Part shown: one piece after another, positions 1 through 64,000 of the stretch
How the letters are laid out: every line of letters begins with the position of its first letter
Position numbering within the stretch: the first letter of the stretch is position 1
Source of the DNA: a virus
Strand: one strand, 5' to 3'
Virus record (IMG/VR): IMGVR_UViG_3300023181_000028
Span: 16,012-80,011 of that record
Length of the DNA stretch: 64,000 bases
The notes under the pieces: generated by a model
Told to the model about the DNA's origin: nothing
Seen by the model: the letters and a program-made list of their open reading frames with translations, nothing else
The model's database searches: none
Position numbers and translations under genes: made by a program

Positions 1-2
1 AA

Positions 3-497
3 TATCCATTCAATAAATTCATTACAGAAGATCAGGTTAAAAACATTTGCCATAAATGGAACTTGGTTTGCGGAGAAGTTAACAGATTTAAAGGATTTGT
101 TCCTGAAAAGAACCTTAAAGAAATTGAGAATTTTGTTATAAAAAATAATGATTCGGACGTTTATTTATACGCCTTTGGATCGCAGTTTTATACTGAATCC
201 GAATGTATTGAATTAGGCTATTGGGAAAGAAATTTTGATGAATACACTTCTTATAAAAAAGACCCTCAAAACACAAAAAGTACCAGATTTCAAATAAAAT
301 CTTCTACTCTTCAAATTTGCGCTCCTGTAAAAGATATGGATATAAGAGGATTAGAACTTGTAGAAGGGTATAAACTTCAAAAGAAACATATACCTGATCC
401 GGTAGTACTTCAACCTGTGAAAGGCGGTTATCTTATCCTTACGGCTTGGGGTGACGAGGCAAGTGATGAAAATGTTGTTAACTCTATAAACAATTAA
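3..497 (+). CDS. hypothetical phage protein, 5'-truncated by window edge
   Basis: Frame is open from position 3 (YPFNKF...) to the stop at 497; C-terminal DPVVLQPV..GYLI..AW motif. Confidence 0.75.
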   Translation, partial: YPFNKFITEDQVKNICHKWNLVCGEVNRFKGFVPEKNLKEIENFVIKNNDSDVYLYAFGSQFYTESECIELGYWERNFDEYTSYKKDPQNTKSTRFQIKSSTLQICAPVKDMDIRGLELVEGYKLQKKHIPDPVVLQPVKGGYLILTAWGDEASDENVVNSINN

Positions 498-499
498 TC

Positions 500-1507
500 A
501 TGAACCAAGAATTAATAACATCTAATCCAAAGTTGGCAAAAGACCTTGCTATTGTCACTGAATTAAAAACTCAATTAGACGAAGCCGCAAGCCAATTAAG
601 CCTCATTAAGGTGGTGGACACAGGTACACTATCAGTGGCACAACAAAACATCTCTAAAGCCACGCAATTAGTGAATTTTGTGGAAGAGAAACGTGTGATT
701 ATTAAGGAGCCTTACTTATCCGCCGGAAAACTTGTAGACAAAACTTGTAAAGACTTAGTGGAAGAACTTGTTAAGTCTATCGCAGGAGCCAAGAAACAGA
801 TATTAGAATGGGAAGCTGCCCGAAAAGCAGAAGAAGCCGCTAAACAAGCAGAGATTGATCGTGTTGCCGCCGAAGAGAAAGCTAAACTACAAGCAGAAGC
901 AGATCGTAAACAAGCCATTCAAGACTACATCACAGATGTAATGGTACCAAAGCTTATTAAAATGACTGAGCAATGCACAACTGTGGAACTCTGCGAAAAG
1001 GCTTTGAATAACATCAATGCTAATTTCAAACCAAAAGAATATTTTGAACACCTGGCGGATCATGCTTATGATATCAAAGACAGATATGTTGAGATTATTA
1101 AGTCCAAAAAAACTCAATTAGAGAGCGCTGACACACTTTCTGACTCAGAGAAGGAATTAGCCAAGCAGAAGCAGGAAATGGCCGAGGAGAAGGCTAGAAT
1201 GGCGGAGAGAGAAGCTAAAGTTAAAGCCGCTGAGGACAAGATCAAATTAGAGAACGAACAGAAGCAAAAAGATTTAGAAGCGGAAGAGGCTAAGAGATTA
1301 GCAGAACAAATGTCTTCCCTGAATAAGACTAAAGGCATTCGTTACAATTGGGGATTTGAATTAGCGGATATTAAGAAGGTTCCGGCGGAATGGTTAACTA
1401 TTGATGAAGCTAAAGTTAAATCCTATATCAAAGAGAATAAGGATAGCCTTAAAGAGGGAGTTGTCAACGGAGTTAAATTTATTAAAACACCATCAGTGAC
1501 AGCGTAA
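500..1507 (+). CDS. coiled-coil protein with Gam/Gp157-like C-terminus (recombination-associated)
   Basis: Long E/K/A coiled coil; ends VPAEWLTIDEAKVKSYIK..VNGVKF. Confidence 0.5.
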   Translation: MNQELITSNPKLAKDLAIVTELKTQLDEAASQLSLIKVVDTGTLSVAQQNISKATQLVNFVEEKRVIIKEPYLSAGKLVDKTCKDLVEELVKSIAGAKKQILEWEAARKAEEAAKQAEIDRVAAEEKAKLQAEADRKQAIQDYITDVMVPKLIKMTEQCTTVELCEKALNNINANFKPKEYFEHLADHAYDIKDRYVEIIKSKKTQLESADTLSDSEKELAKQKQEMAEEKARMAEREAKVKAAEDKIKLENEQKQKDLEAEEAKRLAEQMSSLNKTKGIRYNWGFELADIKKVPAEWLTIDEAKVKSYIKENKDSLKEGVVNGVKFIKTPSVTA

Positions 1508-1783
1508 ATGCCTAAACGCCTCTTTATACCCCCTGAGTTATTAGCCCTTAATCCTACGCTTGAATTAAAGGAAATAAGGGCTATTATACAGGTGATATTT
1601 AAGTCTAAAAATAATATCCTCAGGAACTCTACAATAGTGGATATAAAGATTCCGGGAATAGGCAGGATTAAATCTCATGGGAATAAGAAGAAGAACAATA
1701 GTAAAGCATTAACAAAAGACAAGCGGCGAAAACGACTTGAAAGAAGGAAAAAAGAACTAACAATTGAATATTTATTATTTTAA
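1508..1783 (+). CDS. basic HU/IHF-like DNA-binding protein
   Basis: Helix followed by IKIPGIGRIK (HU beta-arm-like); K/R-rich tail. Confidence 0.4.
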   Translation: MPKRLFIPPELLALNPTLELKEIRAIIQVIFKSKNNILRNSTIVDIKIPGIGRIKSHGNKKKNNSKALTKDKRRKRLERRKKELTIEYLLF

Positions 1784-1795
1784 AAAACAACAAAC

Positions 1796-1981
1796 ATGAC
1801 AAAACAAGAAGCTATTTCAGCAATTTACAATGGTAATTTAGTGGAATGTACAAAGGAACAGTATCCAGAAATAAGAACCGCTTTACAAGATAAAGCAGGA
1901 GAAATGGTTGATTCAGGAGACGGATTAAGGGCAATGATGATGTTAGAAGAAGTGAGAAGGTTAGATAAATTATATAACTAA
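1796..1981 (+). CDS. hypothetical protein (weak similarity to portal residues ~601-630)
   Basis: ORF in operon context; see findings. Confidence 0.65.
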   Translation: MTKQEAISAIYNGNLVECTKEQYPEIRTALQDKAGEMVDSGDGLRAMMMLEEVRRLDKLYN

Positions 1982-2005
1982 CTTGCAAAATAATACAATG
2001 TTGCA

Positions 2006-2013
2006 TATATTTA
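2006..2013 (+). promoter_or_regulatory. Bacteroidota sigma-A-type -7 element (TATATTTA)
   Basis: TAnnTTT(G/A) in intergenic gap, TTGC ~23 bp upstream, ahead of 2049. Confidence 0.5.
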
Positions 2014-2048
2014 CAAACAAATACATAAACCAATAAAACAAAACAATT

Positions 2049-2831
2049 ATGCCAAGAGAAAATCCAAACGGAGATCGTTTACAAAATCCTGCAAAATTTT
2101 TCTACTCGTGGAGTTCCGATGACGGATGCTTCAAGTATTACGACAAGGAAACTAAGAAAAATGTCAGCGTAGAAGTGACAGCTAAGAAGCCTTTTGTCTT
2201 CCTGCCATTAGATGTTCTTTCAACAGTTAAAGGTTACTGCGAAGCGGATAAATCAGGTTATACAGCCAACGAAGTTCGCGATATCACTAAAGATATTCTA
2301 ACAGTTAATACGTGGAGTAACGGTAAGTCAAACCTAAAAGCCTCAGGAATCTGGTCTAACATAAAAGATAAAATCAAAGCTGGCGGAGGTAAATTCTCAG
2401 TTAGTATTTACGCGGCAATGAAAAGCTCAGATGGATTTGATATTGTAAACATCCAAATGTACGGAGCCGCGCTTAACGCATGGATTGACCATGCCAAAGA
2501 GAACAATATTTATGAAAGCGCCATTGCTATTCGTAAAAGTGAAGAGAAGAAGAAAGGAAAGATTGTATGGACTGTGCCAGTATTAGAGAAGCTAGATGTT
2601 ACGCAAAAGACTGATGATGCTGCCGGAGAGCTTCAAAAAGAATTAAAGGTGTATCACACAGCCTATTTTGCTAAGAATGCTTCTAGTGTCCCGCAAACGG
2701 CTCAGGAAGAGACTAAATCGGAACCTGCTAAGGAAACTAAGTCAGGTAGATCTTCAAAGAAAGAAGAGCCGGAAGAGGAACAGGCTATGGATATTGATTT
2801 GGGTGAAGATATAGACGAAGTTCCGTGGTAA
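2049..2831 (+). CDS. putative ssDNA-binding/recombination protein
   Basis: Beta-rich core, acidic tail ending DIDEVPW; next to a NinB-like gene. Confidence 0.5.
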   Translation: MPRENPNGDRLQNPAKFFYSWSSDDGCFKYYDKETKKNVSVEVTAKKPFVFLPLDVLSTVKGYCEADKSGYTANEVRDITKDILTVNTWSNGKSNLKASGIWSNIKDKIKAGGGKFSVSIYAAMKSSDGFDIVNIQMYGAALNAWIDHAKENNIYESAIAIRKSEEKKKGKIVWTVPVLEKLDVTQKTDDAAGELQKELKVYHTAYFAKNASSVPQTAQEETKSEPAKETKSGRSSKKEEPEEEQAMDIDLGEDIDEVPW

Positions 2832-2832
2832 T

Positions 2833-3279
2833 ATGAACCTAGACATTAAACATCATGGTAGGATAGTAGACGGCAAAAAGCAGTACTACAACCGTGAACT
2901 ATACATGGATCAGATAGCCGCGCTGAATGGTAAAGAATTTGTAGAGATCATTAAGGAGAAGCACGTTAAGCCCTCCACAGATCAACATGGATACTATCGC
3001 GCGGCTATCCTTATCACTTGCTATAAAACAGAAATGTTTAATTCTCTGGATAATAAAGATTGTGTACACGATGACTACTTCGCCCCTAAATTCTTAGGTT
3101 ATTACAAGCCCGTTACAGTGAGCGGAAGGACAACCGAGCATTTCAAAGTGCGGAGTCTGGCCGATCTGAATAAGGATGAAATGACTGAATTTATTAATAG
3201 AGTTTTGGCGGAGTGTGAAGAATTGGGAATAAGCTGCCCTCAGCCTGAGGAATATTACCAAAAATATTATCAACGATGA
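2833..3279 (+). CDS. NinB-like recombination protein
   Basis: S.DQHGYY and SLADLNKDEMTEFINRV..E.GI..P motifs. Confidence 0.6.
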   Translation: MNLDIKHHGRIVDGKKQYYNRELYMDQIAALNGKEFVEIIKEKHVKPSTDQHGYYRAAILITCYKTEMFNSLDNKDCVHDDYFAPKFLGYYKPVTVSGRTTEHFKVRSLADLNKDEMTEFINRVLAECEELGISCPQPEEYYQKYYQR

Positions 3280-3581
3280 AAATAGAAAAGTACTCATTTA
3301 AGCGCCACTATGTAAAGTCTTATAATAAGTGGCAATATAAGGTTGCAAAATTAGCTAAGTTGACATTAAAGGAATCTTTTTATGTAGAATTAGATTTCTT
3401 TACTAATGGCGATATTAAATGTGGGGACGTTGTAAGATTTGACAACCATTTACAGGCTAGGATAGAAGAGAAGATTGGAGATAAATGTAAATGCTTCTTT
3501 TTTACAGAAATTCCCGTGAATGAATTTGATTACGTATTCAATTCAGTATATGTAATAGCACGAATGTTTAACGAATATTAA
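3276..3581 (+). CDS. hypothetical beta-rich protein (possible stand-alone capsid insertion-domain relative)
   Basis: GDVVRFD..QARI...VIARMFNE; see findings. Confidence 0.65.
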   Translation: MKIEKYSFKRHYVKSYNKWQYKVAKLAKLTLKESFYVELDFFTNGDIKCGDVVRFDNHLQARIEEKIGDKCKCFFFTEIPVNEFDYVFNSVYVIARMFNEY

Positions 3582-3593
3582 ATCTCAAAAACT

Positions 3594-3833
3594 ATGGCAA
3601 TAGTAAAAGACAGTTACACTCACACTGTAACACACAACAAAAAGAAACTGGCAATAACAGTGAATGTTTATGATGAACCATGTCTACGCAATCAGGTGAA
3701 TGATTTTCACACCCATGTACATGTGAGTCATTTAGGCAAAACATGGGGAGAATGCTTCCTTCCTGAGCCAGTGGAAAATCCTGAGCAAACCGCGCGGGAA
3801 ACTATTAAAATACTAGACAAAATTAAACTGTGA
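3594..3833 (+). CDS. hypothetical protein
   Basis: ORF with coupled stop/start. Confidence 0.7.
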   Translation: MAIVKDSYTHTVTHNKKKLAITVNVYDEPCLRNQVNDFHTHVHVSHLGKTWGECFLPEPVENPEQTARETIKILDKIKL

Positions 3834-4168
3834 ACTTAACAAAGAACCCTAGATTAAGGGAGAAGATACTTGAGCGTCTTAAAGAACTGGATTACACCCA
3901 AAGCTTTCTTATTAAGGATGCCTCGGAGAGAAACATGGATATTAAGCCTGAGAGACTTTCCCGATATCTAAAGAACAAATCCGGCGGATTAACAGAAGAT
4001 CAATTGTTATGGGTGGCTACAAGACTAGGTATATTCCTTAACATTAACTTTGGAAACTTAGTTGTGGAAGAGGGAGTGGCTAAGTTTGTTATCCCGCCTT
4101 ACAATGAATTAGAGATAATTAAAAAATTGAAATTAATATTTCCACCTAAAATTAAAACAGATGATTAA
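3830..4168 (+). CDS. XRE/Cro-like HTH DNA-binding protein
   Basis: RLKELDYTQSFL...IKPERLSRYLK...LT...L..VA..LGI pattern. Confidence 0.6.
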   Translation: MNLTKNPRLREKILERLKELDYTQSFLIKDASERNMDIKPERLSRYLKNKSGGLTEDQLLWVATRLGIFLNINFGNLVVEEGVAKFVIPPYNELEIIKKLKLIFPPKIKTDD

Positions 4169-4529
4169 CATTTATGTAGTACTGGCAATTCTATTCATCC
4201 ATTGGATAGCGGATTTTATTTGTCAAAATGATTGGCAGGCTAAGAATAAGAGCAAGCGATTAGACGCTTTGTTATTACATACATTGACGTATAGCATGAT
4301 ATGGTTTATTCCTTGCGTGGCATACATTTGCGAAAACAAACATAATTTTAGTTATTTCTTTTTCATCCCAATTACATTTGTTTGCCACACAATTACCGAT
4401 TACTTCACAAGTAGATTAAATTCAAAGCTTTGGTCGGAAGGTAAGATTCATTGGTTCTTTGTAAGTGTTGGATTCGATCAAATCCTCCACTACGTTCAAT
4501 TATTATTAACCTATCAATTACTTAAATAA
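4161..4529 (+). CDS. DUF3307-like membrane protein
   Basis: HWIADF.CQ, H..TY, H..TD, GFDQILH motifs with TM segments. Confidence 0.7.
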   Translation: MINIYVVLAILFIHWIADFICQNDWQAKNKSKRLDALLLHTLTYSMIWFIPCVAYICENKHNFSYFFFIPITFVCHTITDYFTSRLNSKLWSEGKIHWFFVSVGFDQILHYVQLLLTYQLLK

Positions 4530-4738
4530 TGGGATTTTTTAATTTTGATTCCGACGAGGATAGTGATTTCAGGAAATATTCTGAAAAATATAAAGAGATA
4601 ACAGGAATTGAATATAGCGGGGATAATATTCACGATCTTAAGCGTCGAATAGAATCTGAAATTGACGGAGGATGGACTTCAATGAGGGAAGAAGGTAATT
4701 TAAATGAACTTTTAAGTAAAATAAAAGACAATGAGTAA
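4529..4738 (+). CDS. hypothetical protein
   Basis: Coupled ORF. Confidence 0.65.
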   Translation: MGFFNFDSDEDSDFRKYSEKYKEITGIEYSGDNIHDLKRRIESEIDGGWTSMREEGNLNELLSKIKDNE

Positions 4739-5060
4739 TTTTAGATGGCAGGCATTTAAGTCAACGGTTAAAGCGTGGTTCAATTTTAATTTTACGCACT
4801 GGATTAATCATTACTATTTAATCAAAGGGAATTTAGAAAGAGAAGATGCGAGGCTTAAAAAAGAAGAACTTGATAAAAAACTAACTGATGATAATTTTGC
4901 TGCCATTGTAAGGGATTTCTCATTTGAAGATAGCAAAGATCCGAAAATGACAGATTCATATAGGTGGGTTAGAAAAGAAGAAGAGGATGAAAATAACCAC
5001 TTCTTTAAATTGTACGGAAAAAGTTATTGGTTTCATGTATTTAAAAGCAAAAAAAGATAA
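4731..5060 (+). CDS. hypothetical protein (C-half weakly resembles portal N-terminus)
   Basis: Coupled ORF; see findings. Confidence 0.65.
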   Translation: MSNFRWQAFKSTVKAWFNFNFTHWINHYYLIKGNLEREDARLKKEELDKKLTDDNFAAIVRDFSFEDSKDPKMTDSYRWVRKEEEDENNHFFKLYGKSYWFHVFKSKKR

Positions 5061-5647
5061 TGGCGAAGAAACCAAGTAATAATTTCACTGAGGAGTTTTT
5101 TATTCAAAAGGGATTTTTACCTGATGGAAAAGGTGGGTGGAGTAGAGGTCCAATTGCATCCGAATACATACGTGAAAAGAAAGGAGAGTTAATTGCTAAA
5201 GAAAAGGTTATTGAAACTCCCGATTTTACAATTAAACCTGTGACTGAGTGGTGGATCGGCACACAGGTTCCATCAAAAAAGAACTGCCAGCAATTATTCG
5301 TTACAAGAACCAAACTAGGCAAGTATATACCAGGAACAACTACATCACAACGCTATAAAGATTACATTACAGCCACTAAAAACTATTGGACTGCGTTCGG
5401 CAAGGAATTTAGAAAATCCGTCCTTTTATTAGGCTTAAAAGAGCCGCTTCACGTAGAGTTTACATTCGTAAGGTCAACTCAACAAGTTATGGATTACGTG
5501 GGGCCTTTAGAGTCCGTACAGGATATTATGCAGGATTATGATTGGATAGACGGGGACGACTACAAGAGATTAAAGCCTTTCTTAGGAGATATAGAGGTGG
5601 ATAATAACAATCCGGGAGTACGTATTAAACTTTTAACCAACAAATAA
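5060..5647 (+). CDS. RusA-like Holliday junction resolvase
   Basis: VPSKKN motif; D....SVQD.M......DD acidic set; C-terminal NPGVRIKL. Confidence 0.65.
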   Translation: MAKKPSNNFTEEFFIQKGFLPDGKGGWSRGPIASEYIREKKGELIAKEKVIETPDFTIKPVTEWWIGTQVPSKKNCQQLFVTRTKLGKYIPGTTTSQRYKDYITATKNYWTAFGKEFRKSVLLLGLKEPLHVEFTFVRSTQQVMDYVGPLESVQDIMQDYDWIDGDDYKRLKPFLGDIEVDNNNPGVRIKLLTNK

Positions 5648-5648
5648 T

Positions 5649-5825
5649 ATGAAAACAATCTATTTTAAAAACGGAACAAGTGTTAAGGTGCCGCAAGTAA
5701 TAGTTAATTCTATATTTACCAAAAAAAATCTCGGACAGGCTACAAATGTTTTCGAGTCGTTTAGCGAAGATTCTGTAAATATAGACCTTGTGATTAATGT
5801 AAATGAAATAAGTCACGTTGAGTAA
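5649..5825 (+). CDS. small hypothetical protein (58 aa, not in ORF track)
   Basis: MKTIYFKNG...ISHVE fills the gap; stop overlaps next ATG. Confidence 0.65.
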   Translation: MKTIYFKNGTSVKVPQVIVNSIFTKKNLGQATNVFESFSEDSVNIDLVINVNEISHVE

Positions 5826-6244
5826 TGGGAGAGTTCCGGCCATATCCAAAACAAGGCGCTAAACCAAAGAAAGAACCCAAGCCTCTTAAAAGAACTGCTA
5901 TTAAGAAGAAGGTTAAAAGCACCGGAGAAAAATCAGTTTTCGAAGAGGTCCTAGACGATATCCCTTATGACGGGCCGACAAGATGTTTTGTATGTAATAA
6001 GCAGATATCAGTGGTGACGCATCATAATTTTAGCCATATTTTGAGCAAAGGGAAGTATCCATTGTTCCGCCTTAAGCCTGAAAATATTAAAATTATGTGT
6101 TTTAATTTCGTGGCGGTTAACGGAGACCAGGGATGCCATTATAACTATGATTTTAAGCCTCGTAGCGAACTTAAAGAAGAGATGTGGCAAAAGGTGTTTG
6201 AATTAGAGGAACGGCTTAAGAATGAATATAAACAACTAAAATAA
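5825..6244 (+). CDS. NinG/HNH-like nuclease
   Basis: CxxC...HILSKG.YP..R...ENI...CH. Confidence 0.6.
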   Translation: MGEFRPYPKQGAKPKKEPKPLKRTAIKKKVKSTGEKSVFEEVLDDIPYDGPTRCFVCNKQISVVTHHNFSHILSKGKYPLFRLKPENIKIMCFNFVAVNGDQGCHYNYDFKPRSELKEEMWQKVFELEERLKNEYKQLK

Positions 6245-6249
6245 CTAAC

Positions 6250-6498
6250 ATGAGAAACAGGACTCCAAGAAAAACAAAAAAGCAATTAGGTAAAATGTTA
6301 ATAATTTACGATAGAGCAGTGCTGCCGATTAACTTATCAATGTTAGACGTTCTAAATAGATTTAAAGACCACAAAGTTTTAGAGTGGGACTCAAGTGCGG
6401 CTGGTAACGTTAGTTGCATGAATATAATGAGTAGGCCAGTAATAATGAATTATAGGAAAGGATTTCAAATAAAAAACAATTCCTTACAAAATCTGTAA
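6250..6498 (+). CDS. portal-fragment protein (paralog of portal residues ~435-478)
   Basis: YDRA..PIN...E.DSSAAGN.S..N: 18/39 ungapped identities with the 46873..49098 product. Confidence 0.8.
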   Translation: MRNRTPRKTKKQLGKMLIIYDRAVLPINLSMLDVLNRFKDHKVLEWDSSAAGNVSCMNIMSRPVIMNYRKGFQIKNNSLQNL

Positions 6499-6536
6499 TA
6501 AAACCCACAACCTTTAAATCCTTACAAAAAATGTAT
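6484..6536. repeat. paired TTACA-N5-TGTAA palindromes, 38 bp period (pair 1)
   Basis: TTACAAAATCTGTAA at 6484; TTACAAAAAATGTAT at 6522 (1 mismatch). Confidence 0.75.
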
Positions 6537-6722
6537 AAATCAGAGAAGTTAATAGAGGAGTTGATCTCCGCCGGAATAATAACAGATAAGCTCTGTGACA
6601 AGGTTAAGGCCAGATTAATAATAAGACAAACCCTGATTGAAATACATAATGAGGCAGTACTTGAAACTGTTATGGCTCACAATAAAGCAACGTTTGTAGC
6701 CCCTCAATATTTAGATAAGTAA
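6531..6722 (+). CDS. hypothetical protein
   Basis: ORF in operon. Confidence 0.6.
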   Translation: MYKSEKLIEELISAGIITDKLCDKVKARLIIRQTLIEIHNEAVLETVMAHNKATFVAPQYLDK

Positions 6723-6740
6723 CCAATAAAAACAAATAAT

Positions 6741-6974
6741 ATGTCAAAGAAAAAATGTACAAAATGCGGAAAGGTTCGCCCCGAATACCAATACAGATGC
6801 GATTGTGGCGGGAGCAATTATTCTTTAACTAGCAAGGACAGTTCAAGTTATAGCACTTCATTTGACTATTCAAGTGATAGTAATGGATCATCTAATTCTA
6901 GCGATAGCAGCAGTAGCTCATTTGATTTCGGTGGCGGCGAAAGCGGCGGCGCTGGATCGGGAGGAGATTTTTAG
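6741..6974 (+). CDS. Zn-ribbon protein with Ser/Gly-rich tail
   Basis: CTKC...CDC; ends SSSSFDFGGGESGGAGSGGDF. Confidence 0.65.
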   Translation: MSKKKCTKCGKVRPEYQYRCDCGGSNYSLTSKDSSSYSTSFDYSSDSNGSSNSSDSSSSSFDFGGGESGGAGSGGDF

Positions 6975-7000
6975 TAATTAATAAATAAAAACAACCATAT

Positions 7001-7456
7001 ATGAGTAAATTTGAATTACCAGCTAATTTCCCTAAAGCAAGAAGGGGTAGCGTTATCCTTAAACAGGTGATACAGGGGACTTCCATCACTGACGGAGGTA
7101 TTATCCTTGCAGATGCCGCCGAGAACGTCCAGCGCCCTAATGTAGGTATTATATACGCCACAGGAGAAGGCGTAGGAGAAGATCTAGCCCCTGGAATGAA
7201 AGTGTATTACAATCAATACGCCAACCTTGAGCTTCATATCAATGGCCGTCCTTATTTCATGATGCATGACGCGGATATCTATTGCATATTGGATGATGAG
7301 AATCGCGTGGCTAATATCATTAAGCCAAAAGATGAAGTTCGCAGAGGTAAAAAGATCACCCAGCAGGCAGGAATGGTTAAGAGATTAGCTGTTAAAAGCG
7401 CTAACGACAAAGACAAAAGAGAAGAAACCTACAAAAAAATAATCAAGAAGAAATGA
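7001..7456 (+). CDS. groES: GroES/Cpn10-like co-chaperonin with basic C-terminal extension
   Basis: T.GGIIL mobile loop, G.I.ATGEG, PG.KVYYNQY, ING..Y..M...DI. Confidence 0.75.
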   Translation: MSKFELPANFPKARRGSVILKQVIQGTSITDGGIILADAAENVQRPNVGIIYATGEGVGEDLAPGMKVYYNQYANLELHINGRPYFMMHDADIYCILDDENRVANIIKPKDEVRRGKKITQQAGMVKRLAVKSANDKDKREETYKKIIKKK

Positions 7457-7785
7457 AAACTATCCAAAATCAAAAGCTAGTGTACATCACTAAAGAACCC
7501 AACGCTACAATGACGGCTATTGAGGATAAGCACAATGACTCTGATTATTTTAAACTAATAGAAGAGTCTTGTAACAGACCTACTAACCCTCAAGTGGGAT
7601 TTACATACGATGACATTAAAAGTATTGACAGGGTTAAAAAGGCTATTAAAGCCGCTAAGAAAGAGGTGATGAGCGTGGAGGATAAAGACTTTGAATTTAT
7701 TAAATCCCGCGTGGAAACTAAATCATGGGTGTCATCATCTATTGAAATAGCAGACTTTGTAGACTACATCAAAGGAATTAAATAA
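7453..7785 (+). CDS. hypothetical protein
   Basis: Last gene before bidirectional terminator. Confidence 0.7.
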   Translation: MKTIQNQKLVYITKEPNATMTAIEDKHNDSDYFKLIEESCNRPTNPQVGFTYDDIKSIDRVKKAIKAAKKEVMSVEDKDFEFIKSRVETKSWVSSSIEIADFVDYIKGIK

Positions 7786-7804
7786 CAATACACGCACACA
7801 AAGT

Positions 7805-7839
7805 AAAAAGCCTCCCTATTAACTTAAGGAGGCTTTTTT
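7805..7839. terminator. bidirectional intrinsic terminator
   Basis: AAAAAGCCTCC-loop-GGAGGCTTTTTT between convergent blocks. Confidence 0.85.
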
Positions 7840-7863
7840 AATTAGATTATATAAATTTACATT

Positions 7864-9087
7864 TTAACGAGTTATTTCTTGACCGCCGATATACGTAACA
7901 GTGCCAGTGCCAGTGGTAGCATATCTTATTCTTACATTAGCACCTCCCGGTATTCCGCCGCCTATCATAGTAGTTTGACCATTAGTAATCTGAATAGCCA
8001 CCGCTAAAGCCACAGAGCTTAAATTACCCGCAGGCTGCAATACAGCAGTCCATGTAGAACCGCCATTAAGACTATATTCTAAATACACTGTAGCCGTGCT
8101 AGATCCTGCCAACAAAGGATTTGACACTGAACAAGTCACATAATAATAAACTGTAGAAAAATTTGGAGATATAGTGAATCCCGTACTAGAAGTACTTGTA
8201 GTTACACCTCTTACAGGATTATTATTTATTGTTGGCTCAGCTAATGAAATAGTAAAATTAGGATAAGTGCCAGATATAGATACACCCTTTATTCCCGTTA
8301 AATTTACAACTTGGTCAGGAGCAGTATTAGTGATAACAGTATTAGTTACATTAATTCCAGTACTCCCACTATAAGATGTAGTTCCGGTTGGGATAGTCCA
8401 TGCGCGATTAGCTGATAAATCCTGAGATACTCCATTGATAGTTAAAGACCTCGTTAAAGGCGCTTTAGAGGCAATAGAGGAATTAATAGAAGCTATTGAT
8501 GCTGCCGCCCTATCTTTAGACATTAGTCCATTAGCACTACCCGTATCGGCTTTAATAACCATATTAGGCGCAGTTCCAGTCATTATCTCCCCGTATCCCG
8601 CCGAATAATTCATAATGGCAGGTAAGCTAAATGTTCTACTTGCTTGCATATTTTGAGTTATAGCAGTAGTTCCATTCATAATAGTGATAGTATTCCTTGC
8701 ATTTGCATACAATGTATCTGATTCAAATTTATGCCAATACACAGGTATATTATTCAAATCAGGAGCGTAAGACAAATCATAATAACTTCCACTTAATGCT
8801 ACACTTGCAAGGTTAGGCAGCACATCTATATCAAAACGATAATCTGGTCTTGCGGCAGGGTAAAACACACCAGATCCATCAAATCCTATATTAAATCCAA
8901 ATGTTTGCATAGTCGGGACGTACCTTGCAGGCTTAAACAGTACCGTGTCGGCCAGTGTTAGATACTGAGCCTTCACCTCTTTAGTTATTTCACTTGCTAA
9001 AATACCACCTCCCACTATTTTTACGGAGTTTTTGGCGGTGAACGAGAGCATTAAAGCTACAATCGGAATGGAGATTATTTTTTTCAT
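7864..9087 (-). CDS. tail-fibre-like protein with signal-peptide-like N-terminus
   Basis: RSLTINGVSQDLSANRAWTI and ISGTYPNFTI fibre motifs; starts MKKIISIPIVALMLSF. Confidence 0.55.
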   Translation of the reverse strand: MKKIISIPIVALMLSFTAKNSVKIVGGGILASEITKEVKAQYLTLADTVLFKPARYVPTMQTFGFNIGFDGSGVFYPAARPDYRFDIDVLPNLASVALSGSYYDLSYAPDLNNIPVYWHKFESDTLYANARNTITIMNGTTAITQNMQASRTFSLPAIMNYSAGYGEIMTGTAPNMVIKADTGSANGLMSKDRAAASIASINSSIASKAPLTRSLTINGVSQDLSANRAWTIPTGTTSYSGSTGINVTNTVITNTAPDQVVNLTGIKGVSISGTYPNFTISLAEPTINNNPVRGVTTSTSSTGFTISPNFSTVYYYVTCSVSNPLLAGSSTATVYLEYSLNGGSTWTAVLQPAGNLSSVALAVAIQITNGQTTMIGGGIPGGANVRIRYATTGTGTVTYIGGQEITR

Positions 9088-9099
9088 ATTTTTAGGTTT

Positions 9100-10797
9100 T
9101 TATTCTTCTGTAAATTCTATTGATATTGCCATTGTTCCTCCGGCCACAGTTACTCCGTTTAAATTAATAGCTATTGTCTGAGCCACGCCAGCTAAAATAA
9201 TTGGCTTCCCTCTTTCTGCTAGGTTAATCTCAAATGGAGGGTATCCAGCAGTTGCGCTTCCAATAGGTACATATACAGCCCTTACATTACCAACCGGAGT
9301 TCCAAGCGTAGGGTTAGCCGTATAAATAGTTCCAACGGCAGTAGCGGCAGCGTCAGTTGACTCATTAGGTACTAAGGTAGCTGTAGTAGACGTTCCGCCA
9401 GAATTAGCAGTACTACGCTTAGAGATCAAAACCAAAACTTGTCCAGCGGTTGTTTGAATACCGCTTATAATGATTTTAGTAACTTGTACGTTTGTAGAGG
9501 CAGAACCAATTAATTGAAATATATCTGTTGCGGAAGCCGCCAGTACTACTGTAAATGATACTGAATATGTCCTTTTGTGTTTTTGTTGATCTTTAACAAT
9601 AGTAGCTCCGTATCTATCCGCGATAGGTATCGTATAACTGCCAGAAGTTCCAAATAGCGTTAGAGTATCATTTCTGTTAAATCCGGCTGCTAAAATAGTA
9701 TCCGTGGCTCCTACTGCAGAGTTCCTTGCTTTGGCTAAGTTGGTCGCCCCTGTTCCCGGAACAATTGTACCAATATTACCGATAGTATTAGTTCCGGTAG
9801 GTAGTGCAATCATTCTTGAGATCTCAACTGGCAACAAAGAATTAAAAGATTGCGGCCTTATAGACGTAAGACTAACTTGCTGAGGTACGTAATTCTCAAC
9901 ATCTATAAATCCAATCGTCCAAGTTGTTGAAGTAGCAGGAGTAGTTGACCCATTTACTGAACGTATTTGAAGGTGCAGTACAACGTTTGAGTCAGGAATA
10001 TTCCTTACATTTTGAGACCTTAAAGTTAATTGAACACTTGTTGAAGATGCAGACAATTGATCTGCGTATACAGAAATACCATCTTCAACGTTTAATGCTC
10101 CAACGTGTCCGGGAGAAGCACTTGTATTAATTGTAGAAGATATGTCGGCTATCGGATATCCATTTCTCTGATTTCCGAATAAATTACTTGTTGCCGTCGT
10201 GCCGTTATATAAAATATGGTGGTAATTCCATCCAAACAAAGAACAGGTTCCCACCCCTACAGTAAATCCAGATACCGTGAAGGTTACATCGTTACCAACT
10301 ACCGAAGCAATTGGATAAGAGCCAGACAAAAAAGTGCCTGTTCCTGCAAAGGATCCTAAGTTTATGGACTGTCCAATGTTTTGGGAAGTGAATGGATTCG
10401 ACGGAATAGTAACAGTTATAGCAGTTGAGCTACCTATTGAATAGGCTAATCCGTCACCAATAACATCCACTAACTCTATAAAGAAGTTATTATTTGCAAT
10501 TCTCTGTGATAATATTGTTGCATATCTTAAAGTTATAGCATCTTTCCATGTTGCTGCGGTTCTTATGATCGTTTCCGATCTGGCAGTTGTTCCAGAAGTT
10601 ATCACTAATGATCCGGCACTTTGATTTACGGTTTGGCCGGTGCCGTTAATTAGCAAGGTCATATCTGAATGAACCCCATTCGCTATAGTCCTGTCGAATC
10701 CATATCTGGTTTTAAACTGTGGCAGTTGTCTAGTTGGCACATAGTCGTCATTTTCTAACGGAAATGTGTTTTTTTGAGGTATCGGATCGTATGCCAT
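9100..10797 (-). CDS. tail/fibre structural protein
   Basis: T/S/G-rich beta protein; ALPTGTNTIGNIG linker; tail module. Confidence 0.6.
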   Translation of the reverse strand: MAYDPIPQKNTFPLENDDYVPTRQLPQFKTRYGFDRTIANGVHSDMTLLINGTGQTVNQSAGSLVITSGTTARSETIIRTAATWKDAITLRYATILSQRIANNNFFIELVDVIGDGLAYSIGSSTAITVTIPSNPFTSQNIGQSINLGSFAGTGTFLSGSYPIASVVGNDVTFTVSGFTVGVGTCSLFGWNYHHILYNGTTATSNLFGNQRNGYPIADISSTINTSASPGHVGALNVEDGISVYADQLSASSTSVQLTLRSQNVRNIPDSNVVLHLQIRSVNGSTTPATSTTWTIGFIDVENYVPQQVSLTSIRPQSFNSLLPVEISRMIALPTGTNTIGNIGTIVPGTGATNLAKARNSAVGATDTILAAGFNRNDTLTLFGTSGSYTIPIADRYGATIVKDQQKHKRTYSVSFTVVLAASATDIFQLIGSASTNVQVTKIIISGIQTTAGQVLVLISKRSTANSGGTSTTATLVPNESTDAAATAVGTIYTANPTLGTPVGNVRAVYVPIGSATAGYPPFEINLAERGKPIILAGVAQTIAINLNGVTVAGGTMAISIEFTEE

Positions 10798-10801
10798 AAT
10801 A

Positions 10802-12280
10802 TTATTTTATTAACCAATTAGAATTATTTGAATATACAGTGATTGAGGCGTATAAAGTGCTAACTACTGCGGTTAATCCGCCGTCAATAGTTTGTGATGA
10901 CGTTGTATTTACTGTAGGCGTACCGCCGTTGTTTTTAAAAGTGTATTCATTAGTATTACCTACCGCAGTTGGTAGCGTCACAGTTAAATTGGCAGTGCAT
11001 TCATAATAATAATCAGTATTAGCAGCAGAGCCAGCGGCAGTATTTGTGGATATTGTATTAATAGACCTTGAGAATACAGCCACAGGCTGCCACGACCCCA
11101 ATCCTACACCATTTGTAGTAAGAACATATCCATTTGATTGAGTTCCATCTACAATCTTGATCTTACCGTTAAGCGTCAACACTTGATTTAAAGGATTAGC
11201 GTCGAATATACCATATAGCAATGATCCCGTTTTATCTCCGGCTGTATTAACCCTATCCTGATTGTTTAAGTAAAATACATTACTATCAGTAGTGGAATAT
11301 AATCCAGAATAAGCTCCTAAGAATACATTTCCAGAGCCAGTAGTGTTATTTCCACCTGAAAATATTCCTAACGCAGAGGAAAAGCTTCCCGTAGAATTTT
11401 GAGATAAACTAGCATTGCCCATTGCTGTATTTGAACTTCCTACGTTTTGAGCGTAAAGAGAATAAGCTCCAATGGCAGTATTAAAACTAGAATTTCCTCC
11501 CATTTCCATAGACCTAAGCCCAATAGCCACGTTTTCCGATCCTGTTATGTTAGAAGAGGCTAAAGCAGCCTTCCCAATAGATACGTTACCTGTAGCACTA
11601 GTCATTGAGAATCCAGAGCCATCCCCAATAGCCACATTATTACCGCCAGAAGTTAAACTACCTAATGCGATATACCCTAAAGCCATATTAGAGCTTCCTG
11701 TAGCGAATTTTAAGGCTCCACTACCCAAAGCAACATTCGCTACCCCGGTGGAATTAGTGATAAGAGCATCAAGCCCTATTGCCACATTTAATGTACTATT
11801 CCCCCCGCCGTTAACAATTAATTGTTGGCTATTGAAATTAATAGTTTGATTTGCTCCTGTATATGGAATATAACCTGCTAATGCTGCGGATGTAATATAC
11901 CCCGCCCCATTAGTTAGTTGATTGTTATTGCTTATTATAGTGGCTAAAGAGCCGTTTCCTAATATATATTGACTTGATGTTCCTTGCCAAGCGAATGCTA
12001 AGGTTCCAGAGGTTGTTACAGGGCCACCGGTTACCGCTAATGCTCCACTTATAGTAGCATTAATACTTGTTACAGTTCCGGTTCCGCCACCACCGCCTCC
12101 AAAATAGGGTAATGAAGACCACGGATTAACACCGTCACCAAATTTAAGTCCCTTAAGGTCTAATTCATATCCAGGTTCGCCTTGCGCTAATATTGGATTC
12201 TGAAATAGCCATTGAGCAGAGGTTTTCCTTTTAATCTGAATGACAACATCCTTGAAATTACCATCGTGACCTTTTCCCAT
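10802..12280 (-). CDS. tail fibre (Mtd/hyaluronidase-type N-terminal motif, beta-roll repeats)
   Basis: W...NPILAQGEPGYE....KFGDG...W..LPY; ~14-aa N.A.G..AL repeats. Confidence 0.8.
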   Translation of the reverse strand: MGKGHDGNFKDVVIQIKRKTSAQWLFQNPILAQGEPGYELDLKGLKFGDGVNPWSSLPYFGGGGGGTGTVTSINATISGALAVTGGPVTTSGTLAFAWQGTSSQYILGNGSLATIISNNNQLTNGAGYITSAALAGYIPYTGANQTINFNSQQLIVNGGGNSTLNVAIGLDALITNSTGVANVALGSGALKFATGSSNMALGYIALGSLTSGGNNVAIGDGSGFSMTSATGNVSIGKAALASSNITGSENVAIGLRSMEMGGNSSFNTAIGAYSLYAQNVGSSNTAMGNASLSQNSTGSFSSALGIFSGGNNTTGSGNVFLGAYSGLYSTTDSNVFYLNNQDRVNTAGDKTGSLLYGIFDANPLNQVLTLNGKIKIVDGTQSNGYVLTTNGVGLGSWQPVAVFSRSINTISTNTAAGSAANTDYYYECTANLTVTLPTAVGNTNEYTFKNNGGTPTVNTTSSQTIDGGLTAVVSTLYASITVYSNNSNWLIK

Positions 12281-12591
12281 TATGGATTACCGTCTATTCC
12301 GTTAATAATTATTTCTTCTTCTGGTGGCATAAAGTTAGAATTTATATACCTCTTAATTAATGTAGGTGCAGGACATACATAAATAGGATCTATGTTGTTT
12401 CCCGATGAGTCAAAGTTGTTATTGTAAAACCTCTCTAAAGCATCAATTTGACCCGTTAAAATGATAAGTTTATTCTCTTTACATCCCAACATCTCTCCTC
12501 CCTTTTCGAGGGTTATAAACTTAGCAGCCAGCTTTAAAGCAAGTTCCTTTTTATCAGATATATCTTTTAATATTTTATTTGCACTTGTCAT
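12280..12591 (-). CDS. virion-associated hypothetical protein
   Basis: Coupled between hub-like and fibre genes. Confidence 0.6.
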   Translation of the reverse strand: MTSANKILKDISDKKELALKLAAKFITLEKGGEMLGCKENKLIILTGQIDALERFYNNNFDSSGNNIDPIYVCPAPTLIKRYINSNFMPPEEEIIINGIDGNP

Positions 12592-13275
12592 TTAACATCC
12601 GCAACCACAGTCGCATAAAGATTTAGCCTTGTTTATAAATAAATTAGCTTTTACATAATCCTCATATTTCACTGCGGATTCAGCAATAGAAAGATAGGAT
12701 TGTGATAAGATAGCCTTATTAGCTTCTTTACTATCGCATTCGCAATCAATCTCAACCTTATTGAATATCTCATCCATACAGCATTGAGTTGCAAGTTTTT
12801 GCAATATCATATCCGTAGTACTTAAATCGAACGCGGTGGGAGTTCCACTCACTGAGGTGCTACCCGTAATGTTATAAATAACACCATAAGCTCCGTCAAC
12901 TAGCGAAGGAAGATTATAGACCTGAGAAGACCCATACGTATAGCTATTTAACAACATAAAGCCATTTAGAGGGAATGTTGTGGAGTTTAGCTGAGATAGT
13001 ATAGTTTGAGCGCCAAGCCCGTTAAAATTGATTGTAGCGGCTGTAATAGTGCCATTAAGAATAGTAAAGGTATATACCGCAGAAACTTGTAATTGAGTGT
13101 AATTAACAGTTAAAACAAGACCTGTAACATCGTTTATTGCCACCCCATTAGGTGATCCATAACCAAAAGGCGCTGAAACAACATTGTAAGTCGGAGTGAT
13201 ATCAGTAATGTATAAAGTATCGAAAGCATTATTAAGTGCTAAGTCAACTTCTAAGTCTAATTGTGTTACTGGCAT
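12592..13275 (-). CDS. tail hub-like protein, paralog B
   Basis: GYG.PNGVA.NDVT, L.DG.Y, Cys-rich end CDCGCGC; paralog of 13355..14059. Confidence 0.55.
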   Translation of the reverse strand: MPVTQLDLEVDLALNNAFDTLYITDITPTYNVVSAPFGYGSPNGVAINDVTGLVLTVNYTQLQVSAVYTFTILNGTITAATINFNGLGAQTILSQLNSTTFPLNGFMLLNSYTYGSSQVYNLPSLVDGAYGVIYNITGSTSVSGTPTAFDLSTTDMILQKLATQCCMDEIFNKVEIDCECDSKEANKAILSQSYLSIAESAVKYEDYVKANLFINKAKSLCDCGCGC

Positions 13276-13326
13276 TATGCTGATTTTGGAATAAATGTAC
13301 GATTTTTTAAAATACAGACGATTTAA

Positions 13327-13351
13327 CGCAACCTTTATATTTTAATTACGT
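13327..13351 (+). promoter_or_regulatory. ECF-type promoter, antisense into 13355..14059
   Basis: CGCAAC-N16-CGT. Confidence 0.55.
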
Positions 13352-13354
13352 AGA

Positions 13355-14059
13355 TCAGCACCCACAATTACACGCGCATATAGATTTAGATTTTTGTAAT
13401 AATTGGTTGTATAATGTGTAATCCTCTTTCTCCTCTGCGTATTTAGCTATATCCAAATAAGCCTTAGACCTCATAGTTTCTTTTAATTTCTTGTCATTAC
13501 ACCCGCAATCAATATCCATGTCATAAAAAGACTTATCTATACATGAACTAGATTCACAGTCTCTTATACAGGTATCGTTGACAGTGTAATCAAATATAGT
13601 TGGAGTGCCATTATCAGAAGCAGAGCCTCTAATCCTATAAGCCACATTATATTGACCGTCAGTTAAAACCGGAAGTGTAATAGTTGTTACAGGAAAAGAT
13701 GAGATATAAGGCCCAACTGTAATAAATGGATTAGAAGATGTTGGCGGGAATGTCAAACTAGGAAGATAAGAAGCGAGGGTAGGCACATTTATAGCACCTT
13801 GCCCGGCAAAATCAACTGCCATAGCCCCTATAACCCCATTAGTTATTAAAAAAGAGAAAACGGCAGTTATCCCCAAATTAACATAAGTGATGGTTATAAA
13901 CATCATAGTTACATCGTTAACCGCAACTCCATTGGGAACCCCGTAACCTAAAGGATTAGACACAGAATTGTAAAGTCCGGTTTCATCAGTTACTATTAAA
14001 TGCTTACAATCGTCACTAACGACAATCTTAGTTTTGAGGTTTATTTGAGTTAAGGCCAT
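13355..14059 (-). CDS. tail hub-like protein, paralog A
   Basis: Same motifs as 12592..13275; ends CACNCGC. Confidence 0.55.
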   Translation of the reverse strand: MALTQINLKTKIVVSDDCKHLIVTDETGLYNSVSNPLGYGVPNGVAVNDVTMMFITITYVNLGITAVFSFLITNGVIGAMAVDFAGQGAINVPTLASYLPSLTFPPTSSNPFITVGPYISSFPVTTITLPVLTDGQYNVAYRIRGSASDNGTPTIFDYTVNDTCIRDCESSSCIDKSFYDMDIDCGCNDKKLKETMRSKAYLDIAKYAEEKEDYTLYNQLLQKSKSICACNCGC

Positions 14060-14082
14060 TTTTTTATAAAGATAAGTGTTTT

Positions 14083-17000
14083 TTAATCTTCCTCGATAAA
14101 TTCTATTCCGGCTTTAATAGCTTTTGAGTTAGGCAACGCACTAATAATATCTTTACTTCCCTTTTCAACATCTAATTTCATTACATCTTCCATTACATTT
14201 ACGAACTTACTTACAGTGGCTTGCGCGGCAACCGGAGATTTAACAAAGAATTTAATATTATCAATGTCAAAGATGAAGAGTAAGTTAGAAAGGGCTTGGT
14301 CAATAGCATCACCCTTTTTTCTCTTATTTTTATCGTCGTCTCCACCAAGCCTCAAAGCCATAAACGCAGCAACCACCATTAAGCCCTTTAGATTAGACAT
14401 AGCGTCTTTATTCTTTGTGAATCCCTCTATTCCGTCCTTTTTAATAGCCTCTTTAAGATCAGTGAAGCCTTGCCCTAAGAACGCTCTATAAGTACCTCTA
14501 TGAGTCACACCATTAGCGTCTATGTATTCTTCGCCCATTCTCTGCTTAAATGCATCTGGAACCCATATTTTGAATTGCCCAACCAATTTACCGAACTCTC
14601 CGGCTTGGTAATTTCTTTTATCGGCCTCTCCATATTTACCTTGAATATCCGACACTGTTTTAATATTGGCAATCGCGCGGCTTTTAATCCCCTTCTCGTC
14701 AGCACCTTCTTTTAACTTAACCTGTCCAGTACTTTCGTTGTACTCAATACTATTAAAATCCTTATCACTCATTAATCCTAAGAATGCTGAACCTTGTATG
14801 TAATACTCACCACCCCTTGTTAATCCATGCGCTAACATTTCAAACAATTTACCTGCGTATAATTTAGGATTAGAATCAAAATCTAAACTAACTGCATTGT
14901 ATTTACGGATAATAGCAGCAGCCTTTTTAGGATTCTGTATTAACCGCTTGGTTCCTTTGTATTGCGCCTCAGCACTTTCTTTTCTTATAGTATTATAAAT
15001 ACCCATTGCTATATTAAACCCACCTGCGCGATATGCAAACGCCATCACATTCAATGAAGTTAACTTGCGGATTATTCTGAAAAACGTGTCTAATTCTGGC
15101 CCTAACGCTCCAACTTTTTCTTTCTTGAAAATATGAAGATCAGTCCATTGTTTTACCCATTCCGCAACATTCTCTTTCTTTTCATGCTCCTTAAATCCAA
15201 CTTGATTTAAATACTCTATAGATTGAATGTAAGGCAATAGTTTGCCGATATGTTCTGTATGTGTGTAGTCATCAATGAATGAATGCGCCGCCTTGTAGAA
15301 GTCCTTAGAATAACCCCTGGACTTATCTCTTGGTTTGTTGAATTTACTTTTTAATCTTCCATCTGTAGATAAATTGTACTCAGCTCCACCAGTTAAGGCC
15401 AAAGGATTTTCTTTCTCATCTACATTAGTTCCGGTTTTAAGTTGCCTTCTCGCGGCCAATTGATATTTAACCATCTGCAACAAAGCCTTCATCTTATCCA
15501 ATGCCCCCTTATTACCCTGTTTGATTAAATCTCTCTCAATCTCCCCATAAGACATTACTTTATTACCGTACTTAATCCTTACATTCTGGATGTTATGACC
15601 ATTACCCAAATAAGCACTGAACGCCTGTAAGATGCCTTCCTCTCTAAACGATTCCGCCACTCCCTTATCCACCTTTAACACTTCATTGTTAAGTTGATCT
15701 TCATCCATGCCCTCAAATTGCTTATTTCTAAGATCGTTGAGACCCAACATAAACTTTAAGAATTTAGTTTGCGCGGGAGTGAAGCTCTTAGCCTTAGCTT
15801 CCTCTAAAGTGTAATAACGCCCGTCAGGATGCTCTACAAATTCAAAGTATTTAACTGAACCTGACATTACAAATTCCTTAGCCTTGTCAGTGATGCCTAG
15901 AGATTTATTTTTCTCCTTTATAACTTCCTTGCCGATATTCTCTAATTCTCCTTTGAGTTTATCGCGCTCTTGTTGCATGTCGAAATAAGTCTCGTCAAAT
16001 TGTTTGCTGAAAGATTGTAATTCCGGCTGGTTTTGGGTCATATGACCTAAGTTCTTCATAAGAACATCTTTGGCGGATAAGTCAGTTTTATTGGCTTGCT
16101 CTTCTACATATCCCTTTAACCCTTCCAGTTCCGTTTTACGTTTAACGAACATCCGGTAGCCTATTTGCTGCTTTAATTGATTTAGTTTAGGTTCTTTCGC
16201 GGCATCTGCAAAATCCCCACTCACCATCAGATTATAAGCCTCTAATAACCGCTCATCCGTCATATCTTCTAACCTACCTTCACTTAATATAGAAGACAGC
16301 ATATCCACATCCTCTTTGTATGCAAACCACTTAGAAGCATCTCTTTTGGCCTCCTTGTCGATGTTAGCCTTAAACACCTTTAATTTCTCTTTTTGCTCCT
16401 CAGTATATTTTTCATCCGCCAAAGCGTCTTTAATAAACTGCAAGTCTTTACGAATCTGCTCTAAAGATCTTCCTAATACATTCTCCCTGTAAGATTCCAA
16501 TGACATAGTTAATTTCTTAGCTAGGTCTTTCGCGGACATTTCATCCAATGTTTTAAAAGGCTTTTTCTTAGATAATTGCTCTTGTTTACTTTCTCCAACC
16601 TTATTCCTTGTATTAACGCCTCCTATTATCTGTTTAGCTAAGCTCTTAGCAACGTTCTTGTCTATTCCGAGTAATTGCTTAAGTCGGTTAAATATGTAGC
16701 TTAAAACGGCTTCAAATTTATTCCTGACTGACTCTTTATCAAAGATCAATGAACCTTCCATTCCTATCGCTTCTGCCAACACTTCCTTACCCAACATCTC
16801 TTCATTCAGCTCAGGGTATCTTTCCTTAACGTCATCCCATAGCGGAGTATCTTTAAGTTGCTTAATCCCCACTTGAATAACTTTATTGTTATATCCAATA
16901 GCATCAATCATAATGTGACCAGCTTCGTGAATAGGCGTGTCAATACCAGCATAATCAGGATTGATTTCGATAGTGTTGCCTATTAATCTTCCGGCGAACT

Positions 17001-20000
17001 TAGCCCCTTCCTTATACACCACTTTAACCTTTGGAAATGATTTTCTAACCCTCTCCACAACTTTCTGTATCTGACCTTTACGATCACTTGACTTCTGGAA
17101 TTGTCCGGTTTCCGAAAACGCCTGTTCCCTTGCTTGTTCTTTCTCTAACTCAGCATTCTCTTCCTCTTCTGTAAGTCCGCGATCAGGATTGACATTTTCA
17201 AGTAAACTCTGATACAAAGGCATAGTATATCGCTCTGACGTTCCGCCAGTGCCGGATAAAAACTTAATATTGCCCGTTTCTTTTACATCCTCTACAAAGT
17301 CCAATAACTTCTGTAATGTTTTACTATCCTTACCCTTCTCAATTTGTTTTAAGGTTGCGGCGTATTCCCGCGCATCCAATCCTACATCCGGTCTAAATTC
17401 TTGATTGCCTTGAATGCCAATATTAAAGACACCTAACTTCCTAAGTTCTTTATACAAATCTTGGGCAGGCATCTTTAAAAGGTCATTAGAGCGTCTTATA
17501 GCCTTGTTTATTGAAGAGTTGTCATATCCCTCTCCGATTAAAGATTCTCTCTCTAATTCGTTTACAGTGACAGTAGCGGGGGCTTTTCTAACCTTCTCCT
17601 CCACTTTAGTTGTAGTTGGACGTTCTTTTACAGGTTCCGGTTTAACCACAGGAGCTTTTACAGGTTCAACTTTAACTTGTGGCTTTTCAGGCTGCTTAAC
17701 ACCCTCAATTGGTTTAAGTCCTTGTTGCTGCAAAGCCACCATTCTTTTAATCTCATCCGGCGTATAAGCGCTATTACCCTTCTCTTTCTCCTTTACCGAA
17801 ACGATGTATTTCCCCGTAGACTTATTATAAACGTTTAGAATACGTAAATTCTCTGTCTTTCTAGGCTTACCATTAGCGTCAACCTTATCAGCTTTAATAG
17901 TCTGTATCTTAACTGTAACAGGCTCTTTAAACTTAGAATACTCTCTACCATCACTATCAGTAGTTGTTTCTTCGCCGCTAGGAAAATTCTCCCTCTCCCC
18001 TGTATATTCATCTCTCTTAACAGATCTTCCAAACTGAACAAATTGTCCTGTTCCGCCAAGATTTAATTGCCATACCTCATTCTGACCACCTTCAATAAAA
18101 GCATCCATCTCTCCATTAAGATCAGGATTGGCGTCAAAATAATCATGCAATATCTCTTTTCTTTCTAAAGGCTTCTGTTTGTTAAATTCAAATGTTCCAT
18201 TATCATCCTTCTGACCAAACTTAGGAGCATTCTTTCTTCTTTCAGATTTCTCCACTACAGTTTCCGTCGGAGTTTCCACTTCCTCAGTAGTAGTTTTTGT
18301 TCCGCCGTATCTCTTTCCTAAATCCTCGATAGTTGATTCTTCTGCTTTCTTTTCTTCGTTCTTAACAACCTTACCGACAGTATCAGGAGCAACAGTAGTT
18401 TCTTTCTTGACATTCTCTTTTAATATAATAGCATCCAGTTCCTTTTGTAGTCCCTTCACTAATTCTTTCTTGCCAGCCACCTTAGCAGCCTCAATAGGAC
18501 TCATTTTTTTAATCTCACTCTCATCTGTAGGGATTTCAGATTTAATTCCCTCTATTGTAAAGGATAGGTCAAAAGACTTCTTTCTTTCTTCGTCTGTTAA
18601 ATCCAATCCTTTAGTTTGATCGTGATAAACATTGTAAGCGTCTAACTTAAATTTAGCCCTCTCAGCATCTTCGGGAGTCATTTCATCATTAGCCACAGAA
18701 TTATCAATATCAGCCTTTAAAGCTGTGATTGCCTCAGTTCCCTTCTTTACAGTCTCATACGCATTGTTAGATTGCTTCTCCGCGCGATCAGCTTTTCTTT
18801 TCTGACTCACACCAGCTAATGCGGGGCCACCAGCACCTAAAGCACCAGCCAAAGCACTATTAACATATTCCCCAAATGATTCTAAACTAAAAGGATCTGT
18901 TTTAAACTTCTCCTCTCCACTTATCTTATCATAAATATTCTTAGCAGCATTTAAAGCAAAAGATTGCGCGGCTTCCGTTCCTGCTTCGCCTGCGATATTA
19001 CCAGCCAATTGACCTGCAAACGTGCTGTTTAATTTAGTTGCGGCAGTCGTTGTGGCGTTGTACAGACCTTCTAATGACTCCTTTGTTATCTTACCCTCAC
19101 TATCTTTTAATAATCCAGCAGCGAGGCTATTAAACATCTCTTTCTTGCCGTTACGGGCTAGTTGGTTCTTAATGAATATCCCCTCAGTACCCCCAACCAT
19201 TTCTAATAGGGCAGTGGGAATAGTGGCAACCGAAGCAAAAGCATATTTATCCCTTCCTTCTAGTCCAGCTTGTTCAGCAGCAGTTAAGGCTTCATCGTAA
19301 TTAACCATGTATGAACCCGCAAATCCATTAGCTAATTTACCTGAGTTAGAAGCTCCCGATAAGAATGAAGCGGCCTTACCACCTTCTGAGATCAATCCGG
19401 CACCTTCTGCGCCCGCTCCTAATGTTCTTGTAGCACCCCCAATACCTTTAGCCCCTACAAGGAAAGAGGTGATAGATTCCATCCCCTGTAATACAGCACC
19501 CTGAATATTGTTTTTAGTAAAGTCATATCGAGAAGGGTCAAAGAAATCACTTATCCCTTTTAATTCTTTAGTGTCGAATATTTGTTCATTCTCATATTCG
19601 GGAGTTTTGAATTTAAGATAGTCAGCACTATTCTTCATAGTCTGGTACCACGGCAATTCTTCTCCTGTAATGGCTCCGTATGCGATTTGAGGCAAGTTAG
19701 CCACCCCTTCGGCGGCACCTATCACCCCATTCACTAAGTGTTTAGCAGCAGACTTAATAAATCCATCGTCATTAGCACTCTCTTGGCTTCCCCATATACT
19801 TGCAACGTCATAACCTTCTGGCGGACGTTCATTATTAGCAATAGGAACAGGCTTTTGAACACCATTTACATCTTTCATGTAGTATTTGGTTCCGCCGGAT
19901 TGTTTAGGATGTTGACCTTGTATAGTTAGTATTGCATCAGATATATCTTCAACAGAGGCTCTACCTTGCTTCTGAGCAATAGCAATATTCTTAATGATTT

Positions 20001-20208
20001 GTTTTTCATCGTCGTTTTTAGTGTCAAGTCTGTCTATGATTTCATCTGCTTCCGCCTCTGATCTAATGCCATTAAGGAATGAATAGTCAGTGCCGCTTGA
20101 TCTAGTGTCAGCAACAGCCTTAACAGGTTCATTAGGATTAAAAGCAGGTTTATTAGTGCCGGTGTTCACTGGCTTATTAGGATCAAAAGGCGGTTTGTTT
20201 TCAGGCAT
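14083..20208 (-). CDS. large virion cargo/ejection protein with zincin-like (HExxH) domain
   Basis: ~2040 aa; DTPIHEAGH...EVLAEAIG; cargo position downstream of muzzle; ATG at 20208 preferred to TTG at 20214. Confidence 0.7.
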   Translation of the reverse strand: MPENKPPFDPNKPVNTGTNKPAFNPNEPVKAVADTRSSGTDYSFLNGIRSEAEADEIIDRLDTKNDDEKQIIKNIAIAQKQGRASVEDISDAILTIQGQHPKQSGGTKYYMKDVNGVQKPVPIANNERPPEGYDVASIWGSQESANDDGFIKSAAKHLVNGVIGAAEGVANLPQIAYGAITGEELPWYQTMKNSADYLKFKTPEYENEQIFDTKELKGISDFFDPSRYDFTKNNIQGAVLQGMESITSFLVGAKGIGGATRTLGAGAEGAGLISEGGKAASFLSGASNSGKLANGFAGSYMVNYDEALTAAEQAGLEGRDKYAFASVATIPTALLEMVGGTEGIFIKNQLARNGKKEMFNSLAAGLLKDSEGKITKESLEGLYNATTTAATKLNSTFAGQLAGNIAGEAGTEAAQSFALNAAKNIYDKISGEEKFKTDPFSLESFGEYVNSALAGALGAGGPALAGVSQKRKADRAEKQSNNAYETVKKGTEAITALKADIDNSVANDEMTPEDAERAKFKLDAYNVYHDQTKGLDLTDEERKKSFDLSFTIEGIKSEIPTDESEIKKMSPIEAAKVAGKKELVKGLQKELDAIILKENVKKETTVAPDTVGKVVKNEEKKAEESTIEDLGKRYGGTKTTTEEVETPTETVVEKSERRKNAPKFGQKDDNGTFEFNKQKPLERKEILHDYFDANPDLNGEMDAFIEGGQNEVWQLNLGGTGQFVQFGRSVKRDEYTGERENFPSGEETTTDSDGREYSKFKEPVTVKIQTIKADKVDANGKPRKTENLRILNVYNKSTGKYIVSVKEKEKGNSAYTPDEIKRMVALQQQGLKPIEGVKQPEKPQVKVEPVKAPVVKPEPVKERPTTTKVEEKVRKAPATVTVNELERESLIGEGYDNSSINKAIRRSNDLLKMPAQDLYKELRKLGVFNIGIQGNQEFRPDVGLDAREYAATLKQIEKGKDSKTLQKLLDFVEDVKETGNIKFLSGTGGTSERYTMPLYQSLLENVNPDRGLTEEEENAELEKEQAREQAFSETGQFQKSSDRKGQIQKVVERVRKSFPKVKVVYKEGAKFAGRLIGNTIEINPDYAGIDTPIHEAGHIMIDAIGYNNKVIQVGIKQLKDTPLWDDVKERYPELNEEMLGKEVLAEAIGMEGSLIFDKESVRNKFEAVLSYIFNRLKQLLGIDKNVAKSLAKQIIGGVNTRNKVGESKQEQLSKKKPFKTLDEMSAKDLAKKLTMSLESYRENVLGRSLEQIRKDLQFIKDALADEKYTEEQKEKLKVFKANIDKEAKRDASKWFAYKEDVDMLSSILSEGRLEDMTDERLLEAYNLMVSGDFADAAKEPKLNQLKQQIGYRMFVKRKTELEGLKGYVEEQANKTDLSAKDVLMKNLGHMTQNQPELQSFSKQFDETYFDMQQERDKLKGELENIGKEVIKEKNKSLGITDKAKEFVMSGSVKYFEFVEHPDGRYYTLEEAKAKSFTPAQTKFLKFMLGLNDLRNKQFEGMDEDQLNNEVLKVDKGVAESFREEGILQAFSAYLGNGHNIQNVRIKYGNKVMSYGEIERDLIKQGNKGALDKMKALLQMVKYQLAARRQLKTGTNVDEKENPLALTGGAEYNLSTDGRLKSKFNKPRDKSRGYSKDFYKAAHSFIDDYTHTEHIGKLLPYIQSIEYLNQVGFKEHEKKENVAEWVKQWTDLHIFKKEKVGALGPELDTFFRIIRKLTSLNVMAFAYRAGGFNIAMGIYNTIRKESAEAQYKGTKRLIQNPKKAAAIIRKYNAVSLDFDSNPKLYAGKLFEMLAHGLTRGGEYYIQGSAFLGLMSDKDFNSIEYNESTGQVKLKEGADEKGIKSRAIANIKTVSDIQGKYGEADKRNYQAGEFGKLVGQFKIWVPDAFKQRMGEEYIDANGVTHRGTYRAFLGQGFTDLKEAIKKDGIEGFTKNKDAMSNLKGLMVVAAFMALRLGGDDDKNKRKKGDAIDQALSNLLFIFDIDNIKFFVKSPVAAQATVSKFVNVMEDVMKLDVEKGSKDIISALPNSKAIKAGIEFIEED

Positions 20209-20211
20209 ACG

Positions 20212-20219
20212 CAAATATA
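20212..20219 (-). promoter_or_regulatory. sigma-A-type -7 element TATATTTG; leaderless arrangement
   Basis: Only 3 nt between element and ATG at 20208. Confidence 0.65.
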
Positions 20220-20255
20220 GCTAATATTGATGTATTTAAATTATTTGCATTTATT

Positions 20256-20280
20256 TGCAACCTTATTAGATTTGTATCGT
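20256..20280 (+). promoter_or_regulatory. ECF-type promoter of plus-strand island 1
   Basis: TGCAAC-N16-CGT, ATG 12 nt downstream. Confidence 0.7.
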
Positions 20281-20292
20281 TAAAGAGGGTTA

Positions 20293-20472
20293 ATGACAAG
20301 AAAACAAAAATACTACGAATCACTAAACAAGGTTTCAGAAAGTGCGTGGATGAAAGGAGTTCAATACGCTCTTTCGGTGGCAGTAAATCATTATAACGTG
20401 CCGGAAAGTGTAAGAGAGGGAATTATGCAATTAATTGAAATAGAAAAAAATGAAAAGAGAAATAAAGTTTAG
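20293..20472 (+). CDS. small hypothetical protein (59 aa, not in ORF track)
   Basis: MTRKQKYYES...; directly after promoter. Confidence 0.65.
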   Translation: MTRKQKYYESLNKVSESAWMKGVQYALSVAVNHYNVPESVREGIMQLIEIEKNEKRNKV

Positions 20473-20827
20473 AGGCTTAGCATTGCCATCAGGAAATTGG
20501 GTATTCGGAAGTTTAATTACAGGTAATTACCCCACATTTGAAGGTTCCACTCAAATATACAATGGCGGTGGATTTACGATAGTTGACCCTAAAACAGTTG
20601 GGCAATTTACTGGCAAAGTAGTGAATGGAAAGGATTTATACGAAGACGACATCATTACATGGGAAGAAGAGGACGATGACTATCCTTTAGCGTGGATTGA
20701 ATGGGAGCCGGAAGATGGTAAGTTTTGGGTTGAATCTGATGCCCAATGGGGAGGATATTTAAGTGAATTTGAAAACATTAAAGTAGTTGGAAATATTCAT
20801 CAACATAAAGGTATGTTAGCGCCATGA
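20450..20827 (+). CDS. YopX-family protein
   Basis: REIKFRG, TVGQFTG, LYEDDI, VVGNIHQ. Confidence 0.85.
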   Translation: MKREIKFRGLALPSGNWVFGSLITGNYPTFEGSTQIYNGGGFTIVDPKTVGQFTGKVVNGKDLYEDDIITWEEEDDDYPLAWIEWEPEDGKFWVESDAQWGGYLSEFENIKVVGNIHQHKGMLAP

Positions 20828-21174
20828 AAGATATATTTATACCATTCGAACTAGCTTTATGGGCAAGAGATTTAGGATTTGACGAGCCTTGCGTTGGCAA
20901 ATACTCAGGAGGATCTAAAGAACTCAAAGTAGGCGTGATTAATCAGCAAATGGCTACATGGTTATTGGCCCCAACATATCAACAAATACTAGATTGGCTA
21001 AGAGAACAACATAGTATATTTATTAGTCATTCCCATGCTTCGTGGGGAGAAGATTGGTTTTATTCAGTTGGTAACGGAAACGTAAAATTACTTGTCACAG
21101 ACATTAAAGATTATTACGAAGCATTTGATTCATGTTTAATTAAAGTATTTAAAATAATAGACAAAAATGACTAA
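20824..21174 (+). CDS. hypothetical phage protein
   Basis: ELA...LGFDEPC...APTYQQ..DWLRE motif. Confidence 0.75.
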   Translation: MKDIFIPFELALWARDLGFDEPCVGKYSGGSKELKVGVINQQMATWLLAPTYQQILDWLREQHSIFISHSHASWGEDWFYSVGNGNVKLLVTDIKDYYEAFDSCLIKVFKIIDKND

Positions 21175-21883
21175 AGAGAAAATAGAATCAGTTTGCCGCG
21201 CAGTTGAAATATATATTCAATCTAGCGCCTATTACAAAGAATGTATTATCGGAGGAAACTTTTCAGGCAGGTTTAATGAGTTTTTAACTCAAGAAATTTG
21301 TAATCAAATAGTTAGGCAACATGAAAAGTTATTAAGCCAACTAAAAGCATCAGAATACGAAAATGGACATTTGTCTGGCAAAGTTTCTGATTTAGTAAGG
21401 TACATATCTGACCTTGATGAAGACTTTAAAAAAGAAGACGCGCGGAATAACGAACTCACTGATAAGGTGGCGGAATTAGAGTTAGGTATAGGCATATTGG
21501 AAGATAATTTAGATGCAGCTCAGGAGAAGATTTCGGAATATGAAGAAGCGATAGGGTTAAAATCTAAGCATATTCAACAATATCACGATTCTTTGTTAAA
21601 TAAAGATATCGAAATTCGTAAATGGCGAGAATTAGTTGAAAATATGAAATCAAACCACGCTAAAGAAACTGATAGTATTAGAGGGGATCATTGCGATTAT
21701 TTAAAAAAGGTATTGGGAGAGATGCAAATCATTAAGGGTTACAATCAGAATTTAATAAATGAATTAAGGCGTTGCAGAACACATATGCTTGAAGCTGGAT
21801 TTCATTCTCAGTCAGCGCCTATAACCGCGTTAGATCAAACAATACGTCAAAACACAATTGAATTAGGAGAACTTAGAGATTAA
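21167..21883 (+). CDS. coiled-coil hypothetical protein
   Basis: Heptad-rich ORF. Confidence 0.7.
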   Translation: MTKEKIESVCRAVEIYIQSSAYYKECIIGGNFSGRFNEFLTQEICNQIVRQHEKLLSQLKASEYENGHLSGKVSDLVRYISDLDEDFKKEDARNNELTDKVAELELGIGILEDNLDAAQEKISEYEEAIGLKSKHIQQYHDSLLNKDIEIRKWRELVENMKSNHAKETDSIRGDHCDYLKKVLGEMQIIKGYNQNLINELRRCRTHMLEAGFHSQSAPITALDQTIRQNTIELGELRD

Positions 21884-21898
21884 TAAAATAAAGGCTAA

Positions 21899-23305
21899 CT
21901 ACTCGTACTTGCCAGTTTTCGGATTCCAAGTGTATTGATAACCATTCTGAGTTACAGTAGTGGGTCTATCTCCGCCACCCTCTTGAGGAGCATCAGCCAT
22001 TAATTTAGATTTAGCAATATGGGCTTGTTGATTAAAAGCACCCGCATAACTTGAGTTCAATTCCACAGGCATAAAGCTCTTAACCTTAACCATTTTTACA
22101 TCTTCTCCCTTGCCATTAGCCTGTGTAATCAATTCAGCATTCTTATTCCATTCCGGTACAATCTCTTCTCCCTGAAAAGGATTCCAATTGCCATCATCGT
22201 ATATCCCTTTCTCCTTAGCCACCTCTAAAGGAAGATAAGTGTAAGTTTCTACAAGTTTCTGTCTGCGTCCGCCAGCCTCTACATATTTATGTCCGCCAGT
22301 GTAATAAATCCTATTACCTGTTATATCCAAAGGATTTTGACCCTTATTATCATAAATAATAGCTTTAGGTTTAGAGCCATAAGTTTGTTCTAAGAACTCA
22401 GGGCTAACCACACCTTCCTGGCGGTTAACAAAAGCGTCCTGATAAGCATTACTTGGATTTGCAATACCACTTGATTCTAATTTATTCTTATACCCGGCAA
22501 CTGTTAACGCATCACTTAATCCATAATCCCCAAAATCTCTCTTCTTAGGCACGTGAGCATTAATACCCTGTTCAATGTATGTCAATGGGTCTAAACCTTG
22601 TTTACGGGCTTCTATATCAATTTGGCGCTTATTCTGAGAATACATTTGCGTGGCAACCGCGCGTAATGACGTTGGGTCTGCAAATTCTTCATAAGCATTC
22701 CTTCCTCCCTTAATAGGTTTAGTCTTTAAATCCTTAAAGCTATTTCCTGTTTCCTGAAAAGCCTTGTTTATATCAATGAAGTCTCTAGGTTTCTGATATA
22801 CAAACGCCTGTTTACCTTGTAACTTAGCAGCCTCTTCACCAGCTTGATTACCATATTTGAGATAATTTTGCCATTGGCCTTGCAAATCATTGTAGGCTTG
22901 TGTATCATGTTGCTGAGGGTTCTTTGCAACTTCCGCCAAATCCTGTAAATAAGATTTATATGCACTATCAGAAGCAAGTCCTCTCAATAATGTAGGATTG
23001 TCTTTAAGCGAACGTTTAAGTTCATTCAATTGCATTCTCTTGTCCACGTTAGTAGCCCAATCAGGATTCTCGCGGACAAATGAACCTATCTTTTTAATAG
23101 TCGATTGAGATTCTAATTTTACAAGAGGATTATCATGCCCATTTATAGCATTCTGATAGTTAAGATCATCAGAGAAAAGTCGTGCTTTCTGGGCGGCCAT
23201 AGCTTTTGCTCTAGCATCAGCTTGCTCATTATAACGAGCATCATTTATTTTCTGATCGAACTGTAAGTCAACTGCAAGTCCATTTATTGTACCAATCTCT
23301 GCCAT
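21899..23305 (-). CDS. virion cargo/ejection protein
   Basis: Q/N/A-rich helical protein in cargo position. Confidence 0.6.
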   Translation of the reverse strand: MAEIGTINGLAVDLQFDQKINDARYNEQADARAKAMAAQKARLFSDDLNYQNAINGHDNPLVKLESQSTIKKIGSFVRENPDWATNVDKRMQLNELKRSLKDNPTLLRGLASDSAYKSYLQDLAEVAKNPQQHDTQAYNDLQGQWQNYLKYGNQAGEEAAKLQGKQAFVYQKPRDFIDINKAFQETGNSFKDLKTKPIKGGRNAYEEFADPTSLRAVATQMYSQNKRQIDIEARKQGLDPLTYIEQGINAHVPKKRDFGDYGLSDALTVAGYKNKLESSGIANPSNAYQDAFVNRQEGVVSPEFLEQTYGSKPKAIIYDNKGQNPLDITGNRIYYTGGHKYVEAGGRRQKLVETYTYLPLEVAKEKGIYDDGNWNPFQGEEIVPEWNKNAELITQANGKGEDVKMVKVKSFMPVELNSSYAGAFNQQAHIAKSKLMADAPQEGGGDRPTTVTQNGYQYTWNPKTGKYE

Positions 23306-25284
23306 TAAATACCGTTTAAATAAGAGTTATCAATGTTAGTTCTGTTTGCAATAGCCCTTTTCTCAGCTTCGTATCGGCCAGCTCCAACTAAGTTGCTTAA
23401 ACCTGTCCCGACCAAGTTAGCCCCTGCTTGCTGTGATTGTTGCCATCCTGTTAGTTTATCATTGAAGAGTCTACGAGACAGATCAACTTTCTGCAATCTT
23501 AGATTATCCGCGCTAGCAGCAATATTATCAGCCTCTCTTTGCTTCTGTAACTGTAATTGTCTGTTTGCCACAGAACTTGCTAAACCTCTTCCAAATGAAT
23601 CATTTAAAGCGCTACGTTCCATGCCATAAGCATTCGCCGCGCTACCTCCACTATAATTCCTTGCTCCAAACCTTTGCGAAGCTGTGACATTAGCATTGTT
23701 GTTATTAATCACCGCCTGTTCTTCCGGTGTAAATCCATAAGAAGCCCTTTGATAAGCATTTGCAGCACGATTATCTGCGTTGTTTAATGATATTTGATAG
23801 TTAGGGTCAATTGAATCAACAGGTCTATCTCCTGCCTTTCTAAGGTAGTTTAAGCCTATTCCTGTTTGTAATAATGGAACTCCGTAATTTAACGCTGTAG
23901 ATAATCCACTTCCAATAGCTGAATAGTTAGGTGTAGTTGAAGGGGTGGTTTCCGCCAATCTCGTGGCTAGTTCAGCTTCATAAGGGGCTAAATTAGCAGC
24001 GTCATCAATAGCACTATCTCCTTTTGTCACTGCCGCCGAAACCCCCTTAGCTAATCCGCTTGTAGGCGCTGTGATTGCATTGTCAATATCCTGATTAGCC
24101 ATTGTCTCTGCTAAGCTCTCAGAAGCATTACTTGATTTACTTATAGGCACCTTGCTACTTAATGAATTGCTTAATCCTTTTCCTGTTACAGATGTAGTGG
24201 AAGTTTTAGGGATCTCAATACCTAATTTTTTAGCTAAATCTTGTTGGTATTTCTCAGGGCTTGAGCGATCAATTGTTCCTGTCTTGTAAGTTGCATCCAG
24301 AGAATCAATCTTCCCTTTTGTATATTTTAATATTGCTTCATTCTTAGCTTTGTTAGCAGGATCTTTATCCGCCAAAGCCTTATTTCTTAAAGCATATAAA
24401 GATTCAACCTTTGATAGGTATTCCTCTGTTTTGCCGTCTTTAATATTTTTAGTGTCAGGCTTCTCTACTCCCCCGCCTTTAGCATATCCTTTAACCTTAC
24501 CTCCCTTGTTCATATAACCTCTAAGGTCATTCTGGGCATCCGGCGACAAGTCATCTAAATCTATTCCATTAGCTTCAATCTCCTCCACTTCCTCAGGAGT
24601 GAATAAATGTTCCCCATTTGAAAGTTTAACAGCAATGGCTTTGTCTTGGTTTAAATCAGCTTTACTATTCTCATCTTCACCTAACACTTCTTTACGAATA
24701 ACCTCTGCCACCTTAGCGTTTTTCTTAGGTACAATATGCGAACCCTCTTTAACCTTAGCCTTAATACTATCAGATGTACCCGTTCCTTTACCGACAACTT
24801 TACCTCCCTTGCTATATGAATTTCTACTTGCTAATTGATTAGCTAAATTACTATTGAATAATGTAGAGTTCTTAGCGTTTATTTCAGCCAGATTCTCTTC
24901 CTCATTTAATGTATTAATATCACTATTAGATTTATCAGCGTCCCTAAAGCCTTTAATAGCGCCTAGTGTTCCGCCAGCCAATAACCCTATTCCACCACCT
25001 ATCAATGTCCCAACTCCCGGCACCACTGAACCAATAGTTGCTCCTAATGAAGCGCCTTTGCCAGCAGCTTTTAATCCGCCGGATAGCGCAGCTTTGTTAG
25101 CGTCAATCATTCCGGCATCGTTAGGATTGTTTGTAGCGTCGATAAGAGAACCTGCGCCTGTAGCAAGTGCAGATCCGGCAGCAATAGAAGGGGAGTATGT
25201 ATTTAACTTAGGGTCAATATACCCTCCATTGGCATATCCTTTAACTTTCTTAACTAAACCTGATTTCTTTTTAGGATTCTTCAT
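23305..25284 (-). CDS. virion cargo/ejection protein 1
   Basis: Repeated Y..GG, G.GTGTSDSI.A..LSNGE, Gly/Ala TM-like hairpin; next after muzzle. Confidence 0.65.
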   Translation of the reverse strand: MKNPKKKSGLVKKVKGYANGGYIDPKLNTYSPSIAAGSALATGAGSLIDATNNPNDAGMIDANKAALSGGLKAAGKGASLGATIGSVVPGVGTLIGGGIGLLAGGTLGAIKGFRDADKSNSDINTLNEEENLAEINAKNSTLFNSNLANQLASRNSYSKGGKVVGKGTGTSDSIKAKVKEGSHIVPKKNAKVAEVIRKEVLGEDENSKADLNQDKAIAVKLSNGEHLFTPEEVEEIEANGIDLDDLSPDAQNDLRGYMNKGGKVKGYAKGGGVEKPDTKNIKDGKTEEYLSKVESLYALRNKALADKDPANKAKNEAILKYTKGKIDSLDATYKTGTIDRSSPEKYQQDLAKKLGIEIPKTSTTSVTGKGLSNSLSSKVPISKSSNASESLAETMANQDIDNAITAPTSGLAKGVSAAVTKGDSAIDDAANLAPYEAELATRLAETTPSTTPNYSAIGSGLSTALNYGVPLLQTGIGLNYLRKAGDRPVDSIDPNYQISLNNADNRAANAYQRASYGFTPEEQAVINNNNANVTASQRFGARNYSGGSAANAYGMERSALNDSFGRGLASSVANRQLQLQKQREADNIAASADNLRLQKVDLSRRLFNDKLTGWQQSQQAGANLVGTGLSNLVGAGRYEAEKRAIANRTNIDNSYLNGI

Positions 25285-25346
25285 TCGTAATGAATTGATA
25301 ATCTCAAAAGTAAGGATTTTTTCAATCTCTTGCTATTAAAGATTTA

Positions 25347-25399
25347 TTACAGATTTTGTAAGGAAATGCAATGGTTGTAAATTATTACAATAATTGTAA
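25347..25399. repeat. paired TTACA-N5-TGTAA palindromes, 38 bp period (pair 2)
   Basis: Sites at 25347 and 25385, between divergent promoters. Confidence 0.85.
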
Positions 25400-25407
25400 T
25401 AGAATAT

Positions 25408-25432
25408 TGCAACCTTTTATAATTAGCTTCGT
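25408..25432 (+). promoter_or_regulatory. ECF-type promoter of plus-strand island 2
   Basis: TGCAAC-N16-CGT, ATG 14 nt downstream. Confidence 0.7.
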
Positions 25433-25446
25433 TAAAGTACATAATT

Positions 25447-26190
25447 ATGATATTAATAGGTTCAAAAGCAATTAAACACCATTACCCTGAGTTTCCAAGA
25501 GAACCTAAGGATATAGATTACATAGTTAACACTAATAGTAATCTAAAAAGCGGCAACGGGATAGAGTATCTTCAAAATCCAATAATATATAACAGATACA
25601 AGCCTTTTACTAATACCATTGTGTCTAAAGACGATTTAGCCACTATAAAAGCATCTCACCTTTTTTGGGATATAAAATGGGAAAAGCACATGTTTGATCT
25701 ACAATTCTTACTTAAAAATGATTGCGAGATAAACGAAGAGTTGTTTTTTAAATTATACGAATACTGGAACGGTTTTCACAGCAAAAACAAAAGGAGTGAC
25801 CTTAAAATGTCTAAAGAAGACTTTTTTACCAACAAAATAAATTACAGCCAGAATCAACATGACGACCTCCACAAAATAATAAATCCTAATCCGGTTTATG
25901 AGATGTGTCTTTTGGACGGAAAGGAAGTTGAATTAGATGAAAATAAATTTAATTCTTTGTCACATGAAAATAAGTTGGAATTTGTAAGAGAAGAAGTTAT
26001 GGTAATGGCATACGAAAGATATTCTGAATTAGGATACAAAATAGCTTATTCTAAAATGCTTAAAAAATTCATTATTAGTCACGCACCGTTGTTTTCTTTA
26101 ATATTCATTTTAGAGAATTTCATTGAACTACATAAACCAAAATACAACTATATAAAACAAATAAACAATGGACTACAAAAAAATCAATGA
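25447..26190 (+). CDS. nucleotidyltransferase-fold protein
   Basis: hhIGS.A and R.PKDID (Pol-beta NTase hG[GS]/DxD signature); HDDLH in C-domain. Confidence 0.6.
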   Translation: MILIGSKAIKHHYPEFPREPKDIDYIVNTNSNLKSGNGIEYLQNPIIYNRYKPFTNTIVSKDDLATIKASHLFWDIKWEKHMFDLQFLLKNDCEINEELFFKLYEYWNGFHSKNKRSDLKMSKEDFFTNKINYSQNQHDDLHKIINPNPVYEMCLLDGKEVELDENKFNSLSHENKLEFVREEVMVMAYERYSELGYKIAYSKMLKKFIISHAPLFSLIFILENFIELHKPKYNYIKQINNGLQKNQ

Positions 26191-26410
26191 GGCGTTGAGA
26201 GATATTTCCGCAATTAGAAACAAAAAAGCCGTTGAAACGGTTAAAACAGATGAAGATACGACCGACGAGGTTTATCCATCAGAAATTGAAGATGTTTTTA
26301 TCAAACTAACAGTGACAACAGATTCATATGGCGATAATGAAAAAATAACATCTATTCAATTTGTTTCGCCTGTTACAAAAAACATTACTAATTACGAACC
26401 AATAAAATAA
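26168..26410 (+). CDS. hypothetical protein, paralog of next gene
   Basis: SYG...V.P..K.IT.YE. Confidence 0.7.
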   Translation: MDYKKINEALRDISAIRNKKAVETVKTDEDTTDEVYPSEIEDVFIKLTVTTDSYGDNEKITSIQFVSPVTKNITNYEPIK

Positions 26411-26415
26411 AAACA

Positions 26416-26715
26416 ATGGAAAAGCTTACGGGAGAACAAATTATTGAAATTTTAAAAAAATCAGACATTGAGTTAAAAGAATTTGCTTATGGAGATTTTG
26501 ATTCAAATGCTTTGGGATTAGGTGAATGGGAAGAGGTAGATCAAAAGGGGGGAGAGGGAGAAGGCGAAAGCTGGCACTCCGTTAAACATTTTAAAGATCA
26601 TGATGTATATCTACGAATAGATGGACATTACACCTCTTACGACGGAACAGATTTTTACGGTTCTGAAATCGAAGAAGTTAAGCCGAAGCAAAAAACAATC
26701 ACAGTATATGAATAA
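26416..26715 (+). CDS. hypothetical phage protein
   Basis: GGEGEGE...G.Y.SYDG...EVKPKQKTITVYE. Confidence 0.75.
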   Translation: MEKLTGEQIIEILKKSDIELKEFAYGDFDSNALGLGEWEEVDQKGGEGEGESWHSVKHFKDHDVYLRIDGHYTSYDGTDFYGSEIEEVKPKQKTITVYE

Positions 26716-26721
26716 GAATAT

Positions 26722-26745
26722 AGGCGGCTAACAACCGCCTTTTTT
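26722..26745 (+). terminator. intrinsic terminator of island 2
   Basis: AGGCGG-loop-CCGCCT followed by T-run. Confidence 0.8.
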
Positions 26746-26747
26746 CA

Positions 26748-29700
26748 TTACCTCTTACTCTCAAAGAAGCTAGTCACTAATCTTAAAATCTTAACACCTC
26801 TACTCACAACGCGCGGATCAGTATTCCAGTTTTTCTTGCGGAATGTCATAAGTAGATAAGAATTAGTTATACGACCTGCTCTTGATAAAGGGAGGTTACT
26901 TGTTATCTTATCGTATATCTTGCGGTAAAACCTGCTTGTAGACCTTATATTAACATCCTGAGCGGTTTGATCTTCCGCCTCAATATACAAGTCAGTGATA
27001 TTCTCCATATTACCCTCCTGCTCTATATTTAATACAGAGAAAGGGTTTTGACTTCTTGGATTAACTACAAACTGCAATAGATTATTAATAACCTGACCAA
27101 ACACACTATTATACAAATAATCAGGTGCCACCGCTTGTCCTAACAATCTTGGCTGGTTATCCACCCACAATTCATTAGTTTGATTGATCTTAGCCCAATA
27201 AATAGAGCCTGGATAACCAGGAACTTCATCCCCAACTCCCGGATATGAAGCGATATCAACTTCCGCAATACAGATATACTCAGCATTCATATAAGGAACT
27301 ACATCTCCAACCTCAAACAGAGTGCCGTTCATTCCGGTTCCGTAGTACTTAACCTTATTCTTAGGATTGTTCGCATGAATTACAATTTGATTATGGTTCC
27401 AACTTATCGCCGGAGTTTTATCGTAAAACCCTATAAATTGCTTGTCAGTGTGACTGTATCCAATAGTGAAGTCTTTGTTGTATTTTACTGTAACGCCTCT
27501 CTGAATGAACTTAAAAGTTAAATAAGTCATTTTAAACTTAGGATCATACACTCCACAAACACCCACTCCAATTAATGGCCTATCACTATACTTAGTAAAC
27601 ATAGGATCATTCAATAGATTATTAGAGATAGCCGAAGTATTGCCTATAACCTCTAAAAAAGCCTCGTTAAAGAATCCTTCTAATCCTTCTACCTTGCTTA
27701 TCTCAGACACACCTTCGCCTAAACTAAGGGTAACTACAGCCTTTCTGCGCATATCAAACCACGCCCAGCCATATTCAGTGGCAGTTAATCCCCATTGGTG
27801 CTGATTACCATAATAAGATGTTACAGGATCAAATCTTTCCACTACTCCTCCGGTTCCTAATGAGGTTTCTGCCCCATCTAAACCACTTATCAATTGTCTT
27901 TCTAAAATAGGAATTAAGTCAATTGCAGAATTTTGCCATACAAACGTTCTACCATCCTTAGTCCTTAAATTATTAATCTCTCCACCATGCCCGTCAGTAT
28001 CTTTCCTATCGTTAATAAGAAACGTTCTGAATGAATTAATAAGTTCGCCCGGAAACTTCTCTCCGCCAAACCTAATTCTATATCTGAATGTGTTAGATGT
28101 TGAATAGTTTAAAGGAAGTGCCGGATAAGCCACGAAGTTACCATCACTTGAATATCCCTGATTATATTGAAAACCTTCTAATTGACTACTTGTTCCTAGC
28201 TTATAGTAAATCCCATTGCCCGGAGTCGGATTAGAATGCATGAAATCAGGAGCAATCTTTCTTTTTGGAACACCTGTCCTTAAAGCGTAGTTAGCATTTG
28301 ATTGACAAGGGAACTTAATACCCCATGAATAAGAACCCGTAGGGCTTCCATCAATAGGTTTTACAGCAGCATCATCATATAATGCGTATCCATAATCCAC
28401 TAACTGAGTGAAGCAATCTCCTCCAAATACCTCTACGTCATTAAATACATAGTTGCCACCAGACAATGTATCAGCTAATACAGCAGGTGTTATAGGTTGA
28501 AAATGTCCTGTTGAAATATAATTAGTGGTGGATAAAGCCGCCTCCGAATTACCTCCGTATTGGTTAGTTTTAGTATTAATAATGTTAACCATCATTTTTC
28601 TCACTCCTGAGTTAGGAATAGAAGCATAGGTAGTGGCAACGTTATAGTCTAATAAAGTATCATCTGTAAGCTCTAAAATAGCTCTTAATCCTCCGACTCC
28701 CACAGTATTTAAAGGAAGTGTATTAGTAGTATTAGGAACTCCGCTAAAGCATTCAGTATCTATATTTACAGCATTACCCGTATCAGTTACATTTTGATAA
28801 TAAATAGTTGTATTTGAGAATTGAGCAAGGTTAGCCTTCTCCGCTACATCAAACTTACTTTTAATAACTTCTGTTTGAGGCTCTGCCCCAGCATATCCTA
28901 ATGTATCAAAATACTTAGTTTCAAACTCATTACTAGCAGGAGTGACAGATTTTAAATACCCAGCATCACCTAATTGGTTTTGAGCTTGATCGCGCGGTCC
29001 AACCCAATAAGCCTCTTCAATAGACAACGAACCATCCGAAATACCATCTCCAAAATTAGTTATAGGGAAGTCAACTAAGTTGTCAGGGCAAATGAATGAA
29101 TAAAACTTAGCCCTACTCCCCGGCGAATTGTCTTTACTTAACTTATGAACAGAGGCAGGTTGAATAACTGTATATCCAGATACTGTAGCATAAGAATCAG
29201 TGGTTTGAAATAATAACCCTTGAGTTAATATCTTAGGATCTCTTTCCGCTCTCACAATACTAAACCCTGATATTTGCGCGGCAATCTCTGGTGAAATAGT
29301 GATACCGCTAAATCTAACTCCCGTCTGTAATGTATACAGAACATTTCCATCATTATCAGCTTCTATTAAAGTTGGCCCGCCATTACCTAAAAAAGGAACT
29401 GAATTACCATAAGCAGTTTCAATATCCGCTAAATGTCTTACGTAAAAAGGATTTCCCTTTAAATCATAAAACAATATTCCATATCTATATTTATCACCCT
29501 CCCATATACCCTTTACATGGTGAGCAACTGTAGGATCTTTATAATCCCAATATCCCGAACTTAACAATAAAGCATCAGGGCGTGGAGTACCACCTGTAGT
29601 AGTATATTTATTCCTACTTGCACATGGCCCTATGGTGCTTCCTAATGGAATGGTTACAGTGAAAACACCTGGAACCCCCACAAACACATCTCCCGCATTA

Positions 29701-31184
29701 TAATTATTTCCATTGTAGAATACAGGCCCATTTGAATCATTTGTAACTAACCAATGACTATATGGAGGAATTGCATTAGGCCCCGTAGGATTATTAAATG
29801 GATCATAGTCTAAAGGAACATATGTCATCACATTTGAACAACTTGGCCCTGCCGCCCAATTATTATCTCTGTGCGCGGGAATAGGGTAGTCAAACTGTTC
29901 AATAGTTACACTTGACTTATCAAAAGCAAACTCTCCTCTTTCTGTAATGTTTCCAATAAGAATATAGTTCTTATTAGTGGTCATTGTTTTACAGGTCAAA
30001 ATACTTGCAGGGAATAGCGTTAACTCATTTAAAGTTAAAGTACCTAAGTTTATATTACTTGAATGCTCAAATTGCATAGAAGCACTTGTAATGGCTTCAT
30101 CTAAAATAATAGCTAGGTTTCTTGGAACATCCACTAATTGATCGAACTCCGCAACTGCAATCTGTATTCTTTGAAAGTTTAAATCTATATTGTTAACAAC
30201 AAGCACAACACTCTTACCGCTGTTAACTAAGGATGTAGGTGTTCCGCCACCAACGTCATTAAAATAGTCGTTAGAATCACCTAACCTTACAGGAACCGGA
30301 AAACTACCATAAGACCATGATGTATAAATACCCTCAGTTGGATTACCCAGCCTGTAGAAGTACATTTTATTGCCGCAATACAAACTACCCGTTCCGTATT
30401 GACCAAAATAAATATTACCTAAACTCCTTGAGGGAGTAAAACTTAATAACTGATAAGCTACGTAGCGAATAACCTTTGGAGTGGGAGCTGTACCTGTAAC
30501 AGATGTGTAATTAGCATTTACAGCAGTGAATACATTGCCTACAATCGTTCCGGCGACACTTGGCCCATACTGAACCCCATTATGCGTTATAACACCCTCT
30601 AATACCATGTATTGAGTTCCGGTTATTAATCCACCACTAGCTATATAGGTAGTGTAAATAGGGTTGCCAATGTCAATAACACGCGGTTCATTCAAATCGT
30701 CAGTCCAATACACCCTTTGAATGTCATCGTTCTCCTGAAAAGCAAAGCCTTCTATTTGTTGGAGTTTAGTAAACTTGAGATCAGAACTGTGATATAAAGG
30801 AACATAACCGTCGTTGTTATTGCCTGCCACTATAACCGGAGCAACACCTTCTCCATAAGGTTGGTAATTAATTAATCCAATCTCCCCATATCCGCCAGCT
30901 TCACTTTCGCTATTCGTGGAAAACACTACTAATTTATCAGGGAATGAAATAAAGCCTATTGGCATAGGGGGCAAATCAAATGTAGTTGAAGTACCACCGT
31001 ATCGGATATTAATAACAAACGTCCTTACATTACCTAAACAGTCTTTAATCACATAGTTATTACCATCCTGAGATAATAAACTACAATTAACACAATGTCT
31101 GTATGTACCATCAGGCTGATAAAGGACATTGTAGTCCTTAGTCATACCCTTATTAAATGTGTTTACGTGTGATTGCATTACCAA
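26748..31184 (-). CDS. tail muzzle/stabilisation protein (crAss-type)
   Basis: 1478 aa; NTFNKGM.KD, VYWTD..N.PR, YRYGI..YD..G, VFGGDCF, YG.QHQW, YDPK motifs; synteny. Confidence 0.85.
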   Translation of the reverse strand: MVMQSHVNTFNKGMTKDYNVLYQPDGTYRHCVNCSLLSQDGNNYVIKDCLGNVRTFVINIRYGGTSTTFDLPPMPIGFISFPDKLVVFSTNSESEAGGYGEIGLINYQPYGEGVAPVIVAGNNNDGYVPLYHSSDLKFTKLQQIEGFAFQENDDIQRVYWTDDLNEPRVIDIGNPIYTTYIASGGLITGTQYMVLEGVITHNGVQYGPSVAGTIVGNVFTAVNANYTSVTGTAPTPKVIRYVAYQLLSFTPSRSLGNIYFGQYGTGSLYCGNKMYFYRLGNPTEGIYTSWSYGSFPVPVRLGDSNDYFNDVGGGTPTSLVNSGKSVVLVVNNIDLNFQRIQIAVAEFDQLVDVPRNLAIILDEAITSASMQFEHSSNINLGTLTLNELTLFPASILTCKTMTTNKNYILIGNITERGEFAFDKSSVTIEQFDYPIPAHRDNNWAAGPSCSNVMTYVPLDYDPFNNPTGPNAIPPYSHWLVTNDSNGPVFYNGNNYNAGDVFVGVPGVFTVTIPLGSTIGPCASRNKYTTTGGTPRPDALLLSSGYWDYKDPTVAHHVKGIWEGDKYRYGILFYDLKGNPFYVRHLADIETAYGNSVPFLGNGGPTLIEADNDGNVLYTLQTGVRFSGITISPEIAAQISGFSIVRAERDPKILTQGLLFQTTDSYATVSGYTVIQPASVHKLSKDNSPGSRAKFYSFICPDNLVDFPITNFGDGISDGSLSIEEAYWVGPRDQAQNQLGDAGYLKSVTPASNEFETKYFDTLGYAGAEPQTEVIKSKFDVAEKANLAQFSNTTIYYQNVTDTGNAVNIDTECFSGVPNTTNTLPLNTVGVGGLRAILELTDDTLLDYNVATTYASIPNSGVRKMMVNIINTKTNQYGGNSEAALSTTNYISTGHFQPITPAVLADTLSGGNYVFNDVEVFGGDCFTQLVDYGYALYDDAAVKPIDGSPTGSYSWGIKFPCQSNANYALRTGVPKRKIAPDFMHSNPTPGNGIYYKLGTSSQLEGFQYNQGYSSDGNFVAYPALPLNYSTSNTFRYRIRFGGEKFPGELINSFRTFLINDRKDTDGHGGEINNLRTKDGRTFVWQNSAIDLIPILERQLISGLDGAETSLGTGGVVERFDPVTSYYGNQHQWGLTATEYGWAWFDMRRKAVVTLSLGEGVSEISKVEGLEGFFNEAFLEVIGNTSAISNNLLNDPMFTKYSDRPLIGVGVCGVYDPKFKMTYLTFKFIQRGVTVKYNKDFTIGYSHTDKQFIGFYDKTPAISWNHNQIVIHANNPKNKVKYYGTGMNGTLFEVGDVVPYMNAEYICIAEVDIASYPGVGDEVPGYPGSIYWAKINQTNELWVDNQPRLLGQAVAPDYLYNSVFGQVINNLLQFVVNPRSQNPFSVLNIEQEGNMENITDLYIEAEDQTAQDVNIRSTSRFYRKIYDKITSNLPLSRAGRITNSYLLMTFRKKNWNTDPRVVSRGVKILRLVTSFFESKR

Positions 31185-31912
31185 GTAGAATTATCTAGTG
31201 TAGTGTGCATTCCGGCACTTAATGAAATCCCTATGTAGGGATTGTGTAGTATGCCATAAACAATCTCTTGTCTATCAACATCACTTATCTGAGAGTCTAA
31301 AGCGCGGGCATGAGAACATTCCCTGTGCCATTCTTCTCTGGCCATATTCATCTTACCGTATTCCAAGCTATTCATTCCCTTCATACGGTAAAAATACCTC
31401 CAAATAATAAACTCCGTTATAGCCTGAACGTGATTCTCTCCCACAAGGTAAAACCCTTCGCAATCTGTTTCCTGTGCTAAATATTTGATTGTTATCGCGC
31501 GGCTTGTACAATTATGGTCGAACACTAATTTATTGTTCTGAATAGTGTAATTAAGGCTTCCATTAAAGTTACCATCTCCGCCAACATCCACAATCAAGAA
31601 TGTAGGAATCTCGAATGTAGACGTAGTATTTATCCACGAGCAAGCTCTATCCATCAAAGCATCACAATGACACCCATGATCGCCATTAACAGCCAACTGA
31701 ATATGAATAGCCTCACTAGGCAAACAAGCAATGCCGTGTTCGATATTTAGAACAGCAATCTTAGGCACATACTGAGCTTTGCTTCCAATCTCCTTTTCAG
31801 CCATTGTAGCCCATCTTGTAAATAAAGGGATTAACTTGTCATGATCTATACCAAGTCTGTCCATTGCGTCTACAATAGGGTTCTTTATGGATATAAGTTT
31901 GTTAATTGACAT
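31178..31912 (-). CDS. tail ring/tubular protein
   Basis: Directly upstream of muzzle; W...AEKEIG, YTIQN, I.Y.A..TD.EG. Confidence 0.7.
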   Translation of the reverse strand: MSINKLISIKNPIVDAMDRLGIDHDKLIPLFTRWATMAEKEIGSKAQYVPKIAVLNIEHGIACLPSEAIHIQLAVNGDHGCHCDALMDRACSWINTTSTFEIPTFLIVDVGGDGNFNGSLNYTIQNNKLVFDHNCTSRAITIKYLAQETDCEGFYLVGENHVQAITEFIIWRYFYRMKGMNSLEYGKMNMAREEWHRECSHARALDSQISDVDRQEIVYGILHNPYIGISLSAGMHTTLDNSTW

Positions 31913-32360
31913 TCTCTATTCTATAATATGTATAAGTATTCTTTAATTCTTCGTGTACCCTGTGAGACATTTTCCTATCCGGCTGAAACACTAATTTACC
32001 CTTGTAATTCTTATCCTCCAACACAATCTTGTACTTAACATCCGGTCTACCTTCAAACTTTACAGCCTTCTTAATCTTTCCGGCTTTAGTTATGTTTCTT
32101 CCCGCCACTAGCAATCCAAAAGTTTTAGCATCCTCCACAATCTTCGTCCCAACTATCTCAAGACTAAAATTACTATCTACCTGCACCTTCCCCATTTTTA
32201 ACAAGGGCTTAGTCAACCCATACTCCACATACTCCCTTAATATCTTATCAACGTCACTAAGCTTAATAGTCTTTTTAAACCTAGCCCTCATCATTTTCTT
32301 AGCCCTACGCCTCAATACAGGCATATTAAAGGGCTTTGCTTGCGTCATCTTTGCTGTCAT
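31902..32360 (-). CDS. IHF/HU-like basic protein
   Basis: G.VQVD.NF.LEIV; sits between ring genes as in crAss-like phages; true start may be internal. Confidence 0.5.
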   Translation of the reverse strand: MTAKMTQAKPFNMPVLRRRAKKMMRARFKKTIKLSDVDKILREYVEYGLTKPLLKMGKVQVDSNFSLEIVGTKIVEDAKTFGLLVAGRNITKAGKIKKAVKFEGRPDVKYKIVLEDKNYKGKLVFQPDRKMSHRVHEELKNTYTYYRIENVN

Positions 32361-33156
32361 TCCTAATGTCCGCTACTTGCTGCCTTTCAATATTAAATTC
32401 CTTCGTTAGTATTTCTAATTCAATCTGTCTCATCATCTCTCCACCAGCAGGATAAGGATCAGTGTCCTTATAAGCTACAAACTGAGAATATAAATAAACG
32501 CTTCCCGAACCCTGATAAGTAGTGTCGGTTACAGCAGTGAACGATGTACATGGTTCTAACACTACCCCTTCATAAACTATCTGATTTCCTAAAACATAAT
32601 ACTTGATTCCTGGAACTAAAGTTGTAACGGGAGCAGAATTAATTAAAAATCCTTCCGCCGGATCTAACAATATGCCTATAAACCTTAGTTTCTCTACAAC
32701 CCTATCCACATAGATAGTTGTATTAACCCTTGCGTACTTAGCAAATAGTTTATTAGTATGACCTTCGGGAGTATATCTCCACTGAGACATTCTACTTGGG
32801 TAATATGTTGTTTTACCACATAAAGATATAAGGCTATAAACACCTAAATCCAAGTTACCGTCTTTACTCTGTAATGTTATAGTTTGAGGGATAGTGGACT
32901 TGGATATATCCCAGCAGCATGATTGATCTACTGTATCTCCCGATGTAACCCTATGAAATGTTAAATGAGTTCCTTCTGATAGCCAAGCAAAGTCTATAAC
33001 GCCTGTACGTGCGTATTGAGCGATAATAAACTCTGCCCTAACCTGATTGTATTTGTATAACAGCCAGTCGTCATCAAGCCTCGAATCATCAGTTATGCCG
33101 AAACGGGCAAGGATGTTCTTTAAGCTATCAATTGCATTTTTGGCTGTTTGTGGCAT
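32326..33156 (-). CDS. tail ring protein
   Basis: TDDSRLD..W......RA, DPYP, DIRNDSKD; synteny. Confidence 0.7.
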   Translation of the reverse strand: MPQTAKNAIDSLKNILARFGITDDSRLDDDWLLYKYNQVRAEFIIAQYARTGVIDFAWLSEGTHLTFHRVTSGDTVDQSCCWDISKSTIPQTITLQSKDGNLDLGVYSLISLCGKTTYYPSRMSQWRYTPEGHTNKLFAKYARVNTTIYVDRVVEKLRFIGILLDPAEGFLINSAPVTTLVPGIKYYVLGNQIVYEGVVLEPCTSFTAVTDTTYQGSGSVYLYSQFVAYKDTDPYPAGGEMMRQIELEILTKEFNIERQQVADIRNDSKDDASKAL

Positions 33157-33160
33157 AAAG

Positions 33161-33168
33161 CAAATATA
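33161..33168 (-). promoter_or_regulatory. sigma-A-type -7 element TATATTTG; near-leaderless
   Basis: 4 nt upstream of ATG at 33156. Confidence 0.65.
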
Positions 33169-33172
33169 CTAC

Positions 33173-33583
33173 TTAATGTATTAGGATAATCAGGCCGGAT
33201 AATATTAATGTAGTGCAGCCAAATATTAACGTGGTAGACTTGAAGTTCTTTAACTTCTTTTCCTGCTTGTTGTATTTAATTACAAGTTCATCATTAGCCT
33301 CTTTACGCGCGGCAATCTCATCATTCTTAACCTTCAATATAGACTCGTGTTTATCGTAACTGTCCGCCATCTTCAATATAATGCGATTTAAGCCTTTTAT
33401 CTTATCAGCCTTTAATGTAGTATCAATTCTCAGGAATTGCGCGTCACGTTGCTCAAAAAGCAGGTAATCAATGCGCTCAACTGACATACATATAATGGAA
33501 TCATTTTCCTGTGCCTTTAAAGAGACTGTCGATGTAACGAATACGAGAAGCGGTAGTAAAATTCTTAAACTGTTTTTTAGCAT
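33173..33583 (-). CDS. spanin-like protein (signal peptide, coiled coil, C-terminal TM)
   Basis: Topology; overlaps upstream spanin-like gene; near endolysin. Confidence 0.5.
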   Translation of the reverse strand: MLKNSLRILLPLLVFVTSTVSLKAQENDSIICMSVERIDYLLFEQRDAQFLRIDTTLKADKIKGLNRIILKMADSYDKHESILKVKNDEIAARKEANDELVIKYNKQEKKLKNFKSTTLIFGCTTLILSGLIILIH

Positions 33584-33827
33584 CTGAGAGATTTTTAAAG
33601 TTAATTTTAGATAATGAGTCTGTATGACGAAGGTATTGTTTAAATACTAATATAGAGTCATTATTACCCTTTATAATCATATTAAGACTATCCTCCCTGC
33701 GTAGATAAGCACTATTGTCAAATGTTTTTTCAACGGGAGGTTTTACAGTGCATGATTTTAATCCCCATCCTATTCCGCCGAATAAGACCGCAATAGCGCA
33801 TATAATATAAAGATCTCTTTTACTCAT
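33501..33827 (-). CDS. spanin-like membrane/lipoprotein
   Basis: Start MSKRDLY; TM ending GLKSC; TACATTTA element at 33833-33840. Confidence 0.5.
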   Translation of the reverse strand: MSKRDLYIICAIAVLFGGIGWGLKSCTVKPPVEKTFDNSAYLRREDSLNMIIKGNNDSILVFKQYLRHTDSLSKINFKNLSDAKKQFKNFTTASRIRYIDSLFKGTGK

Positions 33828-33848
33828 AACGGTAAATGTAAAAATAAA

Positions 33849-33873
33849 TGAAACCTTTTGCAAATAATTGCGT
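33849..33873 (+). promoter_or_regulatory. ECF-type promoter of plus-strand island 3
   Basis: TGAAAC-N16-CGTA. Confidence 0.7.
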
Positions 33874-33894
33874 AATAATACAAAACTTAAAAAC

Positions 33895-34302
33895 ATGGAA
33901 ACAAAAACATTAGAAGATTTCAGGGCAAACATTCAAGAGTTTGCGGACAAATTCAATTTACATTATAACGAAGAAGGTGAATGCGGATTCGGTCGAGAAT
34001 GTGTAGGATTGTCTAAAAACAATAATTACGTGGAATATAATCCGACAAGTAGTCAGAATTACGAAAACATCCCTGAATTTTACGACGAAAGACTTTTAGA
34101 TATAGTGCCAGAAGATGCGTATCATAAACATGATTGTTTAGCTGTTTTAGGACGTGGAGAAAACGCTATTCGTCAATTATCCGAATGGGTAGATAAACTA
34201 AAAGAATTAAATTGCACGGTTGAATCTTTTGACACTGGAAACACTGGCATTCAAGCTATTCTTTCTGGAACTATTAGATACGCAGTTAAGATTAACGATT
34301 AA
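33895..34302 (+). CDS. hypothetical phage protein inserted antisense in lysis cassette
   Basis: METKT...; EGECGFGRECVG, AYHKHDCLAVLG. Confidence 0.75.
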   Translation: METKTLEDFRANIQEFADKFNLHYNEEGECGFGRECVGLSKNNNYVEYNPTSSQNYENIPEFYDERLLDIVPEDAYHKHDCLAVLGRGENAIRQLSEWVDKLKELNCTVESFDTGNTGIQAILSGTIRYAVKIND

Positions 34303-34583
34303 TCCTTCTTATCAGGCGAATTAAGGGTGGCACCGTCTACATTTTCAATGTTATCCACTTGAATGTTAGCCTTGTCATCCTTATTTCTTTTAGAGCTTAC
34401 AAAATAATATCCTAAAGCCAGCATAGCCATAGCATTACTATTCTGTAATATAATAGTGGTGTTAGTCTCAGTAGTGCGTACCTGACGCAATAAAACTAAT
34501 ATATTAACAGTGCCGTCTAATAGGATTATAAGCAGCCCTATAATGGCTGTAATAGTCATATTTTCCTTTAGCCACGCTTTCAT
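34299..34583 (-). CDS. putative holin
   Basis: Two TM segments, GYYF.SSK, directly after endolysin. Confidence 0.6.
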   Translation of the reverse strand: MKAWLKENMTITAIIGLLIILLDGTVNILVLLRQVRTTETNTTIILQNSNAMAMLALGYYFVSSKRNKDDKANIQVDNIENVDGATLNSPDKKD

Positions 34584-35167
34584 TACACCCTCTTGTTTAA
34601 ATCTACATTAGTAGTGATACCATTAACAAGTCCTTTCTGCGTGTATTGCCACAAAACAGGTTTAACCCATCCTTTAGGAATTTTATAACTATCTGAATAA
34701 GCCGCCACCCATAAAGGCACATTACCCAAATCGTGGTTCGCAGGTAAGTTCTCATTCAGAAACGGAGTGTAAGAATAAATCCAATAGTCGCTCACCCCAT
34801 TAGCCTCCATCTCTTTAAAAAATGACTTAATCCACAATAGCACCTTATCTTTTGGCAACTTAGAAGCATTAGTCTCTAAATCCAATACATAAGGCATCTC
34901 AGGATTAAAATTCTTAGTGATGCTCAGAAAGTACTTAGCTTCCGTTTTAGCGTCATTAACTACGTCAACGGCATTCAGACTAGCAAAATGATAGAACCCT
35001 ATCTTAAATCCAACCTTTTTGGCCTCCACTGCATTAAAAGTCATGTTAGCGTCCTTAAATCCAACACCCTCACTTGCTTTAATATAAACACCCTCTATTG
35101 CAGGTACATTACTTTTAACTGTCTTCCAGTCAATCTTCTTTTGCCATTTACTTACATCTATTATCAT
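34583..35167 (-). CDS. GH25 muramidase endolysin
   Basis: IDVSKWQ..IDW, YIKASEG, GFYHF, LDLE, LWVAAY, WQYT..G.V.GI...VDLN. Confidence 0.92.
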   Translation of the reverse strand: MIIDVSKWQKKIDWKTVKSNVPAIEGVYIKASEGVGFKDANMTFNAVEAKKVGFKIGFYHFASLNAVDVVNDAKTEAKYFLSITKNFNPEMPYVLDLETNASKLPKDKVLLWIKSFFKEMEANGVSDYWIYSYTPFLNENLPANHDLGNVPLWVAAYSDSYKIPKGWVKPVLWQYTQKGLVNGITTNVDLNKRV

Positions 35168-35604
35168 TGTGGTGGGCTTTTAGTGATTTTAATTTTAGGC
35201 ACGTATTTTAATGTGTCCGGCCAGTTTCTCTTACTTACTGTATCAGTTTTGATATCTATGTGATCCTCCAACTTGGGAGAAGCAAGTATAACTATTCTTT
35301 TAATCTTTTTTTTATTCTCAGCCTTTTTAGGCATCTTTAAAGCGCTAAAATCCCTTTTTTGTAGTTCGATAAGCGCCGGATTTGAAGAGTCGTTTATGTG
35401 GTAGTTATTCAGGAATGTGGGGGCTAATTCCACAGAATATTCATTCATTATTTCCCCATATAAATTATTCTTCAGGTCTAAACTATGCACGGCAAACCAA
35501 GCCCCGAACATCTCAAATATTACAAATGATAATAATATTAAAGATTTTGCCGTCTTTAAAAAGTCTAATATACCATCTAAAATATTAATGGTTATGGCTT
35601 TCAT
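35164..35604 (-). CDS. membrane protein
   Basis: Single TM; lysis region. Confidence 0.6.
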   Translation of the reverse strand: MKAITINILDGILDFLKTAKSLILLSFVIFEMFGAWFAVHSLDLKNNLYGEIMNEYSVELAPTFLNNYHINDSSNPALIELQKRDFSALKMPKKAENKKKIKRIVILASPKLEDHIDIKTDTVSKRNWPDTLKYVPKIKITKSPPQ

Positions 35605-35797
35605 ATTGCTTCATTAATAAATTCACATTCACTTTAAGCTCCGCAATGGTTATTTTAATATCTGTCATAGCCTCCGCGTTTGTTGCCCAATCCTTATTAT
35701 AAGCAAAAAAGCAGCCAACGATAAGAGTTATAACACTGAGGTATTCTTTTATATAGTCCCAAAATGTTTTAGGCTCTGGCTTCTTTGCTGCTGTCAC
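35585..35797 (-). CDS. small TM + coiled-coil protein
   Basis: Hydrophobic segment followed by heptads. Confidence 0.6.
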   Translation of the reverse strand: MTAAKKPEPKTFWDYIKEYLSVITLIVGCFFAYNKDWATNAEAMTDIKITIAELKVNVNLLMKQYESHNH

Positions 35798-36182
35798 TTA
35801 TATTTGGATAAAGTTTATAAATCAAAACAAATATTGTAAATACAAATATAACCTTATCTACAATACCAAAACTGTATACATTAGCATAAGTTCTTTCCCA
35901 CGCATCTGTCAAAATCAAATTACACGGAACCGTTAATATCGCTCCCACAAATCTATGTCCAAAGTAAGCACAAAGCAAACTACACACACTAACAAATGCT
36001 GCGGTAATTAAAGATAATATCCTTTTTTCCAACCTATAACCATCTTGCCAGCAATAAATATCATCACACATAGTAGGGTATTTCATTCTCACGTATGTGT
36101 CTTTATACATAAACCAATAAGTTGCAAGAATTACCAAGCAACTTATTAGCGTAATGTACATTATTTTAATCCTCTTACTCAC
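35769..36182 (-). CDS. multi-pass membrane protein
   Basis: About four hydrophobic segments. Confidence 0.6.
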   Translation of the reverse strand: MSKRIKIMYITLISCLVILATYWFMYKDTYVRMKYPTMCDDIYCWQDGYRLEKRILSLITAAFVSVCSLLCAYFGHRFVGAILTVPCNLILTDAWERTYANVYSFGIVDKVIFVFTIFVLIYKLYPNISDSSKEARA

Positions 36183-36373
36183 TAGTGAGGTTTTGGTGGA
36201 CGTGGAGGTAAATCTTCATTCCATGTTTCCACAACAGCGTCAATTCGCCTTGCAATAGCCTCAGCAATAGACTCATTATACGGAAAGTCAAATGTTCCAG
36301 TACTGTCATATTCAGTTTTTATAGCCGCAATCTCGGCTTGAAGCGCTGAATCTAAATCATTAATTTTACTCAT
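36182..36373 (-). CDS. small hypothetical protein
   Basis: Pro-rich C-terminus PPRPPKPH. Confidence 0.65.
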   Translation of the reverse strand: MSKINDLDSALQAEIAAIKTEYDSTGTFDFPYNESIAEAIARRIDAVVETWNEDLPPRPPKPH

Positions 36374-36400
36374 AGTTTATTTATTTTTTATTGTTTATAA

Positions 36401-37312
36401 TTAAAAGCTTGATTTTACATATTTATAAATATCCGCGTCTGGCTGTGCTGTATTTGCATCTAATCCGCCAATGGTCATAAATTCATCAAGCGTATTCACT
36501 ACCATGCCACTAGCATGCCTCCTACGTGGACTGTAAGGCGCTTTAAGCCAATTGCGACCAAAGTCACCTGAATAATAAAGTCCATCCGTGACGTTAGCCA
36601 CCTGATACCAAATTAATCCAGCCCATACAATTCCGGTAGAAAATAATCCTCCCATATTTGTTGGAAGCGTGGCAACCTCAGTCCAGCTTACACCAGAATT
36701 AATACTTTCAATTACCTTGTAATTTAAAACCTCGCCATCATTATAAAGCCCTCCGGCAATATAAATAAAGCGAGTAGAACTTATTGCATAAAATACCCCA
36801 GCAGAAGACGTAACTAATGGTAAATTACCCATATCCGTAACTACACCTGCCGCTGTTATTCTATAAAGTTTTAATAAAGCGGTAGCGCCAACCCCATTTG
36901 GTTGAGTTTGACCGCCTGCAATGTAAAAATTTGTACCGTCAAATCCCCTACCAGCTACATAAACACCTGGTATATCTAAAGCGGCAGTTATTAAAGTCCA
37001 TGTGTTAGCGATGTAATCGTACTCATACATATCCACAGCACTATCTCCACCTACCACGTACCCCTTGTTCCCTATAACTCCACTTGTAAACCAATGTCTT
37101 CCTGTGCCGGGAAATGACGCTACAGAAGTCCATGCGCCAACTCCATTGTTTGTATTTTTATAACAATTTGTAATATAAGTTGTGCCATTCCATCCCATCA
37201 CCTTAACTAAGGTTCCATCTGGGAATAGCCATACGGCATGACTGTCAGTCTTTATAAAACCAGCATCCGCAGTAACTAATGTTTGTTGAAATTTATAAGG
37301 TGTTCTTGCCAT
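36401..37312 (-). CDS. Kelch-repeat beta-propeller protein
   Basis: YVVGG...YD...NTWT, YIAGG repeats. Confidence 0.75.
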   Translation of the reverse strand: MARTPYKFQQTLVTADAGFIKTDSHAVWLFPDGTLVKVMGWNGTTYITNCYKNTNNGVGAWTSVASFPGTGRHWFTSGVIGNKGYVVGGDSAVDMYEYDYIANTWTLITAALDIPGVYVAGRGFDGTNFYIAGGQTQPNGVGATALLKLYRITAAGVVTDMGNLPLVTSSAGVFYAISSTRFIYIAGGLYNDGEVLNYKVIESINSGVSWTEVATLPTNMGGLFSTGIVWAGLIWYQVANVTDGLYYSGDFGRNWLKAPYSPRRRHASGMVVNTLDEFMTIGGLDANTAQPDADIYKYVKSSF

Positions 37313-37314
37313 AA

Positions 37315-38220
37315 TTACGCGGGTGAATAAAATCTAAGTCTAACAATTCCATCCGCTCCATCTCCTCCGTTGCCACCAGTTCCACTTCCAGGCGCGCCAC
37401 CACCGCCGCCACCACTTCCCGGAGAACTTCCGTTACCTCCGTTAGCAGCGCCAACAGCTCCATTTCCACCACCACCATCACCACCTAAACCTGGAATCCT
37501 ACCAACGTAACATCCACCGCCGCCACCAGCAGCATCTTTAGTTCCTGTGATTAATGACAGCGTTCCGTCACCACCTTTACCTGTTATAGCCCCATCACCA
37601 CCAACTTCAAATGTACTTCCGCCCCCGCCTCCGCGATAAGGTTCATTATTATTTATTGACTGACCTCCGTTATTATCTGCACCTATACCTCCCGGACTTG
37701 GAGCGCCAGCTTGACCACCACCTCCACCTCCGTTACCACCATTGCCTGCCGCTAAAGAGTCAATACCAACACCTCCATAGCCACCACCCTCTGATGTTAT
37801 TCCGTTAAAATAAGAATCACCACCCTTTGTACCTACAGTTGGAGCAGAAACACCTTGAATGCCAGCTATTCCACCTACACCCTTAGCCCCTACAAATATT
37901 GCATAAGGCATTGCTAGTGGCCTAAATGTACCAGACTTCCATTGTCCTGCACCACCGCCGCCAGAAGCAGCTCCATTTCCAGTTCCGCCGCCTCCACCTC
38001 CGCCTCCCGGAACAACTTCATAATAAACATCACCATCCGAACTATCAGGAACGAATGTAAAGTCTATTTGATAAGTTGTAGCAAGAGGAAATATTATTTC
38101 TTTATAATTACCATCCTGAGTAACAGTTCCGTCAGTCCCAAATTGCATGAATTGAGAACCTGAGCCACCTATTAAGTTTCTTCTAAAAAACGGGGATTTG
38201 GCTATACCTTTTCCGGGCAT
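37315..38220 (-). CDS. glycine-rich structural protein
   Basis: GGGGGG tracts, VG..G.GG, G.GG.GADGIVRLR. Confidence 0.7.
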   Translation of the reverse strand: MPGKGIAKSPFFRRNLIGGSGSQFMQFGTDGTVTQDGNYKEIIFPLATTYQIDFTFVPDSSDGDVYYEVVPGGGGGGGGTGNGAASGGGGAGQWKSGTFRPLAMPYAIFVGAKGVGGIAGIQGVSAPTVGTKGGDSYFNGITSEGGGYGGVGIDSLAAGNGGNGGGGGGQAGAPSPGGIGADNNGGQSINNNEPYRGGGGGSTFEVGGDGAITGKGGDGTLSLITGTKDAAGGGGGCYVGRIPGLGGDGGGGNGAVGAANGGNGSSPGSGGGGGGAPGSGTGGNGGDGADGIVRLRFYSPA

Positions 38221-38221
38221 A

Positions 38222-38545
38222 TTATGAGTACGCTAGAATTGAACCTGACGCTAAAGTAATAGCTGTTATAGTATAACCATTAGGAACTATTAAAAGATCC
38301 ACTGTGTTTAATGTAAGGCCGGAAATATTAAACTCAGTTAAAAAATTAACAGTCGTTCCGCTTGCATTAGTTCCCGACAGAAGAGATATCACGGTAGCCT
38401 CTCTTGGCTGTATAGACGACACGCTTAACCCCGTTCTTGCGTTAGTATCAGCGTAAACCTTAGTTCCGCCATTTGCGCCCATTTTGTTTAAATTCGGATT
38501 GTTAAGTATCGCGTGTAAAAGCGCACTAAAATATTTATATTCCAT
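38222..38545 (-). CDS. small structural protein
   Basis: Ends ITAITLASGSILAY; structural context. Confidence 0.6.
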   Translation of the reverse strand: MEYKYFSALLHAILNNPNLNKMGANGGTKVYADTNARTGLSVSSIQPREATVISLLSGTNASGTTVNFLTEFNISGLTLNTVDLLIVPNGYTITAITLASGSILAYS

Positions 38546-38570
38546 TGAATGTAATTTTGATAAAAGTACA

Positions 38571-38600
38571 AAAAAAAAGGAGAACTTTCGCTCTCCCTTA
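38571..38600 (-). terminator. intrinsic terminator
   Basis: GGAGAGC-GAAA-GTTCTCC followed by T-run on minus strand. Confidence 0.8.
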
Positions 38601-38603
38601 AAT

Positions 38604-39047
38604 TTAAGATTTAATCTCGAAGCCTATAGTTAAGACCCCGTTTAAAGCGTTCGTCGCATGAGTGTTGACAATCACAATGTCGAAAGTAGTAGCAGTTCTA
38701 TTCTTCACAATTACAGAAGGAACACCATTAGTTAAAATAGTTCCTGCGTAATCCGTAATATAAGCCTCCACATTTGCAGTAGCAGATGTAGAAGAGTTAG
38801 TTACAGTGAATGTAGAGGCCGCTAAACCTGCCGTAGTTGCATTGAAAGTAGTAATTAACCCTTTGGTGCCATTTAAGGTTACGCCCGTTGTAAGGGAGGT
38901 TAATTGAGTTGCTGTATTGGTTGCCACAATAAGCATAGTTTGACTTACAATAGTAACGTCATTAGGCAATATGCCCGGAGCAACGTTCCCTATTCTAGCA
39001 AGTCTTTGTAAAACGTATCTAACGTTATCTTTTAATGTTAATACCAT
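38604..39047 (-). CDS. head fibre/decoration-like protein
   Basis: TQLTS.TTGVTLN...G.IT, FTVTNS; own terminator. Confidence 0.55.
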   Translation of the reverse strand: MVLTLKDNVRYVLQRLARIGNVAPGILPNDVTIVSQTMLIVATNTATQLTSLTTGVTLNGTKGLITTFNATTAGLAASTFTVTNSSTSATANVEAYITDYAGTILTNGVPSVIVKNRTATTFDIVIVNTHATNALNGVLTIGFEIKS

Positions 39048-39060
39048 AATATTTAGGTTT

Positions 39061-39085
39061 AAAAGGGGGCTTTTTACACCCCCTA
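39061..39085 (-). terminator. intrinsic terminator
   Basis: AGGGGG-loop-CCCCCT followed by TTT on minus strand. Confidence 0.75.
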
Positions 39086-39094
39086 AATTAATAA

Positions 39095-40702
39095 TTAGTC
39101 AATTACTGTATCAGATCCAACAGACCAGAACTCAGTGATATTCGGAACCGCAGCAACACTATTTAAGTTAGTGTACTGGAAGAAAGGAATAAGCACAGTA
39201 CCAGCAGCAAACACTAAAGGCACAGTAGTTCCTACAGAGTAGATAGGGTAAGATACGTTGTTCACAAACGCTGTTACAGTACCATCAATGGCAACCTCTA
39301 CGCGGAAGTCATAAACAACCGTAGTGAGTAAGTTAACCGCAGAAGTAGTAGTTACAGAAGCGGCAGAAACCAATGAACCGTAAGTTGCAATCGCAGTTCC
39401 AGCAGCGCCAGTTCCAATAGTAGCAAGTTTACCGTATGTTCCAAAAGCTGCTTGGTGAGCCTCTTTACTTCTGAATCCAACCATGAACACAATGTTCGCA
39501 GGAGTTGTAAAAGATGCCTTAGCGTTAACCGTAGCAGGAGTTTTACCAACAATGAATTGCTGACTGTTATTCGTGCTTAAAGAAGGAGTATAAGCAGCAC
39601 CCTCAGTTGCAGTTGCATCTTGCTCAAACAAGAAACCTGTAGCGGAGTTAGCACCTGTAACGATAGTTTGAGTTCCAATGTTAAAGTGATTCAACATTCC
39701 ATAAGGAGTAAGGAACTTGTTAGCAACACCAGCAGTTGTAGCAGGAGCCGCGCCAAGTAAACCTTGCTCTACGAAATCTTGGTCAAACCATTGTTGAACT
39801 AAAGAAGCGTCCATGTAACAAGTTTGAACCATCAATTTACGAAGTTCACGCTCAGCAGTTAAGAAACCAGCTAAGTTAGTTGTAGATGATCCAGTACCAT
39901 TATCCACAGCGATTGCAGATTCACGAGGAACATATACATACTGACCTGATAGATTTGCACCAACGATCTCTTTTAAAGAGTTGATAACGAAAATATCATA
40001 ATTCTGACCAGCGGTAGCATAAGTCTTAGGATTAGTTGCAGTTCCAAAAGGAGCATCTAAATTACCTTGAATTAAGTTACCATACATATAGTCGATAACC
40101 GGAGCTTGTTGCGCCAATTTAGCACCTACACCACTTGAAGTCTGACCCGCAGTTGTTACAGTGAAATTACTTCTTGTGAAACCTGATTGATCTGGATTAG
40201 CCACAGTGATTACAGTACTAGCGAATTTCTCGTTAGTCATTGTCTGTGATTTCTCTGGATAGTAATCAGTGTTATCTGTTACTGTGAAACCATTACCACT
40301 TCCTAAAGAAACGGCAGTAACGCGATTCACACCACTCTCTAAGTTGATTTTAGCAACTAAACCAGCGTGGATAGCCTCACGTTGCTGAGCAACCGTACCG
40401 TAAATGTTTACGTTAGAATTGGTTTGAAATGTGTAACGTCTAAGGTTTTCCTGATAACCATCTCTAGTACGGTTAGGATCACCAATTGCTACTGTATAAT
40501 TTGTTAAACCGGTTGGCGTATAAGCCGTGTTACCTACTGTTACTACTTGAGCCACAGCGGCGCGATACTTGATTTGAACGATTCCGGTTACATTCTTTTT
40601 AAGAATTTCCTTCAAACCTGTGATGTTAATTTTTCCACCACTGCACTGCACATCCGCATTTGAGGATGTTTTCAACAGTACTGATTCTCTTACTGATTTC
40701 AT
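39095..40702 (-). CDS. auxiliary capsid-like protein with extra beta-sandwich domain
   Basis: Position after ring gene; own terminator; codon usage resembles the capsid gene. Confidence 0.5.
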   Translation of the reverse strand: MKSVRESVLLKTSSNADVQCSGGKINITGLKEILKKNVTGIVQIKYRAAVAQVVTVGNTAYTPTGLTNYTVAIGDPNRTRDGYQENLRRYTFQTNSNVNIYGTVAQQREAIHAGLVAKINLESGVNRVTAVSLGSGNGFTVTDNTDYYPEKSQTMTNEKFASTVITVANPDQSGFTRSNFTVTTAGQTSSGVGAKLAQQAPVIDYMYGNLIQGNLDAPFGTATNPKTYATAGQNYDIFVINSLKEIVGANLSGQYVYVPRESAIAVDNGTGSSTTNLAGFLTAERELRKLMVQTCYMDASLVQQWFDQDFVEQGLLGAAPATTAGVANKFLTPYGMLNHFNIGTQTIVTGANSATGFLFEQDATATEGAAYTPSLSTNNSQQFIVGKTPATVNAKASFTTPANIVFMVGFRSKEAHQAAFGTYGKLATIGTGAAGTAIATYGSLVSAASVTTTSAVNLLTTVVYDFRVEVAIDGTVTAFVNNVSYPIYSVGTTVPLVFAAGTVLIPFFQYTNLNSVAAVPNITEFWSVGSDTVID

Positions 40703-40808
40703 TTTTTAATTTAGTTTAAATTGTTTATATGCGTAAATGTCGGATTAATTCAAATACAAAACACATTTTAACAATTAAAATGAAACCTTTTTGGAATTAT
40801 AGAGCCAT

Positions 40809-41630
40809 TTAACTCCTCTCAACTTCTGAATCGACTGCCTGAGCCGCCGGATAATTACTTGTTACTAATAACATAATCCTAGAAGCTGCTTTACATATCT
40901 CATCGTGAACCTTCTCGGGTAAATCCACTGGCGATGTATTACTAGCCAAGATAACCTGACCAGAAGTTAAATCTGCCGTACCTGCCGTAAATTGATCCCC
41001 TATTTGATAAGTGTTAGTATTCTCTACACTTACTTCCACCGCAATATAATCATCCCCCGGAGTCAATACGCCCGTACCTTCGTCTATTAATTGATCTTCT
41101 GAGCCTACACTAAAGTCCACAGGAGTTCTTAGGTACGTTAGTTTGGCAGTTGTGAATGTTCCGCCAACACCCCTATGAATTGTAAGCCCTGTAGCATCTT
41201 CATTATAATACGTTTTAAGATTGGTTGGATGCTTAAAGCTATCTTTTAATAACGGCCCAAGTTCATTGAATGTAATGGGTCTACTGTAATCCCAGAACGC
41301 GTCTATAAGCGTGTCTAATTGAACAAAAGCATAATAATCAGGCGGAAAGTTAATATGGCTTGGAGTGGACGAATAATACCTATTAGCCCTAACTGTACCG
41401 TTAGTTATAGAGGGAGTTGCCACTGCTATCAAAGTGAATAGATCGTCGCGAATTTGTTGAATCCATTGGAAGTTCTCAGGATTACGCTGCTTCTCATCTC
41501 CGACCTTTTCATCTATATAATTATGTATAGCGTCATTCACAGCCTTATTGTAATCTGAGAAGAAGAAGCGGGCGTTACGTGACACATCTAAATAAAAATC
41601 TATTCTGGCAAGGGTCTGTAGTGCATTCAT
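40809..41630 (-). CDS. neck/tail ring protein
   Basis: DDL.TL, FP.DY, F.HP, LTYLR.P, DLPE.VH.EI. Confidence 0.7.
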   Translation of the reverse strand: MNALQTLARIDFYLDVSRNARFFFSDYNKAVNDAIHNYIDEKVGDEKQRNPENFQWIQQIRDDLFTLIAVATPSITNGTVRANRYYSSTPSHINFPPDYYAFVQLDTLIDAFWDYSRPITFNELGPLLKDSFKHPTNLKTYYNEDATGLTIHRGVGGTFTTAKLTYLRTPVDFSVGSEDQLIDEGTGVLTPGDDYIAVEVSVENTNTYQIGDQFTAGTADLTSGQVILASNTSPVDLPEKVHDEICKAASRIMLLVTSNYPAAQAVDSEVERS

Positions 41631-41646
41631 CTGTAAGTTGTTTCCA

Positions 41647-41654
41647 CAAATATA
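41647..41654 (-). promoter_or_regulatory. sigma-A-type -7 element TATATTTG
   Basis: Just downstream of terminator, ahead of 41630. Confidence 0.65.
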
Positions 41655-41660
41655 CTAAAT

Positions 41661-41792
41661 AAAAAAGCCGCCCATTAAAAGCGGCTCCAAATGATCTTTT
41701 GCCATTTAAACATTCCTTACACGTCTGCAAGGCGATAATCGTAATCCCGATTCTCTCTGATGCGCTGGTCAAGTGGAAGCGTAGAGTTGCTG
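41661..41792 (-). ncRNA. candidate small RNA A (promoter 41796-41803, terminator 41661-41686)
   Basis: ~130 nt between TATATTTA and GAGCCGC-loop-GCGGCTTTTTT; only a 12-codon ORF inside. Confidence 0.5.
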
Positions 41793-41809
41793 CGGTAAAT
41801 ATACTAAAT

Positions 41810-41955
41810 AAAAAAGCCTCCGGTTAAAGAGGCTTAGTAAAGTGTTCAGTCTTCACTTCGTAAACGTTTTATAGGTTTTATTTTAATCTCGGCGAACGTT
41901 AACCACTTTTAACCGAAAAGGATTGAGTTTTAAATCTATTACAAATATTGTAATG
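41810..41955 (-). ncRNA. candidate small RNA B (promoter 41959-41966, terminator 41810-41835)
   Basis: ~145 nt between TATATTTG and AAGCCTC-loop-GAGGCTTTTTT; no ATG ORF. Confidence 0.5.
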
Positions 41956-41991
41956 AAACAAATATAATTAAAATCCTTACAAATTCTGTAA
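41939..41991. repeat. paired TTACA-N5-TGTAA palindromes, 38 bp period (pair 3)
   Basis: Sites at 41939 and 41977 flank the -7 element at 41959-41966. Confidence 0.85.
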
Positions 41992-42411
41992 TACTTTCTC
42001 GTCAGATAGTTTCTTAAACTTAGCATACAGCACCTCTATATCAGACTTATTCTTCTCTCCCCTCTTGTATGCTAGAACGTTTTTCACATCCGAGATAGAA
42101 AGGCACGGTTTGTTTTCTAATACATATTGTTCAGCTAAGGGACGGGCGGAATAGAACTTCGGAATAGGATAATAAGTATTCGCTGTGGCTTGCGTAATTC
42201 TCCAATCTAATCCTACACACCACACTTCACTACCAGACTTAACCTCAACCCCATCAATAGATATAAATACCACCTCTATTTTAGGAATCTCCACCCAATC
42301 TGTGGCACCTTCAATAATAAGCTTAGGAATAGGATTTCCATTCACTTCGTAATTATTCTCGTCTATCTCCGTGGCTAATAAACTTAACTTCTTGTTTTCG
42401 TATTGTTTCAT
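41977..42411 (-). CDS. hypothetical phage protein
   Basis: F.SIDGVE...G, AEQYVLENKPCLSI.D motif. Confidence 0.75.
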   Translation of the reverse strand: MKQYENKKLSLLATEIDENNYEVNGNPIPKLIIEGATDWVEIPKIEVVFISIDGVEVKSGSEVWCVGLDWRITQATANTYYPIPKFYSARPLAEQYVLENKPCLSISDVKNVLAYKRGEKNKSDIEVLYAKFKKLSDEKVLQNL

Positions 42412-42413
42412 GG

Positions 42414-42845
42414 TTATTTTATAATTAATAATTCTGGATTTTGGTAAATATTACCAGCAACAAAATCAATAAGTCCGTAATCATAAAGATCGTATTTTTG
42501 TTCATCACCTATTTCAGTAACAACCCACTTGCCATCTTCATTGTCCCACGAAACAACACTTTTAATGGTATAATGAATAGCTTCCGGCCCGTAACCCTCT
42601 GAGTCACTGCCGCACAAAATATCCCCTTCATAAATTTGGACATCATCATTAATTTCCATTCCGGTGTATTGCATTAAAAACAATTCATCCCTATCTATTC
42701 CAATGTAACCAGTCTCTTTTGGCGGTATCATTTTACCATTAACATCTTCATAAATTATCACCCTTAACGGCGTTACGCCAACACCGTAATACATTTCTTT
42801 TTCGTCGGCATCCCACGCTCTGAATTTAATTTCTCTTGTTTTCAT
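42414..42845 (-). CDS. YopX-family protein
   Basis: REIKFRAWD, LMQYTG, IYEGDI, GNIYQNPELL. Confidence 0.88.
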   Translation of the reverse strand: MKTREIKFRAWDADEKEMYYGVGVTPLRVIIYEDVNGKMIPPKETGYIGIDRDELFLMQYTGMEINDDVQIYEGDILCGSDSEGYGPEAIHYTIKSVVSWDNEDGKWVVTEIGDEQKYDLYDYGLIDFVAGNIYQNPELLIIK

Positions 42846-42855
42846 ACCCTCTTAA

Positions 42856-42880
42856 ACGCAAACAATCTCACAAGGTTGCA
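42856..42880 (-). promoter_or_regulatory. ECF-type promoter of YopX island
   Basis: TGCAAC-N16-CGT, ATG 10 nt downstream. Confidence 0.7.
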
Positions 42881-42881
42881 T

Positions 42882-42910
42882 AAAAAAAGGGAAACTTTCA
42901 CCTCCCTCTT
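42882..42910 (-). terminator. intrinsic terminator
   Basis: AGGGAGG-TGAAAG-TTTCCCT followed by T-run on minus strand. Confidence 0.7.
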
Positions 42911-42929
42911 AAATAATCAAATATAAGTA

Positions 42930-44039
42930 TTATCCCTCAAATTCAGGATTCACTTCTCGCACCTTTTCTTTTAAGCGTTCTAAGTCCTTAATCATGTGTA
43001 TGCCCTTAATATTTAAACGCTTGCCCTCAGTCACCCAGATTAACCTCTCTTCCGCATCCTCAACTATATTAACAGCAGCAGCTTTCTTTAAAGCCTCTTC
43101 CTTAGCCATTAATTCAGCTTCTAAACGCGCAATCCTAGCATCCTTATCATCACCAACAAACGCAGTGTGCTTAACCGGAGTTCTTGTCATAGACTTATCA
43201 GTGTCAGCGTCAACCTTCTTAGTCAACAAATCAATAGTCTGACAAACCTGTGGATACTCTTTTAAATAATCCACTGCCATAACCTCATTTGCTCCCAAAG
43301 GCTGTCCATTGTAATTCCATCCATTAACAACATCCATAGCGATAACACCCGCAGCAACACCTCTTTTAAAGATAGTTAATTCCTTACGTGTTGGACTATC
43401 ATAAATAGCCATAAACGCTTTAGAATCATTCTCTGCCCTTTTAATCACCTCTGCTTGTAATGTTACATCTGAGTTAGCTTCCGGCGGAATACCCAAATTC
43501 CTAGCCATATCATGTAAAGCCTCTCCAAATAACGCCTCAGCAATATCAATAGCCTTACGTTTCTGAACCCTTCCAGATAAAAATACCTGAGCTTCTCTCT
43601 CTTCATCTTTCACCTTATACAAAGGTTTACCCCTCAAATTAGGACTTCCTTCCACGAACAAACTGTTTTTAATCACAGCCCATTTTCTTGCCTGATCTGC
43701 ATCTGCTAAATCAAACACTTCATTCTCATCTAGAATAATCTTTTGGAATTTAATTTTTTTAGTTTCAGGGTCTATTCCGATTGGAATCCCCCAAACAACT
43801 CCCATTTTCCTGTCAATAACAATCTCAAAGAACATTTTAGTTCTATGTCTGTCACCACTTCTCATTGGAGTTAATATGATCTTACCCGTCCTAGAGCAAA
43901 GATCTGGATTGTCTAAGTTTGCAATCCTTGTCTCATTACCTGCGCCATCTTTATATAGCTTGTAATGTACACCTTCTTGATACAGGTCATCCCCTGCCGC
44001 TGTTTTGTTACCTGATGTGAAAAAATTATTTATTTGCAT
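42930..44039 (-). CDS. conserved crAss-like protein downstream of major capsid gene
   Basis: Synteny; FDL.D..Q, Y...DEE.E, W.YNG..LG. Confidence 0.6.
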   Translation of the reverse strand: MQINNFFTSGNKTAAGDDLYQEGVHYKLYKDGAGNETRIANLDNPDLCSRTGKIILTPMRSGDRHRTKMFFEIVIDRKMGVVWGIPIGIDPETKKIKFQKIILDENEVFDLADADQARKWAVIKNSLFVEGSPNLRGKPLYKVKDEEREAQVFLSGRVQKRKAIDIAEALFGEALHDMARNLGIPPEANSDVTLQAEVIKRAENDSKAFMAIYDSPTRKELTIFKRGVAAGVIAMDVVNGWNYNGQPLGANEVMAVDYLKEYPQVCQTIDLLTKKVDADTDKSMTRTPVKHTAFVGDDKDARIARLEAELMAKEEALKKAAAVNIVEDAEERLIWVTEGKRLNIKGIHMIKDLERLKEKVREVNPEFEG

Positions 44040-44063
44040 CTCGCTAATTTTTTAATTATTAAT

Positions 44064-44093
44064 AAAAAAAGGGGGCAGGGTTAGCCACCCCCT
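44064..44093 (-). terminator. intrinsic terminator after major capsid gene
   Basis: AGGGGGTGG-loop-CTGCCCCCT followed by T-run on minus strand. Confidence 0.85.
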
Positions 44094-44102
44094 ATACTAT
44101 GA

Positions 44103-45596
44103 TTAAGATTTATAGATAATACCGCACTCTTGAGTGTTGTAAATAACCATTAAATCTTCTTTTAACATTGCGTATTTCATTACGTCTTCCTCTGAAATCA
44201 TTGTTTCATTGGCACCGGTCATACCGTTAAACTTAGCTGTTACACTTGCACGGTTTAATCCGTTTGCTTCTTTAGCAAGGATTTCCATGTTCATGTTAGA
44301 ACCAGAACCTAAATTCATAATGAATAAGGTAGAGCTTAACAATAGTTTTCCGTCAGCACCTCTCTCAGGGAACGCAGCTTCGTCATCAAACAACGGGTGT
44401 TTAACAAGGATCATTGTGTTACCATTGATGTTGAATTTACCGAAGTTGTATCCGGCATCCACGATTGCACCACCAGCTTGTCCATTTTGAGTTACATTAG
44501 TAACGATTTGGATGTTTTGATTACCAAGTAAGTTAATCAGTTTCTTTTGACCATTTGCATAGCCATCAGTACCGGTAATACCTACCCATGTGAATCCTGA
44601 CACCTTATCGCCTTTTTTCTCAAGTTGACCCATCATGTCAGCGATATCGTCTTCTGTCCACTCTCCGTTTAAGCCTGAACCGTATGCTACGTTACCGCCA
44701 GCAACTTGCTCTTCCCAGCCGTCACCTTGAACGATCTCAAGACCTGTTTCAGTATCAATTAAGTTTGAACTTGCACGGATAGTACCATCAGCATTTTTCA
44801 TACTTGATACACCAAACAACTTGTTACGCTCGTCTTCCATTACGAAAGTAGCTTGCGCTTGCGCTAATTCTTGATACATCCAACCTTTAGAGAAAGCTCC
44901 ACCTTCACCTTCGTAGTTATACCAAAGTACATTTGAAGCAGCTCCACCGGTGATACCAACAGTTTTACGTTGAATAGTCATGTGGTTAACAAACTTACTA
45001 GGCGCAGCCGAACGACCGTAACCACGAAGTGATTTCTCTCCATATGAAGTGTAAACTCCAAAGCAGGTTTTAGTTCCTTGTTGTGGCGCTACGTGAGTTG
45101 CATAGCTAAACAAATCACCAGATGGAGATTGGAAGCTATATAAGTAACCCGCAGAAGGGGAACCTGTAGGGAAAGCCATTACACGAGCGATAAAACGACC
45201 TGTGTAGAAAGCAACGTTCATTCCCGGTACTAAGTGCTTATCGCGCATTAACAACTGGAAAGAACCGTCAGGCTGAGTAGCACCAACTTGTTTAATGATC
45301 TCAGATGCTTTCTCAATACGACCCATAACGTCAAATTGATAAGCGTTTGCTCCGATACCTTTACCTTTAGTTGTTACTTGAGGAATTTTAGTACGCTCAG
45401 GGTTAACGATACCATAAGGTGTTACCGCGCCGGATACTAAGATTGTAGTTAAAGCTCTACGATTCGCATACTCTAACATGTTTCGGATTGCAGGCTTATT
45501 GGCCTGATTTTTCATAAGGTCATTGTTAGTAACACAAGTGTCTTCCGAAAATACACCTTGATTAATACTAATTCTACCTGCGTGTGATGATGGCAT
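44103..45596 (-). CDS. major capsid protein (crAss-type HK97 fold)
   Basis: 497 aa after portal and scaffold; N.MT.QRK, G.G..EQ, TG..G, G..F..F..NG, HPLFDD. Confidence 0.9.
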   Translation of the reverse strand: MPSSHAGRISINQGVFSEDTCVTNNDLMKNQANKPAIRNMLEYANRRALTTILVSGAVTPYGIVNPERTKIPQVTTKGKGIGANAYQFDVMGRIEKASEIIKQVGATQPDGSFQLLMRDKHLVPGMNVAFYTGRFIARVMAFPTGSPSAGYLYSFQSPSGDLFSYATHVAPQQGTKTCFGVYTSYGEKSLRGYGRSAAPSKFVNHMTIQRKTVGITGGAASNVLWYNYEGEGGAFSKGWMYQELAQAQATFVMEDERNKLFGVSSMKNADGTIRASSNLIDTETGLEIVQGDGWEEQVAGGNVAYGSGLNGEWTEDDIADMMGQLEKKGDKVSGFTWVGITGTDGYANGQKKLINLLGNQNIQIVTNVTQNGQAGGAIVDAGYNFGKFNINGNTMILVKHPLFDDEAAFPERGADGKLLLSSTLFIMNLGSGSNMNMEILAKEANGLNRASVTAKFNGMTGANETMISEEDVMKYAMLKEDLMVIYNTQECGIIYKS

Positions 45597-45621
45597 AATT
45601 TTTAGTTTTTAAGATTTTAGT

Positions 45622-46791
45622 TTAATTGCCAAATTCTTTGTCTAATGCTGTCCAATTATCAGTTTCTGTGTTTGTTGGTTGTTTTGATCCACCTCCTGCG
45701 GTTTTCACCGTAGGGATGTTTAAAAGTTTATTAGTGTGATCCGCTTTCGCTTTCTCAGAAACCTTGTTCTTGATATGCGCGACAGCTTTTGCCTCTAACT
45801 CCCTTTTCACTATATACTCCGCTCTACTGCTTGCACTCGACAATTCCTTATCATACACGCCATTGGTGTATTTAGTGATAAGTGCATCCATGACTTTTTT
45901 CGGTATCTTCACTCCCGCAATCTCTTGGATCTTACCAAGCTCATTGATAGTTTCGGTACGTTCTAATGCCTTTTTTTCATCGGCTGCCTTTTGTTTTTGT
46001 GCTGTGTATTTCTGGATTATATTAGTATGCTCTAAGGCCATAGCCTCTTTTTGATTATTTAGTTCAACGCGAATCTTAGCCGCGCTATGGTCAATCTTTC
46101 CGCTCTCAATAAGGTCTTCAATCTCCTTATCAATCATTTCATTAGTCCAATTAGGAATAGTGGCTAATTCAGCTCTCACTAACTCCACATCGTCTAATTT
46201 AAGATAACCTTCAATTTCTTTAGTGGGTTCTAATAGTAAATGATCTGGAACTCCAAGTTCTTTCATTTCTAAAGCAGCCGCCACTTTAGGATCAAGATTA
46301 GCGAAATAAGTTTCTTTGCTTACCTGCGCTTGCTTCTCAGCTTCTGCTTTAGTGATATAAACCTCTTTAAAGGCTTCCGCAGTGTCTTCCTTAATGTCCG
46401 CGCCTAATTTCTGAGCAATGGCTTTAAATGAGTTCTCTGGATATACAATGGGAGCATCTGACTCTTCATCTAATGTTAATTCATCAGCAGTAGCCGCCAA
46501 TTTAGCAGCCTCAATTTCTTCTTTTGTAGATGTTTCAGGTAAGTTTAAAGCCTTAGCTTCTTCTGCCAAAGCAGCTTTATTGGTTTCCTCTAATGCTAAA
46601 GCATCAGCAACGGCTTTTTCTGTTTCGGCTGTTTTCTCGGCAACCTGCTCAGGAGTTTCATCAACATCCTTAGTAATAACTTCTTCTTGTTTCTCTTCCT
46701 GTTTTGGTGTAGCATCCCCAAATTCTTGAGATGAGGTCAATGCGTCCCAATTAGCTTCAACCGTCTCGGTCGATTTATTTGTTTCTGACAT
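45622..46791 (-). CDS. capsid scaffolding-like protein
   Basis: Acidic helical protein between portal and capsid genes. Confidence 0.7.
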   Translation of the reverse strand: MSETNKSTETVEANWDALTSSQEFGDATPKQEEKQEEVITKDVDETPEQVAEKTAETEKAVADALALEETNKAALAEEAKALNLPETSTKEEIEAAKLAATADELTLDEESDAPIVYPENSFKAIAQKLGADIKEDTAEAFKEVYITKAEAEKQAQVSKETYFANLDPKVAAALEMKELGVPDHLLLEPTKEIEGYLKLDDVELVRAELATIPNWTNEMIDKEIEDLIESGKIDHSAAKIRVELNNQKEAMALEHTNIIQKYTAQKQKAADEKKALERTETINELGKIQEIAGVKIPKKVMDALITKYTNGVYDKELSSASSRAEYIVKRELEAKAVAHIKNKVSEKAKADHTNKLLNIPTVKTAGGGSKQPTNTETDNWTALDKEFGN

Positions 46792-46845
46792 GGTTAATAA
46801 TTTTAATAGTTATTGCGTAAATGTACAATTTTTTAACATTCAAAA

Positions 46846-46870
46846 TGCAACCTTATTAAAATTTCAACGT
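46846..46870 (+). promoter_or_regulatory. ECF-type promoter, antisense into portal 3' end
   Basis: TGCAAC-N16-CGT; no plus-strand gene downstream. Confidence 0.6.
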
Positions 46871-46872
46871 AG

Positions 46873-49098
46873 CTAAACCAAATCAGTGTTATTTATAATG
46901 TCATTTTCAGTCTGTAAAGACGTTAAATGCATATCGTTATTTGCCTTGTTATTGTCCACTTGCATCTGAACCTGACCCTTTAATACAATCTCTTCTTTCG
47001 CAGAATTTTGAATATCCTCACGATTTTCATTGGCAATCTGAATCTGAGTTTGAAGGTTAGCTTCGTTCATTTGAGCCTGCGCTTGGTTATTAGCCTCGTT
47101 TTGTTGCTGAATAACTTTTTGCATCTCAACCCAGCTGTTCTCTAATTTATTCTTCATCTCCGCCACAGTGGTGGATAAAAGAACATTTAAAGCATCCATT
47201 GGTCTGATATCCTTAGCATTTAAAGAAAACTCCATCATTCTCTTAATGTCCTGCTTGATTTCCATATAATGTCCGCCATCTTCCACGTGAACACCATAAT
47301 CCCTATATCCAATATCTTTAGTTAATTGCAAGTATTTTAACTTACTAGCCCCTAAAATATGTTCTCCCTTCTCTAATTTGTAAAACGCCCAAGATATAGC
47401 AGAACTATCTACAATCCCCTTCATAACCCTTGTAACAAAGCCATTCATCCCATAAAACAGGGATTCGGTGATTATCCGCGAATTAGCAATGTCATTCTGA
47501 GCATTAGTAGCCGTTGAACTCGCGGCAGTATTACCCTCTCTACCCTCATTAATACCTGTGATCTGACTCAAAGTATTAATAATATCCTGCTTCATAGCAA
47601 GTAAAAACTGAAACGATTGACTTAAACCTAAATCAAGTTCCTTAAACATATTCTGAGGATCTAAGTTCCTTTGACTTGTATTTCCGGCAGCACTCGAATC
47701 ATATTCATAAAATTGATCGTTATGAATATTGTACATCACTTCCTTAACAGTTTTATTAATTGGCTGTCCCGCGCGATCATACGTAAACACCTTACCTTTT
47801 GCCCTTGCAAGCTCTTTTAATATTTGATACATACATATATCAAACATATTATCAAAGTTCTCTATAATCTCCTGTAATGACACTGTAATGCCATTAACCC
47901 TACCGTGTATATAACCATAATAAGAACTACTCATTATATGAGCGGGCTTGTCAACACTTCTCTTCTGGAAGTAAGTCCTACGCATATTTACATCCACACA
48001 TCCACCAATTCTCGTGGCTTCATACTCATCTTCCTTATACTTAGTTATAATCTCGTACTCTCCACTTTCAACCTTCTTATCGTGATACTCCCTATTAGAT
48101 TCATATTTTTCCGGAATCATAGGTAAATCAATGTAATCCACATCGTCCTCCGAATCAAACATGGCCTGATCCGCTGATTTCTTAACCCTCTTTGTATATT
48201 CCGGTGTAACAGATTTCCATTCAATGTGCAATACATCACACACTAACTCTCCGCCAACCATTCTCATATATCCCCTACCTATTCCATCCGGCCCCGCGTA
48301 AGAACCCCAATTATCTCTGGCGTTCTCCAACATTAACCTTTGGTCTTTAGTGAGGTTATATCTCAATAAAATCTGGTGTAAAGGCATCACCCTTCTACAT
48401 CCTAATATAGGACTCTCTTCTAAATAATCATCTCCGTCAACCGCCTCAAAAATAGCATTCCTTACATCTATATTATGCAACTTCACCTCTCCGGTTTCGT
48501 CGCGTTCCACTTGCATAAAACAATGGCTATGCAACTCTAAGTTCTTAAAAGCATCTCCAAACTTCTTTTTAGCATCTAAATCCAATACTTGGTTATTAGC
48601 AATGATTTGCATAATATCCTCACATTTATCTTTAGGAGCCATCTTATCCCATAAAGGATCTTCTAAACTATCAGGAATAGGAGCGCCTTCCATTACATCT
48701 ACACCACCCTTATTCTTTAAATCCATCAATTCGGGCTTGGCTATCATAGCCCCAATCATAAAGTCTAATTGCTGCATTTTTGCAGACATAGCTTCTGAAT
48801 TAATAGTGGTGACAGTGGAAGATAACGGACGTTTTAAAAACTCCCCATGCAATAGGTCAATCTTAGTTCTACCTAAGCGATATGCAATGTATTTAGAACG
48901 GTTTTGTTTACCATAAGTCTTCTCTAACCACGCAAGACTTCCCGGCTGTTTAACGCCGTTGTAAGAGTCTAATAAACGGGTCATTTTACCGCTATAGCTG
49001 TTATTGTTTATTAGAAGCTGCTCGGCAAAATCCAAATGGGATTTTAACCAGGCTTCATTCTTGTCTTTAAGCGGTAAAAGTTGACTAGGAAACTGCAT
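46873..49098 (-). CDS. portal protein
   Basis: FP.Q......K...W N-terminus; L.GE..KRP; EWKS; ITGI...REG; follows TerL. Confidence 0.9.
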   Translation of the reverse strand: MQFPSQLLPLKDKNEAWLKSHLDFAEQLLINNNSYSGKMTRLLDSYNGVKQPGSLAWLEKTYGKQNRSKYIAYRLGRTKIDLLHGEFLKRPLSSTVTTINSEAMSAKMQQLDFMIGAMIAKPELMDLKNKGGVDVMEGAPIPDSLEDPLWDKMAPKDKCEDIMQIIANNQVLDLDAKKKFGDAFKNLELHSHCFMQVERDETGEVKLHNIDVRNAIFEAVDGDDYLEESPILGCRRVMPLHQILLRYNLTKDQRLMLENARDNWGSYAGPDGIGRGYMRMVGGELVCDVLHIEWKSVTPEYTKRVKKSADQAMFDSEDDVDYIDLPMIPEKYESNREYHDKKVESGEYEIITKYKEDEYEATRIGGCVDVNMRRTYFQKRSVDKPAHIMSSSYYGYIHGRVNGITVSLQEIIENFDNMFDICMYQILKELARAKGKVFTYDRAGQPINKTVKEVMYNIHNDQFYEYDSSAAGNTSQRNLDPQNMFKELDLGLSQSFQFLLAMKQDIINTLSQITGINEGREGNTAASSTATNAQNDIANSRIITESLFYGMNGFVTRVMKGIVDSSAISWAFYKLEKGEHILGASKLKYLQLTKDIGYRDYGVHVEDGGHYMEIKQDIKRMMEFSLNAKDIRPMDALNVLLSTTVAEMKNKLENSWVEMQKVIQQQNEANNQAQAQMNEANLQTQIQIANENREDIQNSAKEEIVLKGQVQMQVDNNKANNDMHLTSLQTENDIINNTDLV

Positions 49099-49130
49099 AT
49101 TAAATAATAGACCGTGCTATAGTTGTTTCC

Positions 49131-49138
49131 CAAAAGTA
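49131..49138 (-). promoter_or_regulatory. sigma-A-type -7 element TACTTTTG for portal
   Basis: Matches TAnnTTTG. Confidence 0.6.
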
Positions 49139-49168
49139 GCGAAAATATACAATGGTTGTATCTAAAAT

Positions 49169-49240
49169 AAAAAAGACTGTTGCGCTAACAGTCTTTATAA
49201 GTATCCATGTTGTAAAAGTTTACACACTCTTATTTCGGTA
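49169..49240 (-). ncRNA. candidate small RNA C (promoter 49244-49251, terminator 49169-49196)
   Basis: ~70 nt between TATATTTG and AAAGACTGTT-loop-AACAGTCTTTTTT. Confidence 0.45.
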
Positions 49241-49261
49241 TTGCAAATATATGCAATTTAT

Positions 49262-51283
49262 TTAAAATCCAAACTTTCCGTGATCTTGCTCTTCATCTTC
49301 CAAATTAAAGTTCTCAGTACGCATCATCAACTCTCCGTTACTACCCATTACAAACTCCGGCAAATCAAATCTATTATCCTTATCCTCATTGTTCTGATCT
49401 CTCGGCCTTACATCACAGCTTATATCTTGCATTAAAGCCAATCCATAAGCATCCGCCAAGTCATTATCACTCCCTATCTCCACCTCATCAAAGTTACCTA
49501 ATTGATTAATTAATTCAGGGAACCAATTATTCTGAACATTATCCACGATATCCGCTTGCATTAAACCGGACATTCTTGGTCTACTAAAATTAGTTAACCT
49601 AACACCCTTCTCATGTGTCTGCTCACTTGTTTCGCTCTCGAACTTTCTAGGACGGTCTGCTAAGAACTTCCATCCGCCATGCTCCCTAAAATATTCCATT
49701 ATAACTCCGGCACCCACATCCACAAGAACATTTCCTATAAGATTGTAATATACAGAAGCCATTAGGCATAACTCATAAAACTTCTCTTTTCGTTTAGGTC
49801 TACATGAAATAACTGCAATAGGAGCCTGAGACATTGCATTGTTAATATGATTAGCCCTTATTCTAATACACATTGCCCCTAATGATTTAGAGGCTTTAGC
49901 GGTGTCCTGGTCATAAGAATCAAGGCCGCTCGTGTGCAAATTCTGATAGCCTTTACGCGGATGCTCACCATCTATAATCCAAATACATTCATCTTGGTTA
50001 TCAAATGGTTTTAAAGGGGTGCAAATAACAGCCAAAGGCATTTTAATCATACCCTTGTCATCTTTCACCCATTCCATCTTATACTTAGTCCATCTTGGAT
50101 GTTCTAAAGCGTCAATTATAGCCATTTGATTGTTTAACTTCTCTATATCAAAGTTGTTAACCACTGTCTTTCGGAAGATTTCAGTTTCATTTAAAGGGTT
50201 ATTCTGTAAGTCCTCGTTGTATTCCTTTAGGTTGCCAGCTTTTAAGAATGCTGCCCTTCTATCCACAATAGCCTTTTCCGCCAAAGCTAAATCTTCCACC
50301 CCTTGTAATTGGAATGGTTTATATTTTTTAAGTAAGTCAGATTGAGTAGGAAGCCTTCTATTTGCCTCAGTTGCATTGCCATAAAAATACATTCTAGGCG
50401 CGGGAATTAAGAATTTAATCATTCCATAACTAGGATCGCTTGCGTTAGACCACAGCTTCTTAAAATCCCTAGAACCCTTGTTGACGTTGCCCCCGGTGCC
50501 AAAAAATAGCCCCATTCCGACCTTTTGACTACCATTCATTAAACAGTCATTAGTGGCGGATTTAAACTCTAACAACTTCTCAAACTCTCCAATCTCCTCC
50601 GCGATAACATCATTCAAATAAAGACCCTTAAACATATTAGGGTTAATGTGCATTGTTCTGGCATATATAGTATTCTTAGTTCCCTGCTCTTCAAAAGCTC
50701 CTAATGAATTACGAATATTGTATCCAGCGATAATCTCATCATCGTTGTCCAACAACTTCTTAACAGAAAACTCAGGAGGCATACCGCTATCCGCAAATCT
50801 CCATTTAGAAAGAAAATCATCTACGTAAGTTTTATTACCCGCGGCAACCCCTCCCTTATAACCCGGAAAGAATCTCCATCCATAATCAATAACCATTGTA
50901 CTGGCAGCCTCAGAAATACCCTTTCTACGGCCTTTAGCGCATACTATATCCTTTCCGACACTCTTAGCATATTCAATCAAATAAGCAAGCTCTAAATGCA
51001 AATCTATCATGTCAGGGGTGATAACCCCCTTAATGGTAGACATTCTTTTATAATTAATATAGAAATAGAACCTTCCAGGTATAAATACTCCTCCTGTTTG
51101 ATATCCGTGTATACACCTTCTTAACTCCTCAGTCCAGTACTCTTCCCATGCAGGGGTTCCGATAACTCTTTTATCTCTTATAGAGTCAGCATATTTAGGA
51201 ATGCCATATTTAATTACAGGGGCAGGCTCAAATCCCTTTCCTTTAAAATACGGAGCGCGGAGAACTATAGGACTTGAACTCAT
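49262..51283 (-). CDS. terL: terminase large subunit
   Basis: K.RRKG.S Walker A-like, VIAEEIG Walker B, FGTGG, GLDSY and D..DA nuclease motifs. Confidence 0.92.
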   Translation of the reverse strand: MSSSPIVLRAPYFKGKGFEPAPVIKYGIPKYADSIRDKRVIGTPAWEEYWTEELRRCIHGYQTGGVFIPGRFYFYINYKRMSTIKGVITPDMIDLHLELAYLIEYAKSVGKDIVCAKGRRKGISEAASTMVIDYGWRFFPGYKGGVAAGNKTYVDDFLSKWRFADSGMPPEFSVKKLLDNDDEIIAGYNIRNSLGAFEEQGTKNTIYARTMHINPNMFKGLYLNDVIAEEIGEFEKLLEFKSATNDCLMNGSQKVGMGLFFGTGGNVNKGSRDFKKLWSNASDPSYGMIKFLIPAPRMYFYGNATEANRRLPTQSDLLKKYKPFQLQGVEDLALAEKAIVDRRAAFLKAGNLKEYNEDLQNNPLNETEIFRKTVVNNFDIEKLNNQMAIIDALEHPRWTKYKMEWVKDDKGMIKMPLAVICTPLKPFDNQDECIWIIDGEHPRKGYQNLHTSGLDSYDQDTAKASKSLGAMCIRIRANHINNAMSQAPIAVISCRPKRKEKFYELCLMASVYYNLIGNVLVDVGAGVIMEYFREHGGWKFLADRPRKFESETSEQTHEKGVRLTNFSRPRMSGLMQADIVDNVQNNWFPELINQLGNFDEVEIGSDNDLADAYGLALMQDISCDVRPRDQNNEDKDNRFDLPEFVMGSNGELMMRTENFNLEDEEQDHGKFGF

Positions 51284-51810
51284 TTATTCTTTAAAATATT
51301 ATCGTATTGTTTAGAGCTAGCCTGAATCTTCTCTAGCCACGAAAGAGTCATTTTACCCTTCACTACACCCTCATTTAACGTTTCCTCGTCGATTTCCTTC
51401 TCTAAAGCCGCAATACTCTGCCTCAATGAGGCAATAGCATCTGTGGTCTTTTTTACAGATGTAGGACTGTCGTCATTTTCAAGTAATTGTAAGAACTTGT
51501 CAATCTTTTGCTGATATTTCCGCGACACCTCAATCTTTGGATTGTATTGAAGCCTCATGTAATCATCAACGGCCTTAACTATCTTATTGCTTTCCCAAAA
51601 TTTAGGAATATTGTCATCAAAGGCATGATACATTGCCTTTCTCTTTCTCTCGTGATCGGGAAACTGTTTATAAATCGAATGATAATCGCAATGTAACACC
51701 ACCGCCAGCATCTCTTTCTCAGTTAAGGCTTCAAAGGAGATAACCATTTTCATCACCTCCGGTCTCAAGATCTGGTTATTGCGATGGTCAATTTCTATTA
51801 AGTAACTCAT
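51280..51810 (-). CDS. putative terminase small subunit
   Basis: DY.S.Y, helical, V.G C-terminal strand; coupled to terL. Confidence 0.5.
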   Translation of the reverse strand: MSYLIEIDHRNNQILRPEVMKMVISFEALTEKEMLAVVLHCDYHSIYKQFPDHERKRKAMYHAFDDNIPKFWESNKIVKAVDDYMRLQYNPKIEVSRKYQQKIDKFLQLLENDDSPTSVKKTTDAIASLRQSIAALEKEIDEETLNEGVVKGKMTLSWLEKIQASSKQYDNILKNK

Positions 51811-51986
51811 GTAGATTTTTTTATTATAGATTTCACTTCACGCCAAAACACCTTACCTAAAGTGTCTACCTGAGTCATTATAGTGTCAATAGCTATACAG
51901 CAACACCTCTGTACCTCCTCCGAATTTAAGTCATCAAACTCACTGTACTTATAATATAACTCATCTGCCTGTTCTTGTGGACTCAT
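51807..51986 (-). CDS. small phage protein (59 aa, not in ORF track)
   Basis: MSPQEQADEL...C..IAID.I...FW.EVK. Confidence 0.7.
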   Translation of the reverse strand: MSPQEQADELYYKYSEFDDLNSEEVQRCCCIAIDTIMTQVDTLGKVFWREVKSIIKKST

Positions 51987-52143
51987 AGTTCAATTTTTTA
52001 ATTTCTGTTTTTAAGGAATCAATCTTAAATATTAGATACACCTCCCTGTCATGATTCTTCTTCATTTCCTTGTACGCCACGCCTAGATACACTAAACAAA
52101 GTAAGCATATTCCCGCGATTATAGTTTCTCTAGCCCTGTCCAT
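51961..52143 (-). CDS. small TM + coiled-coil protein
   Basis: N-terminal hydrophobic helix. Confidence 0.6.
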   Translation of the reverse strand: MDRARETIIAGICLLCLVYLGVAYKEMKKNHDREVYLIFKIDSLKTEIKKLNYESTRTGR

Positions 52144-52931
52144 TAAAACGCCTCCAATTCCGGTAATTGCACCGGCTCTAATTCGTTAATAATCTTTTCT
52201 TTGAAGTAATCTAGTAAATCTTTAATATCCCTTTTTAAATAGGTCATAGGTATCACCTTGTTTGTATATTGTATTACCTTGCCCGTAACATCCTTTTTAG
52301 GGATAATCATATCTACAAACATCCTTTCACATTTTCTGCCGGTAAGCAACTCAAAATGATAAGCGTAATACGATAATTGTATATTGATTTTGGAATACTT
52401 CGTGTTTGGCAAATGGTCTAATGGATAATTAAGCCATGCCTGACCTTTAGACTCATAACTCATACCCTTATCAAAACATTTAAAGTCGCTGATATGAAAC
52501 TTACTATCCTTTCTATTGCTACATAACGCCAACTTATCTAAACTTCCAGCAGTTCTCGTAATAGTATTATACACTACCAATTGCTCATGACAGCTATGAT
52601 AGTCTTTATACTTACCTAAAACGTGTTCAACGATACCCTTTAAATCCCTATCAGATTCCAATATTTGACCCGTCTGAGCGTATAACTCAAGCGCGGCATC
52701 TATACGCGTACCTTCATCAGTTGCATTGCTCCATTGGCCTAAAACAGCCTCCTTTGATCTACCTTCTGACTTTGCCACCTGCCCGGCTATAAAATTAGCA
52801 TCGAATTTAGGTACGAGGAAGTTATAAAGTCGGCTGAACGACATATATTCCTTTCCTTCGTTATCGAAGTACTTGTGAACTTTCTCGTCCAGCCGAACTT
52901 TTTGGTCATATAAGTTATGAATCCTTGACAT
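52143..52931 (-). CDS. PD-(D/E)XK exonuclease
   Basis: HKY, GT.I, E..V, AGSLD, ISDFK, QLS.Y. Confidence 0.8.
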   Translation of the reverse strand: MSRIHNLYDQKVRLDEKVHKYFDNEGKEYMSFSRLYNFLVPKFDANFIAGQVAKSEGRSKEAVLGQWSNATDEGTRIDAALELYAQTGQILESDRDLKGIVEHVLGKYKDYHSCHEQLVVYNTITRTAGSLDKLALCSNRKDSKFHISDFKCFDKGMSYESKGQAWLNYPLDHLPNTKYSKINIQLSYYAYHFELLTGRKCERMFVDMIIPKKDVTGKVIQYTNKVIPMTYLKRDIKDLLDYFKEKIINELEPVQLPELEAF

Positions 52932-53671
52932 TAAAACGCTTCGTCTTCGTCTGTTATTACTGGAACTTCTGCTTTAACCTCTTTGGATTTCTTAGGCTTT
53001 TTAGTTTCAGATAGCGTTACTTCGCCACCATCCAACTCAAACTCCTCTTCAACTACAATAGAAAGATCTTCCGCCAATTCTGAATTGTGAATAATGATAC
53101 TACCGAACTTGTTTTCCAAAAGGCTTGTAGCGAAATCGCGTTGCTCATCAAGAGTTAATCCGTTAAATGTGTCCATTGTCATAGACTTCTCTTTTCCGGC
53201 CTCAATCCATCTTTGAGTTAATTCTTCGTCACTCACTTTTTTCTCACCCTCCAAATACAATTTGGTTTCAGTTAGGATATCCTTAGCGATAGCCACAACA
53301 TCTTCATAACCCTCATAATTGTCGATTTCCTCCACTTTAGGAGTGTTTAGCTTAATGTTCTTGTTCCCGAACACTTCTCTTTCTCCGTGCAATACAAAGC
53401 CCTCTGAATCAAATTCCAACCCTACAACCTGAGTCTCATAAAGCATGAATTTCATCTGATCTTCATCCTTTTGATTAGACATTTGACAAATATTCAATAA
53501 GTGAATACGAAGGTCTTTAAATAAATCTTCTAAGTCTTTATGGATTGGGTCTTTCGGCGACTTCACCATATCCGTGTTAGAAATTCTCTTTCCTTTTGTT
53601 TCAGGGAGGATGTAAACGACTTTTGCGCCATTAAACCCGTTGTTTTTTAGGGTGATCTTTTTTATATTCAT
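52931..53671 (-). CDS. conserved hypothetical protein
   Basis: IKKI.L, PIH.DL, LNTP, E...Y..G.K; acidic tail. Confidence 0.7.
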   Translation of the reverse strand: MNIKKITLKNNGFNGAKVVYILPETKGKRISNTDMVKSPKDPIHKDLEDLFKDLRIHLLNICQMSNQKDEDQMKFMLYETQVVGLEFDSEGFVLHGEREVFGNKNIKLNTPKVEEIDNYEGYEDVVAIAKDILTETKLYLEGEKKVSDEELTQRWIEAGKEKSMTMDTFNGLTLDEQRDFATSLLENKFGSIIIHNSELAEDLSIVVEEEFELDGGEVTLSETKKPKKSKEVKAEVPVITDEDEAF

Positions 53672-54006
53672 TTTTCGTTATTTACTTGTTTAATTCCAGT
53701 TGGTTGGTATAATCCGGTTTTAGTCATTCTAATAAATTCTTCCTCTATAACAGATTTGAATTTATCAATACCCTCTTCTCCCGTAATAATTATACATTTT
53801 TTCTCTTCCGCCTCAACTTGCCTAAACCAATCTCCCTCATCATCGTCTATTTCATCTGGATGATTAGCGTAATAATTTTTCATTCTTTCATTATCCATAC
53901 GCCATTTATCCAATTCTTCACCCTCCATGATAATACTATCATCAAATGGACTTGCCATGTAATTAAATGTCCGGCGTTGTTGATATTCATCGTTACTAGC
54001 ACTCAT
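53668..54006 (-). CDS. hypothetical protein with capsid-like motifs
   Basis: M..ER.K, GD.W..QV, ITG..G colinear with capsid residues 253-345. Confidence 0.6.
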   Translation of the reverse strand: MSASNDEYQQRRTFNYMASPFDDSIIMEGEELDKWRMDNERMKNYYANHPDEIDDDEGDWFRQVEAEEKKCIIITGEEGIDKFKSVIEEEFIRMTKTGLYQPTGIKQVNNEK

Positions 54007-54284
54007 GCCTTATTATTTAATTTATTATAAAAATCTTCGTTTATGAAGCCTTCCGACTTACCATCCTCAAAATTATACCACAAAACTTGACTTTCCCCAG
54101 ACCCACTTATTGTAAATGTTTTTCTCTGAATAGTCATGTGGTTAACCCATTTGTTTTTCGGCGGAGAAGGTAAACAGGTTTTTAATTCATCTTCTTTTGA
54201 AATTAAAAACTCCGGCACATTAGATTTAATCGCCGCGCCAACAAATAATACTCCTAAAGTTTTTAAGAAGCCTCCCCTATTCAT
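54003..54284 (-). CDS. capsid-fragment protein with Tat-like/hydrophobic N-terminus
   Basis: K.VNHMTIQRKT..I.G...S.VLWYN.E, 20/29 identical to capsid residues 201-229. Confidence 0.8.
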   Translation of the reverse strand: MNRGGFLKTLGVLFVGAAIKSNVPEFLISKEDELKTCLPSPPKNKWVNHMTIQRKTFTISGSGESQVLWYNFEDGKSEGFINEDFYNKLNNKA

Positions 54285-54547
54285 ACCTCAATATTTAATA
54301 TTTGATTATCTGTGACAAACTTAACCTTACTCCTGTAATCCTTAAATATCAATATGTAAGGCATTACTGTATCATTAGCAGTGATGAACATATAAACATG
54401 AAAAGGTCTATCCTCCGCCATATCATATCCCATACTCTCCGCGATTAAACAAGGATCTCTCTCCGTCATTGAATAAAGATCGTTAATAGCCATTTCAGTT
54501 GACCACCAGTCTATAATACCGTGTTTAGTGAACTCCTCTTTTAGCAT
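54281..54547 (-). CDS. hypothetical protein
   Basis: Likely start MLKEEF overlapping upstream stop. Confidence 0.6.
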   Translation of the reverse strand: MLKEEFTKHGIIDWWSTEMAINDLYSMTERDPCLIAESMGYDMAEDRPFHVYMFITANDTVMPYILIFKDYRSKVKFVTDNQILNIEV

Positions 54548-54639
54548 ATAGACTTTATTACCCAAATTAACACTCCAACTATTAATATCACCCAAGCGAA
54601 TGTATCCCAATCGGGATTCTCATTGTAACTGTAATCCAT
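54541..54639 (-). CDS. 32-aa single-TM peptide (not in ORF track)
   Basis: MDYSYNENPDWDTFAWVILIVGVLIWVIKSIC. Confidence 0.5.
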   Translation of the reverse strand: MDYSYNENPDWDTFAWVILIVGVLIWVIKSIC

Positions 54640-54652
54640 CAAATTTACTCCT

Positions 54653-55093
54653 TTATTTATTAATATTCAAATTAATTGTATTATTATGCAATTCCTTGTA
54701 GTCGTTAATATAACTCTCAACTGTCTCTTTATAACCCTTGCTATCCCGCATAGTCTGTTTTACCTTCTTACAATAGAATACCATAGATGAATGATCTCTT
54801 CCGCCGTAAAACTGCCCTATCTCTCCCAATGTGAATTGATACCCATAGATTGCCCGTGTCACATACACGCATATCTCCCTCACCCTTGCGTTATCCTGAT
54901 GCCTGGCCTTATCCCTTACATTCTCTAATCTAGCCCTCATCCGGTTACAAACATATTCTCCCACTGCCATAATGCATTCAGAAGCATCGGCTGTTAATTC
55001 CTGTTGAACCTTAGGTACTAAGTAATATTCTTCCTTGATCCGCGCCACTACATTCTCTGTAATAGCTTTTAATTGAACTTCTGTTAGTTTCAT
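54653..55093 (-). CDS. DnaA C-terminal (domain IV) HTH protein
   Basis: R.ICVY..R.....TL.EIG..YGGRDHSSM......V. Confidence 0.85.
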   Translation of the reverse strand: MKLTEVQLKAITENVVARIKEEYYLVPKVQQELTADASECIMAVGEYVCNRMRARLENVRDKARHQDNARVREICVYVTRAIYGYQFTLGEIGQFYGGRDHSSMVFYCKKVKQTMRDSKGYKETVESYINDYKELHNNTINLNINK

Positions 55094-55683
55094 GCTTGTC
55101 TAAAATTAAATCCGTGAAACTCATAACTCTGTTGCGGCGGAGCTTCATCAAACTTATAATGAACACTCATCAAACATTCCCCGCATTCCCTCAAGAATTT
55201 AATATTATCCTTAATCCCCTCTATCTCCCTCTCAATATTAACTACATTGTTCTTTACAACCTGCAACACAACTCCCGATTCCCCACTTAGCCTTTTAACG
55301 ACCTTATTAAGCTTATTTAATTGTTTCTGACACTCCAGTACCTTATTCTCATTATCGTCCACCATAAGGCCATTATATTCCCTAAACTCCTGTATTAAGT
55401 CCTTATAATCCACATCATTCTGCGCGATAATATTCATAAAGATCTGCTGAACATATTGACTAAACTTAAGATCAAAGCTTTCCATCTCCTCATCTCCCGT
55501 CCGGTCATATTTATCCCTTCTGACCTTATCCCGTAAAACCATATACGCGCGGTTAACCTCAATCATGTCCTCATGACTACCACCCTTATCTTCATGCTTT
55601 TCTTTAGCCATATCTTTATAAGCTTGTTTTATTTCCTGTTGCGTGGCGTTCTTATCCACACCTAGTATTTCGTATAATGTCAT
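55090..55683 (-). CDS. J-domain (DnaJ-like) protein, HPD replaced by HED
   Basis: LYEILGV...AT..EIK.AY...A...HEDK...VN.AY.VL.D...R..YD..G. Confidence 0.85.
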   Translation of the reverse strand: MTLYEILGVDKNATQQEIKQAYKDMAKEKHEDKGGSHEDMIEVNRAYMVLRDKVRRDKYDRTGDEEMESFDLKFSQYVQQIFMNIIAQNDVDYKDLIQEFREYNGLMVDDNENKVLECQKQLNKLNKVVKRLSGESGVVLQVVKNNVVNIEREIEGIKDNIKFLRECGECLMSVHYKFDEAPPQQSYEFHGFNFRQA

Positions 55684-55685
55684 AA

Positions 55686-56612
55686 TTACAGCATCCAATA
55701 CTGTTCCCACAGCGCGCGGTTAACTTTAAGAGATGTTTCAGCGTCTTTAGTCTCGTGGAAATACAAATGATATTCATCCTTGTTTCTTTCGCAGAAAATT
55801 AATTCGTCCACCTGTCTGCGAACAACCCCAACATAATTTTTAGATAAAGGCTTTCCTTCATTTGCTTTAGCGCAAATATGACTCAACTGTGCAAATGCAA
55901 GGGCGGATAAAGCTTGTTTCTCGGTGCGGTATTGATTTTTAAACCACGGATGAGCTATAGTATTACAAGCTTTTTTAACGTTAAGTTTTGATAAAGCTCC
56001 GTTGGTAAGAAGCTCAATGTAATGCCCCGGCTCAAAACTCTCCTCCCATGTAAACCCTTCCTTACCATCTAATTCTTCTTTAGAGAAGTTATCGAGTAGG
56101 AATTTAAGAATTGACGTGTTAATCAGGCTGTTTGAAGTGACAAGAACGCCAACGCCCGCACTTTCAACTTTCGGCTGACAATTATTCCACATCTCCCGCG
56201 CTGTTTCAAGACTCATAGTGATCGGACGTGAATCTGATTTATTTGGTGAAGACGTAGCGTTAAAATAACCATGACCGTTACCGCATCTCTTTCTAAACCT
56301 ATCCACCCTCTCCGACTGACTCATCTCTTTATCCAAAACAGCATCCGCAATGTAATCACTTCCTAGTTTTTGAGCCACAAAGTCAACTCCCGAAAGCTCT
56401 ATAAACTTGTCGATGGTTAATGCTTTTCCGAATGAAAATTTTAAGCAAGCAAGATCTTTTTCGTTATCTATTCCATAATAACGACCAACATCAAACCCCT
56501 CATATTCTATATGACCCTCTTTATCATTCAAATACCTAATCACAGTATCTTTAAATCTCTGACTTCCGTCATTGCGAACCGACCAGCTCTCTGGTAATCT
56601 GTTTTCTTTCAT
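55686..56612 (-). CDS. hypothetical mosaic protein
   Basis: Start MKENRLPE. Confidence 0.65.
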   Translation of the reverse strand: MKENRLPESWSVRNDGSQRFKDTVIRYLNDKEGHIEYEGFDVGRYYGIDNEKDLACLKFSFGKALTIDKFIELSGVDFVAQKLGSDYIADAVLDKEMSQSERVDRFRKRCGNGHGYFNATSSPNKSDSRPITMSLETAREMWNNCQPKVESAGVGVLVTSNSLINTSILKFLLDNFSKEELDGKEGFTWEESFEPGHYIELLTNGALSKLNVKKACNTIAHPWFKNQYRTEKQALSALAFAQLSHICAKANEGKPLSKNYVGVVRRQVDELIFCERNKDEYHLYFHETKDAETSLKVNRALWEQYWML

Positions 56613-56622
56613 ATTATTTGTT

Positions 56623-56886
56623 TTAAATATAATTTTTAACTGAATAAGCCTCGTAATCATATAGATTTGGCCCATAATGACTCATACCCTCTTTCACTCC
56701 GTAATCTATTATTCCGCCGCTTGTCAAATTTTCACTTTTCCACGACCAATAACCATCTTCCGATCTTTCTGGTAGACTAACCACTTTGCACTTAATGCCT
56801 ATTCCGTATTCATATTCATAATGAACATCGCCAATCTTAATGTTACTCACATTAATACCACCTTTAGTTATCACATTCTTTTTCAT
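56623..56886 (-). CDS. hypothetical protein
   Basis: Directly after ECF-type promoter. Confidence 0.7.
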   Translation of the reverse strand: MKKNVITKGGINVSNIKIGDVHYEYEYGIGIKCKVVSLPERSEDGYWSWKSENLTSGGIIDYGVKEGMSHYGPNLYDYEAYSVKNYI

Positions 56887-56898
56887 ATCCCTAGTTAA

Positions 56899-56924
56899 AC
56901 GTTATACATTACATTAAGGTTTCA
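56899..56924 (-). promoter_or_regulatory. ECF-type promoter
   Basis: TGAAAC-N17-CGT, ATG 12 nt downstream. Confidence 0.65.
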
Positions 56925-58115
56925 TTTATATTCATAAATAATACTCAACCCCTCCGGTCCCGTCACCCTACTCAAAGCCACATACAACTGCTCCTTCTGA
57001 AAGCACGGCCTAGTCAAATCCACAGTCACCTCCTCAAATGTCATCCCCTGGCTCTTATGAATACTCAACGCATAAGCCAACCTTATCGGATACTGCTCAA
57101 TACTCCCCAATTCCTGCAACTCCAAACTACCATACTTATCCGCCAACACATACTCCTTCTTAGTGAAAGTCATCCTATCCAAACTATATTCCTCATTCTC
57201 CACCCTTATAAAGAACCTGTCCTCCCCATTCATCTCCCTCACCACAAAAGTCCCAATCGTCCCGTTAACCAACGGATTATTCTTACTATTCGCCAAATAC
57301 ATTATCCTAGCCCCGTCCTTAACCCTAACCTCACTCTCCAAATTAAAATCATCAGCCTTCACATTCCCATCCACCTTCGCCACAAACACCCATTCCTTCC
57401 CCTCAATCTTTGCCAACCCCTCCTCATTGTATTTCTTTACAGTGCTATTGTAAGGAGCCAAGATAATCCCCTTCTCTCCCTTTCCTATAAACCTCTTAAA
57501 ATAAGGACTCCTCTTCCCATCCCTCACCTTATTCAAAGCCTCTATAAACTCCTCATCACTCTGCCTCAATATCTCATCCAACTCCACATCCACTACCCCC
57601 AACTTCTCATAACACCCCGCATCATAAAACCTATACCCCTCATAACCCTTCAACAAAACACTCCTTAAATTATCATACATAACCGGCGGCAACTGCTTCA
57701 AATCCCCCACAAACACCACCTGCTTCTCCCACAAATCCCCACACCAATTCTTGACCATAGTCCAATTAATCGCATCCAACAAATCCGGCCTCAACATACT
57801 CACCTCATCTATAAAAAACACATCCACAGCCTTTATCATTCTCCTCTTCTCAGTCCTCAAAAAATTAACACTCTTATAATCACTAACCCCAAAAGGATTT
57901 ATAGCAAACATACTATGTATCGTCTGACCGCCTATATTATTAGCAGCTATCCCCGTAGGAGCTATCGCCACAACCTTCTTACCCCTCCTCTTCAACTCCT
58001 CCATCACATCCCTTACAATCCAACTCTTACCCGTACCAGCCTTCCCACTCAAATAACAACTACTGCCACCCAATACCAATTCTCTAAACTCTTCTTGTTT
58101 CTTACTATATCCCAT
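56922..58115 (-). CDS. Pif1/RecD-like SF1B helicase
   Basis: GKAGTGKS, APTGIAA, TIHS, IDEVSM, GDLKQLPPV, RQ, HKSQG.T, QLYVALSR. Confidence 0.92.
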   Translation of the reverse strand: MGYSKKQEEFRELVLGGSSCYLSGKAGTGKSWIVRDVMEELKRRGKKVVAIAPTGIAANNIGGQTIHSMFAINPFGVSDYKSVNFLRTEKRRMIKAVDVFFIDEVSMLRPDLLDAINWTMVKNWCGDLWEKQVVFVGDLKQLPPVMYDNLRSVLLKGYEGYRFYDAGCYEKLGVVDVELDEILRQSDEEFIEALNKVRDGKRSPYFKRFIGKGEKGIILAPYNSTVKKYNEEGLAKIEGKEWVFVAKVDGNVKADDFNLESEVRVKDGARIMYLANSKNNPLVNGTIGTFVVREMNGEDRFFIRVENEEYSLDRMTFTKKEYVLADKYGSLELQELGSIEQYPIRLAYALSIHKSQGMTFEEVTVDLTRPCFQKEQLYVALSRVTGPEGLSIIYEYK

Positions 58116-58126
58116 AAACACCTTAT

Positions 58127-58151
58127 ACCCCATTATTCAAATAAGGTTGCA
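58127..58151 (-). promoter_or_regulatory. ECF-type promoter variant (GGT) for helicase
   Basis: TGCAAC-N16-GGTATAAGG, ATG 11 nt after GGT. Confidence 0.6.
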
Positions 58152-58880
58152 TAAAAATACAAACAAAATTATTTTTTATAAAAAATTTCCCAATGTGAAT
58201 TAATACCACATTCTGATATTATATGAAAGAACGGGGGCGGATACCTATGTAGCACTTTTTCCGTCTTAGAAAAAATAAACCGTGTGGGGGGCTTTGTTTC
58301 TGATGGCAGATCATTTGAGAATTTATTTATCTGTGAATTTATTAACTGAGGTTGCGCGGATAATCAACACACTTGTTAGATCTATTTGACATGTGTGTAT
58401 GCTAAATTATAATTGTGAGCATTACAGAATTTGTAAGGAAATAGATATGCGCTGAATCATTACAGATATTGTAATGAAAGTTAGTATATATGTTATGGAG
58501 ATATGTATAGTAAGTAAGGGATTAGTATATATATTAGCATAATCCTGGTATTATCCGCCAATTATCCCCTCACTATTTATAAAACTGTTAAATATGTTAA
58601 ATATGAGTGGTATCGCGATACTCAACGGTGGACAAAACGCACTTTACCTCCAAATTAGCCTCTATTTTAAGCCTTATTTCTGCCTAATTTCATTCACTAA
58701 CACGTAAATTGATAGATTTTGTGACAAATATTCAAATTAGGACACATGAGGGGTGCATAATACACGCTGATATTTATGTTAGTGATAATAGGGTGTTATA
58801 TGGGTAATTGTGAGGTGTTGGGATGTGGTTGTGGAGTGATATTGGGTTATTGTAGAGTGTTATGGTAATAATAGGTAGCT
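58152..58880. other. non-coding skew-switch region: candidate replication origin or genome terminus
   Basis: Largest gene-free stretch; divergent transcription; GC skew flips. Confidence 0.5.
58422..58474. repeat. paired TTACA-N5-TGTAA palindromes, 38 bp period (pair 4)
   Basis: Sites at 58422 and 58460. Confidence 0.85.
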
Positions 58881-58882
58881 AG

Positions 58883-58908
58883 TGCAACCTTTGTTGTGGT
58901 AGTGTGGT
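58883..58908 (+). promoter_or_regulatory. ECF-type promoter variant (GGT)
   Basis: TGCAAC-N17-GGTATAAGG, ATG 11 nt after GGT; mirror of 58127-58151. Confidence 0.6.
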
Positions 58909-58919
58909 ATAAGGGATAT

Positions 58920-59114
58920 ATGGAGAGATTTGTAGTTATAATGGTTTACGTTTATTATAGTGTTATTAGTGTTAGTGTGATGTTAAGGTTTATGTGTTGG
59001 TGTATTGGGTATAATGGTTTTAATAGTGTTATTGCTAGTATTCTTATTATTAGTAGTGTTATATACTTTAGTGTATTGATGTTATTGTATTTGTTTAGTA
59101 GGATAAGGGATTAA
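58920..59114 (+). CDS. hydrophobic two-TM peptide encoded almost without C
   Basis: ATG placed as at other promoter copies; could be a compositional artefact. Confidence 0.4.
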   Translation: MERFVVIMVYVYYSVISVSVMLRFMCWCIGYNGFNSVIASILIISSVIYFSVLMLLYLFSRIRD

Positions 59115-59354
59115 CATCCGTCGGTATCCGCGCGAATGCAGGTAATAAACTATCAAAATTTAGGCCTATACACTCATTACAGTCTATTTGAGACGCTATT
59201 ATTAATTAGCGATACTGAGGTATTGATAGTAATATAATAGCTTAGAATGAATGTATTTAATTATTTCCTTTTGCCGCTCAAATAAGATCTTTGCCACTCA
59301 TCCTATTCCTTTTACCGTTCGTGTAGTATTTCAATTATGCCCCTTTTTACGATG

Positions 59355-59362
59355 TACCTTTG
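59355..59362 (+). promoter_or_regulatory. sigma-A-type -7 element TACCTTTG (early-like)
   Basis: TAnnTTTG before 59384. Confidence 0.6.
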
Positions 59363-59383
59363 ATTCAAGAAAAACAAAATAAC

Positions 59384-59572
59384 ATGAAAACATACACAGT
59401 ATCAGGATTTAGAATGACAAAAGACACCGACACATGGAAGTTAAATAGAGTTGGTTTTTATACCTCTGTTACGGTCGAATCATCAACAAATAATGTGGAA
59501 GCCCTCGAAAACGCAGCCGCAATTAAAATAAAATCCGATTCTTTTGAAGCTATTAACATACAAGCACATTAA
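59384..59572 (+). CDS. small early-like protein
   Basis: MKTYTV...; A-rich leader. Confidence 0.65.
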   Translation: MKTYTVSGFRMTKDTDTWKLNRVGFYTSVTVESSTNNVEALENAAAIKIKSDSFEAINIQAH

Positions 59573-59575
59573 ACC

Positions 59576-59731
59576 ATGAAAACATACACTTTTACAATTA
59601 GAGTGGCTTGCGGGCCAAAATCATTTAAAGAGGTTTATAAAACTGATAAAGGCTTACAACACGCCATTGATTCAGTAACCGCAAAATTTAACATATCAAC
59701 ACTATTTATCGATAACATTAACATCAAATAA
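59576..59731 (+). CDS. small early-like protein (51 aa, not in ORF track)
   Basis: MKTYTF...; same first five residues as previous gene. Confidence 0.6.
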   Translation: MKTYTFTIRVACGPKSFKEVYKTDKGLQHAIDSVTAKFNISTLFIDNINIK

Positions 59732-59733
59732 TT

Positions 59734-59922
59734 ATGGTAAGCTGTAATATATGTATTTACTGGACGACTGAGTTCGGATGCGATCACCACCAAACGCCGG
59801 AACAAAAAGAAAATAGAGAAGTCTCTAATATCGTTAAATACGCCAATGGTCGCGACGGTATAAAAGAAACGTCTGACTTTATCGCAGGAATTAAAATAAC
59901 CCTTAAATACCTTAAAAAATGA
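59734..59922 (+). CDS. small hypothetical protein
   Basis: Coupled ORF. Confidence 0.55.
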   Translation: MVSCNICIYWTTEFGCDHHQTPEQKENREVSNIVKYANGRDGIKETSDFIAGIKITLKYLKK

Positions 59923-60158
59923 ACGCAAAATATTTAACTATCGCAGGCCATAAAATACAAAAAGGCGGCAAGTATTACACGGTTCACATTGATACCGGAG
60001 AATTAGCAGAATGCACGGCCCACAATGAAAACAATGTAACATATAACTGCTATTTCAAACACGAACACGAAGCCGTTAGGTTTAGTCAATCGGTTAAACT
60101 AGCTAATGTTTTACACTTATTCATAAGAGAAATTGCAGAAAAACACAGAGGTAAATAG
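59919..60158 (+). CDS. small hypothetical protein
   Basis: Coupled ORF. Confidence 0.65.
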   Translation: MNAKYLTIAGHKIQKGGKYYTVHIDTGELAECTAHNENNVTYNCYFKHEHEAVRFSQSVKLANVLHLFIREIAEKHRGK

Positions 60159-60212
60159 TACGAACGTCCCCACAAACTGACAGACGGTAACAATAAACAG
60201 ACATTCGCATAT

Positions 60213-60220
60213 TACCTTTG
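60213..60220 (+). promoter_or_regulatory. sigma-A-type -7 element TACCTTTG
   Basis: TAnnTTTG before 60244. Confidence 0.6.
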
Positions 60221-60243
60221 ATTAATTAATTAAACTAAACAAC

Positions 60244-60459
60244 ATGAAAAAGTTACTTAAACAATACAACTTCAACTCAGATATGAAATACTTTGAGATG
60301 ATTATCGAAAGCTTTATAAATGGTCAAATAAGCCAAGCTAAAGCACAATTTGCCGCGATGCCTAAAGTTAATCGTCGCGAAATGGTTATAGCGATAACAG
60401 GCAATTGGAATAGCGGATTAAGTCAGGAATATATTAACACATTAATCAATTTAATCTAA
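60244..60459 (+). CDS. small phage protein
   Basis: YF..I.ES.INGQ..QA...F motif. Confidence 0.7.
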   Translation: MKKLLKQYNFNSDMKYFEMIIESFINGQISQAKAQFAAMPKVNRREMVIAITGNWNSGLSQEYINTLINLI

Positions 60460-60564
60460 ACAACATGACAACAGTTAGAAGATACAAAAGCCTTGCTACT
60501 CCAAAGCCAGTGACAAGCCAAACAATTAAAGAAAAGATTATTAACCTGTTAAAACAATACTAAA

Positions 60565-60843
60565 ATGGAAACAAAACACACTCCCGGCCCGTGGAAAGCT
60601 GAAAAGGACAGTCCCAATAAATACTCCACTTGGAGCGTTTATAGTATGGACGGCAAAACGTTTAATGGTTTTATTTGTCAAACCTCCGGCAATTGTGAGC
60701 CGAACGCCAAACTAATAGCGGCAGCCCCTGAATTATTGGAGGCTTTACAAAGCGTTTTTAGTCACAGTAAGGATAATTTATTGCAACTGCCTGAATATCT
60801 TTTTATTGAGATTCAAAATGTGATTAATAAAGCCACTGAATAA
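60565..60843 (+). CDS. phage protein of the KHTPGPW/AAAPELLEAL family
   Basis: HTPGPW...NAKLIAAAPELLEAL. Confidence 0.8.
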   Translation: METKHTPGPWKAEKDSPNKYSTWSVYSMDGKTFNGFICQTSGNCEPNAKLIAAAPELLEALQSVFSHSKDNLLQLPEYLFIEIQNVINKATE

Positions 60844-60901
60844 ATTACACAGACGGTCATATAAAATGATGAGCGGTAATAACAAATAAGATCTTACAAA
60901 C

Positions 60902-60909
60902 TAACTTTG
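60902..60909 (+). promoter_or_regulatory. sigma-A-type -7 element TAACTTTG
   Basis: TAnnTTTG before 60946. Confidence 0.55.
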
Positions 60910-60945
60910 ATAAATAATAATTAACCATTTAAAAAACTAGAATTT

Positions 60946-61500
60946 ATGACACAAGTATCAGAATACACACAGCAAGCGAATGACTTTTTAACTAAAACAA
61001 ACACCACTTTCAAAGCAGAGTTTTTAAAGCACGGCAAGCACTTTGCAGATGACAAGGACACGCGCGACATTTACAAAATTACGCTTGTTCGCGGCTCGCG
61101 TGAATATTCCTTTAATTTCGGGCAAAGTATCAATAATAGTGGAGAGTATCAATTAGTTGAGCATTTAAGAAACAAAGTAATTGCAGAACCTTTAATTAAA
61201 CAGTTTGGCAGTAAATACGCATTCAATAAAAAGGACTTAAAAACTATTTTCTTTCTTACCACAATAAACGAAAAGGAAATTATTAAAAACCCTAATTTCT
61301 CACCCCCGGCCTCATGCGATGTTTTAGCCTGCCTGACAAAATACGATCCGGGAACATTTGAGGACTTTTGCGGTGAATTTGGATATGACACTTACAGCAA
61401 AAAGGCCGAAAAAACATACTTAGCAGTTAAGGATGAATGGTTAAACATGTCCAGACTGTTTAATGACGACGAATTGTCACAATTACAGGAAATACAATAA
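60946..61500 (+). CDS. hypothetical phage protein
   Basis: F.FGQS, P...DVLACL, FEDFC.EFGYD..S.KA. Confidence 0.8.
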   Translation: MTQVSEYTQQANDFLTKTNTTFKAEFLKHGKHFADDKDTRDIYKITLVRGSREYSFNFGQSINNSGEYQLVEHLRNKVIAEPLIKQFGSKYAFNKKDLKTIFFLTTINEKEIIKNPNFSPPASCDVLACLTKYDPGTFEDFCGEFGYDTYSKKAEKTYLAVKDEWLNMSRLFNDDELSQLQEIQ

Positions 61501-61555
61501 TGCGCCACCTCAACACAATATACAGACGAATTAAATACTATCTAAAATCAATATT

Positions 61556-61765
61556 ATGACACGTAAAGAAGGAATAACAACAAGCTACCAAGAGCGAACA
61601 AAAGACCCAGGACAGCCGCCGGAATCACTTTATTCGGCTGAATATAACAACTACACAGAGCAATGTATATGTTATTGTAACGAACAACCCAAGACATTTA
61701 AAGAATGGCTCAATGAAAACATAAAACCCCTTACAAGATCTGTAAGGAAATCAATAAATAATTAA
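61556..61765 (+). CDS. small hypothetical protein
   Basis: EY..Y......PKTF.EWL. Confidence 0.6.
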   Translation: MTRKEGITTSYQERTKDPGQPPESLYSAEYNNYTEQCICYCNEQPKTFKEWLNENIKPLTRSVRKSINN

Positions 61766-61783
61766 TCATTACAAAAACTGTAA
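61731..61783. repeat. paired TTACA-N5-TGTAA palindromes, 38 bp period (pair 5)
   Basis: Sites at 61731 and 61769. Confidence 0.85.
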
Positions 61784-61787
61784 GACT

Positions 61788-61949
61788 ATGAGAAAAGCAA
61801 TAGGAGCAAGTTTAATATTAATCGCATTTATTTCATTAATATTAATGCAAGCCTACGAAATTGGAATGATAAATGCGCTAATTTGCTTGGGAGCGGCATT
61901 AATATTTTGCGGAATAATAGCCTTAGGGGCATATTTATTAACAAACTAA
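61788..61949 (+). CDS. two-TM small membrane protein (53 aa, not in ORF track)
   Basis: MRKAIGASLILIAF...GAYLLTN. Confidence 0.6.
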   Translation: MRKAIGASLILIAFISLILMQAYEIGMINALICLGAALIFCGIIALGAYLLTN

Positions 61950-61960
61950 AAACAAATAAC

Positions 61961-62131
61961 ATGGAAAAACTTAAAAGACTATCCCGCACAGAATTAAACG
62001 AACTCTATTTTAATGAGTTCGGCCTGCCAGCAGATCACCACAGTATTGATAAAGTGTTAGCTGCACTGTATTATGGCAAACGTATTAAGTACTTAACAGA
62101 AGAAGAAATATTTAATATCTCAGAGCTATGA
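61961..62131 (+). CDS. small hypothetical protein
   Basis: Start MEKLKRL after A-rich leader. Confidence 0.6.
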   Translation: MEKLKRLSRTELNELYFNEFGLPADHHSIDKVLAALYYGKRIKYLTEEEIFNISEL

Positions 62132-62298
62132 AAGAAAAATTAAAAGAACACCTAAAAACAGAGTTTCAGGCCGCATTAAAAGAAATGCCACGCCTAACAT
62201 GGTCAGAATTTTTACAAGGATGTATTGACCTTGCAAATTCCAAAGGGTTCAAAACGACTGCCGATATAATCGAAGAAATACTAAAAGAATCATTTTGA
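62128..62298 (+). CDS. small hypothetical protein (56 aa, not in ORF track)
   Basis: ATGA overlap; MKEKLKEHL... Confidence 0.6.
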   Translation: MKEKLKEHLKTEFQAALKEMPRLTWSEFLQGCIDLANSKGFKTTADIIEEILKESF

Positions 62299-62333
62299 AC
62301 TAAGGACAACTAACGCAATTTTTAACCAATAAA
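62294..62333 (+). repeat. ~40 bp intergenic direct repeat, copy 1
   Basis: 35/41 match with 63017-63057. Confidence 0.8.
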
Positions 62334-62345
62334 TAACCAGAAAAC

Positions 62346-62642
62346 ATGACAAATCCAAGAATTAAAGCCGTTTTAAGACAGGCACACGCAGAATCAATAC
62401 AAGACCAACTTAACTATAAAATATGCCTCTGTGAGGATATTATAAAGGCTAAAAAGGTATTGTGGTCATTCGGCCAGAAACAACACGACGAGTTCACAAA
62501 AGAAAGCACTGCCACCGCTCTATTCGATCAACTATATGACATGGATATTGAGCAATTAACCCTTATTAATAATGGTTATGGCAAACAAATCAATAAATTA
62601 TTAACCCTTAAATTGCAGGCTCAACACTGCGGACTAGATTAA
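62346..62642 (+). CDS. hypothetical protein
   Basis: ORF after repeat. Confidence 0.7.
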   Translation: MTNPRIKAVLRQAHAESIQDQLNYKICLCEDIIKAKKVLWSFGQKQHDEFTKESTATALFDQLYDMDIEQLTLINNGYGKQINKLLTLKLQAQHCGLD

Positions 62643-62644
62643 TT

Positions 62645-62851
62645 ATGAGAACAATAGAAAATCCCCTTGTATTAAGGGAGGGAAATGTGTTAGTCTTAAA
62701 ATCCGCCGCCGGAGAATATGTTTCAAAACATCTAGCTGAAGAAATGTTAAAAGCCCTCTACGATTATTACAAAATATTAGATCATGTGGGGACGTTACCC
62801 GAAAACAAATTAAAAATATTTAATTTAATCTTAAAAGCTAAAGGACAATGA
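62645..62851 (+). CDS. small hypothetical protein
   Basis: A.EML.AL...KAKG. Confidence 0.65.
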   Translation: MRTIENPLVLREGNVLVLKSAAGEYVSKHLAEEMLKALYDYYKILDHVGTLPENKLKIFNLILKAKGQ

Positions 62852-63021
62852 TAGAACTAATCAAAGAAACAGCAACAGACGGCACAATCTGGTGGAAAGT
62901 CAGATATAATAATGAGGTGGTGTGCAGCCCGACAATATACGAAGCGCACGCGCGGAAATATTATGAAGACTTTAAACCTGTGGAGCCTCGATCCGAAATT
63001 GTGGAGAGTAGACACATTTGA
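62848..63021 (+). CDS. small hypothetical protein (57 aa, not in ORF track)
   Basis: ATGA overlap; MIELIKET... Confidence 0.6.
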   Translation: MIELIKETATDGTIWWKVRYNNEVVCSPTIYEAHARKYYEDFKPVEPRSEIVESRHI

Positions 63022-63057
63022 ACTCAGGACAATTAACGTAAATTATTAACTAATAAA
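63017..63057 (+). repeat. ~40 bp intergenic direct repeat, copy 2
   Basis: See copy 1. Confidence 0.8.
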
Positions 63058-63068
63058 ATCTAAGAATT

Positions 63069-63323
63069 ATGAAACAATTAACAATTATTGCTGCACTAAT
63101 ATTAACGTCCTGCGGGCCAAGCAGAGAAGAAATGCTTCGAAATCCAGATGCTTACATTACAAAAGATGGGAAATTTAAAAATCCCGATAAATTAGAACCG
63201 GAATCTACACCGTCCGGAATAAATACCCATACCATTGATGGATGCGAATATATTACATATCACAGATTTGGGCCAGGCGTTTCTATTATTCACAAGGCTA
63301 ACTGTAAAAACCATAAACCATGA
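63069..63323 (+). CDS. small lipoprotein
   Basis: Signal peptide with LTSC lipobox; IDGCEYI...HKANC. Confidence 0.75.
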   Translation: MKQLTIIAALILTSCGPSREEMLRNPDAYITKDGKFKNPDKLEPESTPSGINTHTIDGCEYITYHRFGPGVSIIHKANCKNHKP

Positions 63324-63643
63324 CTAAACAATCATTAGGAGCCTTTATTAAGATACTCCAACAATACCCCGAAAACACCTATTTTCAATGCCCTAAAGAC
63401 ATATTCTGCTTATCAAGCGAAGTAGTGACGCGCGCAGAAGCCAGAAGAAGATTAGCATTAATTGAATACCATTGGAAAACCATAGAAGGAATTGAAACTA
63501 AATTCCATATATGGGGAGAAGACGAATCCACCTTTTGGGATAAGGACAACTTACGCCATATTCCAGTTCATGTTATCAAGATATCTGCCGACAATGAGAA
63601 GATTCAGGAATTTGCTTCTTCAATGAATACGGTGGGAGATTGA
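63320..63643 (+). CDS. hypothetical protein
   Basis: Coupled ORF. Confidence 0.65.
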   Translation: MTKQSLGAFIKILQQYPENTYFQCPKDIFCLSSEVVTRAEARRRLALIEYHWKTIEGIETKFHIWGEDESTFWDKDNLRHIPVHVIKISADNEKIQEFASSMNTVGD

Positions 63644-63960
63644 AAATTAATCACTAACTGATCTAACTTATCTAAGTTGTTAAATATCGGGTGGAGCGTA
63701 ATAGTTTTACCCGATTTTGCTATTGCCCTCTTTTTCTCCAATCTGAATATGCCGGTGTTAAAAGATGTGCCACTCATACCCCCTCTAATTTGCTCAGAAA
63801 GCTCTATTGTAAGCGCTATTGTGTTATTGATAGTGTATTCCATCAGTTTGCAGATCAAAGCCCGCTCAGAAGCTGTTAAATCAAACATGAAGTTTAATAC
63901 ATTCACTTTCTTCTCAATAGAAGATTCTTTTATGGATATTGATTTATTCATAGTTTGCAT
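63604..63960 (-). CDS. winged-helix DNA-binding protein
   Basis: LTASE..L...L, SFN..I.RLEKK..I.K......L.P. Confidence 0.55.
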   Translation of the reverse strand: MQTMNKSISIKESSIEKKVNVLNFMFDLTASERALICKLMEYTINNTIALTIELSEQIRGGMSGTSFNTGIFRLEKKRAIAKSGKTITLHPIFNNLDKLDQLVINFQSPTVFIEEANS

Positions 63961-64000
63961 TTTACTGACTACGGCTCTCCGTACTCGCTTTGATTTACTT

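Follow-up and report, generated by a model that had tools for sequence, protein, structure and literature searches.

Two short accessory genes of a crAss-like phage are separate partial paralogues of its own portal and major capsid proteins

An uncultured, crAss-like phage from leaf litter carries two separate accessory genes, each of which is very probably an ancient, selected paralogue of a short stretch conserved in one virion protein: the mini-portal of the portal, and the mini-MCP of the major capsid protein (MCP). Both were examined in a 64,000-nucleotide stretch of the phage (the window) and, where stated, in the whole genome. Each lies in a non-structural cluster, with NinB/RusA/GroES-like neighbours in the case of the mini-portal and helicase/exonuclease neighbours in that of the mini-MCP, and each has an N-terminus unrelated to its parent, which is a basic stretch (residues 1-13) in the former and a hydrophobic, signal-like stretch (residues 1-22) in the latter. 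The first-pass annotation of the window had described the two genes as partial copies of portal and capsid protein with unrelated N-termini in non-structural clusters, and had further proposed that they form a decoy system built from the phage's own structural proteins. Its interpretation is partly supported: the description stands, while neither the system nor the decoy role is borne out. The features are as follows.

6250-6498 (+): mini-portal, 82 aa, with a basic N-terminus (1-13), a clip-like core (14-60) and a family-specific C-terminal beta-hairpin
6289-6429 (+): clip-homologous core of the mini-portal, residues 14-60 (hhalign 96.8%, E 2.9e-10; column conservation in common with portals; AF2 pLDDT 87.8)
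44103-45596 (-): MCP, parent of the mini-MCP, 497 aa (Pfam PF23898 Crass_capsid, 2e-19)
44904-45041 (-): MCP residues 186-231, common to the mini-MCP (hhalign), flanked by the E-loop insertion domain and the spine helix
46873-49098 (-): portal, parent of the mini-portal, 741 aa (phrog_6547, 9e-51; crAss001 gp20, PDB 7qog, E 1e-10)
47605-47802 (-): portal residues 433-498, common to the mini-portal, the inferred clip between two stem helices (aligned to crAss001 gp20 ~455-520)
53686-54280 (-): exchangeable cassette with the mini-MCP and the greater part of ORF 53668-54006 (strain comparison, junction 53685/54281)
54003-54284 (-): mini-MCP, 93 aa, with ATGA start/stop overlaps with both neighbouring genes
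54051-54197 (-): MCP-homologous core of the mini-MCP, residues 30-78, with an invariant VN[HR]MTIQRK motif
54219-54284 (-): signal-peptide-like N-terminus of the mini-MCP, residues 1-22, with an FLK motif in its charged n-region, a hydrophobic core of 11 residues and a small-x-small site

In an all-vs-all search of the 412 ORFs of the whole 80-kb genome, mini-portal with portal and mini-MCP with MCP are the best non-tandem pairs; a third pair (ORF 53668-54006 with 21167-21883) is weaker, and no further small ORF matches any larger protein at E < 0.001. Clade-specific HMMs of the two virion proteins match only the mini-MCP (E 3.7e-13) and the mini-portal (E 1.8e-7) among the small ORFs of the genome. 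By BLAST, mini-portal residues 17-74 align to portal residues 437-498 with 34% identity (E 3e-9), and the homology is confined to portal residues 433-498. Residues 31-73 of the mini-MCP align without gaps to MCP residues 187-229 at 53% identity, including 10 identical residues in a run (E 4e-13; hhalign 96.9%, E 1.4e-10), and here the homology is confined to about MCP 186-236 and ends near the start of the spine helix. The local-alignment scores of the two mini/parent pairs, 115 and 85, lie above those of all 2000 shuffles (mean 32 ± 5, maximum 57). The mini-portal has no PHROG or Pfam portal match, and the mini-MCP has no Pfam match even at E 10.

Nucleotide identity in the parts common to copies and parents is ~52%, and of the identical residues in the two mini/parent pairs only 9/23 and 4/17 use the same codon; the copies are therefore old and have been kept at the protein level. 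Synonymous sites are saturated in these comparisons and the motifs are still kept. Both ORFs are open and diverged and both have orthologues, from which we conclude that they are selected genes and not duplication debris. A duplicated virion gene is likewise retained in T4, where gp24 is a paralogue of the MCP gp23. Unlike gp24, which keeps the whole fold and is built into the virion, the mini-genes retain 45-60 residues of one surface element.

The mini-portal starts 5 nt past the stop codon of the preceding ORF, within a tightly packed plus-strand operon of non-structural genes; it sits among recombination genes, on the strand opposite to the packaging genes and not adjoining them. Its AF2 model (pLDDT 87.8) consists of a basic N-terminal helix (residues 7-14), a strand, a helix and three more strands. 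Structural comparison points weakly in the same direction as the sequence: the model superposes on crAss001 gp20 457-516 with Z 2.0 (rmsd 3.6 Å over 48 residues), a search of 48,161 chains yielded one match at Z ≥ 2, which belongs to the portal-tail complex of phage GP4 (also Z 2.0), and the best Foldseek matches, at E about 4, are portal-related. The corresponding portal segment aligns to gp20 ~455-520, directly before the inner stem helix of crAss001 gp20 (residues 519-541; PMC10172136). From this position we infer that the copied piece is the clip, a small alpha/beta domain that projects outward from the capsid and serves as the exposed docking domain for terminase and neck; the assignment is based on adjacency to the named helix and on canonical portal topology, and not on a domain boundary stated for crAss001. 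In T4 the clip (gp20 279-358) joins two stem helices and contains three strands and one helix, serves as the docking site for the terminase gp17 and the neck protein gp13, and provides through its beta-sheet the main-chain contact between portal subunits (PMC4493910). The predicted core of the mini-portal, a strand and a helix followed by further strands, contains the elements expected of such a unit, and in sequence the protein is homologous to the clip-region segment of crAss-type portals (gp20, PDB 7QOG/7QOI), with conserved residues in common. Family-conserved positions of the core are Y20, D21, P26, S48 and N53. In contrast to portals, however, the model has no stem helices, and the full clip-stem-wing-crown architecture is absent from the 82 residues; the protein instead adds the basic N-terminus and the C-terminal hairpin, and the portal-invariant residues G434, Y455, N459 and D460 are not kept. 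The mini-portal is thus a clip-only paralogue and not a portal able to form a dodecameric channel.

This gene belongs to an unannotated family without counterpart in Pfam or PHROG, whose proteins of 57-94 aa form about 45 clusters at 50% identity. A family search returned 47 matches at E < 1e-3, the window protein included, 12 of them below 1e-10 and almost all 57-94 aa long; among them P0041 is a portal and P0033 an unrelated repeat protein. Y20, D21 and S48 are invariant in the family, and a basic N-terminus of the PRKxKK type is conserved in many members. In a tree of the common core, a single branch divides the portal clips from all of the minis (SH-aLRT 81), and clustering as tight as that of the portal clips occurs in 0/500 label shuffles. 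Both the tree and identity comparisons indicate that mini-portals do not follow the sequence of the resident portal: the mini-portal of L002 has 13% identity with the clip of its own portal and 33% with that of another, and that of L030 is 36% identical to its own and 41% to others. The position of the gene varies between loci. In three of them (L002, L016 and L030) it lies just upstream of a terS-like gene, terL and the portal gene; in several relatives, represented by fragments of 42-56 kb, no mini-portal was found. A divergent family member is carried by L014, a 74-kb phage contig that yielded neither a terminase nor a capsid gene of the crAss type.

The mini-MCP has a narrower distribution, with only two orthologues (P0003 and P0004; 34-47% identity), both of which keep the leader and the core motif. 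All over the clade, MCPs conserve that motif. The copied MCP segment is a hairpin whose invariant residues the mini-MCP retains, and the 93-residue protein is without complete A- and P-domains and without the spine helix. The I-domain of the crAss001 MCP spans residues 79-180 (PMC10172136); our AF2 model of the window MCP puts the strands of the I-domain at 84-156 and shows a helix at 243-260, with a low confidence (pLDDT 34) that is too poor to locate the surface that the hairpin faces. Judged by its sequence, the family leader looks Tat-derived. On the Kyte-Doolittle scale it peaks at residue 9, with 2.0-2.4 over 11 residues, and reaches 1.5-1.8 over a span of 19; by eye a small-x-small site (VGA/A or GVA/M) follows the h-region in 3/3 members; the h-region is thus short and moderately hydrophobic and precedes a cleavage-type site, as in Tat signals. 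Twin arginines are present only in P0004 (RRRFLG) and degenerate in the other two of three members (NRGGFLK in the window, RGRFLK in P0003), so the window protein, with the defining arginine pair absent, has no S/T-R-R-x-F-L-K Tat motif. The Tat HMMs PF10518 and TIGR01409 gave no mini-MCP match at E 10, although such short models often miss true signals, and ESM Atlas feature matches to Tat-exported proteins (0.81-0.84) serve as leads only.

Comparison of strains shows gain and loss of this gene. In a ~90%-identical strain (X2) the cassette 53686-54280 is replaced by 374 other bases and the mini-MCP is gone, while the syntenic site of L019 holds only an 84-aa homologue of ORF 53668-54006 and no mini-MCP. 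The closest relative is without the gene, and L002, L016 and L030 have the mini-portal and lack the mini-MCP. As the two genes do not co-occur in relatives but are inherited independently, they do not constitute the two-gene system that had been proposed. An accessory slot in which cassettes are swapped suits a conflict-type gene.

The overall explanation that we prefer, though with less than even confidence, combines this identity of the two genes with interface mimicry; that both mini-proteins act in such a manner is in itself possible but doubtful. A free clip shares residues that are conserved in the clips of the clade and would therefore most likely sit at a site where the clip meets its partner, the large terminase or the first neck/ring protein. 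With this site occupied, DNA packaging or the joining of head and tail would be slowed or prevented, whether in the phage itself (as timing) or in co-infecting relatives. The position of the mini-portal gene close to the packaging genes in L002, L016 and L030 is in keeping with such a role. The sole experimental precedent that we found for a free clip piece detached from the portal ring is a 24-residue peptide of T4 gp20 (residues 288-311), which binds gp17 and inhibits packaging in vitro (PMC4493910). The T4 peptide is synthetic, whereas the mini-portal is a whole clip-like domain encoded by a natural, conserved gene family, and its binding to terminase is putative. The mini-MCP is most likely exported or membrane-tethered and would present a conserved capsid strand to that strand's virion partner. 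Several observations count against mimicry. One that competed tightly for the terminase of its own phage should perhaps vary together with the resident portal, to which the minis are not closest; the mini-portal of the window has a recombination-gene setting, the structural matches are at Z 2.0, and the window leader is without twin arginines.

It is unlikely, if somewhat less so than the remaining alternatives, that the two proteins are positive co-factors of assembly and packaging. The clip would here be a chaperone or adaptor which keeps portal monomers or terminase competent, or which bridges DNA to the motor through its basic N-terminus, and the mini-MCP would hold capsid assembly at the membrane or start it there. 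The conserved PRKxKK-type N-terminus and the three loci in which the gene adjoins the terS-like, terL and portal genes are consistent with this, and since the T4 clip beta-sheet is an inter-subunit contact (PMC4493910), a free clip could cap a monomer. Core co-factors should however be universal, whereas the mini-portal is missing from the 42-56-kb fragments of several relatives and the mini-MCP from the closest relatives, and gene position varies.

The decoy role put forward by the first-pass annotation, in which the fragments bind host portal or capsid sensors but do not set them off, and thereby protect the full-length proteins made late, is in our estimate improbable. STAND/Avs sensors do recognise conserved phage protein folds including portal, terminase and MCP (PMC13581612). 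Both mini-genes are accessory and patchily distributed, the mini-portal within a non-structural operon and the mini-MCP in a hot spot of cassette exchange of the kind where conflict genes typically lie, all of which is compatible with decoys. Avs, CapRel and Lit are cytosolic sensors, however, and the signal-like leader kept in 3/3 mini-MCPs would take the protein out of the cytosol and away from them, so that the mini-MCP fits the role poorly. The mini-portal for its part is a 45-residue clip alone, independent in sequence of the resident portal, and the documented partners of the clip are terminase and neck. No link to a sensor emerged, the two genes do not co-occur, and a self-derived decoy of this type was not found in the literature searched. 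A parallel is DSAD1, a small anti-defence protein counteracting the tail-tube sensor DSR2 (PMC11087589); like it, the mini-proteins are small and could interfere with virion-protein recognition, and their own derivation from the virion protein would set them apart.

For the mini-MCP alone, superinfection exclusion is about equally improbable. Once exported, the strand mimic would attach in the envelope to a virion or ejection protein of an incoming relative, and it could act on relatives since its motif is conserved in MCPs throughout the clade. T4 Imm/Sp, T5 Llp and HK97 gp15 are Tat/Sec-exported small phage proteins in superinfection exclusion, and the mini-MCP resembles them in being small and accessory, in having at its N-terminus a segment like an export signal or anchor, and in being encoded in a variable genome slot. 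It differs in that its sequence is unrelated to theirs and its body is a capsid-protein hairpin, which to our knowledge none of them has. The signal-like leader, the lead-level Tat matches and the accessory hot spot favour exclusion. Against it, the capsid itself remains outside the cell, any contact of the MCP segment with an ejected protein would be hypothetical, and the family numbers three members in all, in two of which the twin arginine is degenerate.

Neutral debris that is open by chance is very improbable: the common segments are short and the nearest relatives lack the mini-MCP, but saturated synonymous sites with kept motifs, the ~45 mini-portal clusters with conserved length, invariant residues and elements absent from portals, the leader and motif kept by the mini-MCP orthologues and the ATGA translational coupling of this gene to both neighbours all speak against it, and lengths of 57-94 aa with own N- and C-termini argue against mis-called frames within portal genes.

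It is conceivable, though we consider it unlikely, that several phage lineages carry self-mimic mini-genes, that is, single partner-binding surface elements of the virion used as weapons or shields. In this phage the free clip could then soak up the terminase or neck protein of co-infecting relatives or mask the clip epitope from sensors of the portal, and relatives arriving at the cell envelope could be intercepted there by the exported mimic of the capsid strand. Self-mimics would in that case form an undescribed class of genes for conflict between phages or between phage and host. With its statistics, orthologues and strain-level gain and loss, the present case separates demonstrable selected paralogues from the merely attractive idea of decoys. 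The conserved capsid strand re-used behind an export-signal-like leader makes the partner of this strand worth mapping in capsid structures. The clip family, being short (about 80 aa), confidently folded in silico and marked by invariant residues, is directly testable; should it bind terminase or neck, a natural and genetically encoded modulator derived from the portal's own docking domain would be known for the first time. It would then provide a handle on the timing or sabotage of DNA packaging, a step for which hardly any genetic tools exist in the abundant, mostly uncultured crAss-like phages.

The window (64 kb, GC 37.6%) is part of a viral contig of 80,011 bp from a leaf-litter metagenome, and its source is a crAss-like phage. 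No GenBank phage gave a DNA-level match to the window, and relatives with major capsid proteins (MCPs) 47-82% identical were found only as metagenome and IMG/VR contigs. The genes that the following comparisons rely on are:

Parent genes and large terminase in the window
44103-45596, minus strand: major capsid protein (MCP); Pfam Crass_capsid 2e-19, phrog_11589
46873-49098, minus strand: portal; phrog_6547 9e-51, crAss001 gp20 (PDB 7qog) E 1e-10
49262-51283, minus strand: large terminase (TerL)

The window also encodes a pair of tandem paralogues, 12592-13275(-) and 13355-14059(-) (41% identity over 234 aa, E 3e-56), which adjoin a tail-spike or fibre-like gene (10802-12280) and neither of which matches any PHROG, as well as two giant ORFs, 14083-20214(-) of 2043 aa, without a match, and 26748-31184(-) of 1478 aa, which matches virion structural protein PHROGs. 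The giant ORFs may be cargo or RNA-polymerase-like proteins of the type typical of crAss-like phages.

The first-pass annotation had described two small ORFs as partial copies of this phage's own portal and MCP. Both ORFs are present, and their homology to the parent proteins is confirmed beyond chance. The 93-aa product of 54003-54284(-) (mini-MCP) aligns without gaps to MCP residues 187-229 at 53% identity (E 4e-13), including ten consecutive identical residues, and the 82-aa product of 6250-6498(+) (mini-portal) shares 34% identity with portal residues 437-498 (E 3e-9). When every ORF of at least 35 aa in the whole genome (n = 412 ORFs) was compared all-against-all by BLAST, both copy/parent pairs ranked right behind a single tandem-paralogue pair. 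Their local-alignment scores were 115 for the mini-MCP pair and 85 for the mini-portal pair, as against 32 ± 5 (maximum 57) for shuffles (n = 2000). Comparing small-family with parent-family profiles by hhalign gave 96.9% (E 1.4e-10) for the mini-MCP and 96.8% (E 2.9e-10) for the mini-portal, and clade HMMs (18 MCPs, 19 portals) matched these two, and no others, among the small ORFs of the genome.

The duplications are old, because the aligned parts of the copy/parent pairs share only 52% nucleotide identity and few of the identical residues use the same codon (9/23 in the MCP pair, 4/17 in the portal pair). Both copies have kept the shared motifs at the level of the protein. This age and protein-level retention rule out recent duplication debris. 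An origin as template and variable repeat of a DGR is likewise rejected by the DNA identity of ~52% and the lack of an adenine-specific pattern. The mini-portal genes of two related phage loci (L002 and L016) are identical and the other pairs are saturated, so that no dN/dS ratio is computable.

In an alignment of the window portal with gp20, the segment shared with the mini-portal corresponds to gp20 residues ~459-520, which puts it right ahead of the inner stem helix of gp20 (519-541; PMC10172136). In the canonical portal fold the clip joins the two stem helices. The T4 clip consists of three strands and one helix, is exposed outside the capsid and forms the attachment site for terminase gp17 and neck gp13 (PMC4493910). 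From the position in gp20, the canonical topology and the T4 description we infer that the segment common to mini-portal and portal is the clip, a reading not spelled out for crAss001 itself. AlphaFold2, run on the mini-portal family alignment, confidently predicted a short N-terminal helix followed by a strand, a helix and three strands (pLDDT 87.8). Structure-search matches of this model are weak, yet all appear to point to portals: the best Foldseek rows were crAss001 portal chains (E about 4), VIA-align placed model residues 14-68 on gp20 457-516 (Z 2.0, rmsd 3.6 Å, 48 residues), and when 48,161 chains were scanned without bias, the sole match with Z of at least 2, also weak, belonged to the phage GP4 portal-tail complex.

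On this reading the mini-portal is a clip-only portal paralogue, and its family is of considerable size. With a profile made from the window mini-portal and an IMG/VR orthologue (L002:3546-3770), the search retrieved 47 proteins at E < 1e-3 from 1.84 billion representative proteins, 12 of them below 1e-10 and nearly all 57-94 aa long; one of the 47 is a 737-aa portal, aligned at residues 434-487. Another of the 47, a 646-aa protein with six matches (P0033), was discarded as an unrelated repeat protein that shares a DAAGNVS-type motif only. Three longer members carry the clip-like module fused to an extra domain, which is C-terminal in P0021 (189 aa) and P0028 (179 aa) and N-terminal in P0029 (152 aa) and has no Pfam match above noise in any of them. 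Across an alignment of 26 members Y20, D21 and S48 are invariant and P26, N53, P63 and D76 nearly so; many members have a basic PRKxKK N-terminus, and most have a conserved terminal 'IKFIDxS' strand that portals lack. Family members matched neither Pfam nor a functional PHROG, GenBank phages contained no match for the mini-portal, the mini-MCP or two further mini-portal family members (P0009 and P0012), and the ESM Atlas returned nothing usable for the mini-portal. IMG/VR scans with single mini-proteins as query yielded no mini orthologues, while sub-alignments of the mini-portal family recovered three loci (L014, L015 and L016).

An HMM of the mini-portal family matches the clip segments of 15/15 distinct clade portals (E from 1e-12 to 0.05), and an L/I-x-Y-D...L-P stretch, S48 and a G-N pair are conserved in both groups. 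A maximum-likelihood tree built on the 50 core columns has a single branch between the portal clips and all 46 minis (SH-aLRT 81), and none of 500 label shuffles was as clustered. One old split between portal clips and minis seems to fit better than repeated recent copying, in a tree that is weak at 50 columns. The minis do not resemble their resident portal most closely, and there is no co-variation in the three pairs, which cover three genomes: the window mini-portal is 38% identical to its own portal clip, equal to the value for the closest relative (L019), the L002 mini is 13% identical to its own and 33% to another, and that of a further locus, L030, 36% to its own and 41% to others.

The position of the mini-portal gene varies between genomes. 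In the window it lies in a tightly packed plus-strand operon with NinB-like, RusA-like and GroES-like genes, whereas in L002, L016 and L030 it is flanked by an exonuclease gene on one side and by the terS-like, terL and portal genes on the other. In L002 and L030 the mini-portal, TerL, the first ring/neck protein and the portal are all encoded within 6 kb. The GroES-like co-chaperonin gene (7001-7456(+), phrog_3188 1.8e-8) is two genes downstream of the mini-portal; the T4 GroES analogue is required for capsid-protein folding. Small accessory genes seem to accumulate in the slot that separates the exonuclease gene from the terS-like gene. In L030 this slot also contains, directly after the mini-portal gene, a 61-aa ORF (7134-7319(+)) with a lipoprotein-type signal, a hydrophobic run ending GGC, and in the window it contains two ORFs of ~60 aa (51807-51986 and 51961-52143). 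No family member was found in the examined parts of four related contigs (fragments of 24-56 kb). One divergent member sits on L014, a 74-kb phage contig (itself a fragment) that yielded no crAss-type terminase, capsid or portal gene; this contig also carries a 270-aa ORF (5707-6519(-)) consisting largely of an 8-residue AYDSA-x-V-K/E unit repeated ~20 times in tandem.

The homology of the mini-MCP spans MCP residues 186-236. In an AlphaFold2 model of the MCP on four sequences, which is poor (pLDDT 34), beta-strands fall within residues 84-156 and a long helix covers residues 243-260. Residues 79-180 make up the E-loop insertion (I) domain in crAss001 (PMC10172136). Given these model elements and domain limits, the copied piece would be a hairpin that follows the I-domain and precedes the spine helix, a placement in the capsid suggested by the order of the elements; no solved chain for the MCP was retrieved with a single sequence (E up to 0.01) or with profiles (E up to 1 and 10). 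The mini-MCP keeps most of the clade-invariant residues of this MCP segment (T207, Q209, R210, G217, L224 and W225) and also N204 and K211, invariant in the four-sequence alignment. A search of 5.8 billion proteins recovered just two mini-MCP orthologues, P0003 (77 aa, 47%) and P0004 (84 aa, 34%); all five IMG/VR matches to the mini-MCP profile are full MCPs. The three mini-MCP members share a core VN[HR]MTIQRK[ST] motif and an N-terminus that begins with charged residues and continues with an FL(K/G) motif, a hydrophobic core (11 residues, Kyte-Doolittle 2.0-2.4) and a small-x-small site. The twin-arginine pair is genuine in P0004 (RRRFLG); the window protein has NRGGFLK. Curated Tat HMMs did not match the mini-MCP leader, and the language-model neighbours of the protein include Tat-exported proteins at scores below the level that counts. 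The leader is signal-peptide-like and probably Tat-derived, and the mini-MCP may be exported.

The mini-MCP gene is coupled to both neighbours by ATGA overlaps and lies in an accessory hot spot, where it was recently gained or lost, as it is missing from the closest relative and swapped in a second strain. L019 (TerL 89%, MCP 82% and portal 77% identical to the window) has at the syntenic site only an 84-aa homologue of ORF 53668-54006. In a leaf-litter sequencing run from another study (X2), a contig ~90% identical in the flanks has window positions 53686-54280 replaced by 374 other bases, one boundary being the stop codon of the upstream gene. The same strain has a second swap, of the 601-bp stretch 55094-55694 for 260 other bases, within ORF 55090-55710(-); a short N-terminal domain of the 206-aa product of this ORF matches many PHROGs of unknown function. 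Immediately downstream of the mini-MCP, in the cassette that is swapped with it, ORF 53668-54006(-) (112 aa) is a possible third mini-paralogue: it resembles residues 139-185 of a 238-aa coiled-coil-like protein (21167-21883(+); 34% over 47 aa, pairwise E 8e-7). The score of this match, 74 against a shuffle maximum of 65 (n = 2000), may be inflated by charged and coiled-coil composition. The L019 homologue corresponds to the N-terminus of ORF 53668-54006. A colinear second MCP fragment in this ORF (Pfam Crass_capsid E 0.045) was dismissed as chance, hhalign giving 0.85% and the clade HMM being negative.

The first-pass annotation had joined the two genes into one system, which their distribution does not bear out. 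L002, L016 and L030, whose loci take in the syntenic slot, have the mini-portal without the mini-MCP, the mini-MCP is missing from L019 and the X2 strain, and the family sizes differ more than tenfold. Mode of origin is the sole link between them.

The clip is documented to contact the terminase while DNA is being packaged, the neck or first ring protein later and, through an inter-subunit beta-sheet, the neighbouring portal subunit. In T4, packaging is inhibited by a synthetic clip peptide of 24 residues, which binds gp17 (PMC4493910); in crAss001 the clip touches the tail barrel (PMC10172136). By analogy, the most economical reading of the mini-portal, and a tentative one, is that a free clip would occupy a clip-partner site on the terminase, the neck or first ring protein or a neighbouring portal subunit, and packaging or head-tail joining would thereby be modulated or blocked. 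Complex prediction for TerL (alignment A10) and the mini-portal (alignment A6) gave 0.01, where the mark is 0.32; the partner's own fold was uncertain in that program, and the score speaks neither for nor against binding. The main alternative, which we consider rather unlikely, is that the mini-portal is a positive co-factor. The immune-sensor decoy role first proposed for both proteins is improbable for the mini-portal and fits the mini-MCP poorly in view of its export-type leader. More speculatively, the mini-MCP might be an exported or membrane-tethered strand mimic, perhaps for superinfection exclusion, which would suit both its leader and its hot-spot location.

We found neither stand-alone natural clip-domain proteins nor capsid-hairpin mini-proteins described in the literature searched, and neither kind falls within a Pfam or PHROG family. 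Retained paralogues or fragments of structural proteins are a known kind of gene, of which we rate the mini-portal and mini-MCP as a variant. Both are under selection, and each has kept one virion-protein surface element along with the conserved residues of that element. If the mini-portal does act as a free clip at a partner site, it could do so on relatives as well as on its own phage, because the residues it keeps are clade-wide and not lineage-specific, and the extra domains of P0021, P0028 and P0029, if identified, could hint at the partner.

Follow-up and report, generated by a model that had tools for sequence, protein, structure and literature searches.

Small stand-alone homologues of the portal clip domain in a crAss-like phage lineage

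The locus and its gene order

The window, by which we mean the whole stretch of 64,000 nucleotides that was analysed, comprises bases 16012-80011 of a virus record of 80,011 bp that is rated complete by CheckV, and its DNA is present in leaf-litter metagenomes. The virion genes are crAss-like: the major capsid protein matched the Pfam family Crass_capsid (E 2.3e-19) and the large terminase (49262-51283) matched phrog_6681 (E 1.8e-60). The closest portal proteins in GenBank, those of Cellulophaga phage phi14:2 and of gut crass-like phages, are just 21-25% identical to the one encoded here, which places the phage in a deep, uncultured crAss-like lineage. The following features were considered.

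5060-5647, plus strand: gene for a RusA-like Holliday-junction resolvase (phrog_1682, E 1.1e-6), with orthologues in the related loci L020 and L023.
5825-6244, plus strand: gene for an HNH-like nuclease (phrog_5956), directly upstream of ORF82 and syntenic in all three loci.
6250-6498, plus strand: ORF82, taken from the ORF list, encoding a stand-alone clip-domain protein of 82 aa (assigned by homology).
6250-6294, plus strand: basic N-terminal arm of ORF82, MRNRTPRKTKKQLGK, without relation to the portal in the alignment of the family.
6289-6432, plus strand: core of ORF82 (residues 14-61), homologous to the portal clip in a profile-profile comparison with hhalign.
6433-6483, plus strand: family-specific insertion (P-x-V-I) and last strand of ORF82, placed by the joint alignment with the shared positions K486/K73 and D489/D76.
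6232-6483, plus strand: cassette of 252 nt, in place of which a close relative has 248 unalignable letters (run X2, record 5).
6484-6536, plus strand: one occurrence of a dispersed bipartite palindrome (TTACA-N5-TGTAA; imperfect second copy 38 bp away), at the right edge of the cassette.
7001-7456, plus strand: gene for a GroES-like co-chaperonin (phrog_3188, E 1.8e-8), the downstream syntenic anchor, with orthologues in L020 and L023.
46873-49098, minus strand: portal gene (741 aa; phrog_6547 portal, E 9e-51; crAss001 gp20, PDB 7qog, E 1.4e-10).
47620-47799, minus strand: portal residues 434-493, the predicted clip domain and putative parent of the small family (BLASTP, hhalign and joint alignment), between helix 408-433 and the inner stem helix 492-514.

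In the ORF list of the window the frame at 6250-6498 is open and has no rival. The stop codon of the upstream gene lies at 6244, ORF82 starts 5 nt after it and the next gene starts at 6531, so that ORF82 is the sole sizeable frame between the two neighbours. The second methionine of ORF82 (residue 16) coincides with the start point of those family members that do not have the arm.

The HNH-like orthologues of the three loci matched phrog_5956 with E-values of 0.025, 0.048 and 0.0032. In the protein encoded upstream of ORF82 a CxxC motif, H71, N87, C92 and C104-H105 are conserved or invariant in 47 homologues. This protein had no Pfam match and no solved relative by sequence, and a tblastn search with it against GenBank phages returned no match. 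Its family is large (>177 clusters at E<=1e-5) and is characterized by the pattern CxxC...H...N...C...CH and a long basic N-terminus.

The gene order is conserved in two further phage contigs. In L020, a 71.6-kb IMG/VR contig, the RusA-like and HNH-like genes are followed by the small gene, whose start overlaps the preceding stop by 4 nt, two small ORFs and the GroES-like gene. In L023, a 7.3-kb metagenome contig, the order is RusA-like gene, HNH-like gene, one inserted ORF, small gene and GroES-like gene. Scans of IMG/VR and metagenomes with several family members yielded only these two additional loci. Between the window and L020 the proteins are identical to very different degrees: HNH-like 59%, portal 57%, orf63 50%, RusA-like 38%, GroES-like 37% and clip-like 33%. 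A predicted complex of the HNH-like protein and ORF82 received a score of 0.00, which carries no weight either way.

ORF82 is homologous to the clip domain of the portal

A BLASTP comparison of ORF82 with the portal of the same phage gave 21/62 identical residues (39.3 bits, E 3e-9) and paired residues 17-74 of ORF82 with 437-498 of the portal. The same pair was recovered with an E-value of 1.4e-7 when all 249 ORFs of at least 40 aa in the window were compared with each other, a search in which only four non-overlapping pairs scored below 1e-3. An earlier sequence-only reading had described an ungapped match of 18/39 residues to portal DNA at 47665-47781, and both the count and the position (portal residues 440-478) hold. 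Its description of the surroundings was also accurate: ORF82 has a basic N-terminus and lies about 41 kb from the portal gene, on the opposite strand, next to recombination genes (RusA-like, phrog_1682, E 1e-6; HNH-like). ORF82 also matched the portals of five other IMG/VR phage contigs with 30-33% identity. At the DNA level ORF82 and the portal gene are only about half identical and the third positions are scrambled, which shows that the likeness resides in the protein and is old.

To compare profiles, we used 17 members of the small family and eight portals of the lineage. The two profiles matched with a probability of 96.7% (E 3.5e-10) over 48 columns, pairing residues 14-61 of the small protein with portal residues 434-481. 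A joint MAFFT alignment additionally placed the last strand of the family, I-K-F-I-D-L-S, on the portal sequence F-K-E-L-D-L-G-L-S (485-493), after the family-specific insertion. The similarity of the insertion and last-strand part to the portal is not significant on its own, and the extension of the match past residue 481 to about residue 493 is suggestive only. Conserved in both the small proteins and the portal clips are K434, Y440, D441, L445, P446, S468, A470, N473, K486 and D489 (portal numbering).

In the portal of crAss001, gp20, the inner stem helix comprises residues 519-541 and the tunnel loops residues 550-563 (PMC10172136). A HMMER alignment transferred these elements to residues 492-514 and 523-536, respectively, of the portal encoded in the window. 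An AF2 model of the whole portal, based on eight sequences, was poor (pLDDT 43) and was read for the order of secondary-structure elements only; it showed a long helix (408-433) and a second helix (493-513) with a non-helical stretch in between. The homologous segment 434-493 thus lies between helix 408-433, which has a low pLDDT, and the stem helix 492-514. In T4 gp20 the clip, consisting of three strands and a helix, joins the two stem helices outside the capsid, where it docks the terminase gp17 and the neck protein gp13 (PMC4493910). Since residues 434-493 form the stretch between the outer and inner stem helices, the position of the clip in T4 gp20, we assign them as the clip. Judged from these alignments, they represent the whole domain, whose two boundaries are also the limits of the small protein.

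The sequence-only reading had placed the segment after a long helix and had called it a probable clip domain to which terminase and neck proteins dock. All three points gained support: helix 408-433 precedes the segment in the low-confidence portal model; the segment stands directly before the inner stem helix and has a strand-helix-strand make-up; and, besides the T4 clip with gp17 and gp13, the clip of crAss001 docks the tail barrel. The description of ORF82 as a detached copy of portal residues of about 435-478 stands with respect to homology. It does not stand with respect to extent and age, as the likeness covers the whole clip (about 434-493) and ORF82 is not a recent copy of its own portal.

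An AF2 model of ORF82, built from a 17-sequence alignment, predicted a confident small alpha/beta domain (pLDDT 86.6) with strands at 17-19, 43-46, 64-66 and 73-76 and a helix at 31-41, i.e. the order strand-helix-strand-strand-strand. When compared with PDB structures, the only chain with Z>=2 was the crAss001 portal (7qoi_FB, residues 457-516), a weak match with a Z-score of 2.0 and an rmsd of 3.4 A over 49 residues. These residues of gp20 are the place predicted by the sequence alignment, and the weak match is taken as corroborative only. A wider structural search of the PDB with the model gave no chain with Z>=2, and Foldseek returned E-values of 5-9 only. The family profile did not match any portal among the PDB sequences, crAss001 gp20 included, which is consistent with an origin of the family inside the present lineage.

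ORF82 is one member of a family of small proteins

The sequence-only reading had named a lack of conservation in relatives as evidence against its claim. We found at least 20 small proteins and the same locus order in L020 and L023. The family comprises at least 20 clusters, of which 19, including that of ORF82 itself, came from a profile search. In an exhaustive phmmer search with ORF82 the small proteins were 35-42% identical to it, and a word-based protein search with ORF82 alone found only ORF82 itself. Two top-ranking phmmer matches (P0002 and P0003) were rejected as spurious, being repeat proteins. Most members are 73-90 aa long and two are longer fusions. In the latter about 100 extra residues each are located at the C-terminus (P0009, 189 aa) or at the N-terminus (P0024, 173 aa); these extra parts had no Pfam or PHROG match and could hint at partners.

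In the alignment of 17 members the optional arm is followed by a common plan, I-L-I-Y-D...L-P, a helix, G-I-V-x-W, S-x-A-x-G-N, P-x-V-I and I-K-F-I-D-L-S. The arm motif M-x-x-R-x-P-R-K-x-K-K is present in 11 of the 17 aligned members, while the other six start directly at the first strand. Position 76 of ORF82 is N; D is found there in 94% of the family and in all portals.

No member of the small family was matched by any Pfam or PHROG family. Searches of GenBank phages gave no match either, both with ORF82 (tblastn) and with positions 4500-8000 of the window (blastn), and an ESM Atlas search yielded no usable match. Free-standing clip proteins were not described in Pfam, in PHROGs or in the literature that was searched.

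ORF82 is a real gene and not a stray fragment, as indicated by the at least 20 intact members, their conserved motifs and hydrophobic pattern, the confident fold and the conserved gene order. Frame, length and place are retained across the family, including the synteny in L020 and L023. Most likely, ORF82 is functional and represents a hitherto undescribed family of small proteins from phages, for which we propose a function below. By homology it represents the clip domain of a portal and not a portal: at 82 aa, with homology to the clip only, it has none of the stem, wing and crown.

A single old duplication best explains the family

In a maximum-likelihood tree one branch (100/99) parts 17 small proteins from nine portal clips. 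This single split is best explained by one old duplication followed by faster change. ORF82 has a branch length of 1.29 compared to a median of 0.25 and does not stand beside its own portal. The mean identity is 39% among the small proteins versus 67% among the portal clips, and only 20-40% identity is left between the two groups. In deep comparisons, however, the clip-like proteins are 33-38% identical versus 28-38% for the RusA-like and GroES-like neighbours; given this similar rate in the neighbours, the fast evolution of ORF82 is not exceptional at depth.

The family would thus have arisen by one duplication of the clip domain alone from a crAss-like portal of the lineage. The copy would have had its ends at the borders of the two stem helices, and the short basic arm and the insertion before the last strand would have been acquired by most members.

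We also looked at gene conversion or co-evolution of a small protein with its own clip, for which we found no case. The identity of ORF82 is 34% with its own clip and 26-30% with other clips; for P0022 the values are 28% and 26-28%, so that it shows no cognate excess.

The gene is exchanged between close relatives

Contigs from three leaf-litter runs were aligned to positions 5000-8000 of the window. A contig of 2,041 nt from a close relative aligned to 5879-6231 (38 differences in 353 nt) and to 6484-7739 (54 in 1,256 nt), corresponding to a flank identity of about 89-96%, and the replaced middle is almost exactly ORF82. This replacement between near-identical flanks indicates that the gene is a swappable cassette. 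The HNH-like gene is kept in the close relative while the cassette differs. In another run (X1, record 2), the probable source sample, a low-depth variant (depth 2.1 versus 17.3) covers 6189-6239 and departs after 6239 into a different gene start, which indicates within-sample variability of the slot that follows the HNH-like gene. A portal fragment moved by homing would have near-identical DNA and would travel with the HNH gene; here the DNA is about half identical to the portal, and the HNH-like gene stays when the cassette changes.

The right edge of the cassette is marked by the palindrome. Nine exact TTACA-N5-TGTAA sites were counted versus 0.16 expected, and five palindrome pairs, each with two copies at a spacing of 38 bp, could be aligned (6484-6536, 25347-25399, 41939-41991, 58422-58474 and 61731-61783). 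At the first of these the palindrome supplies the final four codons and the stop codon of ORF82, and the L020 gene ends in the near-identical TTACAAATCTGTAA. From this region, contigs from other places matched only 6484-6535. The palindrome probably serves as an operator or promoter where transcription units begin.

Other paralogous ORFs in the window

The genome harbours a second partial copy of a virion protein. An ORF of 93 aa (54003-54284, minus strand) corresponds to residues 187-229 of the major capsid protein (44103-45596, minus strand), with 23/43 identical residues (BLASTP E 4e-13).

Two other pairs of related ORFs were observed. Beside the capsid copy, an ORF of 112 aa (53668-54006, minus strand) is 34% identical over 47 residues (E 2e-4) to an ORF of 238 aa located 32 kb off (21167-21883, plus strand), and the two may represent a third small paralogue pair. 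The adjacent genes 13355-14059 and 12592-13275, both on the minus strand, are full-length paralogues (41% over 234 residues, E 3e-56).

Discussion

Our comparisons relate ORF82 to known clip domains in different ways. With the portal clips of the lineage (PHROG 6547 type) it shares sequence homology. With the clip of PhiCrAss001 gp20 (PDB 7QOG/7QOI; PHROG 6547) it shares the location along the chain with respect to the inner stem helix, and its model aligns, weakly, with gp20 457-516. In contrast to a crAss-type portal clip, ORF82 is a separate protein of 82 aa, without stem, wing and crown, with a basic arm and an extra insertion, and its gene lies in the recombination block, at a distance of 41 kb. 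The T4 gp20 clip (residues 279-358) likewise has three strands and one helix between stem helices, and as a docking site it offers a functional model for a mimic. However, it has no detectable sequence similarity to ORF82, and it is part of a dodecamer in which a strand is shared between subunits.

The explanation that we favour, and hold to be reasonably probable as a whole, is that the family consists of clip-only duplicates of the portal and that ORF82 acts as a clip mimic. In its most likely mode of action ORF82 would imitate, in soluble form, the exposed tip of the portal and engage a factor that would otherwise bind the clip; taken alone, this mode has a chance of somewhat below even, while a mimic in the generic sense has one of slightly above even. 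Candidates for the partner for which the free clip copy and the portal would compete are the terminase, the neck and a portal sensor of the host. Expression would be early or middle, as judged from the location in a replication/recombination block on the strand opposite to the virion genes. The partial copy of the capsid protein in the same genome lends support to this mimic theme. It should be kept in mind that much of the likeness between ORF82 and the clip could be fold-determining and not partner-binding.

A different use of the same surface would be the regulation of the phage's own packaging or neck assembly, in which the free clip binds the large terminase or the ring-1 adaptor before filled heads are available and thereby keeps them inactive or chaperones them, or in which it caps portal monomers and so times the assembly of the ring. 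Such a regulator would fit with the clips of T4 and crAss001, to which terminase and neck or tail barrel dock, with the retention of the loop motifs S-x-A-x-G-N and Y-D...L-P in small proteins and portal clips and with the GroES-like assembly helper nearby. We nevertheless consider it unlikely, because the swapping of the gene among close strains is at odds with a conserved partner from the phage's own machinery. Moreover, the family occurs in far fewer clusters than its HNH-like neighbour (about 20 versus >177), and ORF82 is encoded far from the virion block. Somewhat more doubtful is a reuse of the clip fold in DNA processing, e.g. as an accessory subunit of the HNH-like or RusA-like nuclease with the basic arm binding nucleic acid. 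T4 endonuclease VII is reported to associate with the portal gp20, a precedent for a contact between a nuclease and a clip. The adjacency to the RusA-like and HNH-like genes in three phages, with the 4-nt overlap in L020, and the basic arm in 11/17 members would agree with a nuclease subunit. On the other hand, another ORF separates the HNH-like and small genes in L023, the close relative kept the HNH gene when the cassette was replaced, and six members have no basic arm.

Finally, ORF82 might be a non-functional remnant, either a portal fragment in decay that recombination left behind or a mobile HNH gene brought along, or a similarity due to chance. The adjacent HNH-like gene, the long branch of ORF82 and its lack of the near-invariant D76 would be compatible with decay. 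However, the E-values are far beyond chance, the domain boundaries are exact, and at least 20 divergent members have an intact frame; synteny is conserved and the fold is predicted with confidence. With DNA only about half identical to the portal, ORF82 is also no recent by-product of homing. This explanation is already largely refuted, and we regard it as highly improbable.

Returning to the clip mimic, the exchange of the cassette between near-identical strains suggests that its partner is more likely a variable opponent than the conserved terminase or neck. Such an opponent could, for example, be a host sensor of the portal protein or the packaging part of a rival phage. Bacterial STAND sensors are triggered directly by the portal protein (Avs4, Avs11) and by the major capsid protein, and these are the two proteins of which small copies exist in the present genome. 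A decoy for a host sensor is one form of the mimic and a rather unlikely one. An extension of it, that ORF82 and the 93-aa capsid copy are both fragment decoys, produced independently of the virion programme, that bind host receptors for portal and capsid proteins without activating them, seems improbable to us. If it holds, strains would exchange decoy alleles in step with changes in the receptors. Since STAND sensors are reported to enclose extensive parts of the target surface, a piece of 60 residues may not suffice as a decoy. In the literature that was searched we found no decoy made from a fragment of a sensor trigger, nor a confirmation of the statement in the sequence-only reading that Avs4-type sensors read the clip.

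The portal clip is the hub for the packaging motor and then for the tail, and the portal is also recognized by bacterial immune receptors. Neither Pfam nor PHROGs nor the literature that was searched describes a gene of this kind, which encodes the hub alone, is conserved as a family and is rapidly exchanged. If ORF82 is a true mimic, it would provide a testable handle on the timing of packaging and neck assembly and on how phages blunt pattern-recognition immunity.

Follow-up and report, generated by a model that had tools for sequence, protein, structure and literature searches.

[quoted passage not shown] It lies in the 64,000-nucleotide stretch of DNA analysed here (the window), and the comparisons described below show that it is a genuine accessory gene under selection, carried by a crAss-like phage of 80 kb that comes from leaf litter. 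They also show that it belongs to a gene family with a single origin, namely an ancient partial copy of the MCP gene (residues ~198–263) that was fused behind a leader and a linker. As to function, our best guess, which is tentative, is that the ORF93 family acts as an envelope-targeted mimic or decoy of the capsid. The features discussed are listed in Table 1.

Table 1. Positions in the window of ORF93, its parts, its neighbours and the parental capsid gene.
Feature	Position	Strand	Description	Basis
ORF93	54003..54284	minus	93 aa, ATG start	ORF listing and sequence
ORF93 leader, residues 1–24	54213..54284	minus	Tat-like, degenerate: NRGGFLK + TLGVLFVGAAI + KSNVP	
ORF93 linker, residues 25–45	54150..54212	minus	Length varies in the family; here EFLISKEDELK	Family alignment
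ORF93 MCP-like segment, residues 42–91	54012..54161	minus	Homologous to MCP 198–263	hhalign, BLASTP
20-bp stretch	54127..54146		Identical to 44971–44990 in the MCP gene, VNHMTIQ codons	
MCP gene	44103..45596	minus	497 aa, crAss-type HK97 fold	PF23898, phrog_11589, AF2
MCP residues 198–263, parental segment	44808..45005	minus	Strands 201–215 and 224–240, spine helix 242–261	AF2
ORF109, upstream neighbour	54281..54610	minus	Stop overlaps ORF93 start (ATGA); weak homolog in G002	
ORF112, downstream neighbour	53668..54006	minus	Acidic, no family; start overlaps ORF93 stop (ATGA)	
Replaceable cassette, ORF93 + ORF112	53686..54280		595 bp, exchanged in a close relative	
Promoter-like site, Bacteroidota-type (TTTG-N-TAnnTTTG)	54640..54671	minus	In the gap before ORF109	

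A family of stand-alone capsid fragments

The original prediction described a 93-residue ORF in which a Tat-like or membrane leader is fused to a capsid peptide. The ATG-started frame is confirmed, and so is the peptide match, with 20 of 29 residues identical to MCP 201–229, ten of them consecutive (VNHMTIQRKT). In a single BLASTP comparison the similarity covers ORF93 residues 31–73 and MCP residues 187–229 (23/43 identical, E 4e-13). A profile (HMM) search of 1.84 billion representatives recovered about 25 full-length small homologs, and a word-indexed search enlarged the family to a total of 41 non-redundant members of 62–126 aa. Family members within IMG/VR records came only from whole-record searches; scanning viral, metagenome and genome collections for patterns yielded nothing but MCP genes. 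A three-part architecture is common to the family, consisting of the Tat-type leader, a conserved linker (..V-x-FIEKK..), and the MCP-like segment, with a hairpin motif in 38 of the 41 members; identity to ORF93 is only 28–50%, and the hairpin and leader are nonetheless retained. Alignment of the family with the MCP family by hhalign places the segment at MCP 198–263 (63 columns, probability 99.5%, E 2.8e-22), and the family invariants N48, Q53, R54 and G61 (ORF93 numbering) correspond to MCP N204, Q209, R210 and G217. The fusion of leader and capsid peptide is thus not only upheld but strengthened, as it is the conserved architecture of an entire gene family.

Conventional databases largely pass over these proteins. 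For the small protein, our searches of Pfam, PHROGs, NCBIfam and PADLOC turned up no entry, nor did we find a paper describing it. ORF93 itself is without a match in PHROGs and in Pfam, Crass_capsid (PF23898) included, and has neither a DNA match nor a protein match among GenBank phages; PADLOC gave no match for ORF93, for four nearby ORFs, or for the family member P0125. Five of 25 members match PF23898 at E<1 (P0125 reaches 15.7 bits, below the cut-off of 27), and in PHROGs the members match only a major-head-protein family (three members) and a family of virion structural proteins (one member). The profile also matched some long proteins, among them P0128 and P0159, but these are unrelated and consist of FG-GAP/VCBS-like 'DLLWYN' repeats. 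A second MCP-like element, 'HPMFD', considered in P0141, P0144, P0145 and ORF102 of G011, does not reach significance (E 1.1); in the follow-up of this element the first strand alone aligns in P0145.

The identity of the parental gene is clear. The MCP scores 69.6 bits against PF23898 (cut-off 27), matches phrog_11589 (major head protein), and has as the best structural match of its AF2 model the phicrAss001 capsid (7qof_A, E 4e-21); the closest isolates by MCP are the FpV4-like phages of Flavobacterium psychrophilum, at 25% identity. Residues 198–263 rank among the best-conserved stretches of the MCP family, both among the listed homologs and in a 60-sequence alignment, and come just after the crass-specific insertion domain. 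In phicrAss001 this I-domain is a crass-specific insertion in the E-loop, residues 79–180 (PMC10172136). Candidate HK97 labels for MCP 198–240 are the E-loop return arm or strands of the P-domain.

A 20-bp exact DNA match between ORF93 and the MCP gene had also been pointed out; it is real, and shuffled sequences are expected to give none. Exact runs of 19–21 bp are seen as well between ORF93 and the MCP genes of other phages (21 bp for L018/L019, 20 bp for L050 and L017), and ORF93 uses the same codon as the MCP of its own phage at only 9 of 20 identical-residue codons. These codon and other-phage comparisons indicate that the match simply follows from conservation of the VNHMTIQ peptide and a shared bias in codon use. 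We therefore reject recent gene conversion between ORF93 and the MCP gene of this phage, and the 20-bp identity cannot be taken to indicate a recent duplication. The picture for co-variation of the capsid fragment with the MCP of its own phage is mixed: in the window and in G006 no MCP matches the capsid-fragment protein better than that of its own phage (best or tied), but this is not so in G009, and P0136/P0037, a pair assumed solely because their contigs have the same length, shows no co-variation with the MCP.

It could be argued that ORF93 is a non-functional relic that has stayed open by chance, being either what is left of a partly duplicated capsid gene in decay or a product of faulty assembly. 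ORF93 does lack the twin arginine and a match to the Tat HMM, and the 90% clusters of the family are small, with one to three members each, as such a relic might be expected to show. This explanation is largely refuted, and we consider it highly improbable, for several reasons. First, there are 41 diverged and intact members with an identical three-part architecture, whose invariant positions are those of the MCPs, and synonymous divergence is seen with the peptide retained; the gene is thus not unique to this genome and diverging neutrally, as the original prediction had allowed. Secondly, ATGA start/stop overlaps, read from the sequence, couple ORF93 to both of its neighbours, and the gene is syntenic in four phages. 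Thirdly, a 21.4-kb Logan contig from an independent assembly (depth 18) covers positions 51500–54988 with 0 differences, and because it spans the whole gene ORF93 is not a chimera, the other possibility raised at the outset.

The Tat-type leader

The N-terminus MNRGGFLKTLGVLFVGAA had been likened to a Tat signal with one arginine lacking. It is present, and the second Arg of the motif is missing, such that ORF93 has N-R-G-G-F-L-K, with no consecutive twin arginines, where the Tat motif has S/T-R-R-x-F-L-K. The family consensus is M-x-RRGFLK-x-LG-x-L...A-x-IP, and the twin arginine (RR; RRGFLK) is found in 27 of the 41 members; the 14 members without it, including ORF93, show R-G, R-L or R-K. 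TIGR01409, a Tat HMM, does not match ORF93 even when E values as high as 10 are admitted. Among 25 members, 14 match PF10518 and 15 match TIGR01409, and four of nine tested (P0130, P0135, P0146 and P0153) exceed the curated NCBI Tat cut-off of 16.7 bits, the other five scoring 12.5–16.0 bits. The leader is the best-conserved part between ORF93 and its nearest homolog, and is identical at 19 of 24 residues between ORF93 and P0002, whereas BLASTP aligns the two proteins at 47% identity. In all members the hydrophobic core is 11 residues long (mean Kyte-Doolittle 1.5–2.4), and small residues stand just before the conserved I-P in the family alignment. The original prediction of a 'membrane-tethered capsid epitope' therefore holds as regards an export- or membrane-type leader; the tethering is doubtful, since a core of about 11 residues points to a signal peptide more than to a membrane anchor.

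Two further ideas on the leader were rejected. A shift to Sec, with a more hydrophobic core offsetting the loss of RR, is not seen, there being no difference in the core (p = 1.0). Derivation of the leader from the MCP N-arm (residues 47–60) is also discarded; this is where the top-scoring local alignment lies, but its E is 0.29 and its probability 0.2%.

The AF2 model of ORF93 (pTM 0.27) has a helix at residues 3–22 and shows the hairpin region as coil, so that the isolated fragment is predicted not to fold. A complex prediction of the MCP with ORF93 residues 20–93 scored 0.00, which weighs neither for nor against binding.

The combination of a Tat signal with a segment that has its homolog within a larger protein would fit a Tat 'hitchhiker' escort, in which the fragment would carry a folded, signal-less partner (an MCP monomer, an auxiliary capsid protein, or a host protein) through the Tat pore, or would jam the translocon against host export. 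Among the feature neighbours in the ESM Atlas are Rieske Tat-signal clusters (0.80) and the small subunit of a periplasmic [Fe]-hydrogenase (0.86), and because both scores are below 0.9 we treat these Tat proteins as leads only. A capsid protein in the periplasm has no rationale, jamming of the translocon would need no conservation of capsid residues, and the RR is gone in a third of the members; we thus regard the escort explanation as very unlikely.

Genomic location and distribution

The family gene is accessory and cassette-like, and occurs in only some relatives. In the window it is located at the 5′ edge of a head-morphogenesis block with the order ORF246-ORF262-ORF176-TerL-portal-scaffold-MCP, and it has the same syntenic place in G006, G009 and G011, the MCPs of which are about 50% identical to that of the window; GIY-YIG homing endonucleases come after the family gene in G006 and G009. 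Within the head block of the window the scaffold gene occupies 45622–46791, and a putative auxiliary protein is encoded nearby at 42930–44039. It is absent from the syntenic slot in L004 and L006, and is absent from G024 (a complete record) and G007 (91%-complete). A ~92%-identical phage that comes from a different sample (run X2) has 374 unrelated bases in place of the 595-bp cassette of ORF93 and ORF112, with a joint 53685->54281, and the limits of the swap fall exactly on gene borders. The promoter-like site to the 5′ side of ORF109 is a weak, positional lead, as there are six matches in the window against 3.8 expected, and it may head a unit extending from ORF109, ORF93 and ORF112 onwards, possibly to TerL. 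We also note that the same genome contains an 82-aa partial copy of its own portal (E 3e-9), and that G006 has a homolog of the portal copy 3.3 kb away from its capsid-fragment gene.

Small, swappable, accessory genes are typical of superinfection exclusion (e.g. T4 Imm/Sp, TP-J34 Ltp and T5 Llp), and the small size of the ORF93 family together with its accessory, swappable distribution in a variable region would suit an exported exclusion or competition factor. The signal would be cleaved, and the resulting periplasmic peptide of about 70 aa would bind a virion protein of incoming related phages and block genome delivery; a suitable target would be a virion protein that packs against the copied MCP surface, such as an ejected internal protein. 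The Tat signal given by the curated HMM in several members is in keeping with this, as are the small-x-small residues before the conserved I-P, a possible signal-peptidase site. However, the gene is beside late head genes rather than among early ones, the leader is conserved beyond what is expected of a cleaved signal, a third of the members are without RR, and we know of no contact partner of the copied MCP segment that reaches the periplasm. Exclusion is therefore an unlikely role.

The location is also pertinent to a role in head assembly, because the gene starts the head-gene block in four divergent phages and possibly shares a promoter with the downstream head genes. Here the protein would act on the cytoplasmic side as a modulator or tether, with the leader on the membrane or the TatBC receptor, and the segment would pair with the MCP, an auxiliary protein or a scaffolding protein at a neighbour-strand site; procapsid assembly would thereby be localised, timed or capped, or the assembly of a co-infecting relative poisoned. 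The residues retained by the family are exactly those invariant in the MCPs, presumably kept for capsid-lattice contacts, and the conservation of the leader exceeds that of a generic signal peptide. That a third of the members lack RR suggests that export may not be the point, and a fragment predicted to be unfolded alone is as expected if it becomes ordered only on a partner. On the other hand, Tat-type signals usually mean export, and the patchy distribution and the cassette swaps between close relatives indicate that the gene is dispensable for making capsids; no description of a Tat-tethered capsid assembly factor was found as a precedent. We consider an assembly function somewhat unlikely.

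A possible decoy and its relation to known systems

Bacterial sensors (Lit/Gol, CapRel, PifA and Avs) classically respond to the capsid and portal proteins of phages, and it is against this background that we tentatively favor a capsid mimic or decoy. We speculate that the leader takes the protein to the cytoplasmic membrane or the Tat translocon, with the canonical RR members going across; in ORF93, where the twin arginine is lost (RG), export may be inefficient or by another route. The exposed capsid segment would be a molecular mimic, strand-pairing with whatever recognises an MCP element that is hard to mutate. The decoy would thus bind a host factor that senses the conserved capsid element, and either keep it at the membrane or remove it from the cytoplasm, with its action timed to the onset of capsid protein accumulation.

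Several observations fit less well with a decoy. First, the 14 of 41 members without a twin arginine, ORF93 among them, would be unusual among true Tat substrates. Secondly, the MCP-like invariants suit binding to the MCP or other capsid proteins, as in the assembly explanation, at least equally, and the co-variation with the own MCP is mixed. Thirdly, a carrier of the trigger epitope could itself switch on the sensor. Finally, in phicrAss001-type capsids the equivalent MCP segment is covered by the auxiliary protein as well as by the insertion domain (PMC10172136); it is buried in the assembled capsid and offers no exposed epitope, so that a sensor would need unassembled MCP.

A broader form of the decoy reading can be put forward, in which a clade of crAss-like phages has dedicated structural-protein mimics, the Tat-targeted capsid fragments and the portal fragments, that would capture the immune sensors of capsid and portal; the capsid mimic would draw on Tat transport of folded complexes to keep its sensor at the membrane or drive it out of the cytoplasm. 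We think it improbable that this holds in full. If it is true, it would constitute a new anti-defence principle, with a trigger decoy that exports or sequesters the sensor.

What is new is a conserved stand-alone phage gene that shows a fragment of the phage's own capsid behind an export signal; duplication of entire structural genes is known from phages, and sensing of capsids and portals from bacteria. If the protein is a decoy, it pinpoints the capsid element read by a putative Bacteroidota immune sensor and represents a new route of disarming it; if it is an assembly factor, it would connect the building of crassvirus heads with the membrane or with the Tat machinery. The family also provides a small, testable handle (~90 aa, with clear mutable motifs) on a very abundant and poorly cultivated group of phages.

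The ORF93 family has points in common with several known systems. Compared with Tat signals (TIGR01409/PF10518), its consensus M-x-R-R-G-F-L-K, followed by a short, mildly hydrophobic core rich in Gly, Ala and Ser, fits S/T-R-R-x-F-L-K, but the leader is very short, with about 17–20 residues to the conserved I-P, is better conserved than usual signal peptides, and has as its passenger a virus capsid fragment rather than an enzyme. It is homologous to residues 198–263 of crAss-type MCPs (PF23898; phicrAss001 gp32, PDB 7QOF) and has the same invariants, but has only about 65 of some 500 residues; without the A-domain, I-domain and N-arm, the family protein cannot form a shell.

Like the triggers of T4 Gol/Lit, CapRel and PifA, the fragment is a short, conserved, internal MCP stretch that makes a standalone recognisable unit. 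Gol, in contrast, is part of T4 gp23, with no separate gene and no export signal; to our knowledge none of the Gol/Lit, CapRel and PifA systems involves a stand-alone phage capsid-fragment gene, and we found no paper on a capsid-fragment decoy. Periplasmic hydrogenase small subunits have a Tat signal and bind a signal-less partner, which is thereby carried along by hitchhiking. The ORF93 proteins resemble the [FeFe]/[NiFe] hydrogenase small subunits in being small, bearing a Tat signal, and corresponding to a piece of a larger, single-chain relative, but have no sequence relation to them, and partner binding is here only putative. Lastly, T4 Imm/Sp, TP-J34 Ltp and T5 Llp are likewise small, signal-bearing, accessory and patchy in distribution, although they are not copies of the phages' own structural proteins, whereas the ORF93 gene encodes a capsid fragment and adjoins the late head genes.

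ORF93 and its match to the capsid protein

The product of ORF93 matches the phage's own crAss-type major capsid protein (MCP), with 23 of 43 residues identical between ORF93 residues 31–73 and MCP 187–229 (E 4e-13); the count in the original prediction, 20 of 29 residues with ten consecutive identities, was correct on re-examination. The 20-bp DNA identity between 44971–44990 and 54127–54146 is also real, none being expected by chance. It is explained by conservation of the peptide VNHMTIQ and a shared codon bias: a specific relationship to the phage's own MCP gene is ruled out by exact runs of 19–21 bp, as long or longer, common to ORF93 and the MCP genes of other phages, and by codon use, the same codon as in the own MCP occurring at only 9 of the 20 identical-residue codons. 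The duplication of the capsid segment is an old one.

The source is an 80,011-bp IMG/VR virus record, complete according to CheckV, and a leaf-litter metagenome is the only public run containing the whole stretch. A second assembly of the data, a 21.4-kb Logan contig of depth 18 whose run may be the source sample, has no differences over 51500–54988 and also includes the MCP copy of the 20-mer; since it spans ORF93 intact, the assembly chimera that had been raised as a possible explanation is ruled out. The ORF93 start overlaps the stop codon of ORF109 upstream, and its stop overlaps the start of ORF112 downstream (ATGA in both cases).

Features of the window around ORF93, the MCP and the portal-derived ORF
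Feature	Position	Strand	Matches
ORF93	54003-54284	minus	
MCP, 497 aa	44103-45596	minus	Pfam PF23898 Crass_capsid, 69.6 bits (cut-off 27); phrog_11589 (major head protein); AlphaFold model (pLDDT 67.8), top match phicrAss001 capsid 7qof_A, E 4e-21
ORF146, 146 aa, DnaA C-terminal helix-turn-helix protein	54653-55093	minus	PF08299, E 1e-11
ORF206, 206 aa, J-domain protein	55090-55710	minus	PF00226, E 4e-15
PIF1-like helicase	56922-58133	minus	PF05970, E 6e-24
82-aa portal-derived ORF	6250-6498	plus	portal residues 437-498, 21/62 identical, E 3e-9

A family of small proteins with a leader and a capsid-like segment

A word-indexed search returned a single homolog, P0002 (77 aa, 47% identical), with leader and capsid-like peptide both retained, and a profile of these two sequences recovered about 25 small proteins matching end to end among 1.84 billion representatives. 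With members from one further search, and three found by searching related IMG/VR records as a whole, the family has 41 non-redundant members of 62–126 aa, so the ORF is not unique to this genome. None of Pfam, PHROG, NCBIfam and PADLOC has a family covering such proteins, and the sole database matches of the ORF93 family are sub-threshold, to capsid and Tat-signal models. The originally proposed fusion of a leader to a capsid peptide is right, and is the common plan of the family: a leader (M-x-RRGFLK-x-LG-x-L-...-A-x-IP), a linker of variable length (..V-x-FIEKK..) and a capsid-like segment (FVNHMTIQRKTV-x-ITG-x-A-x-S-x-V-x-WY-x-F), which longer members continue with G[FW]... and ..ER-K-x-WF. 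The gene of the related phage G011 (L078:1294-1602, minus strand) is a variant that retains the Tat-type leader and lacks the capsid-like hairpin. It forms a branch with P0144 and P0145, in which another C-terminal part (..LI-x-W-x-D...N-x-TVV-H-x-PMFDG..), without significant match to the MCP, follows or replaces the first strand.

The leader is unusually conserved, with 19 of 24 residues identical between ORF93 and P0002 (47% overall by BLASTP). Pfam TAT_signal matches 14 of 25 members (best E 5e-4) and TIGR01409 matches 15 of 25, and the curated Tat cut-off is exceeded by four of the nine members tested individually; a Tat-HMM search with ORF93 itself gave no match. As predicted, the ORF93 N-terminus is Tat-like with one Arg too few, the R-R pair being present in 27 of 41 members and absent from the rest, such as ORF93 (R-G) and P0002 (R-G-R). 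Going by these sequences, the family ancestor evidently had a Tat signal. A more hydrophobic core was looked for in members without R-R and not seen, and the core is only about 11 residues long, not enough to anchor the protein stably in a membrane. That the protein is a Tat hitchhiker or a Tat jammer we consider very unlikely. The leader's likeness to the MCP N-arm is not significant (E 0.29).

Profile-profile comparison of the family alignment with that of 60 MCPs equates family columns 42–104 with MCP 198–263 (probability 99.5%, E 2.8e-22), among the most conserved stretches of the MCP family. In the MCP model a confident beta-rich domain (residues 85–183) is followed by strands at 201–215 and 224–240, their tip of low confidence, and a long helix at 242–261; in the phicrAss001 structure the E-loop carries an inserted beta-barrel I-domain, residues 79–180, a feature common to crassviruses (PMC10172136). 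Together these place the copied piece between the I-domain/E-loop and the spine helix. On the model, it is the strand pair joining the two and the start of that helix, MCP 201–240 being putatively either the E-loop return arm or P-domain strands. The family's invariant or near-invariant N48, I52, Q53, R54 and G61 correspond to MCP N204, I208, Q209, R210 and G217. Among the 60 MCPs, Q209, R210 and G217 never vary and N204 hardly does; the constraints on the fragment are therefore those that apply within the capsid protein. By itself the fragment is predicted not to fold (pTM 0.27), with the hairpin region as coil.

Genomic setting and mobility

The minus-strand order runs from the PIF1-like helicase, after intervening genes, through ORF206, ORF146, ORF109, ORF93, ORF112, ORF246, ORF262 and ORF176 to a 673-aa putative TerL, portal, scaffold and MCP; the DnaA_C, J-domain and PIF1-like genes all lie just upstream of the ORF93–ORF112 cassette. 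The TerL, portal and scaffold labels come from size and gene order, with a weak PHROG head-morphogenesis match for the scaffold, and a Pfam search of the putative TerL and portal gave no match. Two sites of the Bacteroidota promoter type, TTTG-N(17-23)-TAnnTTTG, were noted on the minus strand: one at 54640–54671, in the gap that precedes ORF109, and one at 49244–49273, immediately before the portal gene. They hint at a Bacteroidota host and at transcription-unit limits, a weak lead, as the window holds six matches where 3.8 are expected, a count not above chance.

In G006, G009 and G011 (MCP identity to that of the window about 50%), the family gene likewise stands at the 5′ edge of the conserved head block, in the same orientation. 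Two other relatives (L004, L006) have different small genes at the corresponding place, and whole-record searches found no family gene in the complete record G024 or the 91%-complete G007. In a phage about 92% identical, from another sample and study, 53686–54280 (ORF93 and ORF112) is swapped for 374 unrelated bases exactly at the gene borders. This patchy presence, the swap, and divergence with intact motifs indicate that the gene is dispensable, cassette-mobile between genomes and old, having diverged with its motifs kept; a relic is hardly probable. Dispensability also counts against a membrane-side capsid assembly modulator binding the MCP or its partners, which we regard as rather doubtful, although the invariants shared with the MCP and the position adjoining the head genes speak for it.

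In the same 92%-identical phage (a leaf-litter sample), 260 other bases take the place of ORF206 (window 55093–55695), and there is a 293-base insertion at 52925–52930; this is gene-by-gene mosaicism ahead of the head genes. The next gene downstream of the family gene in G006 (L052:467-1360, minus) and G009 (L056:1773-2645, plus) resembles a GIY-YIG homing endonuclease with NUMOD-like repeats by motifs read by eye, the G009 candidate and the capsid-fragment gene sharing a 4-bp overlap. At the corresponding place the window lacks a homing endonuclease gene. A crAss-type MCP belonging to this MCP family is also encoded by a 55.5-kb contig (L051, CAZEMX010000002.1) assigned to the MAG 'uncultured Nitrososphaerota archaeon'; the contig is probably of phage origin and misbinned.

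Possible functions and relation to known systems

The portal-derived ORF of the window has no signal peptide, and its homolog in G006 (L082, G006:C1:48983-49186, minus; 85-aa frame, E 2e-7) lies 3.3 kb from the capsid-fragment gene. Small stand-alone copies of structural-protein pieces therefore recur in this clade.

ORF93 is a selected accessory small protein that combines an export-type leader with a capsid-derived contact element, and we infer that it would work as a mimic of that element, at the cytoplasmic membrane or past it. Tentatively, and ahead of the other readings, it could be a decoy that draws off a host sensor of the conserved capsid element, the sensor being kept at the membrane or carried through it; this would account for the accessory occurrence of the gene, for the keeping of exactly those residues that are hard to mutate, for the accompanying portal fragment and for the homing endonucleases nearby. 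A 2026 study reports that anti-defence loci are amplified by a T-even homing endonuclease (PMC13096335), a parallel to the endonucleases beside the family gene and not evidence. A periplasmic exclusion factor is unlikely, and the remaining probability falls to functions outside these five readings. The functions first suggested, sequestering a capsid-sensing immune protein or nucleating or poisoning procapsid assembly at the membrane, are among the live hypotheses.

Literature searches found no stand-alone gene encoding a fragment of a phage's own capsid protein. ORF93 resembles Tat/signal-peptide pre-proteins at one end and a piece of HK97 capsid proteins at the other, but belongs to neither family by the families' own criteria. 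Nearest in concept are immune triggers derived from capsids, such as the T4 Gol peptide, the small subunits of hydrogenases, which take partners along through Tat, and small envelope exclusion proteins; none is a stand-alone gene for an own-capsid fragment. The finding is real and larger than first reported, and the architecture is new.
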